IMG/VR virus record: IMGVR_UViG_3300028422_001054
Direction: 5' to 3' (one strand)
Length of the DNA: 64,000 nucleotides
From: an uncultured virus (IMG/VR IMGVR_UViG_3300028422_001054)
Lineage: Duplodnaviria; Heunggongvirae; Uroviricota; Caudoviricetes
Shown here: piece after piece, positions 1 to 64,000 of the stretch
Layout of the letters: every line of letters starts with the position of its first letter
Position numbering within the stretch: position 1 is the stretch's first letter
Program-made: the position numbers and the translations under genes
The notes under the pieces: generated by a model
Databases searched by the model: none
Seen by the model: only the letters and a program-made list of their open reading frames with translations
What the model was told of the DNA's origin: nothing

Positions 1-45
1 AGTTTAGAACGTAACAAACTAAATGACGACAAATAGGAGGTTTTC

Positions 46-387
46 GTGAAAGAGTGTGAATATATAGCACATGCTTGTATTAAAAGAAAAGATGGTGTTT
101 TTGCTACAGGTAGGAGTCATTCTGAGATAATAAACTCCTCTCCTTATGGAACATGTAAAAATATTCCATCAGAAAATCAAGGATTTATGACTAGTAGAAA
201 TAGATTTGTAGGTAGGACGGTAGCTTTCGAGATAGCTTACGAAGCTAATCAAATAACTGAAGAGATGTATGAGAACAGTTGTCCTAGATATCTACTAAGT
301 GAATATATTTGGTCAGATATGAGAATACCTTATGATTTAGTAACAGGTTATTTGTATAATGGAGATAATAATGATAGATGTAATTAA
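46..387 (+). CDS. hypothetical phage protein
   Basis: 113-aa ORF, AGGAGG RBS before GTG. Confidence 0.7.
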   Translation: MKECEYIAHACIKRKDGVFATGRSHSEIINSSPYGTCKNIPSENQGFMTSRNRFVGRTVAFEIAYEANQITEEMYENSCPRYLLSEYIWSDMRIPYDLVTGYLYNGDNNDRCN

Positions 388-634
388 AGGTCAAAAGATT
401 TGGGTAGAGCTTACAGCTAAAGAAGATATGTTAGGCAATGAACAGAAGCGTAATATTTGGGAACTTTACAGTGGTAAACTGGTTTTAGATAAATTTGAGA
501 CTACTTCGATAATTTTTAACGAAGCTCATTTCAATGAAAAAGTTAAAAAAGATTTAACTGAAAAACTTCTTGAACTCAAATTATTAGATACTAATTTATT
601 ATCCAATATAGTTTTAAACTCTGGAGGATTTTAA
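371..634 (+). CDS. hypothetical protein
   Basis: GGAG RBS before ATG at 371; overlaps the previous gene end. Confidence 0.6.
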   Translation: MIDVIKGQKIWVELTAKEDMLGNEQKRNIWELYSGKLVLDKFETTSIIFNEAHFNEKVKKDLTEKLLELKLLDTNLLSNIVLNSGGF

Positions 635-1076
635 GTAAATACCTATAATGAAAACAGCTACTTAAGAGAATGTTTTAATAGTTAGCTAGTAAATAAGTTA
701 AAAAGCACTTCTGTTCAAGTGGTATTCTCTTTATTTTCAAAGGTACTTTTATCCGGTATTTTAATCCCATAAAACTTTAATAGACCAACTATCCGGACAT
801 CTCGGATAGTTGATCTTAATAATATTGATACGTTTAAGCATCTACTTTCTAATAATTAGAAATCTTTAGAAGGTCAAGAGCTTCGTAGGTTACTTTGTAT
901 TAGACTGTTGAATATTGTTCATCCACCCAAAAGCCACTAGAATCCACATGAGCTTGATATCAAACCATTTCATACTCATATACAAACATCCAAGAAATAA
1001 TCCTGATGTCAAAAATCCTGTAATAATTTTCTTTTTCATTGTTTACTCTCCCTAAAAGTATTAGTATTTTTCTTAG

Positions 1077-1376
1077 TTAGTCAATGCACTCTCTAAGTAA
1101 TGAATAACATTCGTTTTTGTCTGTACTTAAAGCTCGTACTAAGGCATCCCAGTTATTACTTATATTTCTCCATTGACTACTAACTTTACGCATGTGATTT
1201 ACATTATATAAGTCTAAACTATTTATTGCAGCAATACATCTTTTTAAATCATCGCAATCATGTGGATGATTTATATTAGTATTATGATCTCGATCAATAT
1301 ATTGATTTATAATAGCTCGTGAGCTTAACCCCACATCACCTTCCACTAAGTATTTAATTACTCTATAGGCATTCAT
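1077..1376 (-). CDS. hypothetical phage protein
   Basis: 99-aa ORF with GGAGG RBS; G-x-SS and P-x-D-x-x-D-L-x-R-C pattern seen in small phage proteins. Confidence 0.7.
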   Translation of the reverse strand: MNAYRVIKYLVEGDVGLSSRAIINQYIDRDHNTNINHPHDCDDLKRCIAAINSLDLYNVNHMRKVSSQWRNISNNWDALVRALSTDKNECYSLLRECID

Positions 1377-1553
1377 AGCTTATATCCTCCCAATTCAATA
1401 ATAAGACATAATATTTAATGTATCTCTCTAGAGAACTACTTGTCTATAGGAAGTGTACTATTTTGATAAGTTTTGTGCAAGAGGGAGCTTACCTAGTTGA
1501 CACAAAATACTTTTTATTAAATACTGATATAAACGGTACTAAAAGGAAAATAT

Positions 1554-1826
1554 ATGATTTGTACACGATGTGAAGGGACTGGTTATTTAAATACACATCA
1601 ATTAAACGAGACTATGGAAAAAGCCCTAAATGTTTTAGGTCCTGAGCTATTTCTCGAGAAATATAAAGGTTTTGTGAAATCAAATAAAAATGATGTCCAG
1701 GTTTGTGATTGTTGTGGGGATAGTGCTCTATGGTACGGTATTCCAGGAGAGCATTATAATATAGAAGACCCTAAAGGACGTAAAGGGGTTTATGGATACA
1801 ATGGAGGGTTTAGTGAATGCCACTAA
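1554..1826 (+). CDS. Cys-rich (putative zinc-binding) hypothetical protein
   Basis: CTRCEGTG and CDCCG motifs; TTGACA upstream at ~1497. Confidence 0.65.
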   Translation: MICTRCEGTGYLNTHQLNETMEKALNVLGPELFLEKYKGFVKSNKNDVQVCDCCGDSALWYGIPGEHYNIEDPKGRKGVYGYNGGFSECH

Positions 1827-2174
1827 TGCCTCGAGACGAATATTCAGGGAAAATCTATAAATCGCCTTACGATACTATAAGGAGTAATGATTTTTGTGGT
1901 TGGGGTGTTGTTAAAGAATGCTATGGTATAAAAGAAGGTTCTTAGAATCAAATAAAAAATTTAGAAAAAGAGTTTTAATTTATTTAAAAAAGGAATACTC
2001 TTTATTTCATTTTAACGAAAGTATTTAGGAGGTTAACATGACTGAAGGTCAGGAAGTTTCAAATATGAATAACAGAACATAGGGGCTTATTTAACAACCG
2101 AGGCTAAAGAACAAGCGGTAAAACATATTTTCAATGCAATTTAATGTTGGACTATTGTTGAATAATTTTATACA

Positions 2175-2462
2175 ATGGATGAAGAAGGGAGCTTGTTGCG
2201 AATGAATACGCAAAAATATTACAGTTTATACTACTCTAGAGAAAAAAGTATTTTGAAACTAAAGTTATTAAAACCAAAAGACCTTATGTACGATTATGCT
2301 CAAAGAGAATGTAGTGATAAAGATCCTATATACTACTATAGTGATTGTTATTACTTATCACATAGTAGAAAAGACCTTAAAACTCTGGCATTAGAGATTA
2401 AAGAGGATTGGATTAGTGAGTTAAAGTATTTTCTGAAAATACTTGAGAATATAAAGATTTAA
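2175..2462 (+). CDS. hypothetical protein (possibly 5'-truncated)
   Basis: 95-aa ORF; start uncertain. Confidence 0.5.
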   Translation: MDEEGSLLRMNTQKYYSLYYSREKSILKLKLLKPKDLMYDYAQRECSDKDPIYYYSDCYYLSHSRKDLKTLALEIKEDWISELKYFLKILENIKI

Positions 2463-2492
2463 AATTTTATCAAGGATAAACGAAGGAATAAT

Positions 2493-2681
2493 ATGGGAGC
2501 AGATAATTATAGAGATTGCCCTAAGTGTGGTAAAAGTCATGCAAGAGAGGACTACGAAATATACAGTGAAAACAACGAAGTACTAATTTACTACTCAATT
2601 AACTGTAAGATATGTGGATATAAATATAAGATAGAAGAGAACAGACCATTTCTAGGATTGGAGGAAAAATGTTTAAAATAA
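2493..2681 (+). CDS. small zinc-ribbon protein, paralog of 5603-5782
   Basis: CPKC and CKIC motifs; similar copy at 5603. Confidence 0.7.
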   Translation: MGADNYRDCPKCGKSHAREDYEIYSENNEVLIYYSINCKICGYKYKIEENRPFLGLEEKCLK

Positions 2682-2884
2682 AGCATGATTATTTTATAGG
2701 GGTTAGATTAGAACGACATAATAACGGAATTGTTGAAATGTTTAAATACGGTGGTTTTACTTTACGAACAAAAAGACTAAAAAGCAATAGTTTAAAGGAC
2801 TTAGTTATTGAAGCAAAAAAAAGAATGTTGTGTAACGAGGGACTTTACAACGATGTGATAATAACTTGTATAAATAAACTTTAA
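2669..2884 (+). CDS. hypothetical protein
   Basis: GGAGG RBS, coupled to previous ORF. Confidence 0.55.
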   Translation: MFKIKHDYFIGVRLERHNNGIVEMFKYGGFTLRTKRLKSNSLKDLVIEAKKRMLCNEGLYNDVIITCINKL

Positions 2885-2940
2885 AAAGTGTAGAGCAATA
2901 ATATATTTTTTTTAATAAAGCCTATGAAGAGGGGGAGATA

Positions 2941-3135
2941 ATGAAGAAGGCAAAGAAGAAAGCTAAACCAAGAAAAACAAAAGGAAAAACTCCTAAACAG
3001 AATAAGTGGAATAATGGATGTTATTGTCAGTCAAAGCTCTGTGTACCTGGGAGAGGTATTTTAAAAACAGATTATAGTAGGATAGTAATAGAAAAACAGG
3101 TAGGTCAATCCTCAATACCAGGAGAGAGGGAATGA
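2941..3135 (+). CDS. basic hypothetical protein
   Basis: GGGGAG RBS; Lys-rich N-terminus. Confidence 0.5.
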   Translation: MKKAKKKAKPRKTKGKTPKQNKWNNGCYCQSKLCVPGRGILKTDYSRIVIEKQVGQSSIPGERE

Positions 3136-3413
3136 AGAAGACTTTAATAAAGAAAATAATAGTGTTTATCCCGATAACGCCCTTTTTAGTGATAGGCTGG
3201 CTATCTGGTCATATTTACGAGATAACTAGTAGTATGACTGAAGGATATTTAACACGTTTAAAAAGAAAAATTGGTAGATAGGGAATACAAGGGAGAAAGT
3301 ATGAAGATAGAAGAGACTACAACTATACTTGAGAGTCTAAGAGAGAGGTTTTCTGCAAAAAGCAATATACATGATAATCTAAAAGCAGAGAAATCCATAG
3401 AGGAGAATGAGAA

Positions 3414-3680
3414 ATGATGGTACTTAGTATTGCATTTGGATTAGTAGGAGGTTATCTATTTTTTGCTGCGGGTACACTGCTCTCTGAATATAAATGTCGA
3501 TCAACAATAGGACTTATTTCCCTGGGATTACTCTGTTTGTTTGGTATGTCGATTTACTCTATGTTGCATGAGAGGGACTACTACTTAAAAAATTATCCGG
3601 AGATATTTGAAGAGGAATACAGGGAAGATAAGATTTCTAAGCTAGAAAAACAAATTGAGGTCTTGAGGGAAGGTAAATAA
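3414..3680 (+). CDS. small membrane protein
   Basis: two hydrophobic segments; GAGGAG RBS. Confidence 0.65.
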   Translation: MMVLSIAFGLVGGYLFFAAGTLLSEYKCRSTIGLISLGLLCLFGMSIYSMLHERDYYLKNYPEIFEEEYREDKISKLEKQIEVLREGK

Positions 3681-3763
3681 TGCCTTGTAGTATGTAGTTA
3701 CCCTTAAAGAGTGTAAGAAGACGTATTCAAGAGAATACGTATAGAAGAATTAACGACAGACGT

Positions 3764-3798
3764 AAAAAAGGTAGCTTTTTATAATCTGCTACCTTTTT
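3764..3798. terminator. bidirectional intrinsic terminator
   Basis: AAAAAGGTAGC...GCTACCTTTTT inverted repeat between convergent ORFs. Confidence 0.55.
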
Positions 3799-3916
3799 CG
3801 CTGTGTGCCGAAGATGGTTCATTTAAATAAAAAAGCCATACAATTAAGTAAAGCTTCTATTATGGCGAATAAACACACCAAAATTAACGATTAGATTTAA
3901 TAAGGTTAAATTTATT

Positions 3917-4159
3917 CTAATCCTTAAAAATATAATAATCATGAGTGTAAAAACCATCATCATCTGAATCAAATCCACAACTAAACACGGTGTCATAATC
4001 TATTGCTTTTAGATCCTCTGGATTAATTCCTATAACCCTAACACAGTGCCATTTATGGTTGTCACTATAACAAAAATCGGGGTTATACCTTCTAAATACT
4101 GTCTCAGCAATATTTAATGGTTGTTTATCATGTAATTCTTTGCTTGTATATGTGTCCAT
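3917..4159 (-). CDS. hypothetical protein
   Basis: 80-aa ORF with AAGGAG RBS. Confidence 0.65.
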   Translation of the reverse strand: MDTYTSKELHDKQPLNIAETVFRRYNPDFCYSDNHKWHCVRVIGINPEDLKAIDYDTVFSCGFDSDDDGFYTHDYYIFKD

Positions 4160-4252
4160 TCTGATCTCCTTTAATATAAAAGCAAGCCAATACTAATATT
4201 GAGTACGTTGTATCAGATAGTTCCAAGGATATCTACTTGCTTATGTTTTAAC

Positions 4253-4534
4253 CTACTTAATTAATACGTTTCCTTTTTCAAATGCCACAGCAGGACTAAA
4301 GGACTTATATCCATCTTCATAAACTACATAATATCCACCTGCAATAGGGTTATGCTTTCTTAAGTATTCATGGCTTATTGATATTTTATCATAGTTATCA
4401 TCATGAAATGACATCCACATTGAACCATCACTCTCTTGCCCTACCCCTGTGAACTTTGGGTAAATCTCTTTAATCTTTAAAGCCCAAACCTTTTTTATGC
4501 TTTGGTATTTCGGCATTTCTCTTTCGACACTCAT
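4253..4534 (-). CDS. conserved small phage protein (GGYYVVYxDGYxSFSP motif)
   Basis: AAGGAG RBS; recognisable motif family of unknown function. Confidence 0.7.
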   Translation of the reverse strand: MSVEREMPKYQSIKKVWALKIKEIYPKFTGVGQESDGSMWMSFHDDNYDKISISHEYLRKHNPIAGGYYVVYEDGYKSFSPAVAFEKGNVLIK

Positions 4535-4660
4535 TACATTCTCCTTTGGCTCACTTGCCTACAATCAATATAGCACTATATAAAAGATTATGCAAGAAAC
4601 TTTATGATAAAAACATATAAAAGTGTTGACTAAAGGATATTGATATAGTAAAGTATTGAT

Positions 4661-5337
4661 ATGGATAAATTAGTAAGACAAGAAAAAAAGAAGTAGTTAC
4701 AGACACTTTAATTATTGCAAAAGGTGTGGGAAATCATCATAAAAATGTTATGGAGTTGTTAAATAATTACTCTCATACAAAAACGCTTTCCACGTTTAAA
4801 ACGGAGAAAGTCTCTAATGGTGGTAGACCGGTGGAATATGCAATATTAAATGAAAAGCAAGCAACATTCTTGATTACTCTAATGAGAAACAACGATATTG
4901 TTGTAGATTTTAAAGAGAAGTTATCAAATGCTTTTGTGGAGCAAAGAGAATTAATCGTAAAATTGGTTAACCAACAATCAAACCCAACATGGTTAAATGT
5001 TCGTAAAAATGGAAAGCTGGTAGTTAAGCAGAAAACAGATATAATTAAAAACTTTATCGAGTACGCTATGAAACAGGGGAGCAAGTCAGCAGAAAGGTAT
5101 TACACTAACTTTGCAAAAATGGAAAATCAAGCAATGTTTATCTTTGAGCAGAAATACCCAAATATGAGAGAAGTGTTAACCATTAAACAATTAATGCAAG
5201 TTGCTACAGCTGATGATATTATCGAAAAAGCAATAAAAGAGTGTATGGAAAAGGGAATGTTTTACAAGGATATTTTCAAGGAAGCAAAGAAAAGAATTAT
5301 TGGTAAAAGCCCTATACTAGGATTAGAAAACAAATAA
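4661..5337 (+). CDS. Rha-family phage regulatory protein, with a -1 frameshift near its 5' end
   Basis: GGRPVEYAILNEKQATFLITLMRN...FKEKL Rha motif; N-terminus MDKLVRQEK from ATG 4661 joins VVTDTLIIAKG through the A-run 4683-4689. Confidence 0.75.
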
Positions 5338-5349
5338 GGAGGATGAAAT

Positions 5350-5535
5350 ATGGGAGAAATAGTAGAAGCAATGCTTAATGGTGAGTTGTGTTATGGTTGT
5401 GGTTGTTATATTGAAACAAAGCCAGAGCAACAAGGACAACCAATTTATTGCAGTTATGAATGTAGAGATTGGCATGATTTAGATGTTAAATACCCTTATT
5501 TAGATAACGGTATTTTAATAGATCATGAATGCTAG
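5350..5535 (+). CDS. small zinc-finger protein
   Basis: CYGC and CSYEC motifs; AGGAGG RBS. Confidence 0.7.
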   Translation: MGEIVEAMLNGELCYGCGCYIETKPEQQGQPIYCSYECRDWHDLDVKYPYLDNGILIDHEC

Positions 5536-5602
5536 AAATGGAAAAAGAATATAATGATATAAAGAAGGTGTTAGAGCTTTTATTTAAAGTGAAGGAGATA
5601 AA

Positions 5603-5782
5603 ATGAGTGCAGATAATTATAGGGATTGCCCTAAATGTGGAAAAGAGAACGCAAGAGAAGATTATTGGATTTACAGTGAAAACGATGAGGTAATAGTTTA
5701 CTACTTAATAAACTGTAAAAAGTGTGGGTATAAATATAAGATTGAAGAAAGCAGACCATTATTAGTGTTGGAGGAAAAATGA
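5603..5782 (+). CDS. small zinc-ribbon protein, paralog of 2493-2681
   Basis: 59-aa ORF MSADNYRDCPKCGKENARED, absent from the ORF track; AAGGAG RBS. Confidence 0.7.
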   Translation: MSADNYRDCPKCGKENAREDYWIYSENDEVIVYYLINCKKCGYKYKIEESRPLLVLEEK

Positions 5783-5964
5783 AACAAAATAATCTTGGAT
5801 GGTCACAAGAAACAGTGAATTGGGTTAGAAGTTTAAAAGGTAAGAATAAAATATACTTTGTAGTTGTTCTTTTAATAAGTTCTTTTATTATTGCCCCTTT
5901 AGTTGGTTGGAATCTTGGGAAAGGAATTGGTTTGCTGATGAATAGTATATTGGGTTTAAATTAA
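5779..5964 (+). CDS. small membrane protein
   Basis: hydrophobic segment; ATGA overlap with previous gene. Confidence 0.6.
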   Translation: MKQNNLGWSQETVNWVRSLKGKNKIYFVVVLLISSFIIAPLVGWNLGKGIGLLMNSILGLN

Positions 5965-6065
5965 AAACAATCATAGAGTTTAATAAAACCTATGCTAGAA
6001 ATGGAAAAAGAATATAATGATATAAAGACGGTATTAGAGCCGTTGTTTAAAACGAAGGAGATAAA

Positions 6066-6290
6066 ATGAGGAAATCATTTAAAAGTTATGCTATGAGTGC
6101 AACGTTAATAAAAGATATTCCTGGTGGTATGAATATAATGTCAGATTTAAGAAAGATTAAAGCTAGAAACAAAAAAGAAGCTATTGGGGAATATGTTCTA
6201 CAGATAAATAAAGAGTTTAAAGAACATTATATTCATTGTAGACCGTTGATTATGGAAATAAAAGAAGCATTAGGATTGGAGGCAAAATGA
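6066..6290 (+). CDS. hypothetical protein
   Basis: AAGGAG RBS. Confidence 0.6.
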   Translation: MRKSFKSYAMSATLIKDIPGGMNIMSDLRKIKARNKKEAIGEYVLQINKEFKEHYIHCRPLIMEIKEALGLEAK

Positions 6291-6623
6291 TAATAATAGA
6301 AAACTGTAGTGAATCTGATGCTATTAGTAAATTAAGAGCATATAGAGATAAAGAAGTAAAAATTGACATGGCTACAATAGCAAGGATAACTTCGGGAAAA
6401 CAGATGGAAAGCGAGATAGCATTTATTAGTAAAAATAACAATCTAAAAATTAAGTTTTAGTTTAATCACCAAAACAAGGAGAGAGGGAATGACATATGCG
6501 AAGTGGATTTGGAAAATGGATTACTGTGAAAAAAAACAATTTACCTCCTGCTCAATCTTGGGCATGGAATGAAGCAGAGAAAGCTTTTCAGGTAAGAAAT
6601 TTAGGAAATACAAGGGAGAAAGT

Positions 6624-6932
6624 ATGAATATAGAAGATAGATTACAAATAATATGGAATGGTACTCATTCTAGTGTGAGAAAAAGCCAAATAAAAGAGGT
6701 AAAAACTTATCTTGATAACTTACAACAAGAAAACACTCAATTAAAACAGAAGTTGAAAGAATTCGATTATTTATTATCAATAATATCAAAAGAAAACTGC
6801 ATTGTGGATTATGATCTTGATTATCACAAAACAAAAGATAAAGAAGTTTGTGCTGGTAAAAATAACCGGAATTGTAAATCTTGTTGGAAAGAGGCGTTAA
6901 AAGCCGAGAAGTTTTTGGAGGGGAAGGGATGA
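6624..6932 (+). CDS. hypothetical coiled-coil/Cys-containing protein
   Basis: GGGAG RBS; 102 aa. Confidence 0.6.
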   Translation: MNIEDRLQIIWNGTHSSVRKSQIKEVKTYLDNLQQENTQLKQKLKEFDYLLSIISKENCIVDYDLDYHKTKDKEVCAGKNNRNCKSCWKEALKAEKFLEGKG

Positions 6933-7207
6933 TTGATAAATATGTTAATTGGGTTAGTTATTGGGATAATGAAATAGACTGTCAGATTCAAAGTTTAGAG
7001 GATTATGAGCCAACACTTATCAAAACAGATTGTTCCCATATTAGAATGTTAATGGATATTGATGATAAAGAGTTAATTATTAACGATTGCGAAATCAGAG
7101 ATGACGGCTGTTTAATTGTTTGGGAATTTGGTACTGATGAAGATGGTTTTTCTCTAACTTTTTTAATCGGGAAAGATGATTTAATTAAGCATGTAGAATT
7201 TTACTAA
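6929..7207 (+). CDS. acidic hypothetical protein
   Basis: ATGA overlap at 6929 is the likelier start. Confidence 0.6.
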   Translation: MIDKYVNWVSYWDNEIDCQIQSLEDYEPTLIKTDCSHIRMLMDIDDKELIINDCEIRDDGCLIVWEFGTDEDGFSLTFLIGKDDLIKHVEFY

Positions 7208-7217
7208 AGGATAACAA

Positions 7218-7469
7218 ATGAAAGATATAGATAAGTTAAGACTAGATTCAACAGGAGATTACTATAACGCAAATGATGTTGAAAAGTTAGTTGACTCTCT
7301 CAATAAGAAGATAGAAGAGTTAGAGACTTGTAGAAAATGCTTAAGAGTTAAAAACTGTGAAGTGTGTACACATAATACGCTTAAAAGACAAGACTGTTAT
7401 TCAGATAATTTTGTGCTTGACAATGAAAAGTATAAGAATTATTTCACAAAGGAGAATAAGACAGAATGA
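7218..7469 (+). CDS. hypothetical protein
   Basis: AAGGA RBS; shares SLNKKIEELE with 11585-12004. Confidence 0.6.
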   Translation: MKDIDKLRLDSTGDYYNANDVEKLVDSLNKKIEELETCRKCLRVKNCEVCTHNTLKRQDCYSDNFVLDNEKYKNYFTKENKTE

Positions 7470-7777
7470 AATGTAATAATACCAAATGTGTAGAGTATAA
7501 CCACAAATACCCATTAAATTGTTCTTGTCATGTAGAAGATGAGAGATCAGTTTCAAGGTGTGATTGTTTTCAAAAGAATGAAATAATAGACATCAAACAA
7601 CTAACACTAGACCAATTAAGAGAGCAGTTTGAGATATTTTATATAAATCAAAACGGAACTATGAAAAAGGATTTATTAAGTAGATCAACAAAAGGTAATT
7701 ACGGTTTTCATAAGGTTCAAATGATGTGGTTAGTATATAAAGAATGTGCCAGAGCCAACAATATAATTAAGGAGTAG
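7466..7777 (+). CDS. hypothetical protein
   Basis: shares IKQLT..LR.QFE...CA..NN domain with 12311-12616. Confidence 0.65.
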   Translation: MKCNNTKCVEYNHKYPLNCSCHVEDERSVSRCDCFQKNEIIDIKQLTLDQLREQFEIFYINQNGTMKKDLLSRSTKGNYGFHKVQMMWLVYKECARANNIIKE

Positions 7778-8392
7778 ATATGAAGTGCCAAAGAAAACAA
7801 TGTTTATCGTGCTGTCAATGTATCAGTATGATAAAGATAACATGGATAATATGACAGAGCTTGAATTGATAGAGGGCGTTGTATTACTTGATAAGCATAT
7901 TTAAAAATTGTTTGGCTGAATCATTAGCCTGTTGTTTCCGTTTCTTCTCTAATAGTCTCCATCTTTTCATGGTGTCACCTTAATATCTTGGCTTATCTTT
8001 AGTGAATAAAGGTATAAATAGAAAATAAAATGTTGTCTTTACCCTGGGCAATCTCGCTTCTTTCCACATAATCATCTTGATAAACATGTTTTTTATCTCT
8101 TGGCTTAATATAATGTCTCTCTCTCTCTTGTTTTTATAGTAAACACTCTTCTCTCCTTCCTGTTATACGCTTAATCTTCATCTTTAGTAATAAGTGTTTC
8201 AATCACTCCACTCACAAATGTTACTATAATCACTTCGTATGTGATAAGTACCTGTTTAATAGTCATATAGCCCCACCTACAACAAACTTGCTAATCAATG
8301 TGAACATCCCCACAAACAAACCCCATCTAAGTAAAGATATTATTGCTTTGTTCATCCTCTCTCCTTTATACCCTCCGTAGAGGGCTGTGACA

Positions 8393-8851
8393 CTAATCTT
8401 TGGTTATTGTAGTTTCTTTTTTAGATTTCTCAATAACTTCTGATAATTTCAAAGCTTCTTTTTTAAAACTATTCGCAACAAAGACGCCTAATAAAATATA
8501 GACAGCTAATGTATAGTGAAACGTAAGGGCAGCTAATATTAGAGTTAAAATTAAAATTATAAGCAATAAGTCTATTTTTGTATCAATTTTAGCACCTTCT
8601 TTTAATACTTTGTTATCCATTTCAGAACCTTTGTTTGGGTCTTTAGTAATCATAGTGTTAAGTATTTTAAATAAAAATATACATAAGAAACACAATATTG
8701 TTACCCCAGCAACATATACGGTAAATATAGTAGACCCAATTTCCATAAACCCTAATATACTTTGATGTACACTAAAAATCTCAAATTGATTTAAAGCTAA
8801 TACGCTATAAATCCCTAATCCTAATAAACTAATAACTCTTCCCGATTTCAT
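8393..8851 (-). CDS. multi-pass membrane protein
   Basis: four hydrophobic segments; AAGGAG RBS. Confidence 0.7.
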   Translation of the reverse strand: MKSGRVISLLGLGIYSVLALNQFEIFSVHQSILGFMEIGSTIFTVYVAGVTILCFLCIFLFKILNTMITKDPNKGSEMDNKVLKEGAKIDTKIDLLLIILILTLILAALTFHYTLAVYILLGVFVANSFKKEALKLSEVIEKSKKETTITKD

Positions 8852-9046
8852 ACTTTCTCCTTCAATCTATTCAATCCCTTTAACACTAAATAATCTTTCA
8901 TTGTTAAACCTTCTCTCTTTTCTAACCGTCTTAAATCTTCTTTGTTTTTCGGTTGTTTCTATTATTCTGTATTTCATGTTTTAAAATATATAACATAATG
9001 TAAAACAAAGTCAAGTCAAGTAAATAAAAACTATTTAACAGATGAA

Positions 9047-9075
9047 TAGACAAATAAACATATTCATGTTATATT
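9047..9075 (+). promoter_or_regulatory. sigma70-type promoter upstream of the candidate ncRNA
   Basis: TAGACA-17 nt-TATATT with TG extension; ATGAATA/TATTCAT inverted repeat (9042-9067) overlaps it. Confidence 0.55.
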
Positions 9076-9080
9076 AAACG

Positions 9081-9512
9081 AGTCAAAGGACTTATCACTC
9101 TTGTTAATGACAACAGACCAGATGTACAATACAAAGAGTTTGATTTGTATTCTTTAATCGTTTTATAGCTGGGGCGGTGTTTGTGTGTGATAGCATAAAG
9201 AAAGGAGTACAAACTAAGCTCTTTCTTATACTTTGATGTGGTGTTTGATAAAGATTAGACCACGCCAAAACCTCAAATAAACGGGTAACTGTTAGACTAT
9301 AAGCCTAGCAACGAGCGAACTTGATAGAAAATTATGCCATGACTTGAAAAGTCAATAAACTTATTCAGCCGTAAGGACTAAATTAAATAGTTCTTTAGTG
9401 GAATCCGCCTTGATGTGCTGGTTTTATCTGTATGATATAATTAAGAGTGTGAGTATCGCATATAGACTTAGTTTTATCAATCATGCCTATTTGCTGGTAG
9501 GGTTTGTAGTAT
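9081..9512 (+). ncRNA. candidate large structured non-coding RNA
   Basis: no credible ORF; four nested long-range helices, many local hairpins and a possible pseudoknot; promoter directly upstream. Confidence 0.55.
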
Positions 9513-9536
9513 CTTAAAAAAATAAAGGAGAACAAA

Positions 9537-9776
9537 GTGTTAATAATAAATAAAATCAAAGAGATTATGGTGTTGATATCAGGAACATCCAAAACATGCG
9601 ACCACAGTTATATCCAATAGGATCTTACATGTATAGGCATGGATCATTACCCGAAATATGTCAAACACAAATGTACGAAATGTGGGGATGAGATAGAAAG
9701 AAGAAATAAATATATGTCTTGCTGCGGTCGAGAAAAAAAGGTTTCAAGTAAATGCTTATATTGTGGAAAATTTTAG
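9537..9776 (+). pseudogene. Cys-rich zinc-binding protein with in-frame TAG
   Basis: AAGGAG RBS, GTG start, TAG at 9618; paralog of 12939-13157. Confidence 0.65.
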
Positions 9777-9862
9777 ATTAGCAATAGAGTCTTATCTATT
9801 AAAAGTTAACCAGTAGTCTTGACTAAGGGTATAGTGATAGGTTTAAGTTAAAAGGAGAGTAT

Positions 9863-10066
9863 ATGAAGAAAGCATGGATATTAGGTTTTGAAAAGACTGG
9901 ATTTATTTACGTTGTACATATGGATACGTTTATAGATGGTGAAGTAGTCCTATGTCAACAAAGCAGATTTTACAATCTTGATTTAGTTGAAAAGAAATTA
10001 GTTACAGATTTGGGGACATTTGAAGTTGTGGAACAGTACATAGATTTTATAGAACTAAGCAATTAA
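9863..10066 (+). CDS. hypothetical protein
   Basis: AAGGAG RBS; TTGACT upstream. Confidence 0.65.
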   Translation: MKKAWILGFEKTGFIYVVHMDTFIDGEVVLCQQSRFYNLDLVEKKLVTDLGTFEVVEQYIDFIELSN

Positions 10067-10414
10067 TAACAGCTAAATAAGTAGTACAAAGGAGAATATA
10101 TGAAGCAAATAAAGTTTAATTCATTTTACACAGGATTTATGTTTGGAATATTTTTTGAGTTCATAATAATATATGTTGTAATACTCTAGTAGATAGGAGA
10201 TAAGAAAAGATGAAAATGGATGATATAAGTTTCAATGTAAGTATAATAGATGATAATGGTATAGAAACAAAGCTAGGACATACTTTAGTATCAACATTGA
10301 AAATGAACAAACCTGCTAAGATATACACTGTGTAAAATGTCATGGATATGACGGTAAACATCATTAAAATTGTATAACTTCAAAAGCAGAGAAATACATA
10401 AAGGAGAATGAATA

Positions 10415-10822
10415 ATGGAAGATATAAAAAGATATATAATAGAAGGTGTCTACTCTTTGATAGAGTCAGACGAGATAGAGACAACATATCTTAAATATTC
10501 AGATCATACAGCAGTAGTAGAGAGTAAAGATAAAATGATAAGTAATTATCTGAAAAATCTTAAAGAAGATAATGAGAAGTTTAAAGAATTATATTCTATT
10601 ATTGAGGCAATGCAGAATATCGAGCGTGTTTTTTATTGTAGTGAATGTGATAATTTCTACAAGGGGCATCTAAAGCCAAACTCATATATGGAATGTGATT
10701 GTGGAGAACATGCTAAAGAGTTATCGGCTGTAGATTTGTTGAAAGTTAATTTGACAATGCAGAAAAAGATAGATGAGTTAGAGAAATCTGTTAGAGACAT
10801 CTTTAAATCAAATAGAAGATGA
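10415..10822 (+). CDS. coiled-coil protein with zinc ribbon
   Basis: CSEC...CDCG; AAGGAG RBS. Confidence 0.7.
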   Translation: MEDIKRYIIEGVYSLIESDEIETTYLKYSDHTAVVESKDKMISNYLKNLKEDNEKFKELYSIIEAMQNIERVFYCSECDNFYKGHLKPNSYMECDCGEHAKELSAVDLLKVNLTMQKKIDELEKSVRDIFKSNRR

Positions 10823-11087
10823 ATGTAAAAGCTATTTAAGATCTGGTGCAAAGAAGGTTAAATAGAGGAAGTGTGTGGATAAAGAGTGTAACAGAGTACG
10901 TGGCATTATTTGGGAGTGTTTGTTGTAAACCTATTATTGGTGTTGTTTGGTCTTTTCGCACCAGTGGGAGTAATGTTATTTATTTCAATGCATGTAGGTG
11001 TTGCAGCAATAATTATTTTACCTATATTTATATGTTTAGGCATAGAATTACTTTGGTTGATAATAAAAATTATAGAGAGGTTAATTG

Positions 11088-11542
11088 GTGAATAAAAGTT
11101 TAATGTTTAGTAGTAAAGAAGAAAAATGGCAAACGCCAGATAATGTATTTAATGAATTAAATGAAGAGTTTAATTTTACATTGGATCCTTGTTGCCAGCA
11201 TGATAGTGCAAAATGTGATAAATATTATACGCCTGTAGAAGATGGCTTAAGTCAATCATGGGCAAATGAAACGGTCTTTGTAAATCCTCCTTATGGTAGA
11301 GAATTAAAAAGTGGGTTAAAAAATCACATAATGAAGCTATTTACAATAAAGCCACAGTGGTTATGCTAATACCAGCAAGGACAGATACAAGCTATTTTCA
11401 TGATTATATTTATAATAAGTTTGAAGTTCGATTTATTAGAGGTAGAATTAAGTTTGTAGATCCAGCTACAAAAAAGCAAGGGGATTCTGCTCTATTCCCT
11501 ACAATGATCGTAGTCATGAAGCATAACAGTAAAAGGGATTAA
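11088..11542 (+). pseudogene. phage DNA N6-adenine methyltransferase (Dam-type), frameshifted
   Basis: W-x-TP, FTLDPC, VFVNPPYG in one frame and VMLIPARTDT, RFIRGRIKF in the next; one extra A at 11306-11310 restores a single ORF. Confidence 0.85.
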
Positions 11543-11584
11543 ATAGATGAAGTGTGTAAAGGTAAATTATTATAAGGATAACAA

Positions 11585-12004
11585 ATGGAAAATATAGAAA
11601 CAGCAATAGACTTAGCTCTTGTGCCATCAACGCTAACAATATCACTTGAAGGCGAGAAACTTATTGAAATCCTACATGATGGCACCGTTAAAACGTACAA
11701 AGAAGGTTGTGAACAAGAAGCAAGTAAGATATTTTATGAATCTTTACAATTTGAAGGCCAAACATTATATCAAAAAATAAGCTCCTTAAATAAGAAGATA
11801 GAAGAACTCGAGAAGCTAAAAGCAGAGTCTATAGTAAGGTTTAAGAATGACTGTGTTTCAATCTTTGTACATAAATATGGTTTGGACATAGACGATATGA
11901 AAAAGCATATGAATTGTCTTACAGATGAAGAATATTTCGATTATATGGTTGGGGAAACTTCGACGGAAGATTATGTTGATGAAGATATTTTAAGCTGGGA
12001 TTGA
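11585..12004 (+). CDS. hypothetical protein
   Basis: 139-aa ORF with RBS. Confidence 0.65.
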   Translation: MENIETAIDLALVPSTLTISLEGEKLIEILHDGTVKTYKEGCEQEASKIFYESLQFEGQTLYQKISSLNKKIEELEKLKAESIVRFKNDCVSIFVHKYGLDIDDMKKHMNCLTDEEYFDYMVGETSTEDYVDEDILSWD

Positions 12005-12026
12005 TAGCAAAGGGGGGATTAAATAG

Positions 12027-12305
12027 ATGAAGTGTATAGAAATCAGACTAAAAGTATTGGGTTTAGATAATATGGCTAATATGGAGACAGAATTAACTTT
12101 TCCTGACACTATAACGGAAGATCAAGCAATAAATCTTCTGAAAGCTTTTGTAGAGCCTGTCGAATCAATAAAAGAAGTATGTGCGTGGGATAACTTGCCA
12201 AACGGAGAAAGTACTACGCAATGTGGTAATCTCAGTGTATTTATTGATGATGATTTTAGATATTGCCCTTACTGTGGTAAACCAATAAGGATTAAAGGAG
12301 AGTAG
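12027..12305 (+). CDS. zinc-ribbon protein
   Basis: YCPYCGKP motif. Confidence 0.7.
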   Translation: MKCIEIRLKVLGLDNMANMETELTFPDTITEDQAINLLKAFVEPVESIKEVCAWDNLPNGESTTQCGNLSVFIDDDFRYCPYCGKPIRIKGE

Positions 12306-12310
12306 AGAAT

Positions 12311-12616
12311 ATGTTTAATAATATGAAAGTGGGGTCATGCTATTGCACAAGATGTGGAAGAGAAGTATATGATCATTATTGTAATAACTGTGAACCTCAT
12401 ACAAATATCAAACAACTAACTATAGAAGAACTACGAAAACAATTTGAACGTGAAACGATAATTCCAAAAGAGATTTATTGGGATGGCGAAGATTATATGT
12501 ATTATGGACATGATAGAGATTTAAACATAATGTTAGATGAAATCAGGGTTAGATGGTACGGTTGGAAATGTTGTGCAAAAACCAACAATCTCTTAAATAC
12601 TAATTATGAGGTATAA
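12311..12616 (+). CDS. zinc-finger hypothetical protein
   Basis: CTRCG and CNNC; C-terminal domain shared with 7466-7777. Confidence 0.65.
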   Translation: MFNNMKVGSCYCTRCGREVYDHYCNNCEPHTNIKQLTIEELRKQFERETIIPKEIYWDGEDYMYYGHDRDLNIMLDEIRVRWYGWKCCAKTNNLLNTNYEV

Positions 12617-12684
12617 TAGAACTTCGATGAAATGGATTTTTAGTGTATTGCGGTAAGCTAGTAAAAGTTAAGTAAGGGAATGAG

Positions 12685-12942
12685 ATGAACGAAAGTAATT
12701 GTTTAGAATGTAAAACGTATATTGAATCGGAGCCATACAATGAGTGTAATAAATGTCTCAACAATAGTCATTTTATCAAGGATGTTGAACCGGTAGAAGA
12801 AGTTTGTGAGTATACCTATACGAATAAAAATCAGGTTGCATTAAAAGGATGTATCGATGTATGGGATGATACTTTTATTGTTCATCGTTGGAAGTATTGT
12901 CCTTATTGTGGTAAACCAAGGAAGATTAGAAATTGGGAATGA
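12685..12942 (+). CDS. zinc-ribbon protein
   Basis: CLEC, CNKC, YCPYCGKP. Confidence 0.7.
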   Translation: MNESNCLECKTYIESEPYNECNKCLNNSHFIKDVEPVEEVCEYTYTNKNQVALKGCIDVWDDTFIVHRWKYCPYCGKPRKIRNWE

Positions 12943-13157
12943 ATATTCTAAAAAAATTAAAAGAACTCCTATTTGTGTGCGACCATGACTATAGACAACA
13001 AGGATTAACCCGTATAGGTATGGATATTTATCCAGAATATCTAGAGCATAAATGCTCTAAATGTGGGAACAAGGTAATGAAAAGAAATAAATATATGCCC
13101 TGCTGAGGTAGAGAAAAGCCAGTAAATAGTGTGTGCAAATATTGTGGTAGGAAATAA
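12939..13157 (+). pseudogene. Cys-rich zinc-binding protein with in-frame TGA
   Basis: TGA at 13104 aligns with Cys (TGC) of paralog 9537-9776. Confidence 0.65.
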
Positions 13158-13190
13158 AAAGAGTAAAACAATTATTGAGAGAGGTTTAAT

Positions 13191-13709
13191 ATGGCAATAG
13201 AATATGCTGCAAAATATAAAGATTTTTTAAAAAGCTTTTTAACAGATTTTAATACGCAAGAGTACTTGAAGTTTTTCAACGCTAGGTCTTATGCTTCAAG
13301 CTTTGAATTAGATAGTTCTTCGGACTGGAATACTATATCTGTAGTATCTACTACAGGTAATAAAGTAAACGCCTTATTTAGTGCGGATGTTAATAGAGAT
13401 TCTAATATAATAGCAGGTTTTCAAATTGTAGCGATCCGATATGGGGAAGTAACACCGAATATTAGTACCAGTGTTAAAGATTGTTTCGAGTTTATAGATT
13501 TTTTACTTAATGTAAAAAAGTTTAGAAAAATATGTTTTGCGTGTTATGTAGGAAATCCTGCGGAAACTATTTATGATAGGATTATTAAAAAATATAATGG
13601 TCGAATTGTTGGAACTCAGTTACAGCATAACAAACTCTATGACGGTAAGTACTATGACTTAAAACTTTATGAAATATTTCCAGATAAGGAATATTCAAAG
13701 CATATCTAA
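13191..13709 (+). CDS. GNAT-family (RimJ/RimL-like) acetyltransferase
   Basis: C-terminal N-P-A...Y...G-R-I-V-G...DGKYYDLKLYEI pattern. Confidence 0.6.
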   Translation: MAIEYAAKYKDFLKSFLTDFNTQEYLKFFNARSYASSFELDSSSDWNTISVVSTTGNKVNALFSADVNRDSNIIAGFQIVAIRYGEVTPNISTSVKDCFEFIDFLLNVKKFRKICFACYVGNPAETIYDRIIKKYNGRIVGTQLQHNKLYDGKYYDLKLYEIFPDKEYSKHI

Positions 13710-13714
13710 GTAAT

Positions 13715-13746
13715 AAAAAACCCTCTTAATCGAGGGTTTTATTTTT
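13715..13746. terminator. intrinsic terminator
   Basis: AAAACCCTC-TTAATC-GAGGGTTTT followed by T-rich tract; convergent genes. Confidence 0.75.
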
Positions 13747-13939
13747 AATGTATAACTTTATTAAGGTCTTGCTGTTAATCCGTAATTATACTCAGCTAAG
13801 ATTAAATCAATCTCTTTGTTAACTTCTTTAGGACCAATCTCAAGATGCCCTTTATCAACCAACCGTTTATAGGCAATTTTTCTTAAAGTTAGTAACAACT
13901 GTACGATATACATCGTAGCCTCCTTTCTAGTGTAATAAA

Positions 13940-14128
13940 TTAGTCTAACAATAATTTCAAACCAGCTACTAAACTTCCAGTTATAGCAATAGTTATTCCA
14001 TACGCTAGTAAGGTGCTTTTTACCCCTGCTATTTTAACAAAATAATATGTTATGACATTAAACAATATTAGTAATATAATAACTCCAAACATCTTTTTCA
14101 TTAATTTCTCCTTATTTACTCTTCCCAA
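13940..14128 (-). CDS. small membrane protein
   Basis: two hydrophobic segments; start may be internal. Confidence 0.55.
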   Translation of the reverse strand: MGRVNKEKLMKKMFGVIILLILFNVITYYFVKIAGVKSTLLAYGITIAITGSLVAGLKLLLD

Positions 14129-14309
14129 TTATACCCAACAACATATTTAGGTATATCAAAATCATTAATCCTGATGTCTTCCACTCTTTTGGTACCATAG
14201 CAGTCAACCATAACTTTTATTAACCACTGCCCATTAGGAAGTTCAAACGCATCCTCCAGGATTTCTACTATTGTAACTTTCACTTTATTCATAAATTTCT
14301 ATGTCCTCT

Positions 14310-14720
14310 TTACATAATAAGTAAATCTAAAAAACTTTTAGCTGCTTTATTTGCTAATTTATGTAACTCTTCATACTTAATATTCAGCGTATTATTATCA
14401 ATAAAAGCCATCGCAATATTAGATTGCCATCCCATGTAATAATCAGCGTCTTCTTTTAAATGCTTCCGTAGCATATCTATACTCTTATGAAGAGGTGTTT
14501 TTACTTCATCATCCTCTAGCACTGGAGTAACGTTATCAAACGTTACTTGTATTGTTGAAGGTGCTGTGGGATTACAGTCTTTACAATGATTAACTAATTC
14601 AAAATGTTTGTCCTCTTTGCAAATACGACAATCACATTGTACATCATAATAAAAATACGTTCTTTTTAAGCGTGCAGATTTACCGCAACAATCACATTTA
14701 CCATACATTACCTCGTCCAT
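14310..14720 (-). CDS. Cys-rich hypothetical protein
   Basis: AAGGAG RBS; CDCC, CDC, CKDC; C-terminal WQSNIAMAF motif. Confidence 0.7.
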   Translation of the reverse strand: MDEVMYGKCDCCGKSARLKRTYFYYDVQCDCRICKEDKHFELVNHCKDCNPTAPSTIQVTFDNVTPVLEDDEVKTPLHKSIDMLRKHLKEDADYYMGWQSNIAMAFIDNNTLNIKYEELHKLANKAAKSFLDLLIM

Positions 14721-14731
14721 GAAAATCTCCT

Positions 14732-15172
14732 TTATTTAACCTTCCTATAAAATATTGTTATCCCGTTTAAATGATCGAACTCATGTTGGAATACTTTAGC
14801 ATCTAAACCTCTTAAACGATACAAGACATTCTCACCTTTACAGTTAGTAAAGCTTACTTGAATAGTAACAGGCCTCATAATGTTAACAAATCCATAGGTA
14901 GCCGAAGGGTATGTTAAACATCCTTCTTTCATAGCTTTCTTTTGTTTGCTTGTAAAAACTATTGAAGGGTTATATACACTTATGACTTCACCTTGATATT
15001 TCATAATGAAAAACTTTTGGTTTATTCCTACCTGTGGGGCAGCTAACCCAATACCATCTTTCATAACTTCAATCATCTTAGGTATAATCTCTTTTTCAAT
15101 TGTAGTTATCTCGCTATTAAGAACACTTCTGCATTCACAACCTTCTACGAATTCTTTATCAACTAATTTCAT
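14732..15172 (-). CDS. def: peptide deformylase
   Basis: GIGLAAPQVG, EGCL, QHEFDHL motifs; AAGGAG RBS before ATG at 15172. Confidence 0.93.
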   Translation of the reverse strand: MKLVDKEFVEGCECRSVLNSEITTIEKEIIPKMIEVMKDGIGLAAPQVGINQKFFIMKYQGEVISVYNPSIVFTSKQKKAMKEGCLTYPSATYGFVNIMRPVTIQVSFTNCKGENVLYRLRGLDAKVFQHEFDHLNGITIFYRKVK

Positions 15173-15483
15173 CGTAATCTCCTTGCTTAGATACATTACC
15201 TTGAAATAGGCCATAAAGTCAACTAAGTTAAATTAAAAGCGTATTGTACTTTTAAAAATATTATGCTATCCTATCTAAATAAAGGAAATGATACAATATG
15301 AAACATAAAGAGTCTGAAGGTCACAAACGTCAGGTAATAGGAAATAAAGTTTGGGTTTGTGATTACAGGTTTAAGAGACCTAGTATTTTCCCCTAGGACA
15401 AGATAGATATTGAAAAACTACAAAAAGAGCATAGTGAACAGAGAATATTAAATGACATTAGGTCTAAAAATTAAGGAGACAAT

Positions 15484-15711
15484 ATGTATAAGACAGAAAT
15501 TGATTTAGTAAACAGTGTTATGAGTGGTTCTGGAGTCTGGAGCCATAAGCAAACAGCCTGGTACAAACTAAAAGCTTTTATAGAAGAACATGCCAAAGAT
15601 AACTTGGTAAAATTACCTACCCCTGAGCAATTATACGAAAAGGTTAGAACCAGAGTAACTTATGAAGATGTTGAGGTTATTCTTAAATTGCTTAAAACAG
15701 GTGATTTTTAG
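15484..15711 (+). CDS. hypothetical protein
   Basis: AAGGAG RBS. Confidence 0.65.
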   Translation: MYKTEIDLVNSVMSGSGVWSHKQTAWYKLKAFIEEHAKDNLVKLPTPEQLYEKVRTRVTYEDVEVILKLLKTGDF

Positions 15712-15749
15712 ATACATGCTTAACTTTTAATTTCAAGCATGTATCTAAA
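15707..15749. terminator. inverted repeat between convergent genes
   Basis: 15-bp perfect arms TTTAGATACATGCTT / AAGCATGTATCTAAA. Confidence 0.6.
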
Positions 15750-15757
15750 CGTAGATA

Positions 15758-16744
15758 TTAACAACGACTAGAAGAACTACTCCCTCCACAAGAATTACGA
15801 GAGGGTATCCTATGTATTTCGCAACCAGAATATCCAGAGACATTACTAGATAAATTAGTATTGGATCTCTGCTCTATCATAGGTGAGCTGTACTTCTTAA
15901 GAATAGCGTTTAACGTCTTCTCAGAAGGAGAGGATTTTATTGGACTCATAGGTCTCTTTCCAGTCCAATCAAGATAGCATATTCCATCCGGTTGAAACAC
16001 AACTTCAAAGACCTCATCCGAAGGAATAATATCAGTAGGTTCTAGTAAAGAGCTCTTCCAGTATACCTTAGTACCAAGAATCCTCTGAAGAGTAGTTCGA
16101 CATACCGGACAAGACCCCTCCCACAATACCCTATAATCATTGAAAGTTAGTTCTACTGGAGTTTTGTCAAGAGTACCATTCTCTTTACGAAACCTTACTG
16201 CTTCAAAACCCATATTCCTAGCCCATGCGATATAAGCCTCTATAAACTCTCTAGAAGTCAAGTCAGTTATTACACAATTAACACTAATATCAATACCTCG
16301 TTTTCCATACTCATCTATGATTACAGATAGCTTACTATCCGGTAAATCATAAGTACCTTTAAAAATGCTCTTGTTCTTTGATTCATCATAATGATGTCTA
16401 CTAATGTTAATATGGTCTACTGCTACAGAGACTTGATCTATCTTCTCAAGCAATCCTGTTCCATTTGTTGTTAATAGAATATTAGTATACTTATCTCTAA
16501 AATCCGGTAGTATCTCAAATACCAAATCGAAGTAAGGTGAAAGCAAAGGCTCTCCTCCAGTTATAGATATTTGATAAAACTTCTTATCTAAATTAGTTAA
16601 AGTTTCTATTAGATTAGAGATATAAGCCGTTTTTCTAAGTGTAGGAAACTCTACATCCTTAGTATTAAAACAAAAGTCACAGGAAGCATTACAGCCTCCT
16701 GGCATCACTATTGAAAAGTTTGGGTCATTATTCGTTGTCTTCAT
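15758..16744 (-). CDS. radical SAM enzyme
   Basis: CNASCDFC (CxxxCxxC), ITGGEP, TTNG motifs. Confidence 0.9.
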   Translation of the reverse strand: MKTTNNDPNFSIVMPGGCNASCDFCFNTKDVEFPTLRKTAYISNLIETLTNLDKKFYQISITGGEPLLSPYFDLVFEILPDFRDKYTNILLTTNGTGLLEKIDQVSVAVDHINISRHHYDESKNKSIFKGTYDLPDSKLSVIIDEYGKRGIDISVNCVITDLTSREFIEAYIAWARNMGFEAVRFRKENGTLDKTPVELTFNDYRVLWEGSCPVCRTTLQRILGTKVYWKSSLLEPTDIIPSDEVFEVVFQPDGICYLDWTGKRPMSPIKSSPSEKTLNAILKKYSSPMIEQRSNTNLSSNVSGYSGCEIHRIPSRNSCGGSSSSSRC

Positions 16745-16767
16745 TTATTTAGGGCCTCCTAGCCTTA

Positions 16768-17895
16768 CTATGCTTTAAAATTATATAAAGGTCGTACTCT
16801 ATAAAGTATCTCTACAGAATCTTCCATATACCTTTCTACTGAGAGATAATCTTTGTATGCAGCAGGAGCCTCATCAAGAGTAGACTCTGAAATACAACTA
16901 GAATACACACTTTCCATAGACTGTTTAAAAGTTTCTAAATCTAATAACTCTTTGGCCCTCGTCCGAGACATTGTTCTACCTGCACCATAAGGAGCTGAAA
17001 AGTTCCAGTCAGGATTACCTTTACCCCTTCCGATAATAAGACCATCTCTCATATTCCAAGGAATTACTACAAGCTCTCCCAAATTTGCTGATATCGCACC
17101 CTTACGGATAATCCCAAAGTCAAAATCTATATAATTATGAATAGACTCTACGGTATCTAGAATATCACAATGTAAAAAACTAACAATCTTATCCATGATT
17201 ATTCTCCGGTTTAACGATGCATACTCTTGAGCTACTTTCATATGACCTATATACCTATTAGCAGAATTACCTGTTAAGTATTCCATCCCTTTAGGAATTT
17301 CTTCCATAGAAAGCTTTTGTTCTAATTTAAAAGACTCTCTATCCTTTAAAGGTATATTGGTTAAATCTATCCTAGTAGTAGAACATAAGTTCTCAGCTTC
17401 TTTCTGATGATACGTCGCTACCTGTAAACCAAAATTACGAGAACCTGAATGTATCGTTAACCAAAGATTACTCTCCTCATCTTCACCTATCTCTATAAAG
17501 TGATTCCCTCCTCCTAAGGTACCTAGCGATAATAACACCCTCTCACTAGAAAGACTTATATCTGAACAGACTGATAACAACCTCTCTTTGAAATCGTCAG
17601 GTATCTCAGGGCTACGAGTATTGACTTTAAACCCAGAAGGGATAAACTCTCTAACAAAAGTATCCAAAGACTCAAACCCTATCGCCTTCCTATCAAGCTT
17701 ACAGGATAACATCCCACAACCTATATCTACTCCTATTACAGACCCAGAACCTGCATGTATGTCTGGCATAAATCTCGTCTTACAACCTTCAAAAGCAGGG
17801 TGATTTAAAAATAGCTGTACCTGGTCTAAAGCACTAGAGGCAACATCCTCTGTAAATATCTTACAATCTGTATAAGCTCCTCTTAATTCTATCAT
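16768..17895 (-). CDS. rtcB: RtcB-family RNA ligase (atypical, possibly inactive)
   Basis: MPDIH, VDIGCG, GTLGGGNHFIE, HSGSR, HNY, RKGA, DEAP motifs; HGAGR reads YGAGR. Confidence 0.88.
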   Translation of the reverse strand: MIELRGAYTDCKIFTEDVASSALDQVQLFLNHPAFEGCKTRFMPDIHAGSGSVIGVDIGCGMLSCKLDRKAIGFESLDTFVREFIPSGFKVNTRSPEIPDDFKERLLSVCSDISLSSERVLLSLGTLGGGNHFIEIGEDEESNLWLTIHSGSRNFGLQVATYHQKEAENLCSTTRIDLTNIPLKDRESFKLEQKLSMEEIPKGMEYLTGNSANRYIGHMKVAQEYASLNRRIIMDKIVSFLHCDILDTVESIHNYIDFDFGIIRKGAISANLGELVVIPWNMRDGLIIGRGKGNPDWNFSAPYGAGRTMSRTRAKELLDLETFKQSMESVYSSCISESTLDEAPAAYKDYLSVERYMEDSVEILYRVRPLYNFKA

Positions 17896-17988
17896 CTTTA
17901 TCTCCTTATTTATTAGATAATAAGCATTATTGACTTAAAATAAAATAAAGTCAATTAAAATCAACTAAAAACCACGAAAATTCCACTT

Positions 17989-18620
17989 CAAATTTTAGCC
18001 TTCAAAATTTTTAAAACCAGTTTTAAAAAAAAGACCCCCACCCCCTCTTGCTACTTAACTCTAAGTTATGTATTCTTCTACATAAGGAGATTAAGATGAA
18101 TACAACCCTAAGAGAAATATACACACATAACCCATGTAAAGAAGGATTCGCAAGATTAAACTTCACTTTAACAGGTAATCAATGCTTTAACAGTAATAAA
18201 CCAAGTACCATGACTAAACATTTCTTTGAATTAAATATTACTAAACAATTCGCACTTCTTCCAGAAGATATAAAAGATAAAGAAATTAGTATGCTACAAA
18301 TCCTAGAATCAAATGGTATTAAAGATGCTATATGGGCTCTAAGAACACAACCTATACAACAGACTTCTCAGATCAGAGAAGAGTTACTTAAGCAGACTCT
18401 TACAGCTACAATAGCCTGTGAAAGAACTTCCCTACCTCCCGAGAAATACTCCTACCTTCTCTACCTACTAGAACGAGATCTTTTTATCTTCTCTGAAAAA
18501 GTATGTGAAGAAGAAAGAATCTCCTGGGAAGAGATTGAGAATATACTTAGAAAGCATCTTTAAGAAAACCCTCAAAATATATTCCAAATTTTAGCCCTCG
18601 AAATTTTTAAAACCAGTTTT
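17989..18620 (+). repeat. 36-bp direct repeats (17989-18024, 18585-18620) flanking one gene
   Basis: CAAATTTTAGCC(T/C)TC(A/G)AAATTTTTAAAACCAGTTTT twice. Confidence 0.85.
18096..18563 (+). CDS. hypothetical phage protein (TTL..I..H.PC..G / ILESNG..DA.W.LR family)
   Basis: AAGGAG RBS before ATG at 18096. Confidence 0.75.
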   Translation: MNTTLREIYTHNPCKEGFARLNFTLTGNQCFNSNKPSTMTKHFFELNITKQFALLPEDIKDKEISMLQILESNGIKDAIWALRTQPIQQTSQIREELLKQTLTATIACERTSLPPEKYSYLLYLLERDLFIFSEKVCEEERISWEEIENILRKHL

Positions 18621-18908
18621 TAAAACACTTAAAAAGTTTTAGCAATACAAATGTATCCCATGTAGCTAATAACAGATAAAGGACGAAGACTTTAAAAACC
18701 CATAGCAGTGTATAAAGTATATCTTCAAAGTAAGTATAACCTCTTAAGAGTAACAGGGTATGGAAGAGAAAAGATAAGAGTACTATCGGTTATCGTCTCT
18801 AAGCTCTGGGGGAATACTTCTCGACAATAGCGTAACAGGGTATCGGGGTATCAGAGAGGCTTCGGGATACAAGTAATAATTACTTTTTGTGGAGTAGGTA
18901 GTCTTTGA

Positions 18909-19150
18909 GGGTATTTGGGTATTTTTGGTATTTGGGTATCTGGGTATTCGGGGGTGAGTAGAGAGACTTCTTCGAGAGTTCTAGAGAGCTAAGGGTATTG
19001 GATGCAGGGGATTGGGTATTTGGGTATTTTTGGTGCAGGGCGTATGAGCGTAAGCTCTAAGTATCGAAATTTCGTTCTGGTTTCCAGCCTTCGATAAGTC
19101 AAAAGGACTTTCCCTTGGGGCGGTGTTGCGTATATAGGGATGGGGGGGGG
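18909..19150 (+). repeat. G-tract / GGGTAT-rich low-complexity region
   Basis: many GGGTAT(T) units and a G9 run at 19142-19150. Confidence 0.8.
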
Positions 19151-19462
19151 TTAGTGTTGCACAAAGTGAAATAACCCTGAACCAGGTTCTTAAGATTGCA
19201 ATATCAGATCATTAGTGTTGCATAAAGTGAAACAACACTGATCCAGGTTTACCAGCTTGCAATACCAAATAATTAGTGTTGCACAAAGTGAAATAACCTT
19301 GAACCAGGTTCTTAAGATCGCAATATCAGATCATTAGTGTTGCATAAAGTGAAATAACCCTGAACCAGGTTCTTAAGATTGCAATATCAAATATCAAATA
19401 ATTAGTGTTGCACAAAGTGAAATAACCCTGAACCAGGTTCTTAAGATTGCAATATCAAATAA
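19151..19462 (+). repeat. five tandem copies of a 61-bp unit
   Basis: TTAGTGTTGCA(C/T)AAAGTGAAA... begins at 19151, 19212, 19273, 19334 (68 bp) and 19402. Confidence 0.95.
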
Positions 19463-19581
19463 TTATTACTGCATAAATCGGGATAACATTTTATAGATAT
19501 CAAAAAAATACCCCATCGCTCAAAATCGAGCTATAAAGCCACGTTATGTGAAAGTTATACATTTATATTACTTTTATATAT

Positions 19582-19832
19582 AAATCATTTCTAATAGCTC
19601 GATTATAAGCTATTAGAAATGATTTTTGATTTATGAGTTACTACTCTATAACTATCTTTTTATATGCTTTATCAAATAAAAACCGTATAGGGAATTTTCC
19701 TATACAAAATGAGTAAAATTCCCTATATATTTTTTAAATTTTTAGTTCTATTATTAACACATAGGGACGGGACGCACACATATATACAAGCAGTAAAAAA
19801 GCTTGTATATATATATAAATATATATATGTGC
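19582..19832. repeat. cluster of inverted repeats
   Basis: 18-bp arms at 19582-19625, 13-bp arms at 19686-19727, ATATATACAAGC/GCTTGTATATAT near 19780-19812. Confidence 0.8.
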
Positions 19833-19912
19833 TTAAAAACTTTTAAAAAGTTTTAAAAAATGTTGGCAACTACTAAAAATGTTGTTAATATTAAAGAGTA
19901 GAGGAGTTAACG

Positions 19913-20104
19913 ATGGACGTGTTAGCAAAAGATGTTTGTTTTATAGAAAATGGGTTTGGCGATGGTATGCTCTATAATAAAGATGGATCTGCATGTTGGC
20001 AACTGCCGGCGTGTATAAAAAAAGAGGATATCATTCAAGGTTTCCCTCACTACATCATTAAGAGAGAAGCCTTGGACAAAAACGAGATTAGAAAATGGTT
20101 CTAA
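19913..20104 (+). CDS. hypothetical protein
   Basis: GAGGAG RBS; first gene of the + strand cluster. Confidence 0.65.
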   Translation: MDVLAKDVCFIENGFGDGMLYNKDGSACWQLPACIKKEDIIQGFPHYIIKREALDKNEIRKWF

Positions 20105-20125
20105 TCTAGAAAAAAGGAGAATAAT

Positions 20126-20311
20126 ATGAAAGACATTAAAATTGAAGAAGTTACAGAATTTGATAGTTATTTGTCAAGCTCCGCAAGTTTTGAAATGAAT
20201 TTGCTTTTAGCAAATTCATCTTTTTTAAAAGGCGTTAAAAGTCATGAAGCAGAGAAACTAAATGTTTCTCTTATCGACCTACATTTCGGGCGTGACGTCC
20301 GGAATGCATAA
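20126..20311 (+). CDS. hypothetical protein
   Basis: AAGGAG RBS. Confidence 0.6.
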   Translation: MKDIKIEEVTEFDSYLSSSASFEMNLLLANSSFLKGVKSHEAEKLNVSLIDLHFGRDVRNA

Positions 20312-20318
20312 AAACTTT

Positions 20319-20359
20319 TTATCAAGTATATTGACACAAATTAATATACTCGATAATAT
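20319..20359 (+). promoter_or_regulatory. palindromic sigma70 promoter, family B, copy 1
   Basis: TTGACA-17 nt-TAATAT within TTATCAAGTATATT/AATATACTCGATAA. Confidence 0.8.
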
Positions 20360-20364
20360 ATACA

Positions 20365-20408
20365 AGCTTGCAATGGTTTTTATAGTAGTTCGAATCTACT
20401 AGCAAGCT
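20365..20408 (+). ncRNA. tRNA-minihelix-like element, copy 1
   Basis: AGCTTGC/GCAAGCT stem enclosing TAGTAG-TTCGAAT-CTACTA. Confidence 0.65.
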
Positions 20409-20435
20409 ATAAATAAAAATTTTAAGGAGAATAAG

Positions 20436-20927
20436 ATGGAATTTACTTTAGAAGAAATCAATGAAATTATGGATAGAAATAATGGGGATCTAATCCTCAA
20501 GGATACACTTATCAAAACATTACCAGAAGGGTTAAAGGTTCAAGGAAACTTGGATCTGACAGATACCGACATTCAAGAGTTACCAAACGGGTTAATAGTT
20601 GGAAAAAACTTAAACTTGTACTTTACAAAGGTAACGTCGTTACCTGAAAATTTAAAAGTTGGTGGATGGGTAGAGCTACAAGGGACTAAGATAGAGACGT
20701 TACCAAAAGGTTTAGAAGTAGGCTTATCCCTAGATGCAAGCTATACACCAATGACAACACTACCAAGAGATTTAAAAATTGGTGGTTACCTTAGTCTGAG
20801 AGGGACTAAGGTAATAACATTACCAAAAGGGTTAACCGTAGGAACCGTTTTAGATATAACGAATACAAAAGTTAAGTCTTTACCTAAAGACTTAAAAGTA
20901 GGAGGTAAAATCTACAGCGATCTATAA
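20436..20927 (+). CDS. leucine-rich repeat protein (20-aa repeat, 6 full units, no C-terminal domain)
   Basis: LPxGLxVGGxLxLxxTxI repeats. Confidence 0.9.
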   Translation: MEFTLEEINEIMDRNNGDLILKDTLIKTLPEGLKVQGNLDLTDTDIQELPNGLIVGKNLNLYFTKVTSLPENLKVGGWVELQGTKIETLPKGLEVGLSLDASYTPMTTLPRDLKIGGYLSLRGTKVITLPKGLTVGTVLDITNTKVKSLPKDLKVGGKIYSDL

Positions 20928-20937
20928 GATTAATACA

Positions 20938-20982
20938 AGCTTGTAATGGTTTTATATAGTGGTTCAATTCCACTAGCAAGCT
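20938..20982 (+). ncRNA. tRNA-minihelix-like element, copy 2
   Basis: AGCTTGT/GCAAGCT stem enclosing TAGTGG-TTCAATT-CCACTA (compensatory pair). Confidence 0.65.
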
Positions 20983-21007
20983 ATAAACCAAAATTTAGGA
21001 GTTTAAT

Positions 21008-21550
21008 ATGGAATTCGAATTTGTAATGGGATCTACAATCCATAATACAATTATTATTGCAGAAATAAATATCAGAAATCATTTTTCAATATCTTTTAAT
21101 GAGGTTCTTCCGTTTGAAATGACAGAAGAAAGAGATCTAGAACAAAAAGAAAGCTTTCTTGAAAATTTTGAAGAAGAAGAAAGACAAGAAATAGAGGAAC
21201 AGATCTATTATCTTGGTTATGAAGGATATTTTGATATATCTTTATATTCAAATAATTTTAATTTTCCAGAACTGGAAAATGATATCTATTTTGAATCTAT
21301 AGGGTGTGGTCAGGGGGATCATAGAAAAGATCTTATATACTCTATTAACTCTATTGATAAAAATACAGATACAAAAGATATCAATACAAAGATCTTTGAC
21401 CTCTGGGATAGATTACATTTAAAGGAAATGGAGAGTTTATCAGAATCTGATAAACAAGAAATTAATAACTTAATTGAAAAAATCAAAACGTTTGATCTAG
21501 ATGATCAAATGGAAATATTAGCAAGAAAATTGCTAATAGAGGATAAATAA
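21008..21550 (+). CDS. acidic hypothetical protein
   Basis: AGGAG RBS; GCGQ and WDRLHL motifs. Confidence 0.75.
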   Translation: MEFEFVMGSTIHNTIIIAEINIRNHFSISFNEVLPFEMTEERDLEQKESFLENFEEEERQEIEEQIYYLGYEGYFDISLYSNNFNFPELENDIYFESIGCGQGDHRKDLIYSINSIDKNTDTKDINTKIFDLWDRLHLKEMESLSESDKQEINNLIEKIKTFDLDDQMEILARKLLIEDK

Positions 21551-21551
21551 C

Positions 21552-22130
21552 ATGAAACCATATGATAGTATAAAAACGATGTATAAGTCAAAAAGTCTTA
21601 TACATCGTAAAAAAGTTTGTTTAAACAATGATGTTGTTATTGTAACAACAGACGAGCAAGCTAATAAGTTAAGTCCATTGACTTTATATTCTTGGATAGG
21701 ACGCCTAAACGTTAATCTAAGAATGTACAATAGCAGTAGTCAATTCGGTGATATGGTTTTTTCAAACAAAGAAGACGCTGTTATTGAAAAAATCAGAGAA
21801 TTGAAGTTTATACAAAAAAATGTTAATGACTGTATTAATGACTTAAAAGAAGAAATTTCTACTATACGACGTATTAGATCTATAGCTAAAAAGCTATATA
21901 CTTTCTCTATGGAAAATTCATATTTAAGCAAACGAGATCTAGATCTTATTATATCTAGATATGAATTAAACTTAACCTTAAATGAGTTTAAAAACTTAAG
22001 CTTAATTATGGGAATTCAATTTAAGAGTAATAATCTTGTTTCTATATGGTTAGGAAAAAAATCAAAACTTAAGATTGAAACAATTATTAAAATAATAGAA
22101 AAATTGAGATATCAAATAAAAATAAATTAA
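21552..22130 (+). CDS. basic hypothetical protein
   Basis: 192-aa ORF, GAGG RBS. Confidence 0.7.
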   Translation: MKPYDSIKTMYKSKSLIHRKKVCLNNDVVIVTTDEQANKLSPLTLYSWIGRLNVNLRMYNSSSQFGDMVFSNKEDAVIEKIRELKFIQKNVNDCINDLKEEISTIRRIRSIAKKLYTFSMENSYLSKRDLDLIISRYELNLTLNEFKNLSLIMGIQFKSNNLVSIWLGKKSKLKIETIIKIIEKLRYQIKIN

Positions 22131-22137
22131 ATTATCT

Positions 22138-22178
22138 TTATCAAGTATATTGACAAAAATTAATATACTTGATAATAT
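22138..22178 (+). promoter_or_regulatory. palindromic sigma70 promoter, family B, copy 2
   Basis: perfect 14-bp arms TTATCAAGTATATT/AATATACTTGATAA; TTGACA-17-TAATAT. Confidence 0.85.
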
Positions 22179-22209
22179 GTAGAAAGATAAAAACTTGAGG
22201 AGTTTGAAG

Positions 22210-22896
22210 ATGAATAATTTTGACATGAACAGTAAAGGAATAAATATCATAGCTAATATTTTTTATGATGAATGTCTTTCGCAAGACAACTTTGACCGAA
22301 ATTGTAAACTTATAGATAAAAACAAAGATTTTTTTATATACACTGATTATGGTAACTTAAGCAGTGATTTCTATATATCTTTGAAAGAAGAGTCCAGAAC
22401 AGATCTCGAAGATGTTATAGAACAAGAACAAATTTATTGCGGATGCTCTATAGATGAGCTTGATATTCAAGAGCTTCAAGCTCTTATAGAAAATGAGTTA
22501 TCATATATAGATTTATTTTTTATCTGTAAAAAATATCATCTTGAGATTGAACAAAATTATGAGTTATTAACGATTCGAGGATTCTCTCAAGGTGACATCT
22601 TAAAAATATTTGTAAATATTGAAGAGTTTGAAAAGGTGACAGGAGCTGTTTTTAACGATATCAAAGAATCTTTAAAAGAAGATTTAATTAATTATTGTTA
22701 TAAAACACCATTAACTGCACGAATAACAATAAACGACCAAGAGATCTATTTGGACGGAATTGACGGCAATTATATTTATTATGATGCAGATACTAAAAAA
22801 CAAATTATAGAAATTTGTTTAAAAAGTGTATCAGATATTGATCAAGATCTTTTAAAAGAAGAACTTGAGGAATTATTACCAGAAGAAATAAATTAA
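22210..22896 (+). CDS. acidic hypothetical protein (RGFSQGD motif)
   Basis: GAGGAG RBS before ATG at 22210. Confidence 0.75.
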   Translation: MNNFDMNSKGINIIANIFYDECLSQDNFDRNCKLIDKNKDFFIYTDYGNLSSDFYISLKEESRTDLEDVIEQEQIYCGCSIDELDIQELQALIENELSYIDLFFICKKYHLEIEQNYELLTIRGFSQGDILKIFVNIEEFEKVTGAVFNDIKESLKEDLINYCYKTPLTARITINDQEIYLDGIDGNYIYYDADTKKQIIEICLKSVSDIDQDLLKEELEELLPEEIN

Positions 22897-22903
22897 ACTA
22901 ATT

Positions 22904-22944
22904 TTATCAAGTATATTGACAAAAATTAATATACTTGATAATAT
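22904..22944 (+). promoter_or_regulatory. palindromic sigma70 promoter, family B, copy 3
   Basis: identical to copy 2, with near-identical leader and RBS. Confidence 0.85.
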
Positions 22945-22975
22945 TTAGAAAGATAAAAACTTGAGGAGTTTAAAA

Positions 22976-23272
22976 ATGATAAAAATGATAGTCCAAGACA
23001 CGTATACAAAGAGAGATATAAACGGAAACGTTTATCACGCAATTACAATTATCAACCTTGAAAATAGAGAATCCTTTACTACTAGTTCTCCCAACTTAAG
23101 TAATGTTACCAGTATTTTGCAGAAAGCTGGTTTCGATTATAGTCAGATTTACACAATTGAAACTTGTACAGGATCGGCAAGGCATAGCTCTTTACCAAAA
23201 AGTATATACCTTGATCCTTGCAGGTATACGGAAGAATGGAAAAAACAATTAATAGGAATTAATTGTTTATAG
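22976..23272 (+). CDS. hypothetical protein
   Basis: GAGGAG RBS before ATG at 22976; DINGNVYH motif. Confidence 0.7.
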   Translation: MIKMIVQDTYTKRDINGNVYHAITIINLENRESFTTSSPNLSNVTSILQKAGFDYSQIYTIETCTGSARHSSLPKSIYLDPCRYTEEWKKQLIGINCL

Positions 23273-23337
23273 GATGTTAAGAGGTATTCATAAACCTCTT
23301 AATATTTAAAATTAAGATGACGACAAAAGAGGATAAT

Positions 23338-24177
23338 ATGGAATATACTTTAGAAGAACTGAATAAAATGATGGATGGAAACTATGGAAACTTAGATTTA
23401 AACTTCAATGATACTAAAGAAATATCATTACCGATATCGTTACCTAAAGGGTTAACTGCTCGAGGATGGTTAGATTTAGCTCATACGGAAATTGAATCAT
23501 TACCTGAAGGGTTAACGGTTAGGGGTACCTTATATTTAAGATATACCCCAATTATAGAATTACCAGAAGGGTTAACTGTAGGAAGAACCTTAGATTTAGA
23601 AGGTACTCCAATTAAATCTTTACCAAAAGGGTTAACCGTAGGAGGAGACTTAAATTTAAAATATACTAAAATTAAATCACTACCAAGAGATTTAAAAGTT
23701 GGTGGAAAAATCTACAGTGATTTACCTAAAAATGAACTAAATTACACAAAACTTCAACAAGGTGAGTATGTTGAAAATTCATACCTATATGCCGATGAAA
23801 TATTCACTCTTGTTAAATCTAAAAAGTCTTTTGATAAATACACATATTTTATTGGAGAGTTTAAAGGTCAAAACGTACTTTATGATGGTACTTATTACGC
23901 ACATTGTGAAAACATCAAGAAAGGACTTAGGGATCTTAACTTCAAACATTCTCAAGATAGAAGAATTGAACAATACAAAAATTTAAAATTAACAAGTAAT
24001 CTATCTTTTGATGAATCAAAAACGATGTACAGAATTTTAACTGGAGCATGTAGGCAAGGTACTGAAAGTTTCATTAGTAACTTAAAAACAATAAAAGATC
24101 AGTATACAATACAGGAATTAATAGATCTAACTGTTAATCAATATGGGCATGAAGTTTTTAAGAAGTTTTTTAAATAA
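23338..24177 (+). CDS. leucine-rich repeat protein (4 full units) with conserved C-terminal domain
   Basis: 20-aa LRRs plus YYAHC and YRILTGACRQGT domain; GAGGA RBS before 23338. Confidence 0.9.
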   Translation: MEYTLEELNKMMDGNYGNLDLNFNDTKEISLPISLPKGLTARGWLDLAHTEIESLPEGLTVRGTLYLRYTPIIELPEGLTVGRTLDLEGTPIKSLPKGLTVGGDLNLKYTKIKSLPRDLKVGGKIYSDLPKNELNYTKLQQGEYVENSYLYADEIFTLVKSKKSFDKYTYFIGEFKGQNVLYDGTYYAHCENIKKGLRDLNFKHSQDRRIEQYKNLKLTSNLSFDESKTMYRILTGACRQGTESFISNLKTIKDQYTIQELIDLTVNQYGHEVFKKFFK

Positions 24178-24191
24178 AAAGTTGTACTTTT

Positions 24192-24232
24192 CACTTGTTT
24201 ATGTTGACTAAAATATAAATAAGTGATAAGAT
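24192..24232 (+). promoter_or_regulatory. palindromic sigma70 promoter, family A, copy 1
   Basis: TTGACT-17-TAAGAT with TG extension; arms CACTTGTTTAT/ATAAATAAGTG. Confidence 0.8.
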
Positions 24233-24239
24233 TATTATA

Positions 24240-24284
24240 AGCTTATAATGGTTTTATATAGTAGTTCGATGCTACTAACAAGGT
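24240..24284 (+). ncRNA. tRNA-minihelix-like element, copy 3 (degenerate outer stem)
   Basis: TAGTAG-TTCGATG-CTACTA hairpin and AATGGTTTTATA linker kept; outer stem has two mismatches. Confidence 0.5.
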
Positions 24285-24296
24285 AAGGAGATTTTT

Positions 24297-24617
24297 ATGA
24301 TTATGGCATTTAAAAGATATCTAGAAATAAATGATTTTACGCTTATAGATTGTATTGCTTTAGAAAATAGCACCTATCAAATTTCTTATTATGATAATAA
24401 GAGCAAGGCAATAAAAACAAAACTTGTACCAAAATATAAAAAGTCTTATACGCTAAGATATGTTAATAGAAATGAAGTTTTTTATGTAGATTTTAGTCCT
24501 ATGACTTCAAAGGAAGCTAAAATTATTAAAAATAATTCTCTGTTTTATCCTAACCGAACAATAGATATTGTTCCATATGGTTTTTATCTTGAGTGGAAAA
24601 ATGGGCAATTGCTATAA
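24297..24617 (+). CDS. hypothetical protein
   Basis: AAGGAG RBS. Confidence 0.7.
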   Translation: MIMAFKRYLEINDFTLIDCIALENSTYQISYYDNKSKAIKTKLVPKYKKSYTLRYVNRNEVFYVDFSPMTSKEAKIIKNNSLFYPNRTIDIVPYGFYLEWKNGQLL

Positions 24618-24631
24618 AATAGCATATAACA

Positions 24632-24676
24632 AGCTTGTAATGGTTTTATATAGTAGTTCGATTCTACTAGCAAGCT
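24632..24676 (+). ncRNA. tRNA-minihelix-like element, copy 4
   Basis: AGCTTGT/GCAAGCT stem enclosing TAGTAG-TTCGATT-CTACTA. Confidence 0.65.
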
Positions 24677-24701
24677 ATAAATCAAAATAGAGGAGTTAAA
24701 T

Positions 24702-24932
24702 ATGTTTACAAAAAGAAATAGAATTTCCAGTATCGAGAAAAAGTTAAATATCCGAACGGAATTAAAACTTAAAGATTATAGTGATAGTTTAAATTCTACT
24801 TTTAAAGTATTTAGACTAATCGATGAGTATCCTACAAATACGACAGGAATCTATAAATCAACTGGTCAGAAATATGAATATGATGGTATTTTTACTAAGC
24901 AACAATTGATTGACGAATGCAACAAACTATAA
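24702..24932 (+). CDS. hypothetical protein
   Basis: GAGGAG RBS. Confidence 0.7.
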   Translation: MFTKRNRISSIEKKLNIRTELKLKDYSDSLNSTFKVFRLIDEYPTNTTGIYKSTGQKYEYDGIFTKQQLIDECNKL

Positions 24933-24957
24933 ATCAGATTTTTAGGAGTGATGAAAA

Positions 24958-25383
24958 ATGGATTATGAAACTTTAATAAATAACAAGATCGAACAGCATA
25001 AAAAATTAAAACAAGAAAAAAAGGATAAAAGGACTTCTCAAGAAATAAGACTTGAGGAAGTAGCTAATCAAATTGAAAAGTTTTATGAAGCTATAGACAA
25101 AAGTAACTTAAGATTTAACAAAAATAACTCTATAGAGAGTGTAACCTTTAAACAGCTATTTCATAAAAACAATATGCTACTCCGTAGATCTACAGGTACC
25201 GAAATTAAGTTTAAAACACCTATTTTAAGATACGAACATCTTACACTAATGTTAAATAGCAATCTAGACTTGATATTTGTATTAAGTTCTATGTATGCTT
25301 CGAGTACACCAAATAAAATATTTAGAAATATTGACGATTTAATTGGTTTTATGACTACTAAAATTATTGATATGAGCATATAG
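24958..25383 (+). CDS. hypothetical protein
   Basis: AGGAG RBS; 141 aa. Confidence 0.7.
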   Translation: MDYETLINNKIEQHKKLKQEKKDKRTSQEIRLEEVANQIEKFYEAIDKSNLRFNKNNSIESVTFKQLFHKNNMLLRRSTGTEIKFKTPILRYEHLTLMLNSNLDLIFVLSSMYASSTPNKIFRNIDDLIGFMTTKIIDMSI

Positions 25384-25398
25384 AAAAAGGAGTTTAAG

Positions 25399-25692
25399 AT
25401 GAATATAGAACTAATTGTAAATAATGAACCATGTTGGTTACATGATGTAAGATTTAATGCAGAAGCGTTAAATGATTATTTAACATATGATGGTGATAAT
25501 TACCATATATCAGAAACTGATTTTAATTGGTGGTCGGAATATAACAATAAATATAATAATGCCGATGATAAATTAAAAGAGCTGTTTGAGAAAAATGAAG
25601 AGTTAAAAGAGGAATTCTTCCATTTTATCATAGAGAAAGATTTTAATGATTACCCTGAGCAAATTCTTTATTTTATAGAGTTGAATAAATAA
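25399..25692 (+). CDS. acidic hypothetical protein
   Basis: AAGGAG RBS. Confidence 0.7.
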   Translation: MNIELIVNNEPCWLHDVRFNAEALNDYLTYDGDNYHISETDFNWWSEYNNKYNNADDKLKELFEKNEELKEEFFHFIIEKDFNDYPEQILYFIELNK

Positions 25693-25718
25693 GGTTTTTA
25701 GTTAAAATGTGTACTTTT

Positions 25719-25759
25719 CACTTATTTATGTTGACTAAAATATAAATAATTGGTAAGAT
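25719..25759 (+). promoter_or_regulatory. palindromic sigma70 promoter, family A, copy 2
   Basis: TTGACT-17-TAAGAT; CACTTATTTAT/ATAAATAATTG. Confidence 0.8.
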
Positions 25760-25789
25760 TATTACAAGATAAAGACAAGAGAGGATGTT

Positions 25790-26551
25790 ATGGAATATAC
25801 TTTAGAAGAACTAAATAAAATGATGGAAGAGAATGATGGAAACTTAAGTTTATATAATACTCCGATTAAATCATTACCAGAAGGGTTAAAGGTTGGAGGT
25901 TGGTTAGATTTAAGAAATACCCCAATTAAATCGTTACCAGAAGGATTAACAGTTGGAGGATATTTAGATTTAGAAAATACTGAAATTGAATCTTTACCAG
26001 AAGGATTAACCGTTGGAGGATATTTAGCTTTAAGGTATGCTCCAATTACAACGCTACCAGAAGATTTAAAAGTTGGAGGTACCATATTTAGGGATTTACC
26101 TGAAAATGAACTCAATTATACAAAACTTAAACAAGGTGATTATGTTAAAGATGAATATCTATATGCCGATGAAATCTTAACTCACATTAAAGCTAAAAAA
26201 TCTTTTGATAAGTACACATATTTTATTGGTAAATTTAAAGATAAAAACGTACTTTATGATGGAACTTATTATGCTCACTGTAAAAACATCAAACAAGGAA
26301 TTAAGGATCTTAGCTTCAAACATGCTAAAGATAGAAGAATTGAACAATACAGAAATCTCAAGCTAACAAGTATTCTATCTTTTGAAGAATCAAAAACAAT
26401 GTATCGAGTTTTAACTGGAGCATGTAGGCAAGGAACTGAAAGCTTTATTAGTAACTTAAAAACAATAAAAGATCAGTATACAGTACAGGAATTACTAGAT
26501 CTAACTGTTAATCAATATGGGCATGAAACTTTTAAGAAGTTTTTTAGTTAA
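25790..26551 (+). CDS. leucine-rich repeat protein (3 full units) with conserved C-terminal domain
   Basis: close paralog of 23338 and 31137. Confidence 0.9.
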   Translation: MEYTLEELNKMMEENDGNLSLYNTPIKSLPEGLKVGGWLDLRNTPIKSLPEGLTVGGYLDLENTEIESLPEGLTVGGYLALRYAPITTLPEDLKVGGTIFRDLPENELNYTKLKQGDYVKDEYLYADEILTHIKAKKSFDKYTYFIGKFKDKNVLYDGTYYAHCKNIKQGIKDLSFKHAKDRRIEQYRNLKLTSILSFEESKTMYRVLTGACRQGTESFISNLKTIKDQYTVQELLDLTVNQYGHETFKKFFS

Positions 26552-26565
26552 AAAGTTGTACTTTT

Positions 26566-26606
26566 CACGTATCTATGTTGACTAAAATATAGATACGTGA
26601 TAATAT
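26566..26606 (+). promoter_or_regulatory. palindromic sigma70 promoter, family A, copy 3
   Basis: TTGACT-17-TAATAT; arms CACGTATCTAT/ATAGATACGTG. Confidence 0.85.
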
Positions 26607-26636
26607 TATTACAAGATAAAGAAAAGAGAGGATAAT

Positions 26637-27251
26637 ATGGAATATACTTTAGATGTGTTGAATAAAATGATGGAAGAGAATGATGGAGACTTAGATTTAA
26701 AACATACTGGGATTGAATCGTTACCAGAAGGGTTAACAGTTGGAGGATATTTAGATTTAAGCTATACTTCAATTACATCATTACCTAATGGGTTAACTGT
26801 TGGAGGATGGTTAGATTTAAGAAATACTCAAATTACAACACTACCAGAAGGGTTAACGGTTGGAGGTAGCGTATATTTAAGATATACTCAAATTACATCG
26901 TTACCTAAAGGATTAACGGTTGGAGGAACCTTAGATTTAGAAGGTACTACAATTACATCGTTACCAAAAGGATTAACCGTTGAAGGAAGCTTATATTTAG
27001 ACTATTCTCGAATAACTTCATTACCAGAAGGGTTAACTGTTGGAGGTTGGTTAGATTTAAGTTATGCTCCAATTGAATCGTTACCAGAAGGGTTAACTGT
27101 TGGAGAAATCTTATATTTAGAAGGTACTAAAATAACATCGTTACCACAAGATTTAAAAGTTGGTGATAAAATCTACGGAGATTTACCAAAGAAGGAACTA
27201 CACTGCACAAAACTCCAACAGGACGATTATATTGCATTTGAATACCTATAA
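26637..27251 (+). CDS. leucine-rich repeat protein (7 full units), C-terminal domain lost
   Basis: 20-aa LRRs; early TAA followed by a remnant of the paralog 3' end. Confidence 0.85.
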   Translation: MEYTLDVLNKMMEENDGDLDLKHTGIESLPEGLTVGGYLDLSYTSITSLPNGLTVGGWLDLRNTQITTLPEGLTVGGSVYLRYTQITSLPKGLTVGGTLDLEGTTITSLPKGLTVEGSLYLDYSRITSLPEGLTVGGWLDLSYAPIESLPEGLTVGEILYLEGTKITSLPQDLKVGDKIYGDLPKKELHCTKLQQDDYIAFEYL

Positions 27252-27312
27252 GCGGAAGGAATCTTAGCTCCTGTTAAATCTAAGAAGTTTTTTAGTTAAA
27301 ATGTGTACTTTT

Positions 27313-27353
27313 CACTTATTTATGTTGACTAAAATATAAATAAGTGATAAGAT
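27313..27353 (+). promoter_or_regulatory. palindromic sigma70 promoter, family A, copy 4
   Basis: TTGACT-17-TAAGAT; perfect arms CACTTATTTAT/ATAAATAAGTG. Confidence 0.85.
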
Positions 27354-27383
27354 TATTACAAGATAAAGAAAAGAGAGGATAAT

Positions 27384-27701
27384 ATGAAAAGTTTTAGAGA
27401 AATGAGTCCTAAGGAATGGAGTGAAGCAGTAGAGAAACTAGCTAGTGATTTATCAAATACAGACTTAAATGTATTCCGAGAAAGTACATTGAGAAGAATG
27501 TATGCTGATATGTATGGTGTAGATGATGATATAGAAAGAGCTTATTCCATAGAGGATATAAAGAACTGTTTATATGACGAGGATATTACTGATGAACAAG
27601 CTGATAAAATATCCATCTGGCTAGAGACTAAAGGAGATAGTACTCTTACATTTTGGGAGAATATAACGAATGCTTATGATACATTAAAGGAGGAGTTCTA
27701 A
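27384..27701 (+). CDS. acidic hypothetical protein
   Basis: same leader and RBS as the LRR genes. Confidence 0.75.
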   Translation: MKSFREMSPKEWSEAVEKLASDLSNTDLNVFRESTLRRMYADMYGVDDDIERAYSIEDIKNCLYDEDITDEQADKISIWLETKGDSTLTFWENITNAYDTLKEEF

Positions 27702-28258
27702 TGGTATACATACTTTACAGCAATAAAATAAAATATCTGCATAGTCTGGAAGGAAAAGAGATTAACAAAAGTGATTTAGAATCTCTAGGTACTACTTACA
27801 TGCCAATAACTGATTTTACTGAGTTGTTTAATAATGATTATGATGCTATTAAAAGCATGAATCGTAACGGTCACATAACATATATTAACGTAAAAGAAAA
27901 TAAGTCTGATACTCATAATGAAGTATTATATAAAGAAATAACAGCAAGCCGTCAAATATACTTAATAGACAATACTTATTTTGTATATAATCATGAGTTT
28001 ACATATTTCAATGTAGCTTTAGATGAAAAGAGTTGTTTGAACAGTAGTAATAGTTTAGGGTCTTTTGATACTGAAGAACTTGCTATGGAGTTTATAGATA
28101 AACTTCAATCAGAAAATAAGTCTGATACTCCAGAAATCGTAAAAGACTTAAATACGATAAAAGAGTTTGTTTTAAGATTTGATACTCCTGATGATTTAGA
28201 TTTAGAAGTATCAAAATTACTAGATAAATATATTGCTAAATATTCGAGAGGAGAATAG
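27701..28258 (+). CDS. hypothetical protein
   Basis: GGAGGAG RBS; TAATG overlap; internal ENKSDT duplication. Confidence 0.75.
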   Translation: MVYILYSNKIKYLHSLEGKEINKSDLESLGTTYMPITDFTELFNNDYDAIKSMNRNGHITYINVKENKSDTHNEVLYKEITASRQIYLIDNTYFVYNHEFTYFNVALDEKSCLNSSNSLGSFDTEELAMEFIDKLQSENKSDTPEIVKDLNTIKEFVLRFDTPDDLDLEVSKLLDKYIAKYSRGE

Positions 28259-28259
28259 A

Positions 28260-28643
28260 ATGAGACATAGCATAAAAAATGAAATCGTGGCTGGTTTTAA
28301 AACAGCTTTATTATGGATACACCAAGAAGATTTTGAAGATATCGATACTTTTTCAGATTCTGCTGAATTGTTTATTGATAACTTAGTAAAGGATTTTATC
28401 AAAGAGACTAATCTCTTTGACCTAATGGGAGCTTTTACACCTTTAAACGATGAATACTCTATAGGGGAACTTATAGGACATGATTTGTTTTTATCGGTGG
28501 GAGGATTTGGAGCTGGTTTCTTGAGTAAACCTAATATCTATAATGGTTTCGAAAATAATCTTGATAACTTTGTAGAAAAAAAGGTTACATGGATAAACGA
28601 TATTTTCATAAATGATGAAAGTCATGTTATAGAGATAGAGTAA
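28260..28643 (+). CDS. hypothetical phage protein (GHDLFL...GxGxGF motif)
   Basis: GAGGAG RBS before ATG at 28260. Confidence 0.75.
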   Translation: MRHSIKNEIVAGFKTALLWIHQEDFEDIDTFSDSAELFIDNLVKDFIKETNLFDLMGAFTPLNDEYSIGELIGHDLFLSVGGFGAGFLSKPNIYNGFENNLDNFVEKKVTWINDIFINDESHVIEIE

Positions 28644-28730
28644 TAAATGTTGGTACTTTTTACTAGGGAAAAAGTAGTAGTTTTTAGATAAGAGTAGTAA
28701 ATATTACAGTTTTAAGAGAGGATAAAGAAG

Positions 28731-29357
28731 ATGTTTAAAGAAAATGATTTAGTAAAATCTAAAGTAAGTAGTGAAATCTATACAGTTCAAAAGGTTTCAG
28801 ATTATGTTGTACTAAGTAATGGTGGTAGATACTTAGAGGAAGAGCTTAGAGAAGCTACTAAAGAGGATCTATACCAAGAGTTGGAATCTAAAGTAAGAGT
28901 TTGGGTTAATAGAGAGTTTAACAGTATTCCTTTAAGATTAGTGGAAGCTCTGGTAGAAAATGAAGGACAGAATTTATCAGAGTTTATACATCCTTTAGAC
29001 TGTTTAGACATTAAAGAATCTATTGAAAATATATCTTCCCAGCTTGAGGATGATGATTTTTCAGAAGAGGATAGAGAGTATTTAGAAGAGGAGTTGCAAA
29101 CTCTTAATGAAAAGTTAGATAGCTTAAACGATGACAATTATCCTTTACATGGTACATTGTTTGAGTTGAACTCTACAGATGAAGATATTATAGAAGCAGC
29201 TAAGAAAATAGGACTAGGAGTTATATCTGGGAATGATTACTTTAACTCTATGTTATTTATGACAGAAACTGGAAGCAACTTCTATAGAAAGTTTTGGATA
29301 CCTTTATTCTTGGAGCTATATCCTGATACTAGGTATGATGGTATAGAGATAGGTTAA
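28731..29357 (+). CDS. acidic hypothetical phage protein (C-terminal FY...WIPL motif)
   Basis: GAGG RBS; 208 aa. Confidence 0.75.
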   Translation: MFKENDLVKSKVSSEIYTVQKVSDYVVLSNGGRYLEEELREATKEDLYQELESKVRVWVNREFNSIPLRLVEALVENEGQNLSEFIHPLDCLDIKESIENISSQLEDDDFSEEDREYLEEELQTLNEKLDSLNDDNYPLHGTLFELNSTDEDIIEAAKKIGLGVISGNDYFNSMLFMTETGSNFYRKFWIPLFLELYPDTRYDGIEIG

Positions 29358-29431
29358 AGAGAGTGTTATTATATCCTTCTACCGTTGGTGGAAGGTAGTA
29401 TTACTAATATGAGTTATGGAGATAAATAGAT

Positions 29432-29650
29432 ATGGAAAATATACTAATTAAAGATGTGGTATTACTGAATACTGTAATAGATTTTACAATGGCATTAAAC
29501 AATGTATCTGTAAAGGATTTAAAAGATATGGAGCTATCTAAGGCTGTTGATTATGTTATAGGGTTAATTCCTGAAACTAAGAAAGATGAAATGGATATTG
29601 ATAATTTGCATGAAGTAGTTGAATACTGCTTGATAAACAAATTAAGCTAA
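29432..29650 (+). CDS. hypothetical protein
   Basis: GGAG RBS. Confidence 0.65.
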   Translation: MENILIKDVVLLNTVIDFTMALNNVSVKDLKDMELSKAVDYVIGLIPETKKDEMDIDNLHEVVEYCLINKLS

Positions 29651-29906
29651 TAGAATTATGGTTAAAGTAGGCTTTAATGTTTATTTTAACCAATCAAAAC
29701 TTTTCCTAGAGCGTAGACTGTACTTTTTACCTCTAGGAGTTGACTAAAAATCATTTTACTGTTTATTTTATAATTTATTTAATTGGTAAATTTCACCAAT
29801 TGACTGGCGAGATTTACCAATCGAAAAAATTAAATAAAAATCATAGCTTTTTGATTGACACAACAGTATATGTATGTTAATATTATTACATAAAGGAGAT
29901 AATCAG

Positions 29907-30383
29907 ATGGATTTAAGAGCAATAGATACTTTAGTACTACCAATGACAGATAAGAGATATTTAGTATGTTCTTTTGATGGTAATGAGTTATCATCTCTAA
30001 AGGATATATGTGATATGGAGACTAATACCTTGGATAAGGCTTTAAAACTTTGTGGAATATTATCTGAGAAGTATGAGGTATGTTTTGTATATGATATATT
30101 ACATGGAAGGGTATCGTATACAGGAGTGACAACACCTTCTGGATGTTTTGTTAAGAAGATACAGTATGATTTGATAGAGTCTTATTTTAGAAATATTTAT
30201 CATATAGAGGATCTTTATAGAGTAGGTTTTATAGGAGCTAAGGATATGCTTATAGATACTTTTCCTAAAGATACTTTATTTACGATGGTACCAGGTTTAA
30301 GTGTTGTTGTAGCGTATACTAGAGAGTTTAATGTAATATATGATAAGTTTGTTACTACTTATCAAGTAATAGGGACTATTTAA
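29907..30383 (+). CDS. hypothetical protein
   Basis: AAGGAG RBS before ATG at 29907; TTGACA-17-TAATAT upstream. Confidence 0.7.
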   Translation: MDLRAIDTLVLPMTDKRYLVCSFDGNELSSLKDICDMETNTLDKALKLCGILSEKYEVCFVYDILHGRVSYTGVTTPSGCFVKKIQYDLIESYFRNIYHIEDLYRVGFIGAKDMLIDTFPKDTLFTMVPGLSVVVAYTREFNVIYDKFVTTYQVIGTI

Positions 30384-30418
30384 AGTCTTTGCTTTATGCT
30401 ATGGTGGAGGTAAATACT

Positions 30419-30658
30419 ATGCTAACAGGATATAGAAGATTTAAAACGATTGTTGATTTACTTAAGAGACAATCGGAGGCTTATACTAAGATTCATAGTG
30501 TGAATGCTTGGGTATATGATTATGGAACTTCTGAAGAGATTAAAGAGCATAATAAAGTAATTAGAGAAGGCTCTGAGGAATTAAGAGTTGTTGAGGAAGA
30601 ACTTAAAGCTTTAGATGTTACCTTTGAAGAAGTAACACATGCTTATAGATGTTACTAG
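30419..30658 (+). CDS. hypothetical coiled-coil protein
   Basis: GGAGG RBS before ATG at 30419. Confidence 0.65.
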   Translation: MLTGYRRFKTIVDLLKRQSEAYTKIHSVNAWVYDYGTSEEIKEHNKVIREGSEELRVVEEELKALDVTFEEVTHAYRCY

Positions 30659-30759
30659 TCTAACTTTAAGATGTGTATTAGTGGTTTTAAAGTATTTAAT
30701 GCTTTAGAGTTTAATAAGAGTATATCTAAGTATACTACATTATATAGAGGAGTTGTTAT

Positions 30760-31002
30760 ATGAAGAAAATAACACAATTAGCAAATAATCAATTAACTTA
30801 TACAGATGGAGATAAAAGAGTATTTCAAAGCTATAATACTATTATTGCAGTAATTGAGAATGGTAAAACATTCTTAGACGAAACCTCGTGAAATTATTCA
30901 AAGACTACAGCCAAGTGGAGAAATATCTTTTTAAATATGACTACTGAGGAGACAAAGAAAGCTATCAAAGAAGGTGATACCACTCTTAAGGATCTTAATT
31001 AG
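30760..31002 (+). pseudogene. small phage protein (FQSY..IIA / YSxTTxKW pattern) with in-frame TGA
   Basis: GAGGAG RBS; TGA at 30889 interrupts an 80-codon frame (probably TGG to TGA). Confidence 0.7.
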
Positions 31003-31061
31003 CTAATGCAGAAATCAACCTACGATTACTTTTTAAGAAGTTTTTAATTAAAAAGTCGTAA

Positions 31062-31106
31062 TTATCACTTATTTATGTTGACTAAAGCATAAATAAGAGA
31101 TAATAT
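31062..31106 (+). promoter_or_regulatory. palindromic sigma70 promoter, family A, copy 5
   Basis: TTATCACTTATTTATG-TTGACTAAAG-CATAAATAAGAGATAA; TAATAT -10. Confidence 0.85.
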
Positions 31107-31136
31107 TATTACAAGATAAAGAAAAGAGAGGATACT

Positions 31137-32858
31137 ATGGAATATACTTTAGAAGAATTAAATAGAATGATGAAAGATAATGATGGAAACTTAGATTTAA
31201 GACATACTAAAATTACATCACTGCCTAAAGGATTAACAGTTGGAGGTAACTTATATTTAAGAAATACTCAAATTACCTCGTTACCAGGAGATTTAATTGT
31301 TGGAGGAGACTTAGATTTAAGTTATACTCCAATCACATCGTTACCAGGAGATTTAATTGTTGGAGGAGACTTAGATTTAAGTTATACTCCAATCACATCG
31401 TTACCAGACGATTTAATTGTTGGAGGAGACTTAGATTTAAGTTATACTCCAATCACATCGTTACCAGACGATTTAATTGTTGGAGGTAGCTTATATTTAA
31501 GCAATACTCAAATTAAATTATTACCAAAAGGATTGAAGGTTGGAGGTGGGGTAGATTTAAGATATGCTCCGATTAAATCATTACCAGAAGACTTATCTGT
31601 TGGAAGTAGCTTAGATTTAAGTCGTACTCAAATTAAATCATTACCAGAAGGGTTAAAGGTTGGAGGTTGGTTAGATTTAAGATATGCTCCAATTAAATCG
31701 TTACCAGAAGAGTTAATGGTGAAAGGTAGTTTATATTTAGAAAATACTCAAGTTACCTCGTTACCAGAAGGGTTCATGGTTAGAGGTAGCTTATATTTAA
31801 GTCATACTCAAATCACATCGTTACCAAAAGGGTTAACGGTTGGAGGAGACATAGATTTAAGATATGCTCCAATTACATCGTTACCAGAAGGGTTAACCGT
31901 TGGTGGTAATTTAGACTTAGAAGGTACTAAAATTACCTCGTTACCAGAAGGGTTAACTGTTGGAGGTTGGCTAGATTTAAGTCATACTCAAATCACATCG
32001 TTACCAAAAGGGTTAACGGTTGGAGGAGACATAGATTTAAGCGTTACTCCGATTACAACACTACCAGAAAGGTTAACGGTTGGAAGAAATCTAGATTTTA
32101 GATATACTAAAATTACCTCGTTACCAGAAGGGTTAACTGTTGGAGGTTGGCTAGATTTAAGAAATACTCAAATTACATCATTGCCTAAAAGGTTAACTGT
32201 TGGAGGATATTTAGATTTAAGTTCTACTCAAATTACATCGTTACCTGAAGGATTAACCGTTGGAGGTAACTTATATTTAGAAGGTACTAAAATCACATCG
32301 TTACCGAAAGGGTTAACGGTTGGAGGATATTTAGCTTTAAGTAATACTCCAATTAAATCGTTATCAATAGATTTAAAAGTTGGAGGTACCATATTTAGCG
32401 ATTTACCTAAAAATAAAGTCAAATATACAAAACTTCAACAAGGTGACTATAGTGAAGCTGACTATCTGTATGCAGATGGAATCTTAACTCATATTAAAGC
32501 TAAAAAATATTTTGATAAATATACATATTTTATTGGAGAATTTAAAGATAAAAATGTACTTTATGATGGAACTTATTATGTTCACTGTAAAAACATTAAG
32601 CAAGGAATTGAGGATCTTAACTTCAAACATGCTAAAGATAGAGGGTCTGATCACTACAAAAATCTAAAATTATCCAGTATTCTATCTTTTGAAGAATCTA
32701 AAACGATGTACAGGATTTTAACCGGTGCGTGTAGACAAGGTACTGAAAGTTTTATTGAAAATTTGAAAATAATAAAAGAACAGTATACCATCCAAGAATT
32801 AATAGATCTAACTGTTAATCAATACGGTTATGAAACTTTTAAGAAGTTTTTTAGTTAA
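31137..32858 (+). CDS. leucine-rich repeat protein (19 full units) with conserved C-terminal domain
   Basis: 60-bp periodic DNA repeat; YRILTGACRQGT domain. Confidence 0.92.
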   Translation: MEYTLEELNRMMKDNDGNLDLRHTKITSLPKGLTVGGNLYLRNTQITSLPGDLIVGGDLDLSYTPITSLPGDLIVGGDLDLSYTPITSLPDDLIVGGDLDLSYTPITSLPDDLIVGGSLYLSNTQIKLLPKGLKVGGGVDLRYAPIKSLPEDLSVGSSLDLSRTQIKSLPEGLKVGGWLDLRYAPIKSLPEELMVKGSLYLENTQVTSLPEGFMVRGSLYLSHTQITSLPKGLTVGGDIDLRYAPITSLPEGLTVGGNLDLEGTKITSLPEGLTVGGWLDLSHTQITSLPKGLTVGGDIDLSVTPITTLPERLTVGRNLDFRYTKITSLPEGLTVGGWLDLRNTQITSLPKRLTVGGYLDLSSTQITSLPEGLTVGGNLYLEGTKITSLPKGLTVGGYLALSNTPIKSLSIDLKVGGTIFSDLPKNKVKYTKLQQGDYSEADYLYADGILTHIKAKKYFDKYTYFIGEFKDKNVLYDGTYYVHCKNIKQGIEDLNFKHAKDRGSDHYKNLKLSSILSFEESKTMYRILTGACRQGTESFIENLKIIKEQYTIQELIDLTVNQYGYETFKKFFS

Positions 32859-32893
32859 CCCTAGGAAGTTATATGCAATAAAGAGGAGAAAAC

Positions 32894-33196
32894 ATGAAAA
32901 TATGTACACTGTGCGAGTATGAAATAGAGGAATCATCTGATAGCTGCCTAAAGAAAGGTAAATGTCCGGTGTGTGGATCTGAGGAACTTGTAGGTACAGA
33001 AGATTTATTCGATGTTAATAAAGGAATAAACTTTATCTGTTCAAAAGCAAGTAATAAAGATGATAGATTGCAGCTTATTAAAACTTTACTTAAAGGACTT
33101 TCTATCACTAAGAAAACGGAGATAGTTCAAGGAAATTGCTTTGAAGGGTTCACATCAATGTATGATAAACATATTATTTTAAAGGAATTTTGTTGA
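32894..33196 (+). CDS. zinc-ribbon protein
   Basis: CTLC and CPVCGS; GAGGAG RBS. Confidence 0.7.
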   Translation: MKICTLCEYEIEESSDSCLKKGKCPVCGSEELVGTEDLFDVNKGINFICSKASNKDDRLQLIKTLLKGLSITKKTEIVQGNCFEGFTSMYDKHIILKEFC

Positions 33197-33242
33197 CACT
33201 AATACCTATTAATGGTAATATTTAATAGTTGAAGGAGAAAAT

Positions 33243-33929
33243 ATGGAAAAATTTTTAAACAAACATAATGTTGATGCAGATGTAGATTGTATAGCTGAAG
33301 GAGTTTACTCTGTTAGAGTAAATAATAAAGACCTGGACCTAGTAGATGTAGAAAATTGTTTGCGAGAGCAACCCGATAAAGTTTACTTAGACTATTCATT
33401 GCTTGCAAAACAAGAGATTCAAAAAACTTATGCAAGAATAATTGAAAGAGTTCAAGATGTTGAGATAGGTAAAACTTTAGAGGTTGAAAAGTTCAGTATC
33501 TTTAAAAAAGATGATAATCTTTTTGAAATTAAAACTAAGAATATTAAAACCCCAAGACTGTCATCTATAAATAACTTACCTTATGCACTTCACGAGCTTC
33601 ATTTACAGGCTTTGAGAGATAAAATAGTTCTTTTCCCTGGAACCGAGGGAAATGATGTAGATAGAACAGCATTCGCTTTTAGCGAAGTATATGCTAATCT
33701 GAAAAAACTTGTAAGACATCATCTTAGAATAGGAACCAGCAATGCTGAGTATGACTTACTCTCTGATCTATTGTATGTTGCTACAGGTTATGAAGAAGAG
33801 GATGAAGCTCTAATGTTATTTAATCTATATTTGGACAGAATACTAAATGAAGCGGATGAGCTAATGTCACCTGTTTTGAAAACTGTTTTAGTAAAGTTTA
33901 TTAATAAAATATTTAGGAGTGCTGAATGA
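33243..33929 (+). CDS. hypothetical protein
   Basis: TTGACA-17-TAATAT promoter and AAGGAG RBS. Confidence 0.75.
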   Translation: MEKFLNKHNVDADVDCIAEGVYSVRVNNKDLDLVDVENCLREQPDKVYLDYSLLAKQEIQKTYARIIERVQDVEIGKTLEVEKFSIFKKDDNLFEIKTKNIKTPRLSSINNLPYALHELHLQALRDKIVLFPGTEGNDVDRTAFAFSEVYANLKKLVRHHLRIGTSNAEYDLLSDLLYVATGYEEEDEALMLFNLYLDRILNEADELMSPVLKTVLVKFINKIFRSAE

Positions 33930-34294
33930 AAGTATATATTAACGAATATGGTCTAAGTTATTTACCTCTACATAGAGTATATGATGCTAAAGCTAAAAGA
34001 CTTGTTCATGTAGATGAAAATCTTATAGATGATTTAATAAGTAGGTACGATATTCCAGCAAAAAAGAGATTTGGATTGTACCAGTTATCTAAACAAGATT
34101 TTAATATTTGGGGTGCATTTTTTAATGGACTTCAACAGGTAGAGCTTATCAAAGCTGCCTTAGTATATCTTACAAAAGATGAAGAGGAAATTTTTAACGA
34201 AGCGTTTGACTGGGTAGATACTTTGGAAATACCTATGAGATGTTTAGAAAGATTGGAACAAATAAGAGGAGAAAGAAATGGAAAAATTAACTGA
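33926..34294 (+). CDS. hypothetical protein
   Basis: ATGA overlap; AGGAG RBS. Confidence 0.7.
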   Translation: MKVYINEYGLSYLPLHRVYDAKAKRLVHVDENLIDDLISRYDIPAKKRFGLYQLSKQDFNIWGAFFNGLQQVELIKAALVYLTKDEEEIFNEAFDWVDTLEIPMRCLERLEQIRGERNGKIN

Positions 34295-34805
34295 AATAGA
34301 AAAAGTAAAGGATTTAGTATATCAAGGAAAATCTCAAAAAGAAATTGCTGAGATTTTAGGTAAAAGTCAAGTATTTATTGGAACATGTATATCAAGACTT
34401 AGAAAGTCTAAAAACTTTAATATACATTTTGCTCATGGCAGACATGTAAATAAAGGAAGACTAGAACTTGTAAGATTTTTTCACAAGTTTAATATGCTTC
34501 ATGGATTTTTTCCTAAACAAGCTTGGGTGGCAAAACTTTGGGGAGTAAGTAGACAGGCTATTAACCAAGCGAACCCGAACAAAGGGGAGGAAATAGGAAA
34601 GTTTGTTAGACTATCTGGGCCAGTATATATCTCAGACAGTTTTAATAAGTTTATACAAGATTACGCTGAGCTTTTTGGTTTTTCATGGGCAGAAGCTCTT
34701 AAAAGTTTTACACACAATGTAGATTTCTCAAAAATAAACTTTGAAGATTTAAAAAATTCTATGATTGAAAAAACTGAAAACGAGCTTGATCAAGATTTAA
34801 AATAA
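34278..34805 (+). CDS. helix-turn-helix DNA-binding protein
   Basis: GKSQKEIAEILGKSQ and QAWVAKLWGVSRQAI HTH-like motifs. Confidence 0.7.
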   Translation: MEKLTEIEKVKDLVYQGKSQKEIAEILGKSQVFIGTCISRLRKSKNFNIHFAHGRHVNKGRLELVRFFHKFNMLHGFFPKQAWVAKLWGVSRQAINQANPNKGEEIGKFVRLSGPVYISDSFNKFIQDYAELFGFSWAEALKSFTHNVDFSKINFEDLKNSMIEKTENELDQDLK

Positions 34806-34827
34806 TTAGGGTATTCCCCCTAATTAT
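34801..34827. terminator. inverted repeat between convergent transcription units
   Basis: AATAATTAGGG-TATTC-CCCTAATTATT. Confidence 0.6.
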
Positions 34828-34828
34828 T

Positions 34829-35269
34829 TTAAAGATCACCTATAGCTGTTGTATTATTGATACTATCAATATTTTTAATAAACTTAATGGCAAAAGGTAA
34901 ATCGTCTAAAGTATCAAGGAAATAAGTGTTATAGCATTTACTGGAGCCGTCTAACAAATCTTTTATAGCCTCAAAGCTTTTAATCTGATGCTTAGAAAAT
35001 CCATCTAATTTAAAAAATATAATTGTGTTTTTAGGGGAATAAGCGGAATCAACTAATTCCGCTATTGAGTATACACCTGACATATCCTTTGTAATAACAA
35101 AAAGATGCGTATCACACATTTCTTTTTCAATATCTTCTATGTTTTTAGCTTCTGGAGTCCAGTCATCTACTACTGGATTGAAAAAGTTAACTTTTTCTTT
35201 AATTAGTACAGGGATAACATCTTTACGATAATCATCCCCTGCTGTAGTTCCACCTAAAAATATTTTCAT
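34829..35269 (-). CDS. nucleoside 2-deoxyribosyltransferase-like protein
   Basis: IFLGGT, FFNPVVDDW, YSIAE motifs. Confidence 0.75.
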   Translation of the reverse strand: MKIFLGGTTAGDDYRKDVIPVLIKEKVNFFNPVVDDWTPEAKNIEDIEKEMCDTHLFVITKDMSGVYSIAELVDSAYSPKNTIIFFKLDGFSKHQIKSFEAIKDLLDGSSKCYNTYFLDTLDDLPFAIKFIKNIDSINNTTAIGDL

Positions 35270-35433
35270 ACATGTCTCCTTAGATCCGAATTAGTGATTA
35301 CAAAATCCGTAAAGGAACCATCATATGCCACAACTAATAGCTTATAGCTATTATTAGTTTCATCATAACTTTTTTCCTCTACAATATCTAGTAAAGGAAA
35401 CATCTTCCTAATCTCAACTAAATTAAATCTCAT
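35266..35433 (-). CDS. small hypothetical protein (55 aa)
   Basis: ATG at 35433 to TGA overlapping the next ATG; fills the gap after the chemoreceptor gene. Confidence 0.55.
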   Translation of the reverse strand: MRFNLVEIRKMFPLLDIVEEKSYDETNNSYKLLVVAYDGSFTDFVITNSDLRRHV

Positions 35434-35443
35434 GAAGATATAG

Positions 35444-37189
35444 TTATATTTTGAACTTATTTATTGTCTCATTTAAAGAAGAACTTACAGTATTTAAATC
35501 CAATAAAGTATCTTCAATAACCTTTACCGAAGTAGTAATTTCATTAGTTCCTATAGCTACCTCTGTCATAGCATTAGCCACCTCTTCAGACTGAACAGTA
35601 GCTTTATCAATATCTTTTACAGAAGCATTTAAATTATCATTTAATGTTTGAATATTCTCGAGTAAAGTATATGACATATCTCTTAAATCTTTTATAGCAT
35701 TAGCTATCTCAGAAGTACTTGCGGAGGTTTCTTGTAAACCATTATCTATCATGTTAAAAGCCTTGGAAGAGTTCTCCGAGGATGTTCGTATTTCATGGAA
35801 AATCTTAGATGACGATTTCTCTGAGGATTCAATAGCATGGATATCGTTCACAATCGTTTTTAAGGTAACTCCTATTGTTTTAGAATTATCTTTAGAGAAA
35901 TCTGCCAGCTTCCGTATCTCTTCAGCAACTACAGCAAATCCTTTACCAACATTACCTGCATGAGCCGCTTCTATAGCAGCATTCATAGCTAATATATTAG
36001 TTCTTTGCGAAAGTTTAAATAACGTATCTACTATGGAAAATATTGTATCGGCTTTAGCTACTACAGAAGATACTAACCTAGAGTTTTCTTGTATCTGTTT
36101 TTCTCCCAGGATGACAAGCTCTTTAAGTTTAAGCATCTCTTTAGATTCTTTAGAAACAACTCCTGAAATATCCATAGTAGATGAAAGCATTTCTCTAGTA
36201 TTCGCTGAAATCTCATCAATTGCTGAGGAGTTATCTGTAATTAGGTCTACAAGGTTTTTTAAGTTATCGACTACCCCTAAGATACTACTTCTAGAAGAAA
36301 TATTTAGATCTTTTAAAGAATGCATTAAAGATTCAACGCCTTTCGCATTTTGAGAGATTTCATAAACTGTTGCAGAAGTTTCAACAGTATTAGCAGCTAA
36401 AACATCTTGGGATGAGATTACATCGTCTACAGAGGAAACAACTTGCTTTACCAATAATTGTAAAGTCTCTATAAACTTATTAACGATACCTATCAAGCTT
36501 CCTAACTCATCTTTTTTAGAATAAGCTATTCTATGAGCTAAATTAGCATCTACTGATAAAATATTATAGGCTTCGTTAGAAGCTTGGGATAAAGACTTGG
36601 TTGTTTTTGTAGTACTGTATATTATTGTAACCGCTATTACTATAAATGAAATGATTAGTAATACTATTATCGGAAATATAACTGAGTATATTTCTTTATT
36701 ACTTTCATCTCTATAGGTTGAATAAACTACATAAGCATCTAAAGGAGCGTAATATCTAAATACAGCATCCTTTATGAAGTAATCGTCGGCACCTCCTGGT
36801 TTAGTATAATAATATGAAAAACTACCTTCTGTCTGCCCAAGCATTAAGCTTAAAATGGACACTTTTTCAACAAGATCTTTAAATACTACATATTGTCCTT
36901 CTTTAGTTCTATCAATATAAGCTAAAACTTTATGATCTGATGTTAATACAAATGGATAAGAAGAAGAGTCTGTTTCAAAAATAATATCACTAAAATCTTG
37001 TAACGATAGTTTACCTGCATCTACCTTTTTTAAACTTGCAACTACACTGGATAATGTCGATTCACTTATTAGCTTATTATGTTTTGTTAGTGTAGATTTT
37101 ACAGAATTATACACAGCTCCTCCTAAGAGAAGGAATCCTAAAAAAATTACAGATAATGTGCTAACTAATAATTTATTTCTAATAGTCAT
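35444..37189 (-). CDS. methyl-accepting chemotaxis protein (TM-Cache-like-TM-HAMP-signalling domain)
   Basis: [31 protein letters not shown] hairpin tip; two TM helices; KDELG HAMP motif. Confidence 0.93.
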
Positions 37190-37198
37190 AATAATCTC

Positions 37199-38062
37199 CT
37201 ATATAGCCATGGGTGCTTTGATAGCTGGCCATGAATCATAGTTCCTTAAAGTAATATCGGTCATTTTAAAATCAAAGATATTAGTTATCTCTGGATTTAA
37301 AATTACTTGTGGACCAAGCTTAGATTCACGAGTTAATTGCTCCTTAACTTGATCAATATGATTAGAGTAGATATGAGCATCCCCTATCGTATGTATGAAC
37401 TCATAAGGTGTATACCCAGTTACTTGAGCTACCATCATAAGAAGCAAAGAATATGATGCAATATTAAAAGGAATTCCTAAAAAGGCGTCTCCTGATCTTT
37501 GGTACAGTTGAAGAGAGAGCTTATTATTAGCTACATAGAATTGAAACATCGTGTGACAAGGAGGTAAAGCCATTGATTCTAGCTCTCCTACATTCCAGGC
37601 ACTAACAATATGTCTTCTGGAATCCGGTGAAGTCTTTATAGAATGGATAACTTGAGAAATCTGATCTATAAACTTATTTTTGGAGGATACCCACTGTCTC
37701 CATTGTGCTCCATAAACATTACCTAAATTTTTAACAGTATCTGTATTTTCATAACCAAGAGATTTGCCTTGGTTATCAGCATTAGCCGTCCAAATAGTAG
37801 ACTTGCCTACTAAATCTTTTCTATCTTTTCCATAATATATTTCAGCAAGTCTCCGTTCATCGGTAGAACCTTCTAAAAACCAAAGAAGTTCTGACACAAT
37901 GGCCTTCATACCCAATTTTTTAGTAGTTACTAAAGGAAACCTTTTTTCAAGATTAAATCTCATTTGATAACCGAAAGTACTCAAAGTTCCTGTACCGGTT
38001 CTATCTTCTTTTAATACACCATTATCTATGATGTGCTGCAATAACTCTAAATATTGTGTCAT
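37199..38062 (-). CDS. thyA: thymidylate synthase
   Basis: DRTGTGT, ELLWFL, MALPPCH, YQRSGD, PFNIASY, GDAHIY. Confidence 0.97.
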
Positions 38063-38092
38063 TCTATCTCCTCTTTAATGATATTAAGTACA

Positions 38093-38791
38093 TTACGCAT
38101 CTGGAAGGTATTTGTACCTATAAATCTGGTTATTAGCAATTGACTTAGCATAAAGTACTGTTACTAAAGGCATTTCTTCCAGAGGTTTATATGGTCCTGC
38201 ATTGTATGCCATAGCTGCTCTTTCAACATCTCCGAACTTCCTAAGCAATGTACTAAAGTAAGCTACCCCTATTTGAATATTTATAAAAGGGTCTCTTGCA
38301 TCAAAGTACTGCCTAGAATACCCTAATTCTTTTAATAAGTCTACATCGAAATAAGTAGTTTTAAAGAAATAGAAATATCTACTACTTAATTGCATATAAC
38401 CAATGTCTACATAACCTCTACCATAGTATCTGTCTGGTGAGAAATCATTAAATCCTTTGGCAGTACCCCATCCTGATTCTAAAGCAATCAAGCTAACTAC
38501 ATCTAAAAGAGGTACTTCATAATGTTTACAGATCGCTCTGGTAAAGTCTCGCAATTCTAAAGATACCTTGAACTCATCGAAGAAAGAATCTTCTAAAGAA
38601 AGATACTTGAGTTGAGGTAAATCCTCTTTAAAAGTGATCTTAGATTCTTCTAGAATAAATATATCTTCTGTTGAAACGGGATTCTGATTGAAAGTGTTTA
38701 ATAAATCATACTTTAAGTTTCTACTACTCGAGCTCAGTAAAATAACTGAAATGGCTCCTAGAGTAATTTTTGAATTAATCTTGAAAATAAT
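38093..38791 (-). CDS. lytic transglycosylase (SLT domain), probably ATT-initiated
   Basis: LES, GYMQL, AYNAG motifs; frame open to ATT at 38791 with AAGGAG 7 nt upstream. Confidence 0.8.
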   Translation of the reverse strand: MIFKINSKITLGAISVILLSSSSRNLKYDLLNTFNQNPVSTEDIFILEESKITFKEDLPQLKYLSLEDSFFDEFKVSLELRDFTRAICKHYEVPLLDVVSLIALESGWGTAKGFNDFSPDRYYGRGYVDIGYMQLSSRYFYFFKTTYFDVDLLKELGYSRQYFDARDPFINIQIGVAYFSTLLRKFGDVERAAMAYNAGPYKPLEEMPLVTVLYAKSIANNQIYRYKYLPDA

Positions 38792-39425
38792 ACTTTAACT
38801 CCTTATTACTAGCGATTAAATTAAAAGCTCTTTTACGAATGGCATCCATCTGGTTCCAAACCTGTGCTCGACTAACTCCAGTACTACGCCCTATTTCATC
38901 GTAAGTATAACCTTCTAAAACTTTAGATAAAATAGTTGATTGCTTCTGTGTAATAATACCATTAAGAAGATTATAAAGATTAGTTTCCATATATTTCTTT
39001 TCATTATGTAGAATCTCTTCAACATGAGACATATAATGGCTGGGGATTTCACAAGCGGTATATTCAGATTCAGAATATACCTCTCTAGAGAAAAGTTCTT
39101 TGGTATGAGTAACTCTTTTAGCTCCTCGAGTTTTATTAAAAGACTCAGGACAATGATTGTAGGAAGTAAGTTCTTCCATCTTATAGGCAGATAAATGAAA
39201 AGAATAGCTGTACTCGTAAGACTTGTGACGTATATATCGTCGTAGAGCCTCATACAACGATCTTTTGCTGGAAGTAGTACCTTCTATATACTTATGCTCT
39301 GAAATCAGTTCTATGAGCTTATTTACCCCATCCTGAAAGAGATCTTCTCGTACATCAGGGGATATAGTCTTGTACCTAGATAAAATCTTATAGATATAAG
39401 GTACATATTTATCAAAAAGTGTCAT
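38775..39425 (-). CDS. sigma70-family RNA polymerase sigma factor
   Basis: region 2-like REDLFQDG and region 4 HTH EGYTYDEIGRSTGVSRAQV. Confidence 0.75.
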   Translation of the reverse strand: MTLFDKYVPYIYKILSRYKTISPDVREDLFQDGVNKLIELISEHKYIEGTTSSKRSLYEALRRYIRHKSYEYSYSFHLSAYKMEELTSYNHCPESFNKTRGAKRVTHTKELFSREVYSESEYTACEIPSHYMSHVEEILHNEKKYMETNLYNLLNGIITQKQSTILSKVLEGYTYDEIGRSTGVSRAQVWNQMDAIRKRAFNLIASNKELKYYFQD

Positions 39426-39485
39426 GAAGGAATACTACTAAAAGTAGATATTAAAGTCAATTGAAATTTAAAAAGACCTAATTTC

Positions 39486-39803
39486 TTAGGTCTTGTACAC
39501 ATTACTATCAAACGGAATCTTTTTAAACTCGCTAGACGCTATCATCATTTTTAGCGTATAAACGGTTATAAACTCATCTCGCTGATTATCATATAATAGA
39601 AAAAGGTCTTTATCTTGGTACTTTAAATACCACCAACTTTTTAGATTAGACTCTTTTCTAACAAACTGTCCTTTTAACTTGAACTCTTCAAGAAGATCTC
39701 GTAAGCCAAATCTATTTAACCGGATATTAAATCTCGCATTCAATCTCTTTTTAAAATGCTTACGAAGATCATAGAGCTTACTTTTAGAGTAGCCCTGTTT
39801 CAT
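39486..39803 (-). CDS. basic hypothetical protein
   Basis: HFKKRLNARF...FITVY pattern. Confidence 0.7.
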   Translation of the reverse strand: MKQGYSKSKLYDLRKHFKKRLNARFNIRLNRFGLRDLLEEFKLKGQFVRKESNLKSWWYLKYQDKDLFLLYDNQRDEFITVYTLKMMIASSEFKKIPFDSNVYKT

Positions 39804-39805
39804 TT

Positions 39806-40210
39806 TTAGAAGGTTCCGTTTTTAAGTTTTTCTAAGGATACTCCTGATAAATAACTTGGGATAGGACGCCCATTAGGTAAGGTCTTCACTTCTGGAAGAG
39901 GTTTTTTCTCTCGTCCAGGCTTCCCTGAAAATCTAGTGACTCGTTTCGGTTCTTTATCTAAAGAAACTTTCTTCTCGTCCAACGGTTTTGGAGCTTCTAC
40001 CTTTTCTGATTCAGGAGCTTCTTCTTTAGTAGAAGGTTGCTCTTGATTATCAGGTTCTACAGTAGATTGTTCAGGAACTTCTTTCTTGTCTGGTTTTGGA
40101 GCTTCTACCTTGTCTGGTGCAGGAGCGTCTTTCTTGTCTTTTGATACTTGAGGTTTATCAATTATTTCTTCTTTAGTATCCGCAGGTTTTGTAGTTTTTT
40201 CTTTAGCCAT
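39806..40210 (-). CDS. low-complexity Lys/Glu/Pro-rich protein
   Basis: repeated KVEAPKP; likely disordered. Confidence 0.75.
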   Translation of the reverse strand: MAKEKTTKPADTKEEIIDKPQVSKDKKDAPAPDKVEAPKPDKKEVPEQSTVEPDNQEQPSTKEEAPESEKVEAPKPLDEKKVSLDKEPKRVTRFSGKPGREKKPLPEVKTLPNGRPIPSYLSGVSLEKLKNGTF

Positions 40211-40220
40211 ATTTCCTCTC

Positions 40221-40502
40221 TTATTTTTTAATACTATCTAAAATAGATATAACTTGTTTCTCTTTTGCTAGGACTACTTTTGTAGAAGTACCTATCAATT
40301 CTATAATTTTCCTAAAAGCAACATGGATAAAATCATCTCTTGTCACATAGGGAAACTCTCCGGAAAAAGTTTCTTGTTTAGAAAGTCTATCAACAATTAA
40401 AGTTGCATAAACTTTTCGTCCAATTTTCGCTTTATCAATTAATATCATATTAGGGTTAACTGTTATAGTAAACTCCTTATATGTGAATATTGCGTCTGCC
40501 AT
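40221..40502 (-). CDS. hypothetical protein
   Basis: AAGGAG RBS. Confidence 0.7.
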   Translation of the reverse strand: MADAIFTYKEFTITVNPNMILIDKAKIGRKVYATLIVDRLSKQETFSGEFPYVTRDDFIHVAFRKIIELIGTSTKVVLAKEKQVISILDSIKK

Positions 40503-40547
40503 TATTTACTCCTTACGATTATAGTTAAGGATAAAGTTAAGCTAAAC

Positions 40548-41318
40548 CTAGGGAATCTCAGGGGCAGGCAAATCGAATAAGTTTTGAAGTCTTAATAAAA
40601 TTGCAGCCATAGATGCTACAGTTGCTGGGGAAGCAGCTTGAGCTGCCGCAGATCCTGTAGTCGTTAATCCTTGAATATCTTTTACAATTTGTGAGAGTAT
40701 ATCTGCTAAACTCTCCACAGTATTACTTAGTGTTACTAAACCCGTAGGAGATAGTATAAATTCAGAAGAAGAGTTTTCCATACTAACCTCCCCGTCGGAA
40801 CCAAGTACTAAACTTCCTTTAGCGTTTGTAATTTTTACTTCTTTCTCAACTGTAGAAACTTCAATTTCCCCAGTACCTTTAAAATATACATAAGTTTTAG
40901 CATCTTTTAATAGAACACTATCACCGTTAGCTTTGTTACGGAACTCAATATCACCATTATCGTAAAGTTTAATAAATATAGAAGCTTTATCAAAATCCGA
41001 TAAACCCGATACATTTGAAAGCTTATCTGTTAAAACATTAAGGTTAAAAGCTTCCGGTAAACTAAAGAAAGGAATGTAATAACATGGGTCAAACCTACCA
41101 TCGTCCTCATATAAAAGCCAAACCTTATCCCCTGGAACACAGGAGTCATAGGTTATATTAGTATCAGAAACATATCCCCCATGAAAAGGAATCGCAAAAG
41201 GTAGCATATCTTCAGATACATCAAAATGCTCTGTTATAGCTCTAATTTTTAACCGCCCCCAAGCTTCAGGGTCTTCTGCCGAAACTATAGTAGCAACAGT
41301 TATCTTTAAATCAATCAT
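40548..41318 (-). CDS. baseplate spike protein (gpV/gp5 OB-fold type)
   Basis: DPEAWGRLKIR N-terminal motif, GDKVW, beta-rich middle; position. Confidence 0.75.
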   Translation of the reverse strand: MIDLKITVATIVSAEDPEAWGRLKIRAITEHFDVSEDMLPFAIPFHGGYVSDTNITYDSCVPGDKVWLLYEDDGRFDPCYYIPFFSLPEAFNLNVLTDKLSNVSGLSDFDKASIFIKLYDNGDIEFRNKANGDSVLLKDAKTYVYFKGTGEIEVSTVEKEVKITNAKGSLVLGSDGEVSMENSSSEFILSPTGLVTLSNTVESLADILSQIVKDIQGLTTTGSAAAQAASPATVASMAAILLRLQNLFDLPAPEIP

Positions 41319-42547
41319 TCATATCTTCCTAAGTATTCTAAAAGTCCATAGCTATCAGATAGAGAAGGTTCAAAAGAATCACTAGATATCACTAGAGTAG
41401 TTGTAACCATAGGATTTTCTTGTAAGCCAAGATGTCTATGATTAACACTATCTACTATCCAAACTCTTGAGGGAGTTTTAGACTCTGGAGATGTTTTTCC
41501 TGAAATCATAGGTGATAAAGACCCGTCCATCTTATAAGATTTCGATTGTAAAATAATCCTATGACCTACCTCAATATCTGTATTTAGATTGATAGTTAGA
41601 ACAAGTCGTTGCATTGCACAAAGTACTTTTTGAGAGTTAATTTGACTACCTTTTAAAATATATTCTTCAGCAGAATTCTTAGGAGCTTTTATTTTCTCTC
41701 TATTAGTTCCATAAGAAGATTTAAACATAGAGAGATGTCTTCTCGAAGGAGAAGGATTGTTATTTAAACATGTTCTTGAAAAATTAACAGGCTCCCCTGT
41801 TTTTAAATCAATTCTAGTATCAGATTTACTAAAGCTATCTCTTGATTGTTCCATTCTAGGAGTAAGTACCTCCAAGTTTATCACATGATTAAATAATGAT
41901 TTCTGTTTGTGTATGTTCTCAAGGAACAAAGTATGCAAAGGACTTTGTTCTAAAAGCTCTTTTCTATGTTTAATATTCAACTTATTATCAAATCCAACCC
42001 AAACATAATAAGGAGTATCATTAGATACCCTGGAATATAGTTTGGATTTTAAGTCTTGTTCAATAAAATCTAAAGAAGATTTTCCTGCTTGATAAAAAGT
42101 TAAAATACCGTCAGAAGGAAGCCCTACATTAGTAGCTGTAAACAAACCTTTAGAAACTTCTTGAATTATGTTACTGACAGCCCCTCGATAGGCTTTAGAA
42201 GAAGGCTCTTGTTTAACAAAAGCTGGATGTACTAAATCTATATCAAAAGTTCCTCTTATCACTCCGGAGCCATCATAGGAATTCATTGTTATCAATCCTG
42301 CAATAGCATCCAAACTAGCCGTATTCTTACAAGGTTCATTTTTAAAAGAACTTTTTACGCTTATTCCCTGAGTAAACTGTAACTTTTCATAAACTACTCC
42401 GGTAACATCTTTAAAAGAAACACTTCCATAAGGTAATAAGTTATAAATACTGTTACTTATTGACATATTAAAAGATGTGGCACCTTCAGATGAAAACTGA
42501 TTAGTTCCTGCCATACTTAGATTTAAATCATACGTTCTATACTTCAC
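41315..42547 (-). CDS. putative baseplate hub protein
   Basis: size, position before spike, WIVDSVNH motif. Confidence 0.55.
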   Translation of the reverse strand: MKYRTYDLNLSMAGTNQFSSEGATSFNMSISNSIYNLLPYGSVSFKDVTGVVYEKLQFTQGISVKSSFKNEPCKNTASLDAIAGLITMNSYDGSGVIRGTFDIDLVHPAFVKQEPSSKAYRGAVSNIIQEVSKGLFTATNVGLPSDGILTFYQAGKSSLDFIEQDLKSKLYSRVSNDTPYYVWVGFDNKLNIKHRKELLEQSPLHTLFLENIHKQKSLFNHVINLEVLTPRMEQSRDSFSKSDTRIDLKTGEPVNFSRTCLNNNPSPSRRHLSMFKSSYGTNREKIKAPKNSAEEYILKGSQINSQKVLCAMQRLVLTINLNTDIEVGHRIILQSKSYKMDGSLSPMISGKTSPESKTPSRVWIVDSVNHRHLGLQENPMVTTTLVISSDSFEPSLSDSYGLLEYLGRYE

Positions 42548-42550
42548 AAG

Positions 42551-42862
42551 TTATCCTTTAATCGAGTTTAACTGAAAAAACTCATCCATATCAGAAGCCT
42601 CGTATAATCTTATAACTGTACCTACTTTCACCGCATGAATATCTATAATATTATTTATGAGTAGAATAAACGACTCATAATAGGTTGTACCATAAGTATT
42701 ATATATAAAAATATCAAAACGTCGAATATCCCTAGACGTTAAAGCATACTCACTTATAGTTTTTTTAGGATTAAATGTATTCCGATTAAATGAGTAAGGG
42801 TTAAAATAAGCTAATCCTTCTTTATTTAGTACCTCGGAGGCATCCAACATATTATATAACAT
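42551..42862 (-). CDS. putative baseplate wedge / LysM-like (gp53/tail X-like) protein
   Basis: RFD...YG......ILLINNI.D...VGTVIRL pattern. Confidence 0.6.
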   Translation of the reverse strand: MLYNMLDASEVLNKEGLAYFNPYSFNRNTFNPKKTISEYALTSRDIRRFDIFIYNTYGTTYYESFILLINNIIDIHAVKVGTVIRLYEASDMDEFFQLNSIKG

Positions 42863-42870
42863 TTTAACTC

Positions 42871-43707
42871 CTACCTAGTAATCTGTTGTCTAATTTCATT
42901 GACCTTATTAGGGCCACCTGTAAAAGCTATTTTTGCATTAGAAAAATCATCTATCATTTGTTTTGTACAGGCTGTTGTAGTCTGAATATCTAATCTAACT
43001 TTAGACCAAATAGGCATACCATACTGATCCGAATCCCCACTAATAATAGGTTCCGCTCTAGTAACAATTACATCATCTAAATACAAGAACTTCCCTATGG
43101 ATATCTTATAAGTTTCAAAAGTGGTTTTTTCTCTAATAGACGATGTAACCTCATTTATAGTTTTCAAATCGTATTCCTGCTCCTCTAAATAAGTTTTTAC
43201 AGTATTCGCAAAAGTAAAAGATGCTGATGGTCCAGGAGGTAACAACAGACCATCTATTTCATTTGGAACTACTAACTTCATAAGTTCTTTAGTAGGGTTC
43301 ATTACTTGTTTCTCTGCGTTAAAGTCCATATAGAGAGCTACCGTGATAGAGAAGGATAAAGGACTGGTATTTTCCCAAATCTGAAGACTTTGAGAAGCAA
43401 ACTTTCCTTCTAGAGTCGTACCTGAGAAAGCTGTTCTAATAATATCTTTATTAATACCTGTTAGCTTATTAAGAGCTCCGGAAATAATACCTTGGGAAGG
43501 ATTCATTAAAGAAGAGAACGTTGAGCTAACGTTCAAAACTAAATCTTCACCAAGAATAATCACATCCTCTGGAAGAACTAAAGCTGACTTCGAGATATCT
43601 CCGTCAGGTACTTTCCAAAGTTTAACTTGTTTACCTAAAGGTACTTTAGGTCTATTTACTTGAGCATACACACTTGGTGCTGTAGCTATATTTCGTATAA
43701 AATCCAT
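42871..43707 (-). CDS. putative tail tube initiator / baseplate protein
   Basis: directly after tape measure; W....P..FS and PPGP motifs. Confidence 0.5.
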   Translation of the reverse strand: MDFIRNIATAPSVYAQVNRPKVPLGKQVKLWKVPDGDISKSALVLPEDVIILGEDLVLNVSSTFSSLMNPSQGIISGALNKLTGINKDIIRTAFSGTTLEGKFASQSLQIWENTSPLSFSITVALYMDFNAEKQVMNPTKELMKLVVPNEIDGLLLPPGPSASFTFANTVKTYLEEQEYDLKTINEVTSSIREKTTFETYKISIGKFLYLDDVIVTRAEPIISGDSDQYGMPIWSKVRLDIQTTTACTKQMIDDFSNAKIAFTGGPNKVNEIRQQITR

Positions 43708-43728
43708 TTAAAATCTCCTTACCTAGAG

Positions 43729-46503
43729 TTATTGAGGAATATGAGCATTCCGAACAGCCTCTGAATAGTTTGCTCCTTGAAAGTTGTTGATAGTCTGAAT
43801 TACATTAACATCCTTAGCTGATTGCGAATCATCTCTTCCGGGAAGGGTCCCTGAGCTTTTAGAATCCATTACCTTTTTAGCATAATCAGCCAACTTTCTC
43901 GATGTATCATAATCATCAGGATTCGCATATTGTATAGCAGTATTAAAACTCTCTCTATTTACATTTGCATATCTTCCTTGGAAAATGGCATAAGCCTGAT
44001 CTGCAAGATTCCAAAAAGCAGTGTTGTTAAGATCTTGTAGCTGTGAAGAAAGCATAGTCTGCTCACGAATAACGGGGTCAGGTGTTTTCTTACTGTTCGG
44101 GATAAACATATCTATCACAGCTTTTGTTTTTTCTCTGAAAGATAGGTTCTCATCTAAAGACCCAACCTTCTCAGAATACTCATCCCACGTTAACTCTGGA
44201 AGATTTTTATTACGGTCTGATTGTCGTCTATACTCCAAAAAGCTTTCCATATTTGAAGCTATGTTAGAGTCCTCACTATCAAAGGCTTGTAAGAATCGGG
44301 CCTTTTCATCCTTATCCACTATATCTAAGCTTGAAGCTAATGTTTGACCCATAAAACCTTTATTGAACTCTTTAAAAGAATTCATTGTTGTTTCAAAAAA
44401 AGTTTTTATAGTATCTAATGTAAAATTACCTGTGGAGATATCATCAATTACATCAATAAGAGGTCCGAACAATTTATCTAAAACAGTTCTTGTAGCACGA
44501 TTTATAGAACCAATTAAATTTCCAAATAAAGCTCCTATTTTATAATCAATAGATTCTTCCGATTTTAAGATGTCTCCAAAATCTAAAGTCTCTACGAAAG
44601 CAACTCCTCCAGCAGTCACGGATTCAAATACGGTTTTAATAATGGAGTACCCTGCATCTCCTAAAATAGCGAAAAGACTAGTATCACCTTCCCCTGATGT
44701 CATTTGGCCCCAAACTGTACTCAAGCCCTCTTGCAAATTATCGAAAGATTTAGCAAAGTACTCACCTCCGAAGTATCCTACAACCGACCCGAAAGCAGCT
44801 CCTATAAGAGCACCTGCTATAGTACCTACTCCTGGAGCAATTTTAGACCCAAGCCCTGCTCCGGTCAAAGCCCATTTAACAGCTTGACTAGACGATCCTT
44901 CAGAAGACCCGAACTCTCCTGTACCGGCTAAAGCACCTCCTACAGCAGCACTTATAGAGGAGGTACCCCATTCACCACTTTTGAAGAAACCCATAACGCC
45001 ATCATAGACTGTCCAAATAACCCCTGCAACAAGAGTTTTAGCACTTACCTTCTTAAGCAATCCTGTAACCGCACCTGTTTTACCAAGAAGACCTTGTTTA
45101 CCAAGAAGACTTTTTAGCACTCCAGCACCTACAAGACCTGATAACACGCTTCCTTTAGAATCAGGAGATTTCTTACCTTCTGAAGATTTAATACCGTTAT
45201 TAAACAAGTCATATAACATGGTAAATCCAGCACCTATTAGACCCATACCTGAAACAGTATCTCTACTAGGAGTCACTCTTCCATTGTATAAGACATCTAT
45301 TGAGGTTTGCAGAGGAATATCATCTGTTAAGCCCCCTATTCTAGGAGCAGTAGCAATATCAACATCAAGATCTTTCATGAAGTTCCCTAGATAAGAGCTA
45401 TCAAACAAAGTCTTATCAGGAGTATAAAAATCCCCTGTATCAAAAAAATCATTCATCTTAGGTATAGAAGGGTCTTCATAAAGCTTTTTTCTAATAAGAG
45501 TAACTTCATCAAGAAGACTATTAGACACTGATGAGCTATCTTCTTCTGTAGGGAAGATAAGGTCATCTGGCTGTTTAAGATTAGCAACGTAATCCTCTGG
45601 AAAATTAGCTCGTAGTACCTCCTCTTTGATATAATCGAAAAGAGAATCTGTAGAAGTAACAGTCATTTCTAATTCTTCTTCAACAATAGGAGGAAGATCT
45701 TTTAATTTTCGAGATTTTGTAGGATTCTTCAAGATATCTATTAAATCACGTAAAGGAACTGTAACAGAGTTAAAGATATCTTGAAGCTCTTTAGATGGAA
45801 ACTCTCCCGAAGACTTTAACTGGCGTGTAAGATCTTTCGTTACACTTTTTAGCATATTTACTAGAGACCCTGTATCATCATCTTTTCGATAAGATGAAAT
45901 TAAAAGTTCAGAGTTTAGGTTGTCTAAAGAGGCTATAATTTTATTAAAACTTGGGTCTTTAGAAAGGTTAAGATTCCAAAGACTTGGAATCTCTGCATTT
46001 ATAAAATCAAAAGCTTCAGAAGCCGAAGATGCTAAATTTTGTATAGCATCTACAGATTGACTTAAATGCTCTTTAACTTCATATTTCTTGTATACAGGGT
46101 CTTCTACAACACCATTAATCTTTTGAAGTTCTTTAAGAATATTATCCAGATAGATAAGGGATTCAACATTATCCTTAGCAAGCTGTTCAGAGGAAGCTTC
46201 TAACATATCCTTTGTACTTGACAATATGGCTTTATTGCTTTCCAGAACATCTTGAACGGCACTGATATTAGAAGCAACCAAATCCTGATATTCTATACTC
46301 TCTACTATATTTTTGTTAATAGTATTAGTAGTTAAACCTACGGAAGCTACTTTTAAATTAAGGGTTTGGAGGGTTTTAATAATACGTTCATCATCTCTTT
46401 TTAAAGACTTTCTAAAAAGATCAAGGACTTCCTTTGGAAAAGCCCCTGATGGTTGTTTATCTGGTGTATTTATTAAGGGCTTTCCCTTGGATTCATCACT
46501 CAT
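43729..46503 (-). CDS. putative tape measure protein
   Basis: 924 aa, helical, Gly/Ala-rich hydrophobic middle; follows chaperone genes. Confidence 0.7.
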   Translation of the reverse strand: MSDESKGKPLINTPDKQPSGAFPKEVLDLFRKSLKRDDERIIKTLQTLNLKVASVGLTTNTINKNIVESIEYQDLVASNISAVQDVLESNKAILSSTKDMLEASSEQLAKDNVESLIYLDNILKELQKINGVVEDPVYKKYEVKEHLSQSVDAIQNLASSASEAFDFINAEIPSLWNLNLSKDPSFNKIIASLDNLNSELLISSYRKDDDTGSLVNMLKSVTKDLTRQLKSSGEFPSKELQDIFNSVTVPLRDLIDILKNPTKSRKLKDLPPIVEEELEMTVTSTDSLFDYIKEEVLRANFPEDYVANLKQPDDLIFPTEEDSSSVSNSLLDEVTLIRKKLYEDPSIPKMNDFFDTGDFYTPDKTLFDSSYLGNFMKDLDVDIATAPRIGGLTDDIPLQTSIDVLYNGRVTPSRDTVSGMGLIGAGFTMLYDLFNNGIKSSEGKKSPDSKGSVLSGLVGAGVLKSLLGKQGLLGKTGAVTGLLKKVSAKTLVAGVIWTVYDGVMGFFKSGEWGTSSISAAVGGALAGTGEFGSSEGSSSQAVKWALTGAGLGSKIAPGVGTIAGALIGAAFGSVVGYFGGEYFAKSFDNLQEGLSTVWGQMTSGEGDTSLFAILGDAGYSIIKTVFESVTAGGVAFVETLDFGDILKSEESIDYKIGALFGNLIGSINRATRTVLDKLFGPLIDVIDDISTGNFTLDTIKTFFETTMNSFKEFNKGFMGQTLASSLDIVDKDEKARFLQAFDSEDSNIASNMESFLEYRRQSDRNKNLPELTWDEYSEKVGSLDENLSFREKTKAVIDMFIPNSKKTPDPVIREQTMLSSQLQDLNNTAFWNLADQAYAIFQGRYANVNRESFNTAIQYANPDDYDTSRKLADYAKKVMDSKSSGTLPGRDDSQSAKDVNVIQTINNFQGANYSEAVRNAHIPQ

Positions 46504-46522
46504 ACTAATATAGTTATTATCC

Positions 46523-46730
46523 TTATTTAACTAAAGGACATTTGTGTGAGTTTTTCAATTGCTCTAACTCATAGTTTAGACCATCTTTAAAATACTGCTG
46601 TGCTTTGTAAAATTGAAGGTTGTCAATCTCCTCGTCCGACCAATGATACAGCCTAGCTAAATTCGAACGATAGTCCCTTAAGGTCTTTGGAAGTAGTTGC
46701 CTTCGGGATAAGATAAGAGTCTCGAAAAGA
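46523..46730 (-). CDS. putative frameshift extension of the tail assembly chaperone
   Basis: LARLYHWSDEEIDNL resembles P2 gpE'/T4 gp51-type segments; overlaps upstream gene in the +1 frame. Confidence 0.5.
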
Positions 46731-47663
46731 TATCCCCCTTTCAACTTTTTTTCCAAATAGAACTTCACCATCTTTGTAAAGTTCTACAAGTGCTGTTGAA
46801 GGCAATCCAAACTCAATTTTATCAAGATGCTCAGTCACTAAAGACCAAATCCTGAAAGGAACTTCTACAGCTAGTTTTGCTTCAATATCTTCATCTTCAA
46901 AAGTTTGCTTAGACTCTCCTTGCTGAATACATACAAGCTGACAATTCCTTAACATCTCTAACCGAGCTAGTTCACGTTCTCTGTAATAGGACTCATAGGC
47001 TTCATACTCTAGAGGGTCTATATTATCCAAAAGCTTTGTTGTATCCGCTTGATAATTTTTAGCTATCATTTTAAGCTTTGAAAAACGTTGCTCTTGTTCT
47101 TCATAAATGCTGTCCAGATACTTATCTACAACTAATACATCTTTAACTTTAGATAGTCTAAAAGAATATTTTAAAGGGACATCATCATCTGTAGAAATTG
47201 TAAAAATACCATTCTTTATAGATTTAGGTAATCGAGTTATCTTCAAAGAGTCAATATCGACATCAACATCTAATAAGTTTTCAGATAAGTAAAGCTTATC
47301 TTGCGGTAACTCAGGATCAATAAATACTTTAACATCTCTTATGACTGGACCGTAAAACGCCCGTAACAACATTAACCTTGTATAAGTTAATTCTACAGGA
47401 TGCATATTAGAACAATCAAAATCTTCGTATACTAAATCATTAAGTATACTAACAACTGTTTGAAACTTATCTTTTTTTGAAGATAGGTTACTGATATCTT
47501 TAATCCTGTAATCTTTAAAATGTAAAAATTTAGGGGTGAACAACCTACCCTCACTTGGATACGTTATCTTAACATATCCAGGAGGTACTAAGGTTTTTGT
47601 ATCGGATAAAGCAATCGCTTCTTGTAGCTTATCTTTATTTATAGATCTTATGGATTCTGACAT
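46653..47663 (-). CDS. putative tail assembly chaperone / baseplate hub assembly protein
   Basis: YPSEG and LLRAFYG motifs; between tube genes and tape measure. Confidence 0.6.
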   Translation of the reverse strand: MSESIRSINKDKLQEAIALSDTKTLVPPGYVKITYPSEGRLFTPKFLHFKDYRIKDISNLSSKKDKFQTVVSILNDLVYEDFDCSNMHPVELTYTRLMLLRAFYGPVIRDVKVFIDPELPQDKLYLSENLLDVDVDIDSLKITRLPKSIKNGIFTISTDDDVPLKYSFRLSKVKDVLVVDKYLDSIYEEQEQRFSKLKMIAKNYQADTTKLLDNIDPLEYEAYESYYRERELARLEMLRNCQLVCIQQGESKQTFEDEDIEAKLAVEVPFRIWSLVTEHLDKIEFGLPSTALVELYKDGEVLFGKKVERGISFRDSYLIPKATTSKDLKGLSFEFS

Positions 47664-47686
47664 TAAAAATCTCCTTAAAGAGATAG

Positions 47687-48439
47687 TTAACTTATTGTAT
47701 TTATTAAACTAGCTATGGTTCCATAACTGGCAAAAGCAGCCGAAAACGTAGGGTTTAGTGATAATCCTACAGGTAGAATACTCTCTACTGCAAAAGTTAA
47801 AGTATACATTAGACAGTCTTCCCCATCGTAAACTACAGTTATAGGTTCAACACCTAAGTATTTAAGATTCGACATTTTGAGAGTAAGCCCTGTAACACCT
47901 AAAAGAGGAATTGGTTTACCGAATGTTAAAATTCCTTGACGGTAGATATGAGATGAATCATCATGAGATTTGAAAACATTGTTAATAGGATCAAATACCT
48001 GAAACATCCATTCATTAAAGTATCCTAAAGTTCTGAAGAAAATATCCTCTTCGATAACAACATTAACGAGCTCAGGATGATTAAAACCTATAAAAGGATT
48101 TGTGCCCCATCTCGTTTTTTGAGTTTCTAAAGTCAATTGAGGAAACGATACACTTCTAACACGATATTTTAAATCAGGAAGCTCCGAATTACCTGTATCC
48201 ATACCAATAGCATTTAACCCGATGTTTTTAGCACTGTTGAAAAGATTATCAGCCAGATTACGAACTTCGCTATTATTACCGGAGATTAAACTTTTTCTCT
48301 CAATTGTAAATTCCCAATCAGTTTCCTTTTGACGAGGAGCTGCCAAAATAGCAGCCCCATCAATAAGGTTAGAAACAGAGTTTACAGCGTTAGAAATCGA
48401 AGACCCTAGGGTACTAAGGTCTTTTAAAAAATCGGACAA
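47687..48439 (-). CDS. tail tube-like protein
   Basis: VSFP and YFNEW pattern like the neighbouring tube protein. Confidence 0.55.
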   Translation of the reverse strand: MSDFLKDLSTLGSSISNAVNSVSNLIDGAAILAAPRQKETDWEFTIERKSLISGNNSEVRNLADNLFNSAKNIGLNAIGMDTGNSELPDLKYRVRSVSFPQLTLETQKTRWGTNPFIGFNHPELVNVVIEEDIFFRTLGYFNEWMFQVFDPINNVFKSHDDSSHIYRQGILTFGKPIPLLGVTGLTLKMSNLKYLGVEPITVVYDGEDCLMYTLTFAVESILPVGLSLNPTFSAAFASYGTIASLINTIS

Positions 48440-48441
48440 AT

Positions 48442-48975
48442 CTAAACAGTCGCTCCAGGCTCAAGACATTTTAAGAAAGTTCCTGTAACTTGAACAGTTA
48501 AAGGCTCCCCTGAAGTCTGATCAAACGTTAAACCTGCTACATTTGTTGGATACCAGCCCTTTAATGCCCAAACACCATCAGCTATAGTATTTGTATCATT
48601 CTCATCAATAGGGTTAACACTAGCATCTACTCTGAAACCATCTTTACTGTCTGGATTTCTTTTAGAATTTTCGGCCCACTCTCTTAGAGCTAAATAAAAA
48701 GTATAATTCTTCGCTACTCGTAAAGTAAAAGAATTAGTTTTAGGGTCTCCATTTAAACCACTAGGAGTAACTACTCTCTCCCCTTTGTACCATTTATCAT
48801 AAGTATTTACGATAACTTCTGGTAAACTAAAATTAGTTATTCTATACTTTATCGAATCCGTAATACCTGTTGGAACTTTAGTCACTGCACCTATGGTGAA
48901 CGAGATCTCGAACATATTAGCCAGGGCATCATTACCTTGTTCATAAAATGTATCTATAGGATTAGTTAATAACAT
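48442..48975 (-). CDS. tail tube protein
   Basis: 177 aa directly after sheath; FSLP, REW, GWYPTNV. Confidence 0.75.
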   Translation of the reverse strand: MLLTNPIDTFYEQGNDALANMFEISFTIGAVTKVPTGITDSIKYRITNFSLPEVIVNTYDKWYKGERVVTPSGLNGDPKTNSFTLRVAKNYTFYLALREWAENSKRNPDSKDGFRVDASVNPIDENDTNTIADGVWALKGWYPTNVAGLTFDQTSGEPLTVQVTGTFLKCLEPGATV

Positions 48976-48978
48976 CTG

Positions 48979-50835
48979 TTACCCTCCTATATAATCAGTT
49001 ACAGATGTTAACTGATCTACGTTTATTACATTTAAACGTATTCTTTGCGAATTAGGTGTAATTTGAATTACAACATCTACTACAAACTCATTAGCATTTC
49101 TAACTAATGCAGTATTATTAGATTCATCACATACGATAAGTGCATCATCTAAACCAGAGTTAATCATAGGAGCTAATAAAGTAACACCTTGATTATATAT
49201 TTTTAATCTGTGAGTTGCATCGTTTGGTTTATTAATCTGAGGAGGAAGAATTCTAGAAACCATTTGGTCTGTAATAAGATTTCTAATTCTTCGTCTACCT
49301 ACATAAGAATAATCACCATTATCCGCAGCCCTAGTTCTATCACCTTGAATCATCAATCCATACAACAAATCTTCCCCAACATAATTGATATGTGCAGAAT
49401 CTAATTGTAAAGCTACTGCTGCTCTATCTGTGAATAAAGCCTCGATAACTCCGGAGCCTATCTGACCCCCATGGTTATTTTCGTCAGTAAACGAAGGCGA
49501 ACCACTATCAAAAATATCTACCATCTGAGCGTATTTCACCGCTATTCTACCTGTAAGATTTCTAACAATATTTCCTGTACCATAGGTGTTTGCCATAATA
49601 TGCCAAGAGTCGTAACAAGCCATATCTGGATTAGAAATACCTTTAGCAGCCGTAGCAGGATCAGCTAAAATATCTTCTGCTGACAGTTTCTCTACAGCAT
49701 AGATTCCTGACTTATTTAATTGAGCTGTTGACAATATATCAGAAATCATTCCAGGAGTAGCTGTTTCAGAAGATGGGTCAAAAAAGATATCCGCTTTGTA
49801 TCGAGCTTTATTCTTAAAATAATTCCAACCTACTGCATAAGAACCACCTGCCTCGGAAGTTGCTGGTAAAGCTGCTCCTCTAGAACTTCCTGTTAAAGCT
49901 TGAGCTACTAGAGTAGGAGCTACATAAGAAGTAATATCACCAAGAGTAAATATTCTAATAAAAGGGTCTGTATCCCCTACAACATTTTGATAGTAATTAG
50001 ATCTACCATAGTCATCTAAAGAATTTTCATCTAAAGAGAATAGGTATCTCTTTTTAAAAGTTGTTACCCCTGCAACAGTTTCATAAGCACTTATAGAAAT
50101 CAAACCATTACTATCTGTAATATCTAAAGATACTGGAATATTAGTTGGAGTCGATGTAACAACAACAAGAGTTCCTTCTGCTGTTAAATCTGTAGCTTTA
50201 TCTAAAGATACCCCAATCTTATCTATTAAACTAAATCCTGTAGTATTTGTTAAAGTAACAACTAAAACACCGGTAGCTAACGTCAATTCTGCTGAGGTGA
50301 ATAAATCCCACTGAGCAGGAGTTGATAAAACGTATGTTTCTACACCAGCATTTGATACCACATCAAATACCAATTTAGTACCATCTTTTAGATAAACAAA
50401 AAGAGATTCTGGAGTAAGTCCAGCTAATGGCACAGAATAAGTACCTTCAAGACCAGCAACAACTTCTGTTGACTTATAGTCAGTTGCTACATCTGTTAGA
50501 ATGTTTGTAGCTAAATCAGAAGGAGTTAACCCCATAGGATATGCTATAGGAGCCGCTACTTTAGGTATAGCTATAGCACCATGTCTACCATCTTTTGACG
50601 GAGCAGAAACCCATAAATTACCAACCGTATTGAAGTCATAAGCTTCAGCTACATTAGGGTAAGCTACAGAAGGTGCACCTAAATAGTTTTTTAAAGTTGC
50701 ACTGTTATTTGCTCCGAAGAAAAGAGGCTTCTCGAAACCTTTTTGAGAATGAACTACTGTAGCCCCTATCTCTGTGATGGTTGTTGTTCCAGATCCACCT
50801 ACGGACCTATTGGAAGTTATAATTCGATCACTCAT
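48979..50835 (-). CDS. tail sheath protein
   Basis: 618 aa; C-terminal CDESNNT...NEFVVDV.I.P sheath motif. Confidence 0.88.
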   Translation of the reverse strand: MSDRIITSNRSVGGSGTTTITEIGATVVHSQKGFEKPLFFGANNSATLKNYLGAPSVAYPNVAEAYDFNTVGNLWVSAPSKDGRHGAIAIPKVAAPIAYPMGLTPSDLATNILTDVATDYKSTEVVAGLEGTYSVPLAGLTPESLFVYLKDGTKLVFDVVSNAGVETYVLSTPAQWDLFTSAELTLATGVLVVTLTNTTGFSLIDKIGVSLDKATDLTAEGTLVVVTSTPTNIPVSLDITDSNGLISISAYETVAGVTTFKKRYLFSLDENSLDDYGRSNYYQNVVGDTDPFIRIFTLGDITSYVAPTLVAQALTGSSRGAALPATSEAGGSYAVGWNYFKNKARYKADIFFDPSSETATPGMISDILSTAQLNKSGIYAVEKLSAEDILADPATAAKGISNPDMACYDSWHIMANTYGTGNIVRNLTGRIAVKYAQMVDIFDSGSPSFTDENNHGGQIGSGVIEALFTDRAAVALQLDSAHINYVGEDLLYGLMIQGDRTRAADNGDYSYVGRRRIRNLITDQMVSRILPPQINKPNDATHRLKIYNQGVTLLAPMINSGLDDALIVCDESNNTALVRNANEFVVDVVIQITPNSQRIRLNVINVDQLTSVTDYIGG

Positions 50836-50879
50836 TTATTTCTCCGTATTAAATTTTTAAATTATATTCTTATAGTTAT

Positions 50880-51614
50880 TTACAAAGGTGTAACTACGGG
50901 AGCTTCATCTTGTAAAATAATTTCGTATATATCAGATGTTTCCATATCTACAGTACTAATATTTCTTGTAGCAGCTAAACGTAATATAGCTTTTTCTGTA
51001 ATACTTAACTCCATGTGTGTATCTGCATCTAGGAATAAAAATGTATCAAACTTAAAATCGAGTTGAATATTACGAATCTTATTAACCTGGAAGTAGTCAT
51101 TATCGGCATAAAGATTATCAAACTGAGGATTGTATTCGAGTACAGCGATATTTGCTAATTGAAATTCAGAATCTTCTAAAGGTATAGCATACTTTAATCT
51201 TGTTTCGTAAGCATTATCTTGTAGAATTCGTCCCATACCTACAAAAGCATCTTCCATTCTTTGACCATAGAAAACATTCGCATCATATGATACAGTAATA
51301 GGTAACGCTCTAACTTTTATACCTAATTCCGGTATAAAAACACCCCCTACAGTCATACTTTTATTATACCATGTTGGATAAGATTCTTGAGGGAGCATAT
51401 TTGTTCTATAAATGTTCATGAAAGGAAGATTAAGCTCCCCATCAAACTTCTTTGCACGTTCTCGAAAACATCTTTCTGTTGACGAATAAGTAATTCTAGA
51501 AAAGTCCCCTTTAAAAAGAAGATCTGCATAATGCTCAACTATAGCAGCATCCAAATTAAGCATCGTATTAATAATACTGAGATTTTCTGAGGTAGCACTA
51601 TAGTATGTTTTCAA
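50880..51614 (-). CDS. putative tail completion / terminator protein
   Basis: upstream of sheath; LPFM and PITVSY motifs reminiscent of T4 gp15. Confidence 0.5.
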   Translation of the reverse strand: MKTYYSATSENLSIINTMLNLDAAIVEHYADLLFKGDFSRITYSSTERCFRERAKKFDGELNLPFMNIYRTNMLPQESYPTWYNKSMTVGGVFIPELGIKVRALPITVSYDANVFYGQRMEDAFVGMGRILQDNAYETRLKYAIPLEDSEFQLANIAVLEYNPQFDNLYADNDYFQVNKIRNIQLDFKFDTFLFLDADTHMELSITEKAILRLAATRNISTVDMETSDIYEIILQDEAPVVTPL

Positions 51615-53132
51615 TTAAAGAATTCCTCGTTCTACGAGATTTTCTATTATCTTATTAGATGTTATATCCTGAATACCTACAGATTCAACCGATTTAATAA
51701 CTTCCTCTAACAACCCTTTCTGTGGTTTCATAGCACCTACATAAACAAGTTCCGTAAATAGTCTTCCACCTATAATTGTTTCAGGACTTTCCACTACTTG
51801 TTGTTCTGTAAGCTTAATGGCCTCTAAAGTAATAGCTGTTTCTTCAAGGGATTTTTTACCTGCAACATACCTTGTAACTAAGATATTCTCTGTCATCTTT
51901 AAAGCAGACTTTAACTGATTAAGAGTCATCGCATCAGCATCTCTTTTAGCATTTTTAAGCTCCATCTGATATTGAGACAAAGGGTCATCTTCTAAGCCAA
52001 ATTGCTTATCAATCTCTACAGCGATATTTACCATACCTTCACCTAATTTTTCTGCTGGCTTATCTTTTTCTAAAGGTTTAATCATTCTTTGGTCTAAAGA
52101 TCCACTTTGAACTACCTCAGACTCGTCAATTTCCTTTTTTTCTATTTCCATTTGAACCTCTTCAATTAGTTTTTTATCTTTTAAACTTTTATTTAACATG
52201 CTAACCATAGGTTGCATAAAAAAAGTAATATATCTTAATAGTTGTTGCGTATGCTTACATGATAAAGAATGGTCTTGTATACCTTTCCACCCCTTACCTT
52301 TTGTACCGGTAGTTAAAGGAATATTTGTAGGATAGATGGAAGCATCTAATTGTGATAAGTTGTAATTAGTTCCTTGCCAATGAAACGCTGGACAATTACA
52401 AAACATTTGAGCATCAACTTCCGATATAAGTTCTTTTAGCTCATCTCTTGTAACAATTCCAGAATCAGATGGTCGAGTATCTAACCATTTAAAAAAATTA
52501 GGAATTCGTATATAAATTTCATACGTTTTTGAGCTATTCTTTTTAAGATCGAACTTAGCTGAAGGGTCAGTTTCCTGTTTCAAATCCTCTAAAGGAGTTG
52601 CTTCTGTTAAAAAACCCCACTCAACATAATCATCGGTTCCTACCTTCTTTACAACGCAGTCAATTAGTTTTACGCTTTTATTCCCTTCACCAACTAAAGA
52701 TCTACGTTCATCATAAAAAACTTTAGTAAAATCTGACATAGACTCCGGATGTTTTAAATCCAGGAGAGTTACTTCCATAACTTTAGATTCCCTAATAAAA
52801 TCTTCTGTATACATATGACGATCACGCAAAGCTCCTGCTAAATCAATAAGCATAAACATAGAAGTGTGTATATTCCCTGAAAACTTATCTAAATCTACGA
52901 AAGGAGATAACGGAGTAGACCGTCCACTACTGAATAGAAAGTCTCTAGGAATGGCTCTTATTACGGAAGCTGTAGAAATAGGAAATGAAGGCCTTCTACT
53001 ATCTAACACTACTAAGTAAAGACTATAGTTGACATTCATCACTTTTGATAATTTGACATTTTTAATTTTTTCTATATTAAAGTACTTTCTCAGAGTTTGA
53101 GCTTGAGGAGTACCATTCATAAACTCAGCCAT
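51615..53132 (-). CDS. SWIM zinc-finger domain protein
   Basis: CNCPAF...CKH motif. Confidence 0.65.
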   Translation of the reverse strand: MAEFMNGTPQAQTLRKYFNIEKIKNVKLSKVMNVNYSLYLVVLDSRRPSFPISTASVIRAIPRDFLFSSGRSTPLSPFVDLDKFSGNIHTSMFMLIDLAGALRDRHMYTEDFIRESKVMEVTLLDLKHPESMSDFTKVFYDERRSLVGEGNKSVKLIDCVVKKVGTDDYVEWGFLTEATPLEDLKQETDPSAKFDLKKNSSKTYEIYIRIPNFFKWLDTRPSDSGIVTRDELKELISEVDAQMFCNCPAFHWQGTNYNLSQLDASIYPTNIPLTTGTKGKGWKGIQDHSLSCKHTQQLLRYITFFMQPMVSMLNKSLKDKKLIEEVQMEIEKKEIDESEVVQSGSLDQRMIKPLEKDKPAEKLGEGMVNIAVEIDKQFGLEDDPLSQYQMELKNAKRDADAMTLNQLKSALKMTENILVTRYVAGKKSLEETAITLEAIKLTEQQVVESPETIIGGRLFTELVYVGAMKPQKGLLEEVIKSVESVGIQDITSNKIIENLVERGIL

Positions 53133-53142
53133 AGTCTAATAG

Positions 53143-53802
53143 TTAAGAAAACATACTCGGACTTATTGAAAATATTTCCTCAGAAGAGTATTCTATAATC
53201 CTCAAATAGTAGGACCCATAAAATCTACAACGAGCTCTTACTACAATATCCTTGTAAAGAGTCCCTATAAAATCCTTTTTACAGGATTCTGTAAAAACAA
53301 CACCAACTAAATGAGTTCCTAACAATCTGGTTGATGCATTTTTAGTTGCTCCGCAGAATAAAACTTTAACTTGTTTACCTCTGGCTCTAAGATAGATGCT
53401 ATCCCCGGACAAAGTAATCTCTAATCTGTTAGAAAAAGGCATAGCTTTCAAGGTTTCTAAAAAAGAAAACTTGTACATATCTGCTTCGTGTTGATCTTTA
53501 GTTAAAAACAAAGTAGAAAAGGGCATAAACGTACAAACCCTAGAAATACCATAAACGTCGGAAAACAATAAAAGTTGTTGTAAATAAATCATGGAGAGTA
53601 TCTCGATTAAAGTGGTTCCACATCTATTTAACCCTCCAGGGAGCTGAAGAATACTTCTTGTGTTTTTTGTGTTCCAGTAGCTTCTCAAGACATTCACTGT
53701 AGATTCTTTTAACTTACTACTAATATCAGTACCTAAATACTCAGGAGTTAAAAACTCGTCAATACTAGGCGGTAGTTTATTAATATTCTGATAATTATTC
53801 AT
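53143..53802 (-). CDS. degenerate paralog of the terminase ATPase domain
   Basis: PPSIDEFLTPEYLG vs PPTITEFMTPKYLG, plus two further colinear blocks. Confidence 0.7.
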   Translation of the reverse strand: MNNYQNINKLPPSIDEFLTPEYLGTDISSKLKESTVNVLRSYWNTKNTRSILQLPGGLNRCGTTLIEILSMIYLQQLLLFSDVYGISRVCTFMPFSTLFLTKDQHEADMYKFSFLETLKAMPFSNRLEITLSGDSIYLRARGKQVKVLFCGATKNASTRLLGTHLVGVVFTESCKKDFIGTLYKDIVVRARCRFYGSYYLRIIEYSSEEIFSISPSMFS

Positions 53803-53878
53803 ATAACCTCTTATATAGATAGTACTAGATTAACTTTTCTAAAAAGTATAAGCTTATCAAAGCTAGGAGGCTAAATAG

Positions 53879-54091
53879 ATGAAAACACTTGTATTTGCAG
53901 TATACAAACTTTTAGTAAGCATTTTATTATTGTTTGGAACATGGTTTGCAATAGGTCCATGGTTATTAAATCAACAATCTAGTTTAATGTACTTATTGGG
54001 AATAATTATCAATATCTCTGTAATCATTCCTGTCGTAAAAATCCTACAAAGTGTAGGTAAAGATATAAAGAAAATAGGAGAAGAACAATGA
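53879..54091 (+). CDS. small membrane protein
   Basis: two TM segments; AGGAGG RBS; coupled to SPFH gene. Confidence 0.75.
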   Translation: MKTLVFAVYKLLVSILLLFGTWFAIGPWLLNQQSSLMYLLGIIINISVIIPVVKILQSVGKDIKKIGEEQ

Positions 54092-54966
54092 AAAAATTAC
54101 TAATTTTACTAGTAGTTGTGTTAAGTTTTGTTTCTTGTGCGGATAGAGTTTCGCCAGGATATGTCGGTATCAGAACATACCAAAGAGGTGATAAAGCAGG
54201 TCAATCAGAAGTCTTAGGTGTAGGAAAACATTCTTTTGTATGGGCTACATCAACAGTAGTATTTCCTACTTTTAGACAAAACTATGTTTGGACGCAAGAT
54301 CCTACAGAAGGATCCAAACGAGATGAATCTATCAAGTTTGCTATAGAAGGAATGGAGATAGGTGTAGATATAGGTATAGAGTTCTCTGTTATACCTGATT
54401 CTGTAGCAGTTGTTTATGCTGAATACCGTAAAACTCTCGATGAATTAACAGCAGGGCCTTTAAGAAATTATATTCGAGATGCTATAACGTTTGCAACTAA
54501 AGATTACAACTCTGTTGAAGAGTTTATTACAGGAAACCTATTAACAGTTATCGTATCAGATGCAGCTAAACAAGTTAAAGATCATTTTAGAACAAAAGGT
54601 ATAGATATCTCTAAAGTATATATTATTGGAAAACCACATTACCCACCTAAAATTGTTGCTGAAATTGAAAACAAAGTTATGAAGGTGCAACAAGCTGCTG
54701 CAAAAGAAAACGAGGTTAGAGAAGCCGAGGCTCAAGCAAAAATAAATGAAGCGAAAGCTACAGGAGAGGCAAGAGCTAAAGAGATTTCCGCTGAAACTAA
54801 TGCAAGAATTGTAAAACTAAATGCGGATGCTGAGGCATATGCTAATGAGAAAATTAGTAGGTCATTAACACCTTTACTTCTCGAAGATAAGAAAATAAAT
54901 AAGTGGAATGGTGTAGAATCTCTCTACAATGCTGACGGTTCTGGAAACATAATATCGATTAAATAA
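54088..54966 (+). CDS. SPFH/band 7 domain lipoprotein
   Basis: signal peptide ending FVSC; PGYVGI; C-terminal EA-rich coil and KWNG. Confidence 0.85.
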   Translation: MKKLLILLVVVLSFVSCADRVSPGYVGIRTYQRGDKAGQSEVLGVGKHSFVWATSTVVFPTFRQNYVWTQDPTEGSKRDESIKFAIEGMEIGVDIGIEFSVIPDSVAVVYAEYRKTLDELTAGPLRNYIRDAITFATKDYNSVEEFITGNLLTVIVSDAAKQVKDHFRTKGIDISKVYIIGKPHYPPKIVAEIENKVMKVQQAAAKENEVREAEAQAKINEAKATGEARAKEISAETNARIVKLNADAEAYANEKISRSLTPLLLEDKKINKWNGVESLYNADGSGNIISIK

Positions 54967-54994
54967 ATACTACCTTAAATATTTTATTACCAAT

Positions 54995-55072
<78 letters not shown>

Positions 55073-55076
55073 ATGA

Positions 55077-55694
55077 CTATTCACCATTATACCAACTACT
55101 GGTAACAATATGTCTTTCTTCTTGTATAGGCGTTACTATAAGGTCATCTGAAGTCTCAGGGATAGGAACCTCTTCACCTTCAACAGGTAAGTCTTCTTCC
55201 CTAAATTTTTCTATTAAATAGGTCATAGCTAATTGCATCTGATTATCTCCTCTAACACCTTCTAAGGTATTTACTGGAGCTATTAAAAACCGTTGTTGCT
55301 GTACAAAAGTTTTACTCTTTACAAGACGTTTCTTTACCTGGAAGAGCTGTAGAATAAAGTTTTCTTTATCTAACCAGATCTGTCTGAATATAAAGTCATC
55401 TTCAGATAGGATATTATCGAAAGATGTGTAAGCATATTTCGGCAAAACATCATAAATATTAATGCCTTCTGACCCATGGCCATCATTTCCATAAAGCTCA
55501 GTTTCCTGACCTGGAATATCTAAATAGCATTCTACGATTTTCATAGATTGAGGAAATACTCTTTTATCCCTGTAAAGATTTAATTCCTCTGTAGTAACCA
55601 GAACTACACCCGTCTTATTCCCTACTTTCTTGATCTTAGCATTGTAAAGTTTTCTACGTGCCCCGTAATGGGCTCTGTTTAGGTTTTCTTGCAT
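55077..55694 (-). CDS. putative head completion / neck protein
   Basis: 205-aa ORF abutting terminase; function from position only. Confidence 0.4.
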   Translation of the reverse strand: MQENLNRAHYGARRKLYNAKIKKVGNKTGVVLVTTEELNLYRDKRVFPQSMKIVECYLDIPGQETELYGNDGHGSEGINIYDVLPKYAYTSFDNILSEDDFIFRQIWLDKENFILQLFQVKKRLVKSKTFVQQQRFLIAPVNTLEGVRGDNQMQLAMTYLIEKFREEDLPVEGEEVPIPETSDDLIVTPIQEERHIVTSSWYNGE

Positions 55695-57791
55695 CTAAAC
55701 TTCCTCCAAGTGTTTATCTTTTAATAATTTTTTCAAAAGCTGTTCTTTACGAACAGTTCTATCTACATCTGGATCCAAAATTCTAAGCTCATCTTCGTTA
55801 TAGACATACCTAGGAGTGCTTTTCATATCAGTATGACAAATATAAACTGCTGCTGCCGTAGAGTCTGAAACGTCATTTTGATACATCCCTGCATCTGACA
55901 ACAACCAACTAGTATTTTCTTTAGATTTCAAAGCATTGGTTTTCCCTTGCATATGGTCAACTTTCAACCCTTTTTTAGTAGGTACTGTAATTAATGATTT
56001 TAGGTTATTCTTAAAATAAATCTGTTTCCCTGCTTTAAGTCTATGAGTTGATAGCAAGTTTAATAAAAATAAGTAAGGAGCCATTGTAGTCTCAACTGAT
56101 TGCTTTTTTACCTGAAAACCTCTACGTTCTAACCATTGAATAGTTCCTTTAGATTCAAACTGGTCAAAAGAGATTCCGGCAATTCTAATATTACCGAGAG
56201 TCTTTAAATCTACAATAAACTCTCTTATTGCATCCAGGTTTATTTTAGCACCATTTGATAGAATAGGAAACTGAATATCTATTATATAGATTTCTCTACC
56301 CTCTTTATCCAGCTCTTTATGACACATGGTAAATCCCAAAGCATCTGTTTTCTCTGATTGGTCTACGGATATATAACGTTCTTCTAAAGGATTTCTCCAG
56401 AACTGGTACATCCCATTACCTCTAACAAAATAAGTGTTTACTACTTGATTCCATATAAGGTTTTCTGGCTCAAACATAGAGTCGGCTAGAATAGATGTCA
56501 TTATAGACTTTAAACCACCCTGGAAACATTCTTCGATACAAGATCTATTAGTAATAAACTTCGCATCGGCTCCTGCCGGAACCCCTGCATAGTTTTTCAA
56601 GTTCCTAATTAAGTCTTCGTCAAATAAAGGTTTTAACTCTAAAGGAGGGTGTATAAGATCAATCTCCTCGTATCGGGATACCTCTGAGTCATTTAATATT
56701 TTAGGTTCTCTAGAAGCATCTCCTTTAAAAATAGAAAACTTAGCTTCTGGATTCTGAATCTCCCATGTTTTATATTCCCAATAGGCTCCGGTAACTACTT
56801 TATTACGAAAATATCCTTCAGAATCAGCCTTTGCAGATTCCCCTGTATGAATCATTCTATCTATAGAACATTCCATAGTATTTGGGGAAGAGTCCATAGA
56901 TGTTCTTGCCAACCAGTTATTACCAAAACGTGAATAAATCCGTCCTTTTAAATCATTATAACTCCTTAAAATATAATCATCACTAAAACCACGATCTAAG
57001 AAAAACGTTAACTCTGATATAGTACCTCCTAAAATAGAAAGACCTAATAACTTAGCTGGGTCTGAAATATTCTTAATACCTAAACCATCCTTACCATCCC
57101 ATGTTGGAAAAGATAAATCCATAGTTTTACCAGCAGTAGTCCAACAAACTTTAGAAGCTCCATAATCTTTTTGAGTATTCCTCATTTGCTCGATAGTACG
57201 GCATTTTTCGTACATTGGGGAAGTTTCTAAGATATTTATCATCGGGTCTACTAAAAGCTCTCTAGCCTTATCCTGAGTGAATGAGAAGGCTACAGCACAT
57301 ACTAATGATGCAGGGGAGAGACCTAATTCTTTTTTAGGATTCCTTTTAAGAAAATAGAGATAGTTTTGATACATTGCAGAAACTGTAGATACAAAAGACT
57401 TTCCTGCTCCAATAAATAATGATAATATCAAATGCCTATAGTCATTACCAAACTCCCAGTAATCCGCCATAATATCTAACCAGTACGAGAATATATTCTC
57501 ACCAGTATCCCCTAAATACTTTGGAGTCATAAACTCTGTTATCGTTGGAGGTTTCGATACATAGCTAAACTTCCAGGGATTTTTCATAATATTTAATAAG
57601 TCTTTTTGAGGAAGGTTTGGATTATTAACTAAAAACTCTAAGGACTGTTGTATAAGCTTAATATCATATTTCTCATCTAAGTCTTTATATAAAGCATCAT
57701 CTCCCTGAAAAAAGTCAAGAAGCATGTTTGCTGGATCTGAAATAGCAGGTTTATGAATAATAGGTGGCTTTATATTATCAGTAATATTCAT
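55695..57791 (-). CDS. terL: terminase large subunit
   Basis: Walker A GAGKS, Walker B-like TISE, nuclease motifs SVDQS..TD, SFDQF, DVSDS. Confidence 0.88.
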   Translation of the reverse strand: MNITDNIKPPIIHKPAISDPANMLLDFFQGDDALYKDLDEKYDIKLIQQSLEFLVNNPNLPQKDLLNIMKNPWKFSYVSKPPTITEFMTPKYLGDTGENIFSYWLDIMADYWEFGNDYRHLILSLFIGAGKSFVSTVSAMYQNYLYFLKRNPKKELGLSPASLVCAVAFSFTQDKARELLVDPMINILETSPMYEKCRTIEQMRNTQKDYGASKVCWTTAGKTMDLSFPTWDGKDGLGIKNISDPAKLLGLSILGGTISELTFFLDRGFSDDYILRSYNDLKGRIYSRFGNNWLARTSMDSSPNTMECSIDRMIHTGESAKADSEGYFRNKVVTGAYWEYKTWEIQNPEAKFSIFKGDASREPKILNDSEVSRYEEIDLIHPPLELKPLFDEDLIRNLKNYAGVPAGADAKFITNRSCIEECFQGGLKSIMTSILADSMFEPENLIWNQVVNTYFVRGNGMYQFWRNPLEERYISVDQSEKTDALGFTMCHKELDKEGREIYIIDIQFPILSNGAKINLDAIREFIVDLKTLGNIRIAGISFDQFESKGTIQWLERRGFQVKKQSVETTMAPYLFLLNLLSTHRLKAGKQIYFKNNLKSLITVPTKKGLKVDHMQGKTNALKSKENTSWLLSDAGMYQNDVSDSTAAAVYICHTDMKSTPRYVYNEDELRILDPDVDRTVRKEQLLKKLLKDKHLEEV

Positions 57792-57803
57792 TGTAATCTC
57801 CTT

Positions 57804-57834
57804 AAATAAAAAAAGAGGAGCCGAAACCCCTCTT
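57804..57834 (-). terminator. intrinsic terminator after capsid gene
   Basis: minus strand AAGAGGGG-TTTCGG-CTCCTCTT followed by T-run. Confidence 0.8.
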
Positions 57835-57864
57835 ATTAGTTAATTAAGGAGTTTCCTCCTATTA

Positions 57865-59361
57865 TTACATTACGTCTGTATTTAGAAGTAATATACTATT
57901 AATATACTTATCTTGAAGTACTGCTTGGTCCTCATAAGTAACCAAACCACTTTCAGTATAGAACTCTGCTGGATGAGTTAGTTTACCCTCGAATCTTCCA
58001 ATAGGTAGGAAAACTCCGAAACTTAAAGAAGCATCATTTGCATCCTCTTCACCATTCTTGTAAACAGTGATAATTTCATCCGGTGCTACACCTGTAGAAC
58101 CTGCGGCAGCAGACGCACCTGCATCGATACCACCAGAAACATCTACATATACTGGAAGACCTTCATAAGTACCAGCCTTGTAAACACCTACAGCGTTAGG
58201 TTTAGATTCTCTCACATAACCATCAACCTTAGTTAAATACTCTTGAGCAACAGCACCACAAATTAAATGTGAAATACCACCGTGACCAATTGCATTTTGA
58301 GTTCTATGAGCAGCTTTATCAATATACTGTTTTAAATCTTGAGCTCTCATGCTAGAAGACGCAGCTCCTAGAGTTACCCAGTCAGCATCAAAAGTTATTT
58401 GAGTTGCCCAAGAAGAAACAGATTTAGCTGTTCTAATTGCTCTAAAACCTTGAGCTTTTACCATTTCTCTAGATGCTCCTGAGATAAGAGTTCTTTCAGC
58501 CCCCATCTTAAGCTGGTCATCCATCATTAAAGATGTCATGTGTGACCATTTTACTGCTAAAGGTTGTGGTTTAGCTTGGAAATCGTAAGCTCTTAGGTTA
58601 ATATCCACAGTCTTTATTTGATTATACTGAGAAGGATCTTCTGTATTAACCCCATATTCAACAGTCATTGTTGCACCTGCTAAAGTAGCAGAAGCTAAAG
58701 TACCGCTTATTTCACCTGTTTTTAGGTTTACCCAAGATAGCGAAGCTAACGAAATACCAGGACCTACAATTCTTGCTTTATCAGCACTACCACCTGTACC
58801 TGCTACACCATTATCATAACCTACTGGTTGACCATTTAAATAAATAGTAACAGATGTTGCTCTTACAACTTTATTAACGGCTGCTAAAGTAAACGCATCT
58901 GTAGTAGCTACGTGCGTTAAAGCTGCTGTAACAATTTCTGTAGGATAATCGAAGTTAGCAAGAGTATTTCTCATAATCTCGCCTTTGTAAGGACCTTCTG
59001 CGTAAGCTGTTTGAACTCTATAAATAGAATCCTTCATTCCGGACATCGCCCAAACGTTAAAGATATCGGATCTAATATCATTAACTGCTGTTAAGTTAAT
59101 AACCTTTACAATTGTTTGTGGAGTAACTTGGAAAGTATCCGAAATCTGAGTTTCCGTCATCTTTGATAACATTTTCTCAGTATTTTCTAGTAATCTAGCA
59201 ATATTTCTAGCTTTTCTAAAGTTCTTAGTTGCTAAAGAATCTAAAGCACCCTCTTTAAACAAACCTCTCTCAGCACCCCATCTATTAATAAGATTTCGGT
59301 CTTCTCGTAAAATTCTTTCTTCGTGAATTTTCTTAGATTCTACCATTTTATTGTTTATCAT
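57865..59361 (-). CDS. major capsid protein (T4 gp23-like)
   Basis: 498 aa after scaffold; ARLLEN and LAVKWS motifs; biased codons; own terminator. Confidence 0.85.
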   Translation of the reverse strand: MINNKMVESKKIHEERILREDRNLINRWGAERGLFKEGALDSLATKNFRKARNIARLLENTEKMLSKMTETQISDTFQVTPQTIVKVINLTAVNDIRSDIFNVWAMSGMKDSIYRVQTAYAEGPYKGEIMRNTLANFDYPTEIVTAALTHVATTDAFTLAAVNKVVRATSVTIYLNGQPVGYDNGVAGTGGSADKARIVGPGISLASLSWVNLKTGEISGTLASATLAGATMTVEYGVNTEDPSQYNQIKTVDINLRAYDFQAKPQPLAVKWSHMTSLMMDDQLKMGAERTLISGASREMVKAQGFRAIRTAKSVSSWATQITFDADWVTLGAASSSMRAQDLKQYIDKAAHRTQNAIGHGGISHLICGAVAQEYLTKVDGYVRESKPNAVGVYKAGTYEGLPVYVDVSGGIDAGASAAAGSTGVAPDEIITVYKNGEEDANDASLSFGVFLPIGRFEGKLTHPAEFYTESGLVTYEDQAVLQDKYINSILLLNTDVM

Positions 59362-59595
59362 TCTTTAATTTCCTTTTTTAATAATTACATCTAATTTGTT
59401 TTGTTTTTAAATAACTTAAATATCCTAAGTGTCTTCCGGATCAATATCAAATCCTTCGTAACTACCTAGGTATATGTTTAAGGTAGTTTTATGTTAATAC
59501 AAATTTTTAAATATAACTTTTTTAAATATTTTTATTTAATGTTTTATTAAATACTCAAGAGCATTTTCACACTCTTGATATTATAGTTACTTTAT

Positions 59596-61659
59596 TTAAG
59601 CTAAGTCACCTAACGCTGTTCCGTCATCATTACCGTAAGAATAGCTTGGTTTAAAGTTACTAAAACTTTCTTTAAAAGATGAATTATCTAAAGCTTCTCT
59701 TTTAATAATTCCGTTTAATTTAAAAATAGTATGTTGTAACTGATCATAAGTAGTACACTCTACTAAAGAACTCTTGTAAGTTGCTAAAGCAGGGTCTTTT
59801 GTAAGAATTTCTTCAACAGCTTCTCTAATTGTCTGAACATTAGCTGTAGATACTTTCTCATCAAAATGATTCATACTTTTGTTATCTAGTATATTAGATG
59901 TTACGTTTACAGATTCTTTTACAGAATTTTTAGCTTTTTCTGCATCAGTCATATCAGAATCATCCTCTGAACCATCATTAGATTCTTTAATAACATTAGG
60001 ATCTTCAACAGCACCTGTTACAGCTCCAGTTTGTACCGGTAATTCAGGGTCAATTATACCTTCAGCACCTTCTTTAATAACTGTAGGATCTTCAACAGCA
60101 CCTGTTACAGCTCCATTTTGTTCTGGTAAAGCAGGATCAATTATACCTTCAGCACCTTCTTGAACAGATTCTTTCTGCTTCTCTAATTGAGAACGTAGCA
60201 ACTTGTTTTGTTCTTTCTCTTTCTTTAATGCTGCTTGAAGAGTAGCTATCTCATTATCTTTAAGATTGTCACCTTCTTTAAACTCTACAGAAGTTTCTGG
60301 AATATTCTCTAATATAACCTTTGCTTCTACTAACTCTATCTTAAGGATTTTTGCATTATCTATTATAACTTCCTCAAGAACCTTACATTTATGACCTGAA
60401 AATAGTCCTTCTTTCACTTTATTCTCCTCTGATGTAGTACCTGGGGTTACATTAGTTATAGGGTCTGCTACATTGTAATCAACGAGAGATAAATCTGCGT
60501 TATTATTAGCATCTACTATAGTGTCATGATTTACATCTGCTTTATTGGTTTCAAGGCTTTCTTTAACCTCGGTGTTATCTTTATCGTAAAGCTTTTGTTT
60601 GCCATCACAGCCTTCCTCTACAACATCTTTGTCAGTTTTAGGGTCTGCTACAGCTTTTAGTATTTCTTGTTGTTTTATGTTTGTCTCTTTAAGAGCTTTA
60701 GATAACACTTCCATGGATTCTATAACTTTGTTTTTAGAATCTAATTCCTCTCGAAGCACTTTTATTTCTTCTTCAAGATTTTTTGAAACTTCTGCTGATT
60801 CTTGAAGCTTATTTTTAATCTCCAGAGATTCATTCTCTTTTATCTTCAATAAGTTTTCTTGTTCGGTTTTTATTACATCATAAGCTTCTTTTATAGAAGC
60901 AACTACAATAGGCAATCTTGCTCTATCTTCGTCTTCGATATAACTCTCAATCACTTTTAGCTTTGCTTTTCGTTCATCTAAATTAACAATAGATTTTGCA
61001 CTCTCTATTAACTTACCGAACTCTAAGTTAAGCTCTGTTAAATTGCTTTTCACTGAATTCTCCTTAGATTCTATAATTGGTTTATTTAAATTCGATTCTT
61101 TTAGAACTTCGCCAGTAGGAGTTACTCTAGGGCTAGAAGGGGTAATATAAACTTCATAAGAAGGTACCATAACTAAATCACACCATCTGTCTAGTTCTAA
61201 ATCAAAAACGTATCCTGCATCATCGATGTCACCATCAAAAACAGAAGAAACTCCTAAACTAGCTCCTAAAAATAAAGCTTTCTCTAATTTTAAACTGAAA
61301 GCCTCATCGATTATATATACGTCAATATATAGGATATCCCCAAGTACTTGTGGATTTTTAGCTACAGCCCCTATATCTTTTGTTGAAGGTTTACCTTCAT
61401 CGTGGTCAAATAAAGCAAAAGTAGCATTCTTCCCGTATTTAGCAGCAACTCGAAGACCCTCTTTTTTTGAATAAATACGATTATTCAAATTACGTTGGTC
61501 TAGTCTCCAAAGAGGAACCCTATACCCTATCAAATCTTGATAGGTTTGTACTCCCTCTTTTAATTTAATATCTATTTTAGATTCTGTTAACTTCTCTAAA
61601 GGAAGTAACTGCTCATTCCAGTCTCTGTAAAAATTATCTATTAGTTTCTTTTTAGCCAA
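59596..61659 (-). CDS. prohead protease fused to scaffold
   Basis: NLNNRIY, DH, LGVSS, DLV..PS motifs of T4 gp21-type proteases, then acidic coiled coil. Confidence 0.85.
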   Translation of the reverse strand: MAKKKLIDNFYRDWNEQLLPLEKLTESKIDIKLKEGVQTYQDLIGYRVPLWRLDQRNLNNRIYSKKEGLRVAAKYGKNATFALFDHDEGKPSTKDIGAVAKNPQVLGDILYIDVYIIDEAFSLKLEKALFLGASLGVSSVFDGDIDDAGYVFDLELDRWCDLVMVPSYEVYITPSSPRVTPTGEVLKESNLNKPIIESKENSVKSNLTELNLEFGKLIESAKSIVNLDERKAKLKVIESYIEDEDRARLPIVVASIKEAYDVIKTEQENLLKIKENESLEIKNKLQESAEVSKNLEEEIKVLREELDSKNKVIESMEVLSKALKETNIKQQEILKAVADPKTDKDVVEEGCDGKQKLYDKDNTEVKESLETNKADVNHDTIVDANNNADLSLVDYNVADPITNVTPGTTSEENKVKEGLFSGHKCKVLEEVIIDNAKILKIELVEAKVILENIPETSVEFKEGDNLKDNEIATLQAALKKEKEQNKLLRSQLEKQKESVQEGAEGIIDPALPEQNGAVTGAVEDPTVIKEGAEGIIDPELPVQTGAVTGAVEDPNVIKESNDGSEDDSDMTDAEKAKNSVKESVNVTSNILDNKSMNHFDEKVSTANVQTIREAVEEILTKDPALATYKSSLVECTTYDQLQHTIFKLNGIIKREALDNSSFKESFSNFKPSYSYGNDDGTALGDLA
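59983..60159 (-). repeat. 87-bp (29-aa) tandem duplication inside scaffold
   Basis: EGAEGIIDPxLPxQxGAVTGAVEDPxVIK twice. Confidence 0.9.
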
Positions 61660-61687
61660 TTTAGATTCCTTAATCTAATAGTAATAA

Positions 61688-63586
61688 TTATTTTTCAGAC
61701 TCTTGCTTTTTAGCAATCTCTGAAAAATCAGCAGTTACTCCATACAAAGTTTTTCTTAAAGTATTTACTACTTCAGTCGTTTTCTTTGCTTCCTCTAAGC
61801 TCTCTTTAAGCCTAGAGGTCTCTTTAAGCTTAATAGTAGATATTGTTGCTTTCATTGATTCTAAGAACCTCTTATCTAAGCTACTTGTGGAAGAGGACGC
61901 CATAAAATGTCTAGAATCCTCAACACCCTCATATCTACAAGATTCTTGTCGTGTTTTCATGATAGCTTCCCTCATTAAATCTGGAGTTAAAACTTCTCGT
62001 ATTTTAATAAAATGCTCTTGTAATATTGGATCAGAATCCTCTACGTTAATAGTCTCTTCAGTACCATTAGCAATCTCAGACACCCACATATCTAAATCTT
62101 CTTTTGGAGCTACGGACAAGGATGATAAGATACTTCTTATAGTATCCTGAGGAAGTTTTGCAGTCGCTGTAAACCCTAAAAGATCTCTAATAGTTTCAGC
62201 AGTATCCTTGGCAAGTCTGAGCCTTTCTTGATAAAGTCTAACTAACTCTGGGTCATCATCTACTGTTGGTAAAGGCATACTTAATTCAAAGTAATCTTTA
62301 TCTGGGTCATATTCCCCTGTAAGAGTCATTTGGATTTTAACTTGAGTAACTAATTGTTCAAGGATGGCAGACTGTATACTATATACAGCTTTTGCAAAGA
62401 CTTTAGATTGGGCTACTAAAGTTTTATTTGAATCTCCAAAACCTTTTTCCTTACCTTGGATTAAATAAGCAATAGGTACATCTAACGCTGATATTACGTT
62501 TTCTTCATCAGCATCAAGATCGCCTATAGAACTTAAATCCATGGAAGTAGATTTTAAGTCATACTTAAAAACACCATCTATTGTAAAAATCTTCTGGCCA
62601 ACTCCGGTAGCATCCTGAGCCGAATAATCAGAAAGATTTTCTTCTATTTCTTTTAATTCCTGTAGCCTTTGAAACATCATATCAATAGGAGTAGATTCAG
62701 CATTCATTAGTGTAACTACTTCTTTTGGAAATGATGCTATTCTAGCTAAAGCTATTAGTTCTTTTGTAGCTTTCCAGGTCATGTAAGGAGCCAAAGCTGA
62801 AAGTAATAATGGTTTTCCGTAGGGAGCAAACTCATGTCTTGAAGAAGGCATTCTAAAATGAGCTACTTGCCAAGGAGCAAATACAAAGTCATCTATTCTA
62901 TAACCTATTAAAGTAGATTTAAAATACTCTGAAGTTGCCATATCAGGGTCGTCTATAGCTTTTAGAAGTTGTTGCATTCTGGAATCAGTTTGACTAAGTT
63001 TATCGTAACCGTAGTAGCCACCTTCTACTTGATGCTTAATTCTAACCGGATTAAACTCGATTCGCTCTTGTAGAGAAAAAGGATCTGCTAAAGTAGTCTC
63101 TGCTATTCCTTCTGTTGGTGTTAAAGAGTTTATAGCTATTGAATTTCCTAATGTAACAAGGTCTTCGACTATAGCTTCTAAATTAGCCTTGGTATATCCA
63201 GCTTTTTGTAGAAATGTCTTAATCCATCTCTCTTGTTTACGTGTTCTTGCTTTCACTTGAATAGTATCATGAGATATCTTAGAACCTATAGTCTCATTCT
63301 TATAAAGTTTTACTGTTTTAGATACAGGTCCATTATTATGAGCCATCTGGTCTAATATTTGCCAAAGCTGTATTCTTTGATGAAGATTAGGTTTATCTAT
63401 AGTGTAACTGTTCCTCCAATGATTTAGAGCTTTTTCTAAATCACTTGGAAGGGTTATGCCTTTATCGGCAAAAGTTCTAGGTAAAACTTCTTTACCGCCT
63501 AAACTTTTTGAAGTTGTTTGGATAGTAATCCCGAACTCTTTTTTTAAATAATCTAAAGATGCTTTATCAAAACTTGAGGTATTCAT
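61688..63586 (-). CDS. portal protein (T4 gp20-like)
   Basis: WQVAHFR, PYGKPLL, ALARI, ALDVPIAYL motifs; upstream of protease. Confidence 0.85.
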   Translation of the reverse strand: MNTSSFDKASLDYLKKEFGITIQTTSKSLGGKEVLPRTFADKGITLPSDLEKALNHWRNSYTIDKPNLHQRIQLWQILDQMAHNNGPVSKTVKLYKNETIGSKISHDTIQVKARTRKQERWIKTFLQKAGYTKANLEAIVEDLVTLGNSIAINSLTPTEGIAETTLADPFSLQERIEFNPVRIKHQVEGGYYGYDKLSQTDSRMQQLLKAIDDPDMATSEYFKSTLIGYRIDDFVFAPWQVAHFRMPSSRHEFAPYGKPLLLSALAPYMTWKATKELIALARIASFPKEVVTLMNAESTPIDMMFQRLQELKEIEENLSDYSAQDATGVGQKIFTIDGVFKYDLKSTSMDLSSIGDLDADEENVISALDVPIAYLIQGKEKGFGDSNKTLVAQSKVFAKAVYSIQSAILEQLVTQVKIQMTLTGEYDPDKDYFELSMPLPTVDDDPELVRLYQERLRLAKDTAETIRDLLGFTATAKLPQDTIRSILSSLSVAPKEDLDMWVSEIANGTEETINVEDSDPILQEHFIKIREVLTPDLMREAIMKTRQESCRYEGVEDSRHFMASSSTSSLDKRFLESMKATISTIKLKETSRLKESLEEAKKTTEVVNTLRKTLYGVTADFSEIAKKQESEK

Positions 63587-63594
63587 CTATACTC

Positions 63595-63966
63595 CTATGC
63601 AGTTGTTATTTGTGGGAATTTAGCCCACTTTTCTTCAATTTTGGTTTCCAGAGCTTTACCATCATCAATCATTGCTTGGCCATCAACATCTACAGGTAAA
63701 TCCCCAACATCTTCTTTCTCGATTAGATTACCTAACCATTTTAAAAGATGAGCTGAAGCCAAAGAAATAACATCATCCCTATGTGAGAACGGAACCTCTT
63801 CCCAAACGGTAATATTCTTTATCCAAGTTATACGAAGATCTCCTCCCATATTTGAATAACCATTTAGAACTCGTCCTACGATATCATTATCTATAACTAA
63901 TGTTTTAGAAGCATCTCTTAATCCTTGGGTTCGAGCTTTATTTAAAAGATAATTAGAAGTATCCAT
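63595..63966 (-). CDS. putative neck/adaptor protein (5' end probably outside window)
   Basis: frame continues toward the window edge; VDGQAMIDDG...EEKW C-terminus reminiscent of T4 gp13. Confidence 0.45.
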   Translation of the reverse strand: MDTSNYLLNKARTQGLRDASKTLVIDNDIVGRVLNGYSNMGGDLRITWIKNITVWEEVPFSHRDDVISLASAHLLKWLGNLIEKEDVGDLPVDVDGQAMIDDGKALETKIEEKWAKFPQITTA

Positions 63967-64000
63967 GCCAAAATTATACGGAGTTCCAAAAGCATTACCT

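Follow-up and report, generated by a model that had tools for sequence, protein, structure and literature searches.

What organizes the genes that occupy the + strand between 19.9 and 34.8 kb of this DNA, and by what route were they brought together? The window (the whole 64,000-nucleotide stretch analyzed) is part of a 129.7-kb contig of a very divergent myovirus, a new large phage that is not of the T4 type. The sequencing runs that contain the sequence are labeled hydrothermal vent metagenome. Throughout the array, a few repeated regulatory parts occur in differing combinations, a claim of the initial annotation that was borne out by our inventory of cassettes, minihelices, and LRR genes. 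The interpretation given there, an accordion-like array of host-takeover or anti-defence genes that exchanges cassettes by recombination between its repeats, was upheld in part. The repeated parts and the scars of past rearrangement are present, but the divergence of the paralogs speaks against a recent amplification in copy number.

Limits of the array

All features described below are located on the + strand, with the exception of the terminal palindrome. The first promoter-like site of the array (TTGGCA/17 nt/TAATAT, 19863..19891) precedes the first small ORFs and includes only a weak imperfect palindrome with a different geometry (−10.6 kcal/mol). At the other end, a non-palindromic consensus promoter at 33193..33221, inside the 3′ end of ORF 32894-33196, is predicted to drive the last three ORFs. 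The region ends at an AT-rich 16-bp palindrome (34796..34833, not assigned to a strand), where the + strand array meets − strand genes. This palindrome, equal in size to the hairpins described below, is likely a two-way terminator at the convergent gene end.

Promoter/stem-loop cassettes

Between 20.3 and 33.2 kb, 10 locations on the + strand match the promoter consensus at 9 or more of its 12 positions. In the 64-kb window, 27 sites combine TTGAC with a −10-like sequence; a palindrome with at least 10 matching pairs flanks eight of them, all with + strand orientation and confined to 20.3–31.1 kb. The background level was 2 palindromic sites out of 299 in 153 unrelated loci (1.13 Mb). These eight sites are the palindromic promoters in two families that had been proposed before, and each was found where it had been placed. 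The promoters are near consensus (TTGACa/t, 17 nt, TAAtAT), and their hairpins are AT-rich, 15–16 bp long, with the −35 box at the tip and the 3′ arm ending at the −10 box. The two families have different sequences but one geometry. In all cases the order is upstream stop codon, hairpin/promoter, Shine–Dalgarno (SD) sequence, and ATG, with the cassette starting at or just past the stop codon.

Family B includes three cassettes, with −35 boxes at 20331 (B1, 20319..20359, −11.8 kcal/mol, directly followed by minihelix 1), 22150 (B2, 22138..22178, −17.5 kcal/mol, ahead of ORF 22210-22896), and 22916 (B3, 22900..22945, −17.7 kcal/mol, ahead of ORF 22976-23272). Family A includes five, with −35 boxes at 24204 (A1, 24191..24232, −18.3 kcal/mol, directly followed by minihelix 3), 25731 (A2, −11.1 kcal/mol), 26578 (A3, 26565..26606, −20.3 kcal/mol, also flagged as terminator-like), 27325 (A4, 27312..27353, −18.3 kcal/mol, ahead of the non-LRR ORF 27384-27701), and 31078 (A5, −17.3 kcal/mol). 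A2 and A5 are each part of a longer feature that begins with the relic of an LRR gene. The first (25693..25759) has a degenerate LRR tail and is located behind a non-LRR ORF, and the second (31012..31106) retains ~45 nt from the end of an LRR gene and is preceded by a non-LRR, frame-shifted ORF. Two other structures are related to the cassettes. A hairpin of a third type, with higher G+C (23274..23309), overlaps a weak promoter-like site (TTAAGA/17 nt/TAATAT, boxes assigned by eye) and is followed on its 3′ side by a U-rich tail and then by the family-A-type leader of LRR2. A broken or chimeric family-A cassette (29719..29890) consists of a left half at 29719-29750, an inverted repeat with 39-nt arms at 29760-29843, and a non-palindromic promoter at 29855-29883 followed by a family-A-like start region.

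The RNA folds of the eight cassettes range from −11.1 to −20.3 kcal/mol, compared to −4.9 and −5.6 kcal/mol for two non-palindromic promoters. In the five copies of family A, 96.7% of the 90 cells in the stem alignment are paired, and 3 of the 18 pairs are altered on both sides; two of the stem pairs of A3 changed in this way, with pairing preserved. This combination of pairing and double changes was equaled by 5 of 500 shuffles, and the paired share fell to 33–56% when the partners were slid. The G of the −35 box forms a G-U pair in four of the family A copies and a G-C pair in the remaining one; in the aligned sequences of family B it forms a G-U pair in all three. Sequences of the arms were found only paired within cassettes, besides two to three one-mismatch matches (1.7–1.9 expected by chance). 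The changes on both arms could have originated by template switching within the palindrome, without selection. A simple terminator scan was passed by one of the eight cassettes and the U-tracts 3′ of the hairpins are poor; termination may therefore be weak or absent. The earlier name, palindromic promoter, is less apt than that of a promoter joined to a terminator-like stem-loop, and our analysis favors treating these elements as composite promoter/stem-loop cassettes.

A similar design is found in the promoter-early stem-loops (PeSLs) of T4-type phages (Arbiol et al. 2010, PMC2839356; Comeau et al. 2014, PMC4122927). Terminator and promoter activity have been demonstrated for PeSLs, and the roles proposed or shown for them include that of a terminator or attenuator with restart of transcription (PMC2839356). 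As PeSLs are portrayed in the parts of these reports that deal with their structure, both kinds of elements are short repeated intergenic cassettes found in variable, orphan-rich regions, upstream of orphan ORFs. Both start at the upstream stop codon, include a strong sigma-70-type early promoter, end with SD and ATG, and have a stem-loop between or over the −35 and −10 boxes with G-T pairs in the stem. By the same descriptions, the differences are that the stems are 15–16 bp and AT-rich here but poly-G/poly-C in PeSLs, that the −35 box is always at the hairpin tip here, that there are two tight sequence families here as opposed to about 50 loose copies, and that the family A repeat incorporates LRR 3′-end sequence. 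A further difference is the tRNA-like leader module found here; the word "tRNA" is absent from PMC2839356. Since this phage is not T4-type, "PeSL-like" means that the cassettes, which are known from their sequence, would work like PeSLs, and does not imply shared descent.

Arms that flank the −35 box and reach the −10 box are in an ideal spot to block RNA polymerase, and two distinct arm sequences share the geometry. Both features would fit operators, at which a DNA-binding protein of the phage or host, attached as a dimer to the arms, turns the early promoters off or on, with the two families responding to two regulators or at two times. ORF 34278-34805, which closes the region and has a weak helix-turn-helix-like signal (Pfam E about 0.003, below the cut-off), also favors this possibility. 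Nonetheless, stem pairs altered on both arms with pairing kept are unexpected for a fixed half-site, the G-U pairs form on the + strand only, and isolated half-sites elsewhere are not above chance. In addition, the PeSLs of equal layout characterized in PMC2839356 are described there as terminator plus promoter without a dedicated repressor. We consider an operator function unlikely.

tRNA-like minihelices

Four tRNA-like elements had been recognized in the region, and their existence was confirmed with a covariance model, built from the four copies themselves, that scored them at 72 to 81 bits; the next-best score in the window was 14 bits. Minihelix 1 (20363..20410; −13.6 kcal/mol, z −3.2; 75.7 bits) and minihelix 3 (24238..24286; z −0.96; 72 bits) are located exactly at predicted transcript starts. 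The intercistronic minihelices 2 (20936..20984; 79.6 bits) and 4 (24630..24678; 81.3 bits) come after the first cistron of those operons, 8 nt past the stop codon of LRR1 and 12 nt past that of ORF 24297-24617, respectively. The stem base of minihelix 1 is 5–7 nt past the −10 box, so the transcript should begin at the stem base. Each element is a 49-nt acceptor/T-arm structure in which the D and anticodon arms are replaced by an 11–12-nt linker that contains GG. In three of the four, stems of 7 bp and 6 bp are stacked and capped by a 7-nt loop; minihelix 3 has an intact T-arm, but its acceptor is degenerate (five of seven pairs left) and its spacer to the SD is deleted. All T-loops read TTCRANN, with variation confined to positions 57, 59, and 60. 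These positions vary in tRNAs too. The copies are recent (mean column identity 94%) and end without CCA. ARAGORN found no tRNA, and a comparison with Rfam at E values as high as 10 left all four without a match.

Hairpins consisting of acceptor stem, T-stem, and T-loop are correctly cut by RNase P RNA, as reported in PMC11143913. The t-elements of plant mitochondria (Forner et al. 2007, PMC1920247) are tRNA-like pieces with a canonical T-arm that adjoin mRNA ends. RNase P cuts at their 5′ side and RNase Z at their 3′ side, and in this way tRNA-processing enzymes set the ends of mRNAs, according to the sections of that article that describe them. The motif used in that article to search for t-elements, GGTTCRANYCC, was matched by one minihelix. 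The elements described here differ in that they belong to a bacterial virus and not an organelle, their D and anticodon arms are wholly replaced, and they are a repeated portable leader fused to the SD at the start of transcripts, where cutting is predicted. By this comparison, the leader most likely marks sites of cutting by RNase P/Z and provides a protected 5′ end.

Could the minihelices instead be neutral debris, a decayed tRNA gene without D and anticodon arms that was copied along with the leaders and has no function as RNA? The four copies share one internal "deletion" and their high likeness, so that a single origin suffices to explain them; their covariation is not significant (one compensatory pair, equaled by 135 of 500 shuffles), and one copy has already lost two of its seven acceptor pairs. 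However, the differences between copies spare the invariant T-loop positions, one T-stem change is compensated (a G-C pair in minihelix 2), the stem base matches two predicted transcript starts, and minihelix, spacer, and SD stay together as a single unit in three of the four copies. An origin as functionless remnants is thus improbable in our view.

LRR paralogs and rearrangement scars

The presence of five LRR paralogs in the region was confirmed, two of them in truncated form. LRR1 (20436..20927) consists of LRRs only; it ends after the last repeat, fused to a fragment like the family-A −10/start region. LRR2 (23338..24177), which has an LRR region and a conserved C-terminal domain, LRR3 (25790..26551), and LRR5 (31137..32858, with a 60-nt repeat ×20) are full length. 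LRR4 (26637..27251, or to 27299 with its tail) has a premature stop at 27249-27251; about 390 nt of its C-terminal domain are deleted internally and the LRR 3′ tail at 27255-27299 is retained. The number of LRRs per paralog ranges from 4 to about 22. The conserved C-terminal domain matched no known fold, and none of the 21 non-LRR ORFs had a family match above threshold. The cargo is an LRR protein family with an uncharacterized C-terminal domain plus 21 orphan ORFs, and these results lend no support to a part in host takeover or anti-defence.

The region has five + strand copies of the 3′-end motif of the LRR genes, AAGAAGTTTTT, and the window has six, compared to 0.36 expected. Four of the five copies in the region are just upstream of family-A promoters. 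With the degenerate copy ahead of the fifth, whose −35 box is at 25731, the sequence accompanies all five, which exceeds the initial description of most of them, and the copy at 31035 does lie behind a non-LRR gene. The loss, truncation, or replacement of genes at repeats is supported by several scars: the truncated LRR1 and LRR4, LRR-tail relics at 25693, 27255, and 31012, variants shared by the A cassettes in mosaic fashion, and two genes each flanked by a pair of minihelices. Judged from the sequence, these scars show past rearrangement at the cassettes.

Poxvirus "genomic accordions" and integron cassette arrays are also same-strand gene arrays in which copy number or order shifts via recombination at repeats. 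The amplified copies of poxvirus accordions are of recent date and nearly identical; the full-length LRR paralogs, in contrast, differ by 12–17% in DNA sequence over the last 450 nt, the C-terminal domain; the LRR genes are therefore an established family and their amplification is not recent. Integrons depend on an integrase and on attC sites, and they carry promoterless cassettes; in this array each cassette is itself a promoter, and the scan of 66 ORFs found no integrase. An accordion that is still expanding, contracting, and swapping its host-takeover or anti-defence genes, under selection by host defences, would account for the many paralogs on the contig (the five in the region plus three apparently located beyond the window), the variable repeat number, and the truncated copies and relics. 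It would also account for contig joints, at about the phage's own depth, in which a leader directly follows an LRR tail with no promoter between them. However, besides the divergence, these joints have an equally good explanation in the paralogs beyond the window, the N-termini of which, as called, run through an LRR tail-leader fusion, and family and fold comparisons found a known function in none of the cargo genes. Such an active accordion is quite unlikely.

The earlier statement that no recombinase is visible holds for the 66 of 94 predicted ORFs that were scanned against PHROGs. This is no obstacle to shuffling, because that of PeSLs is attributed in PMC2839356 to recombination between PeSL repeats, which we read as ordinary homologous recombination. 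The same report presents PeSLs as crossover points for gene insertion, deletion, and replacement, including small circles, and the proposed recombination between promoter repeats with circular products agrees with this model in the form given there.

A proposed model for a putative early region

A putative early region of this kind has a parallel in the host-takeover module of the Bacillus phage SPO1, a block of about 12 kb in which several operons hold mostly small early genes, with promoters and ribosome sites typical of high expression and gene products whose targets are mostly unknown (PMC6873191). The SPO1 module is located in the terminal redundancy, several of its products have demonstrated shut-off roles, and palindromic promoters or tRNA-like leaders are not mentioned for it in the portions of that article that describe the module. 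As for the minihelices, excision on both sides to yield a free, small tRNA-like RNA with a function of its own, for instance to decoy host enzymes or nucleases of defence systems that recognize the tRNA acceptor end or elbow, is very unlikely: a full acceptor/T-arm stack without CCA makes a possible RNase Z substrate, the GG of the linker could mimic the D-loop contact, the phage has an RtcB RNA ligase gene 2 kb upstream, and t-elements are released and gain non-encoded C/A additions (as stated in the part of PMC1920247 concerned with their fate), but the minihelix is always in a leader joined to the SD, fitting a role in cis, and the anticodon arm is absent.

We propose, with a probability of about 0.6 for the reading as a whole, that the segment at 19.9–34.8 kb is a variable early-gene region read by the host RNA polymerase, in which PeSL-like promoter/stem-loop cassettes and minihelix leaders both serve as homology patches for gene swapping. 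In incoming RNA, the hairpin together with the U/A-rich −10/start region would attenuate or terminate transcription or shield the 3′ end, and the DNA of the cassette would then launch a new transcript, in the manner of a PeSL. The minihelices are predicted cutting sites of host RNase P and perhaps also of RNase Z. Cutting there would give the downstream mRNAs one common base-paired 5′ end and, at the intercistronic copies, would separate the first cistron. Cassettes and minihelices would have been the homology patches at which the genes of this phage were inserted, deleted, and replaced.

Results

Palindromic promoter cassettes of the early region

The best sigma-70-type sites found by a promoter scan of the early region are located at 20331, 22150, 22916, 24204, 25731, 26578, 27325, 29855, and 33193, all on the + strand, and a separate scan for TTGAC added a promoter at 31078 on the same strand. 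In the window, 27 sites combine TTGAC with a -10-like element and eight of them are palindromic (at least 10 matching pairs), all eight lying between 20.3 and 31.1 kb. By comparison, 2 of 299 such sites were palindromic in a control set of 1.13 Mb from 153 unrelated loci of phages and prophages. Five of the palindromic promoters belong to family A (cassettes A1 to A5, with the -35 box at 24204, 25731, 26578, 27325, and 31078) and three to family B (B1 to B3, at 20331, 22150, and 22916). All eight agree with the sigma-70-type consensus at 9-10 of 12 positions and have a 17-nt spacer, and the TG of an extended -10 is marked for six of the seven cassettes among the matches listed by the promoter scan, being absent at 20331.

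Folding showed that the palindromes are longer than first seen and form stem-loops with arms of 15-16 bp and loops of 6-10 nt. The -35 box enters the stem with its first two bases and otherwise lies in the loop, and the 3' arm ends at about -12, taking in the TG of the extended -10. The RNA folding energies of the eight hairpins range from -11.1 to -20.3 kcal/mol, compared with -4.9 and -5.6 kcal/mol for the two non-palindromic promoters of the region. In the five copies of family A, 96.7% of 90 cells are paired, a figure that falls to 33-56% when the partners are slid, and 3 of the 18 pairs carry changes on both sides (two such pairs in the copy at 26578, one in that at 31078), a number reached by 5 of 500 shuffles. 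Several of the non-Watson-Crick pairs are G-U (+ strand), among them the one formed by the G of the -35 box in seven of the eight cassettes: four of the five family A copies, the fifth having G-C, and, by reading the sequences, all three family B copies. Single arm sequences elsewhere, as isolated half-sites, were not found above chance.

The preceding gene stops 4-60 nt before each of the eight hairpins, and each hairpin is followed by a short leader, a Shine-Dalgarno (SD) sequence, and an ATG. Their tails are poor U-tracts, and one of the eight cassettes (26578) passed a simple terminator scan. A hairpin of a similar long AT-rich type is found at the convergent gene end at 34796-34833. A hairpin that looks like a canonical terminator (stem of 12 bp, loop of 3 nt, T-run) is also present at 20193-20230, within the 61-codon ORF 20126-20311; either this ORF is spurious or the structure is an attenuator after the first gene.

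The array is probably expressed early, as judged from its sequence, because its promoters are of the host-type consensus, because such promoters are absent from the structural genes on the other strand, and because a phage sigma factor gene is present at 38775-39425. Two of the last ORFs of the array, 33243-33929 and 34278-34805, faintly resemble sigma-70 region 4 / TcdR-BotR-type sigma factors, with sub-threshold E values of about 0.003-0.006, and might be middle-gene regulators. Directly upstream of the array, a 1.3-kb gene-free stretch includes five tandem copies of a 61-nt unit (19151-19477, 82% matches), which are followed by terminator-like hairpins at 19580-19627 and 19686-19727 and then by an AT-rich palindrome at 19778-19814 with the motif TACAAGC/GCTTGTA. 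Possible interpretations of this stretch are an origin, a binding array, or a feature of the genome end.

tRNA-like minihelix leaders

Four tRNA-like leaders, minihelices 1 to 4, start at 20363, 20936, 24238, and 24630. A covariance model of the minihelix scored these four copies at 72-81 bits and the next-best match at 14 bits. The fold consists of a 7-bp stem stacked on a 6-bp stem with a 7-nt loop, and three of the four copies adopt it with an ensemble frequency of 72-77%; the remaining copy keeps five of the seven acceptor pairs. A one-sided linker of 11-12 nt takes the place of the D and anticodon arms of a tRNA. All four copies have the T-loop TTCRANN closed by a G-C pair. An acceptor-like stem stacked on a T-stem with such a loop is characteristic of t-elements (plant mitochondrial tRNA-like elements) and of RNase P minihelices. 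Variation in the loop is confined to position 57 (G or A) and positions 59 and 60, the same ones that are variable in real tRNAs, and one T-stem pair is changed on both sides, from A-T to G-C. Covariation among the four copies, which are 94% alike, is not significant (135 of 500 shuffles). One copy matches GGTTCRANYCC, a motif used for finding plant mitochondrial t-elements (PMC1920247).

The possibility that the minihelices are tRNA genes was rejected because ARAGORN found no tRNA gene across the whole 64 kb, the D and anticodon arms are missing, and the tRNA model (RF00005) had no match over 19600-25000 even at E values up to 10. Comparison with Rfam gave nothing at the gathering thresholds and only chance-level rows at E values up to 10. 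The stretch 24787-24816, inside ORF 24702-24932, weakly resembles an Rfam CRISPR repeat model (31 bits against a gathering score of 42; E 0.065); it occurs as a single copy, and the match is most likely due to chance.

Minihelices 1 and 3 closely follow a family B and a family A promoter, respectively, beginning 5-9 nt downstream of the -10, and transcription should start 0-2 nt before the base of their stems if the predicted start sites are correct. Minihelices 2 and 4 follow the first gene of the operons that begin with minihelices 1 and 3, at distances of 8 and 12 nt from its stop codon. In three of the four copies the minihelix is conserved as a unit together with an A-rich spacer and the SD sequence.

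Exact-pattern scans of IMG/VR found no minihelix, one of the two patterns being such that it would miss most of the copies in the window, and a pattern scan of the JGI metagenomes, which missed even the window's own contig, found none. A blastn search with the minihelix returned only four short chance matches, and the minihelix model found nothing in 80 IMG/VR loci with LRR-family genes. Full-text searches of the literature, judged by titles and the beginnings of abstracts, found no description of a repeated tRNA-like leader on phage early mRNAs.

LRR paralogs and other genes of the array

The region includes five leucine-rich repeat (LRR) genes with a 60-nt repeat, LRR1 to LRR5, at 20436-20927, 23338-24177, 25790-26551, 26637-27251, and 31137-32858. 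Their products have 20-residue repeats, from 4 to about 22 per protein, and LRR4 and LRR5 are above the Pfam cut-offs for LRR_1/LRR_4/LRR_8. The AlphaFold model of an LRR protein (pLDDT 89.6) is structurally most similar to LRR domains. By sequence, the LRR part is closest among solved proteins to the LRR protein of PDB 8z5u (E 6e-41), which we take to be FlrP from the title of the entry. In a preprint on the Vibrio polar flagellar motor, FlrP is described as an LRR protein bound to the rod (10.64898/2025.12.04.692373).

Three of the five LRR proteins share a conserved C-terminal domain, about 150 residues long, in which His and Cys residues are invariant. The model of this domain (pLDDT 89.4) has no match to a known fold (best Foldseek E 0.4, best VIA Z 4.2), and its sequence has no match in Pfam or in the PDB. 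When compared with IpaH-type NEL proteins only the LRR part matches, and no ligase is found among the matches listed for the C-terminal domain. The LRR family has 891 matches in the protein collection, mostly from phages and Clostridia genomes, and is found at 80 IMG/VR loci and at 73 loci in species-representative genomes, the latter mostly Clostridia MAGs. One Ruminococcus contig carries two genes of the LRR plus C-terminal domain family at a distance of about 9 kb (L086, L095), and outside Clostridia the family is found on contigs labelled Helicobacter pylori (L092), Dysgonomonas, and others. In 40 of the 80 IMG/VR contigs, as counted from the table of matches, the LRR match begins less than 60 nt from the contig end and lacks at least 38 N-terminal residues. 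The LRR repeats are thus frequent break points in assemblies, a hint that repeat number is heterogeneous or that the repeats are hypervariable.

None of the 21 non-LRR ORFs has a match above the cut-off in Pfam, PHROGs, or NCBIfam, where they gave only sub-threshold rows, and the protein atlas returned only unnamed viral clusters. The early ORF 22210-22896 had no homolog except itself. The small ORF 30760-31002, with a match to phrog_21575 (E 6.5e-6), has a stop codon at 30891 and an apparent continuation in another frame to 31002, the product of a frameshift, a pseudogene, or a sequencing error. Since no non-LRR ORF has a match above the cut-off and the C-terminal domain has no fold match, the host-takeover or anti-defence role assigned to the array by the initial annotation is a guess from position, and the anti-defence label finds no support.

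Rearrangement scars

The region carries scars of REARRANGEMENT in the form of truncated LRR genes, LRR-tail relics, mosaic cassettes, a broken cassette, and bracketed genes. LRR1 ends just after its last repeat and is joined to a fragment that matches the family A -10/start region at 15 of 16 bases (own count), after which comes minihelix 2. LRR4 has a premature stop and is missing about 390 nt of the C-terminal domain, with the last 45 nt or so of the gene retained ahead of A4. An 11-mer from the LRR 3' end occurs five times on the + strand of the region, compared with 0.36 expected in the window; it is present upstream of four family A promoters and a degenerate copy is found upstream of the fifth. 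LRR 3'-end relics are also found ahead of A2 and A5, behind non-LRR genes, which points to an ancestral array of the type LRR-cassette-LRR in which LRR bodies were later replaced by other genes.

The family A cassettes share variants in a mosaic fashion (A2 and A4 upstream, A3 and A5 at the -10, A3 and A4 in the leader), and B2 and B3 both contain the last codons of the upstream gene. A broken family A cassette with a hairpin-forming insert of about 100 bp is located at 29719-29890. In both minihelix-bearing operons the first gene is bracketed by two minihelices, and from this pattern we infer that a circle composed of a gene and an element recombined with a resident element.

Three further LRR paralogs apparently lie outside the window on a contig of 129,693 bp, and in two of them the called N-termini read through an LRR tail fused directly to the leader, with no room for a promoter. 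The contigs of X1 and X2, two runs containing the DNA of the window, break at the promoter repeats. Five joints were found, two of them linking an LRR tail to a leader at about the depth of the phage. These two joints were not counted as deletion variants because they are explicable by the out-of-window paralogs, which have the same junction. X1 and X2 gave identical figures and are possibly a single data set; the window may come from them.

Taken as a list of parts, the initial annotation was confirmed well beyond chance: the eight palindromic promoters in two families, the four tRNA-like elements, the LRR paralogs, and the LRR 3'-end motif are all present. Its statement that most family A promoters carry this motif upstream holds for four of them, and at the fifth only in degenerate form.

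The phage and its relatives

The proteins of the window are assigned to the 129,693-bp contig in the protein collection, and the two runs containing its DNA are labelled hydrothermal vent metagenome, with no RNA run among those listed. The G+C content of the 64 kb is about 31%. The genes include those for a tail sheath, a capsid protein, a weak match to a T4-like portal, thymidylate synthase, a sigma factor, RtcB, peptide deformylase, and a chemoreceptor-like protein. The sheath, capsid, portal, and other gene content indicate that the window is part of a large myovirus. Assignment to the T4-type phages did not hold: there was no Gp23-type capsid match, and Portal_T4 scored 21.5 bits, below the cut-off of 22.9. 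No near relative of the region was found by megablast among 50,697 phage records, and the sole match of the capsid protein in this cultured-phage collection is 22% identical. In a collection of 5.8 billion proteins the capsid protein has one relative (75% identical), whose Logan contigs do not exceed 25 kb. IMG/VR was scanned with LRR2, RtcB, and the capsid protein individually, and the JGI metagenomes with a capsid alignment; neither gave a relative.

Genes for peptide deformylase, a radical-SAM protein, and the RtcB RNA ligase are clustered at 14732-17895 (- strand), just upstream of the early region. The chemoreceptor-like gene at 35444-37189 (- strand), which adjoins the thymidylate synthase gene, encodes an MCPsignal domain (E 3e-24) together with a weakly matching Cache domain. 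That this gene and the flagellar-motor-like relative of the LRR proteins are linked to host motility is only a thought.

Discussion

The palindromic promoter cassettes resemble the promoter-early stem-loops (PeSLs) published for the T4-type phages phi1 and RB49 (PMC2839356, PMC4122927). A PeSL is a repeated cassette that begins at the upstream stop codon, includes a sigma-70 consensus promoter and a stem-loop between or over the promoter boxes with G-T pairs in the stem, and ends with the SD sequence and the ATG; a genome has about 50 of them, most preceding orphan ORFs, and their terminator activity and promoter strength were demonstrated with reporters (PMC2839356). Recombination at PeSLs is the source of most gene differences between phi1 and RB49 and yields small circles (PMC2839356, PMC4122927). 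According to these reports, the PeSLs analysed so far are from T4-type phages of Gram-negative hosts. The cassettes described here have the same architecture, including the start at a stop codon, the sigma-70-type promoter, the stem-loop at the boxes, and the SD/ATG end, and in both cases they are located in an orphan-rich variable region (21 of 21 non-LRR ORFs here are without a family match above the cut-off). However, PeSLs belong to T4-type phages whereas this phage is divergent and not of the T4 type, and the tRNA-like leader does not appear in the PeSL text cited. We propose that the cassettes are a new variant of PeSLs, with a predicted promoter/terminator function, in a phage unrelated to the T4-type phages. 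The array had been described in the initial annotation as accordion-like and as exchanging cassettes by recombination between its repeats. The modular idea is right in outline and matches the published PeSL mechanism, and the internal scars fit cassettes lying where genes were inserted, lost, or replaced; the term accordion is unsupported.

For a cassette to act in this way, the hairpin would have to end just before a U/A-rich tract, and this tract would be the -10/start region of the next promoter. As the -35 box is 17 bp upstream, such an arrangement would force it to the tip of the hairpin. The same constraint would explain why two unrelated arm sequences share one geometry. After terminating at a hairpin, bacterial RNA polymerase can stay bound to the DNA and start again from the nearest promoter (PMC11347151), and a predicted terminator located right at a promoter fits this behavior. 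If the palindromes were instead fixed operators bound by one protein, simultaneous changes in both arms, such as those seen in family A, would be unexpected; changes of this kind are expected for an RNA or DNA hairpin. Template switching inside the palindromes could also produce two-sided changes without selection. Integron cassettes consist of promoter-less genes with attC hairpins, whereas here there is a promoter inside every hairpin; this difference, together with the finding of no integrase among the 66 ORFs scanned, led us to drop the attC interpretation. The latter result agrees with the earlier remark that no recombinase is visible in the window. A promoter acting by cruciform extrusion or as a single-strand promoter was dropped because the -35 box is in the loop rather than in the stem and nothing spoke in favor, and CRP-like sites upstream of family A were dropped because the motif is not conserved among the copies.

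Hairpins composed of an acceptor stem and a T-stem-loop are sufficient substrates for RNase P (PMC11143913), and in plants t-elements fix mRNA ends by directing cleavage by RNase P and RNase Z (PMC1920247). In the most economical interpretation, the minihelix of primary transcripts would be a base-paired 5' end, and at read-through or internal copies RNase P would trim the RNA to the same 5' end and separate the upstream cistron. From what is known of 5'-end-dependent decay, such a base-paired end would protect the mRNA. We assign a probability of about 0.3 to the hypothesis that the minihelix is a mobile RNA-processing leader, a counterpart of the t-element from which RNase P and RNase Z would generate uniform protected 5' ends, that it also acts as a recombination landing pad, and that minihelices and cassettes together constitute a two-layer "plug-in" system for trying new early genes outside the T4-type phages. 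That the minihelices, with their loops varying where real tRNAs vary, are a neutral relic seems to us unlikely, and that they are released as small RNAs is very improbable. An attP or tRNA 3'-end integration site was dropped because both strands of the acceptor stem are present and there are four copies, all in leaders. The minihelix leader is the least charted part of the array and the one most worth testing.

If the host RNase P and RNase Z cut the minihelix, tRNA-processing enzymes would punctuate the early mRNAs of this phage in the way that they do in organelles, and the minihelix would be a compact and portable part that defines 5' ends. For work on the LRR family and its conserved C-terminal domain, which is a fold orphan, the array is a good starting point. 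The presence of a PeSL-like layout in an unrelated and deeply divergent phage, in which a promoter fused to a stem-loop is repeated among orphan genes with rearrangement scars at the repeats, suggests a general, convergent "test bed" for new early genes in large lytic phages.

Follow-up and report, generated by a model that had tools for sequence, protein, structure and literature searches.

LRR proteins with a conserved C-terminal domain form a multigene family in a large myovirus-type phage

Introduction

Why does a phage encode several LRR proteins whose repeat units vary around a constant scaffold, and how has this variation arisen? The genes in question lie on a 129.7-kb contig of a large myovirus-type phage, of which a 64-kb stretch (hereafter the window) was studied. 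The initial annotation of the window saw in them a recombination-diversified repertoire of binders, comparable to lamprey VLRs and aimed at host proteins early in infection. Our own interpretation, to which we attach roughly an even chance, is a phage germline multigene family of early cytoplasmic proteins, in which the LRR part would recognize the target and a constant C-terminal domain would supply the activity.

Anatomy of the LRR genes

The window encodes a tail sheath, a major head protein, a sigma factor and a head-morphogenesis protein, and also Rha, ThyA, RtcB and peptide deformylase. The LRR genes belong to a plus-strand block with 23 neighbors, nearly all of them ORFans. The family was first described as having five members, which is correct for the window (Table 1) but not for the contig, where at least eight copies are present; the three paralogs outside the window have 9, 10 and 7 units. 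The N-cap is found on all five window ORFs, and the numbers of full 20-aa units given earlier were reproduced when units were counted in LP phase, with a partial C-cap unit after each array. The g2 ORF is open from 23317, and its conserved cap begins at 23338, giving the 279-aa form P0008. The paralogs are 69–75% identical to g3, against at most 58% for other family members in the same search, and each of the 149 other loci, 10.6 kb long on average, contains just one copy. The multicopy state thus probably represents a lineage-specific expansion. The most divergent paralog is g1, whose units share 58–77% DNA identity with their three best-matching units.

Table 1. Positions of the LRR genes, their C-terminal domains and the associated promoter-like elements in the window.
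Feature	Position	Strand	Description
g1	20436..20927	+	N-cap, 6 full LRR units, C-cap; no C-terminal domain
g2	23338..24177	+	N-cap, 4 units, C-cap, C-terminal domain
g2 C-terminal domain	23728..24174	+	AH[CG] and TGAC motifs
Element copy at g2 end	24161..24268	+	starts within last g2 codons
g3 upstream element	25688..25795	+	remnant of C-domain 3' end before element
g3	25790..26551	+	N-cap, 3 units, C-cap, C-terminal domain; modeled protein, pLDDT 94
g3 C-terminal domain	26102..26548	+	modeled alone, pLDDT 92.4; no PDB fold match
g4 upstream element	26535..26642	+	overlaps g3 end; tandem arrangement
g4	26637..27251	+	N-cap, 7 units, C-cap, in-frame TAA 16 codons into C-domain
g4 C-domain remnant, decayed	27252..27299	+	about 125 codons deleted
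Element after g4	27282..27389	+	93% identical to copy before g3; precedes non-LRR gene 27384-27701
g5 upstream element	31035..31142	+	remnant of C-domain 3' end before element
g5	31137..32858	+	N-cap, 19 units, C-cap, C-terminal domain
g5 identical-unit run	31281..31460	+	three tandem 60-bp units, 100% and 97% DNA identity
g5 C-terminal domain	32409..32855	+	about 150 aa

The C-terminal domain is present in six of the eight contig copies. Its lack in two of the five window copies means either that it is dispensable for the role of those copies or that they are dead. Behind the in-frame stop of g4, about 10 codons resembling the start of the domain are joined directly to its last 5 codons and stop, and this gene formerly carried the domain.

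The repeat scaffold is constant and the intervening positions vary, as had been claimed. Across the 39 units, the entropy is at most 1.13 bits at L1, P2, L5, V7, G8, G9, L11, L13, T16 and I18 and 2.3–2.9 bits at positions 10, 14, 15 and 17, and the variable positions coincide with the canonical concave LRR strand. The half-modules of the first set (WLDL seven times, SLYL four, YLDL and DLDL three each) and of the second set (SYTP and RYAP four times each, RNTQ and EGTK three each, SHTQ twice) recur. Tandem Repeats Finder reported a period of 60 in all genes except g1, for which it gave no row, and counted 20.0 copies at 31188-32388. The Pfam models LRR_4, LRR_1 and LRR_8 exceed their gathering thresholds in g4 and g5. 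Additionally, PDB 8z5u chain 0 was matched by the family profile (E 2.5e-35), by g5 alone (E 6.8e-31 over 162 residues) and by the g3 model (Z 16.8, rmsd 2.4 Å, 106 residues, 33% identity).

This chain is FlrP, described as a periplasmic, LRR-only protein of about 199 aa with a Sec signal peptide, bound to the rod of the polar flagellar motor in Vibrio (bioRxiv 10.64898/2025.12.04.692373). FlrP and the phage proteins have the 20-aa scaffold LPxGLxVxGxLxLxxTxI in common. However, the latter are phage-encoded, possess an acidic helical N-cap instead of a signal peptide and, in the six copies mentioned above, carry the C-terminal domain. Their acidic N-termini without a hydrophobic stretch suggest a cytoplasmic site.

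A conserved element of about 100 nt, consisting of TTGACT-N17-TAAGAT within an inverted repeat and then a ribosome-binding site, is located upstream of g3, g4 and g5 and of two non-LRR neighbors (24297 and 27384), and g1 is preceded by a TTGACA-N17-TAATAT element. A scan of this AT-rich DNA yielded no more sigma-70-like matches than shuffled versions of it did (81 vs 84.8 ± 10), so the promoter call is based on the conservation of the elements and not on the scan. The sequence is present in no RNA run.

The C-terminal domain

The C-terminal domain is the part that stays constant throughout a very large phage family. It is about 150 aa long, has a mixed alpha and beta structure and is nearly confined to phages and prophages. 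At a cut-off of E ≤ 1e-3, the family has at least 1,522 cluster representatives, a number that falls to 935 at ≤ 1e-10 and to 286 at ≤ 1e-30. Among the 150 matches listed, nearly all have it at the C-terminus. At least four repeat types other than the 20-aa LRR, including several kinds of solenoid, have been joined to it, and in 23 of 148 representatives the N-terminal part is short or absent. Thirteen columns (D23, H59, K73, Y101, R102, T105, G106, A107, C108, G111, F115, Y126 and T135) are invariant in 34 sequences that are 31–81% identical to g3. No Pfam match was found in the domain, and no PDB fold was matched by its model (Foldseek best E 0.42, VIA-align best Z 4.0). The three intact window copies had been called near-identical, which overstates the 81% protein and 83–88% DNA identity between them. 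The initial annotation underrated this conserved domain of about 150 aa and missed its joining to varied repeats.

The combination of a constant domain with several unrelated repeat types points to an effector or an anchor with exchangeable solenoids rather than to a pure binder. Pure binders or inhibitors would mask or decoy a host or competitor protein through the LRR, with the C-terminal domain as no more than a folding cap, oligomerization module or stability module that lacks a chemistry of its own. This explanation is unlikely, although g1 and g4 are LRR-only yet retain both caps intact together with upstream promoter-like elements, the selection signature falls on the LRR face (see below), and the C-terminal domain has no matching enzyme fold or family. 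Within the family, no part is better conserved than this domain, which has a pN/pS of 0.22–0.33; its invariant columns include D, H, K, R, C and Y, and it has been retained while the N-terminal repeat type was swapped. The repeat-poor or repeat-less forms and the conserved polar and charged residues would be unexpected for a mere cap. Our best guess is that the domain may perform Cys/His-dependent enzymatic or covalent chemistry, an idea based only on one invariant histidine (His59) and one invariant cysteine (Cys108).

Genomic position and relatives

The positional evidence agrees with the proposal of early genes. The LRR genes of the window sit in an early-type block, and in temperate phages their relatives come first in the early operon. 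In three of the four temperate contigs annotated, the family gene is directly upstream of recombination/replication genes and downstream of integrase/repressor or other lysogeny-side genes; the arrangement is less clear in the fourth. The cultured Tetrasphaera phage TJE1 likewise has the gene directly upstream of recombination/replication genes. The downstream genes include Erf, Sak4, SbcC-like and ERF + exonuclease. In the temperate contigs, the family gene shares its orientation with the lytic early genes rather than with the repressor.

A virion-associated role in host recognition, in which the C-terminal domain docks on the particle and swappable solenoids (LRR, BspA-LRR, beta-helix-like) reach the receptors, is quite unlikely. 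Beta-solenoids are typical of fibers and spikes, and the fusion of the domain to many beta-solenoid types of varying length also fits an anchor with exchangeable surface modules, as do the eight copies in this phage. The DUF7941 paralogs of the large phage Goslar (Chimalliviridae) offer a precedent: they are described as virion-associated, oligomerizing proteins with a constant N-terminal module and a proposed function in host recognition (bioRxiv 10.64898/2026.04.21.720040). By that description, they resemble the present family as large-phage paralogs that combine a constant phage-specific module with LRR, beta-helix or other variable domains, but the constant module is C-terminal in our family and the genes are in early-type regions. 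Moreover, the window genes lie on the strand opposite to the structural module, apart from it and amid small ORFans, and three of the four temperate contigs and TJE1 place the gene by recombination/replication genes, not by tail genes. The proteins are also small (about 150–570 aa), and no trimerization or fiber motif was matched in them.

It is very doubtful that these proteins are phage- or prophage-encoded defense or exclusion sensors, whose LRR would detect a competing phage protein and whose C-terminal domain would be an abortive-infection effector. Immune systems often use an LRR sensor fused to an effector, the family is common in gut Clostridia prophages, the gene is near the lysogeny module in prophages, and one temperate contig (L014) has an Abi-type gene nearby. 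However, 10 family members had no match in 5,027 PADLOC models, and the gene orientation follows the lytic early genes. In addition, eight copies occur in a phage that looks like a large lytic-type myovirus, with no integrase or repressor found in the 64-kb window.

Diversification of the repeat units

Amino-acid change is in excess at the concave codons 10, 12, 14, 15 and 17, where pN/pS is 1.56 (bootstrap 1.15–2.25) in a comparison of repeat units, not orthologs, that is near saturation (pN 0.45). The corresponding values are 0.56 at the other x positions and 0.25 in the scaffold. The recent expansion noted earlier is evident in g5, where units 2–4 are 97–100% identical in DNA, with a copy number that is uncertain in a short-read assembly. 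Unit number varies between the paralogs, and also between phages elsewhere. Two near-identical phages (L056 and L059; flanks 99.5% and 97% identical) encode proteins that are the same except for exactly three extra units, and another pair (L023 and L040) is 99.8% identical before the first unit and 81.8% identical past the array, with 1 vs 4 units; these differences come from short-read assemblies and may be assembly errors.

The two half-modules associate independently, as had been proposed, with 36 distinct combinations in 39 units and mutual information not above permutations when the triplicated unit was collapsed (P 0.53). The array contains the contig break in 45 of 80 viral contigs. Programmed diversification, with arrays assembled or rewritten from cassettes during the phage life in the manner of VLRs, DGRs or shufflons, has both patterns in its favor, but it is already disfavored and highly improbable, as repeat identity accounts for the contig breaks, units are no closer within genes than between them (similarity 0.761 vs 0.754), all copies are complete ORFs, four of the five window copies directly behind their own promoter-like element and ribosome-binding site, no LRR units or orphan cassettes were found in the window outside the five ORFs, and none of its 72 ORFs matched a reverse transcriptase, deaminase, invertase or recombinase family in a Pfam scan. 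We read these genes as a germline multigene family that changes through unequal crossing-over and is subject to diversifying selection, not as a product of VLR-style assembly; as a mechanism, the initial comparison is not supported.

Proposed mechanism and known systems

Lamprey VLRs are similar to the phage proteins in that they are LRR solenoids in which concave-face residues and unit number vary, and repebody and VLR chains are among the weak LRR matches of the family profile. However, incomplete germline genes, flanking cassettes and a deaminase are all missing from the phage window, the units are of 20 aa rather than 24, Cys-rich caps are absent, and the variation is germline and between paralogs. 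The type III effectors IpaH, SspH and SlrP combine a variable N-terminal LRR with a constant C-terminal NEL ubiquitin-ligase domain and are multi-copy in Shigella. They have in common with the phage family the multigene state and short-unit LRRs of variable number and sequence, and in both the C-terminal domain is conserved and contains an invariant Cys. SlrP, SspH1/2 and IpaH match the phage proteins weakly and in the LRR part only. NCBIfam scores are 14–30 bits against cut-offs above 1,100, covering LRR positions only. The C-terminal domain of the phage family is unrelated, with no NEL domain, about 150 aa long and without a Pfam or PDB fold match, and bacteria, the target cells of the phage, lack a ubiquitin system.

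We return to the germline multigene family. An intact member consists of a short helical N-cap, an LRR solenoid of 3–19 20-aa units and the C-terminal domain, and would be made early from its own putative sigma-70-type promoter and remain in the cytoplasm. The target recognized by the LRR concave face would most likely be a host protein, for instance a defense or nuclease component, and the constant domain would confer a shared activity. Only ordinary processes would be needed to diversify the repertoire, which may grow when a gene is duplicated along with its promoter. Unequal crossing-over could add or remove whole 60-bp units, recombination may occur inside the arrays, and point mutation at concave positions would be followed by diversifying selection. 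Occasional decay would account for g4 and probably g1. With a variable LRR module and a conserved, uncharacterized end domain, the family looks like a diversifying set of early phage proteins directed against host targets.

Organization of the LRR gene family

The five plus-strand LRR genes proposed by the initial annotation (g1–g5) are all present, and each opens with the N-cap ME(Y/F)TLxx(L/I)NxxMxxNxG, which in g2 starts at 23338, seven codons inside the ORF. Counting full 20-aa units from the first LP reproduced 6, 4, 3, 7 and 19 units in g1 to g5, and every array is closed by a C-cap, the partial unit LPxDLKVGGxI(Y/F)xDL. Tandem Repeats Finder returned a period of 60 in four of the five genes and no row for g1. 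Across the 39 full units, the scaffold is near-constant, as had been claimed (entropy ≤1.13 bits); positions 10, 14, 15 and 17 are the most variable (2.3–2.9 bits), followed by positions 3, 6, 12 and 19 (1.6–1.8 bits). The near-identical 60-bp units of g5 were also recovered as its units 2–4, with DNA identities of 100% and 97%. A C-terminal domain of ~150 aa (C-domain) is indeed common to g2, g3 and g5, but "near-identical" overstates the likeness (81% protein and 83–88% DNA identity), and the domain had been seen but given too little weight. A six-frame regular-expression search found neither extra LRR units nor further C-domain motifs in the rest of the window. Beyond the window, the same 129,693-bp contig carries three further paralogs with intact C-domains (P0001, P0002 and P0004, with 9, 10 and 7 units), and the domain is present in six of the eight paralogs.

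Fold and closest structural relative

In Pfam, g5 exceeds the cut-offs of LRR_4 (56.0 bits; cut-off 27), LRR_1 (38.3; 20.6) and LRR_8 (37.0; 27), and g4 exceeds those of LRR_1 and LRR_4; g1–g3 fall under the Pfam LRR cut-offs, and their homology to the family is shown by alignment. A pAdhesive_15 match on g5 (34 bits, residues 51–120) sits on the triplicated units and was rejected as a repeat artefact. The AF2 model of g3 has a pLDDT of 94, and its residues 1–112 match LRR structures at Z values of up to 16.8; 30 chains reach Z ≥ 8, identifying the model as a curved-solenoid LRR. Each modelled unit contains two short strands, at positions 6–7 and 11–12. When established LRR geometry is applied to these strand positions, positions 10, 12 and 14 are predicted to face out of the concave sheet, with 15 and 17 on the adjoining turn.

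The nearest solved protein in both sequence and fold is PDB 8z5u chain 0 (family profile E 2.5e-35, g5 E 6.8e-31; against the g3 model, Z 16.8, rmsd 2.4 Å over 106 residues, 33% identity). A preprint that cites the entry describes this chain as FlrP, a Sec-exported LRR protein on the Vibrio polar flagellar motor rod (bioRxiv 10.64898/2025.12.04.692373). The 20-aa unit scaffold is common to FlrP and the phage proteins; however, FlrP has a Sec signal peptide and is LRR-only, at about 200 aa, whereas six of the eight phage paralogs carry an additional 150-aa domain. Read by eye, the phage N-termini contain no hydrophobic stretch or signal peptide and form acidic helical caps.

Genomic setting and promoter-like elements

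The window is part of a large tailed phage. The minus-strand half encodes a tail sheath, a major-head-protein relative, a PmgG-like head protein and a sigma factor, and Rha, thymidylate synthase, RtcB, peptide deformylase, a radical-SAM protein and a Dam fragment are encoded elsewhere in the window. The LRR genes lie within a plus-strand block of small genes; among their 23 neighbours in this block, four have weak PHROG matches (unknown or regulatory categories) and one has a Pfam match above cut-off.

Two recurrent elements precede several of these genes. In an element of ~100 nt, found five times, an inverted repeat encloses TTGACT-N17-TAAGAT and its TG extension, and a ribosome-binding site comes next. 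The element preceding g1 belongs to a second class, TTGACA-N17-TAATAT, whose sites sit in an ~11-bp inverted repeat, each ahead of a small plus-strand gene, and resemble an operator and promoter common to the whole block. A generic promoter scan was not enriched over shuffles (81 vs 84.8 ± 10), and we base the promoter reading on the conservation of the elements. We infer that the LRR genes are expressed early.

An intergenic element of ~50 nt occurs four times, each copy immediately 5' of a start codon and without an Rfam match. Three of the four copies fold (z −2.1 to −2.7) into a 7-bp outer stem, a 12-nt bulge, a 6-bp inner stem with one compensatory change and a 7-nt UUCGAAU-like loop. The shape is reminiscent of a tRNA acceptor/T-arm minihelix, and the phage also encodes RtcB.

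Several other genes of the window deserve mention. The peptide deformylase, radical-SAM and RtcB RNA ligase genes are clustered, and a nucleoside 2-deoxyribosyltransferase-like gene stands apart from this cluster. A gene flanked by the ORFan block and by that for thymidylate synthase encodes 581 aa, including a methyl-accepting chemotaxis signalling domain (MCPsignal 86 bits; phrog_8572), and no close relatives of it were found in genome contigs. For a neighbour of the LRR genes at 33243–33929, viral and metagenome contigs yielded no relatives. The thymidylate synthase finds its best genome match in a Halarcobacter MAG (67% identity; other matches listed ≤59%), a weak hint of an Arcobacteraceae-like host that agrees with the 30% G+C. 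The sequence was found in two runs, labelled hydrothermal vent metagenome and metagenome, which are probably one data set filed twice, and in no RNA run.

Features of the LRR region, other genes of the window and C-domain fusion loci
Feature	Position	Strand	Remark
g1	20436–20927	+	LRR gene
g2	23317–24177	+	LRR gene
g3	25790–26551	+	LRR gene
g4	26637–27251	+	LRR gene
g5	31137–32858	+	LRR gene
g5 units 2–4	31281–31460	+	near-identical 60-bp units
~100-nt element	before g3, g4, g5, gene at 24297, gene at 27384	+	promoter-like
TTGACA-N17-TAATAT class	20301–20394, 22120–22213, 22886–22979; also 29855, 33193	+	
~50-nt element	20361–20436, 20935–21010, 24237–24312, 24629–24704	+	
Deformylase, radical-SAM, RtcB cluster	14732–17895	−	
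Nucleoside 2-deoxyribosyltransferase-like gene	34829–35269	−	
Chemotaxis-type gene	35444–37189	−	
Thymidylate synthase	37199–38062	−	
C-domain fusions, three sets of other contig loci			L064, L065, L068, L069, L079; L066, L073, L074, L077; L063, L070, L071

Diversification of the arrays

Selection on the predicted binding face differs from that on the rest of the unit. We compared every pair among the 32 distinct units in g2–g5 (the 6 units of g1 excluded and one duplicate collapsed); Nei-Gojobori proportions gave a pN/pS of 1.56 at codons 10, 12, 14, 15 and 17 (bootstrap over units 1.15–2.25), against 0.56 at codons 3, 4, 6, 19 and 20 and 0.25 on the scaffold; between C-domains, the ratio is 0.22–0.33. 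The combinatorial use of half-modules suggested earlier is borne out: half-modules 10–13 and 14–17 combine independently of each other, with 36 distinct combinations in 39 units and a mutual information of 3.536 against 3.52 ± 0.042 in permutations (P 0.53, triplicated unit collapsed). The DNA of recurrent half-modules is mostly identical, which is weak evidence of common descent given the strong codon bias at 30% G+C. Unit likeness is 0.761 within genes versus 0.754 between genes, and there is no concerted evolution except the recent triplication. A PHI-type test within units was significant for the narrowest window alone, where within-codon linkage can explain the signal, and non-significant for wider windows.

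Turnover of whole units is visible in other contigs. Two related loci, L056 and L059, have flanks that are 99.5% and 97% identical and proteins that are identical but for exactly three extra units (180 bp). In another pair, L023 and L040, identity is 99.8% over the N-cap and first unit and 81.8% in the C-domain, with 1 versus 4 units, which points to a mosaic breakpoint inside the array. Of 80 viral contigs, 45 terminate within the array or just ahead of it, as do about 30 of 69 genome contigs. Because the arrays defeat short-read assembly, all unit counts, including the 19 of g5, are provisional, and because they break more than half of the viral carrier contigs, the family is systematically truncated in short-read databases. 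The window phage's own contigs, probably from one data set, break at every paralog. The simplest explanation for two contig joints (24178 to 31126 and 26556 to 31119) is that further paralogs lie in tandem at other places on the contig.

The gene borders suggest how copies arise and decay. The ~100-nt element starts within the last C-domain codons of the preceding gene at the g2/24297 and g3/g4 borders, and remnants of the C-domain 3' end precede the elements before g3, before g5 and after g4. This arrangement suggests tandem duplication of promoter and gene together, with later insertion or loss of other genes in between. In g4, an in-frame TAA stands where the paralogs encode Tyr. Past this stop, about 10 codons of the domain can still be recognised, and they abut its final five codons and stop; g1 ends right after its C-cap. 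Two of the five window copies, g4 with its stop and g1 with its end at the C-cap, are thus either LRR-only proteins or dead genes. Window paralogs are 69–75% identical to g3, and other family members ≤58%; the eight copies therefore represent a lineage-specific expansion.

A conserved C-terminal domain in search of a relative

The C-domain family has no name, no model in the Pfam version scanned and no structural relative. A domain-only alignment of 34 sequences, 31–81% identical to g3, has 13 invariant columns (D23, H59, K73, Y101, R102, T105, G106, A107, C108, G111, F115, Y126 and T135), all of which are present in g2, g3 and g5; distant members have Gly in place of the first Cys of YAHC. 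Searched against 1.84 billion representatives, the profile matched 1,522 proteins at E ≤ 1e-3; a threshold of 1e-10 left 935 and one of 1e-30 left 286. The family size is at least 1,522 clusters at 50% identity. The domain forms the extreme C-terminus in nearly all of the 150 matches listed. By regular expression, the N-terminal parts of 148 representatives are 20-aa LRRs in 57, other mostly repetitive sequence in 43, short or missing in 23, a related PxGFxPxV repeat in 18, 9-aa SSG repeats in 4 and BspA-type LRRs in 3; LRR_5 was confirmed by Pfam in one fusion of this kind. Among phage proteins, the C-domain is a mobile module. In other loci, it is preceded by 9-aa SSGxxAxxG repeats, a non-repetitive Cys-containing domain or BspA-type LRRs.

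The isolated domain was modelled at a pLDDT of 92.4 as a beta part of six strands that leads into a helical part. Foldseek against the PDB gave a best E of 0.42, VIA-align against 48,161 chains gave a best Z of 4.0 with no chain at Z ≥ 5, and a PDB sequence search with the domain profile gave no match at E ≤ 10. Pfam yielded no family at E ≤ 0.1 in the C-terminal parts, nothing meaningful at E ≤ 10 for the isolated domain and no meaningful match for three stand-alone members. Matches in the ESM Atlas were unnamed viral clusters only, and those in BFVD were uncharacterised phage proteins, two of which are auto-named 'Lamprin' and 'E3 ubiquitin-protein ligase', names that we attribute to their LRR parts. 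One database match (P0009) bears the precomputed label PF27023, which is absent from the Pfam version scanned. A full-text literature search, with thin coverage of subscription journals, found the family in no paper. A caspase-like reading of the AH[G] ... ACR pattern was considered and rejected; the modelled Cys lies between two helices, not behind a strand, and the fold matched no caspase.

Distribution and position in other phages

We found 87 relatives in IMG/VR contigs and 69 in bacterial or archaeal genome contigs, the latter mostly gut Clostridia MAGs and otherwise including Bacteroidota, Alphaproteobacteria, Elusimicrobiota and others; the genome-contig scan used a single peptide pattern, and the true range may be wider. 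The gene is single-copy in all 149 other loci (mean 10.6 kb), and one Ruminococcus contig holds two copies 8 kb apart. Four temperate siphovirus-like contigs were annotated (L012, L014, L051 and L059). In the first three, the gene lies downstream of integrase, repressor, anti-repressor or other lysogeny-side genes and immediately upstream of Erf, Sak4 or an SbcC-like gene, which is followed by SSB, primase and others; its position in L059 is less clear. In the cultured Tetrasphaera phage TJE1, the homolog is just upstream of ERF and exonuclease genes. The deposited annotation of this locus (L230, HQ225832.1) splits the homolog (5001–5669 of the locus, 39193–39861 of the accession), calling the C-domain part alone as orf51 and covering the LRR part with the opposite-strand orf50.

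In lambda and P22, anti-RecBCD functions are encoded just before the recombination genes. Because the position matches, a host nuclease or defence protein is a reasonable candidate target of the family.

Proposed function

We propose, with the chances evenly poised, that these are early, cytoplasmic, modular proteins in which the LRR concave face would select the target and the constant C-domain would act on that target or on a common partner, with His59 and Cys108 as a candidate reactive pair. Their closest parallel, both in design and in family evolution, is with the IpaH/SspH/SlrP effectors, which, like the phage paralogs, combine a variable N-terminal LRR of short units with a constant C-terminal region; however, their NEL domain is absent from the phage proteins. 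Pfam found no NEL domain in the C-terminal parts, and NCBIfam SlrP and SspH2 matches cover LRR positions only (14–30 bits against cut-offs of 1,113–1,243). The likeness is therefore one of a way of working, not of membership. A bolder version holds that the domain is a new-fold Cys/His-dependent effector enzyme that a very wide range of phages use at the start of infection, steered to different host proteins by its exchangeable solenoids as a phage counterpart of the LRR-NEL effectors of bacterial pathogens, and expanded here into an eight-gene repertoire with binding faces diversified by selection in an arms race against host defences; we consider this rather improbable.

Among the rival explanations, all of them less likely, a pure binder, whose solenoid would suffice without any activity of the C-domain, ranks first; LRR-only products of g1 and g4 would fit it, and the invariant columns of the C-domain, with their polar or charged residues, speak against it. 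The C-domain could instead anchor a virion display module, for which Goslar DUF7941 is a precedent; early expression would fit this less well. A defence sensor would likewise pair a recognition solenoid with a constant domain, and none of 10 family members matched PADLOC defence models at E ≤ 0.01. Programmed assembly, if the lamprey VLR analogy of the initial annotation is taken as a mechanism, fares worst: lamprey VLRs complete an incomplete germline gene from flanking LRR cassettes, whereas all phage copies are complete ORFs, four of the five in the window stand directly behind a promoter-like element, no LRR unit lies outside the five ORFs in the 64-kb window, and none of its 72 ORFs (64 kb of the 129.7-kb contig) matches the reverse transcriptase of a diversity-generating retroelement.

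Several features make the family of wider interest. Phage early-operon genes are a source of many counter-defence and host-takeover functions, and this gene adjoins recombination genes in TJE1, the single cultured phage inspected, as well as in three of the four annotated temperate contigs. The design, which couples a variable solenoid for recognition with a constant domain bearing invariant His and Cys residues, is open to direct testing. Expansion to eight copies with a signature of selection on the predicted binding face is rare for a virus, making the window phage a natural experiment in the diversification of target specificity. As an enzyme, the C-domain would define an effector class of its own; as an anchor, it would make the family a new means of displaying binders.
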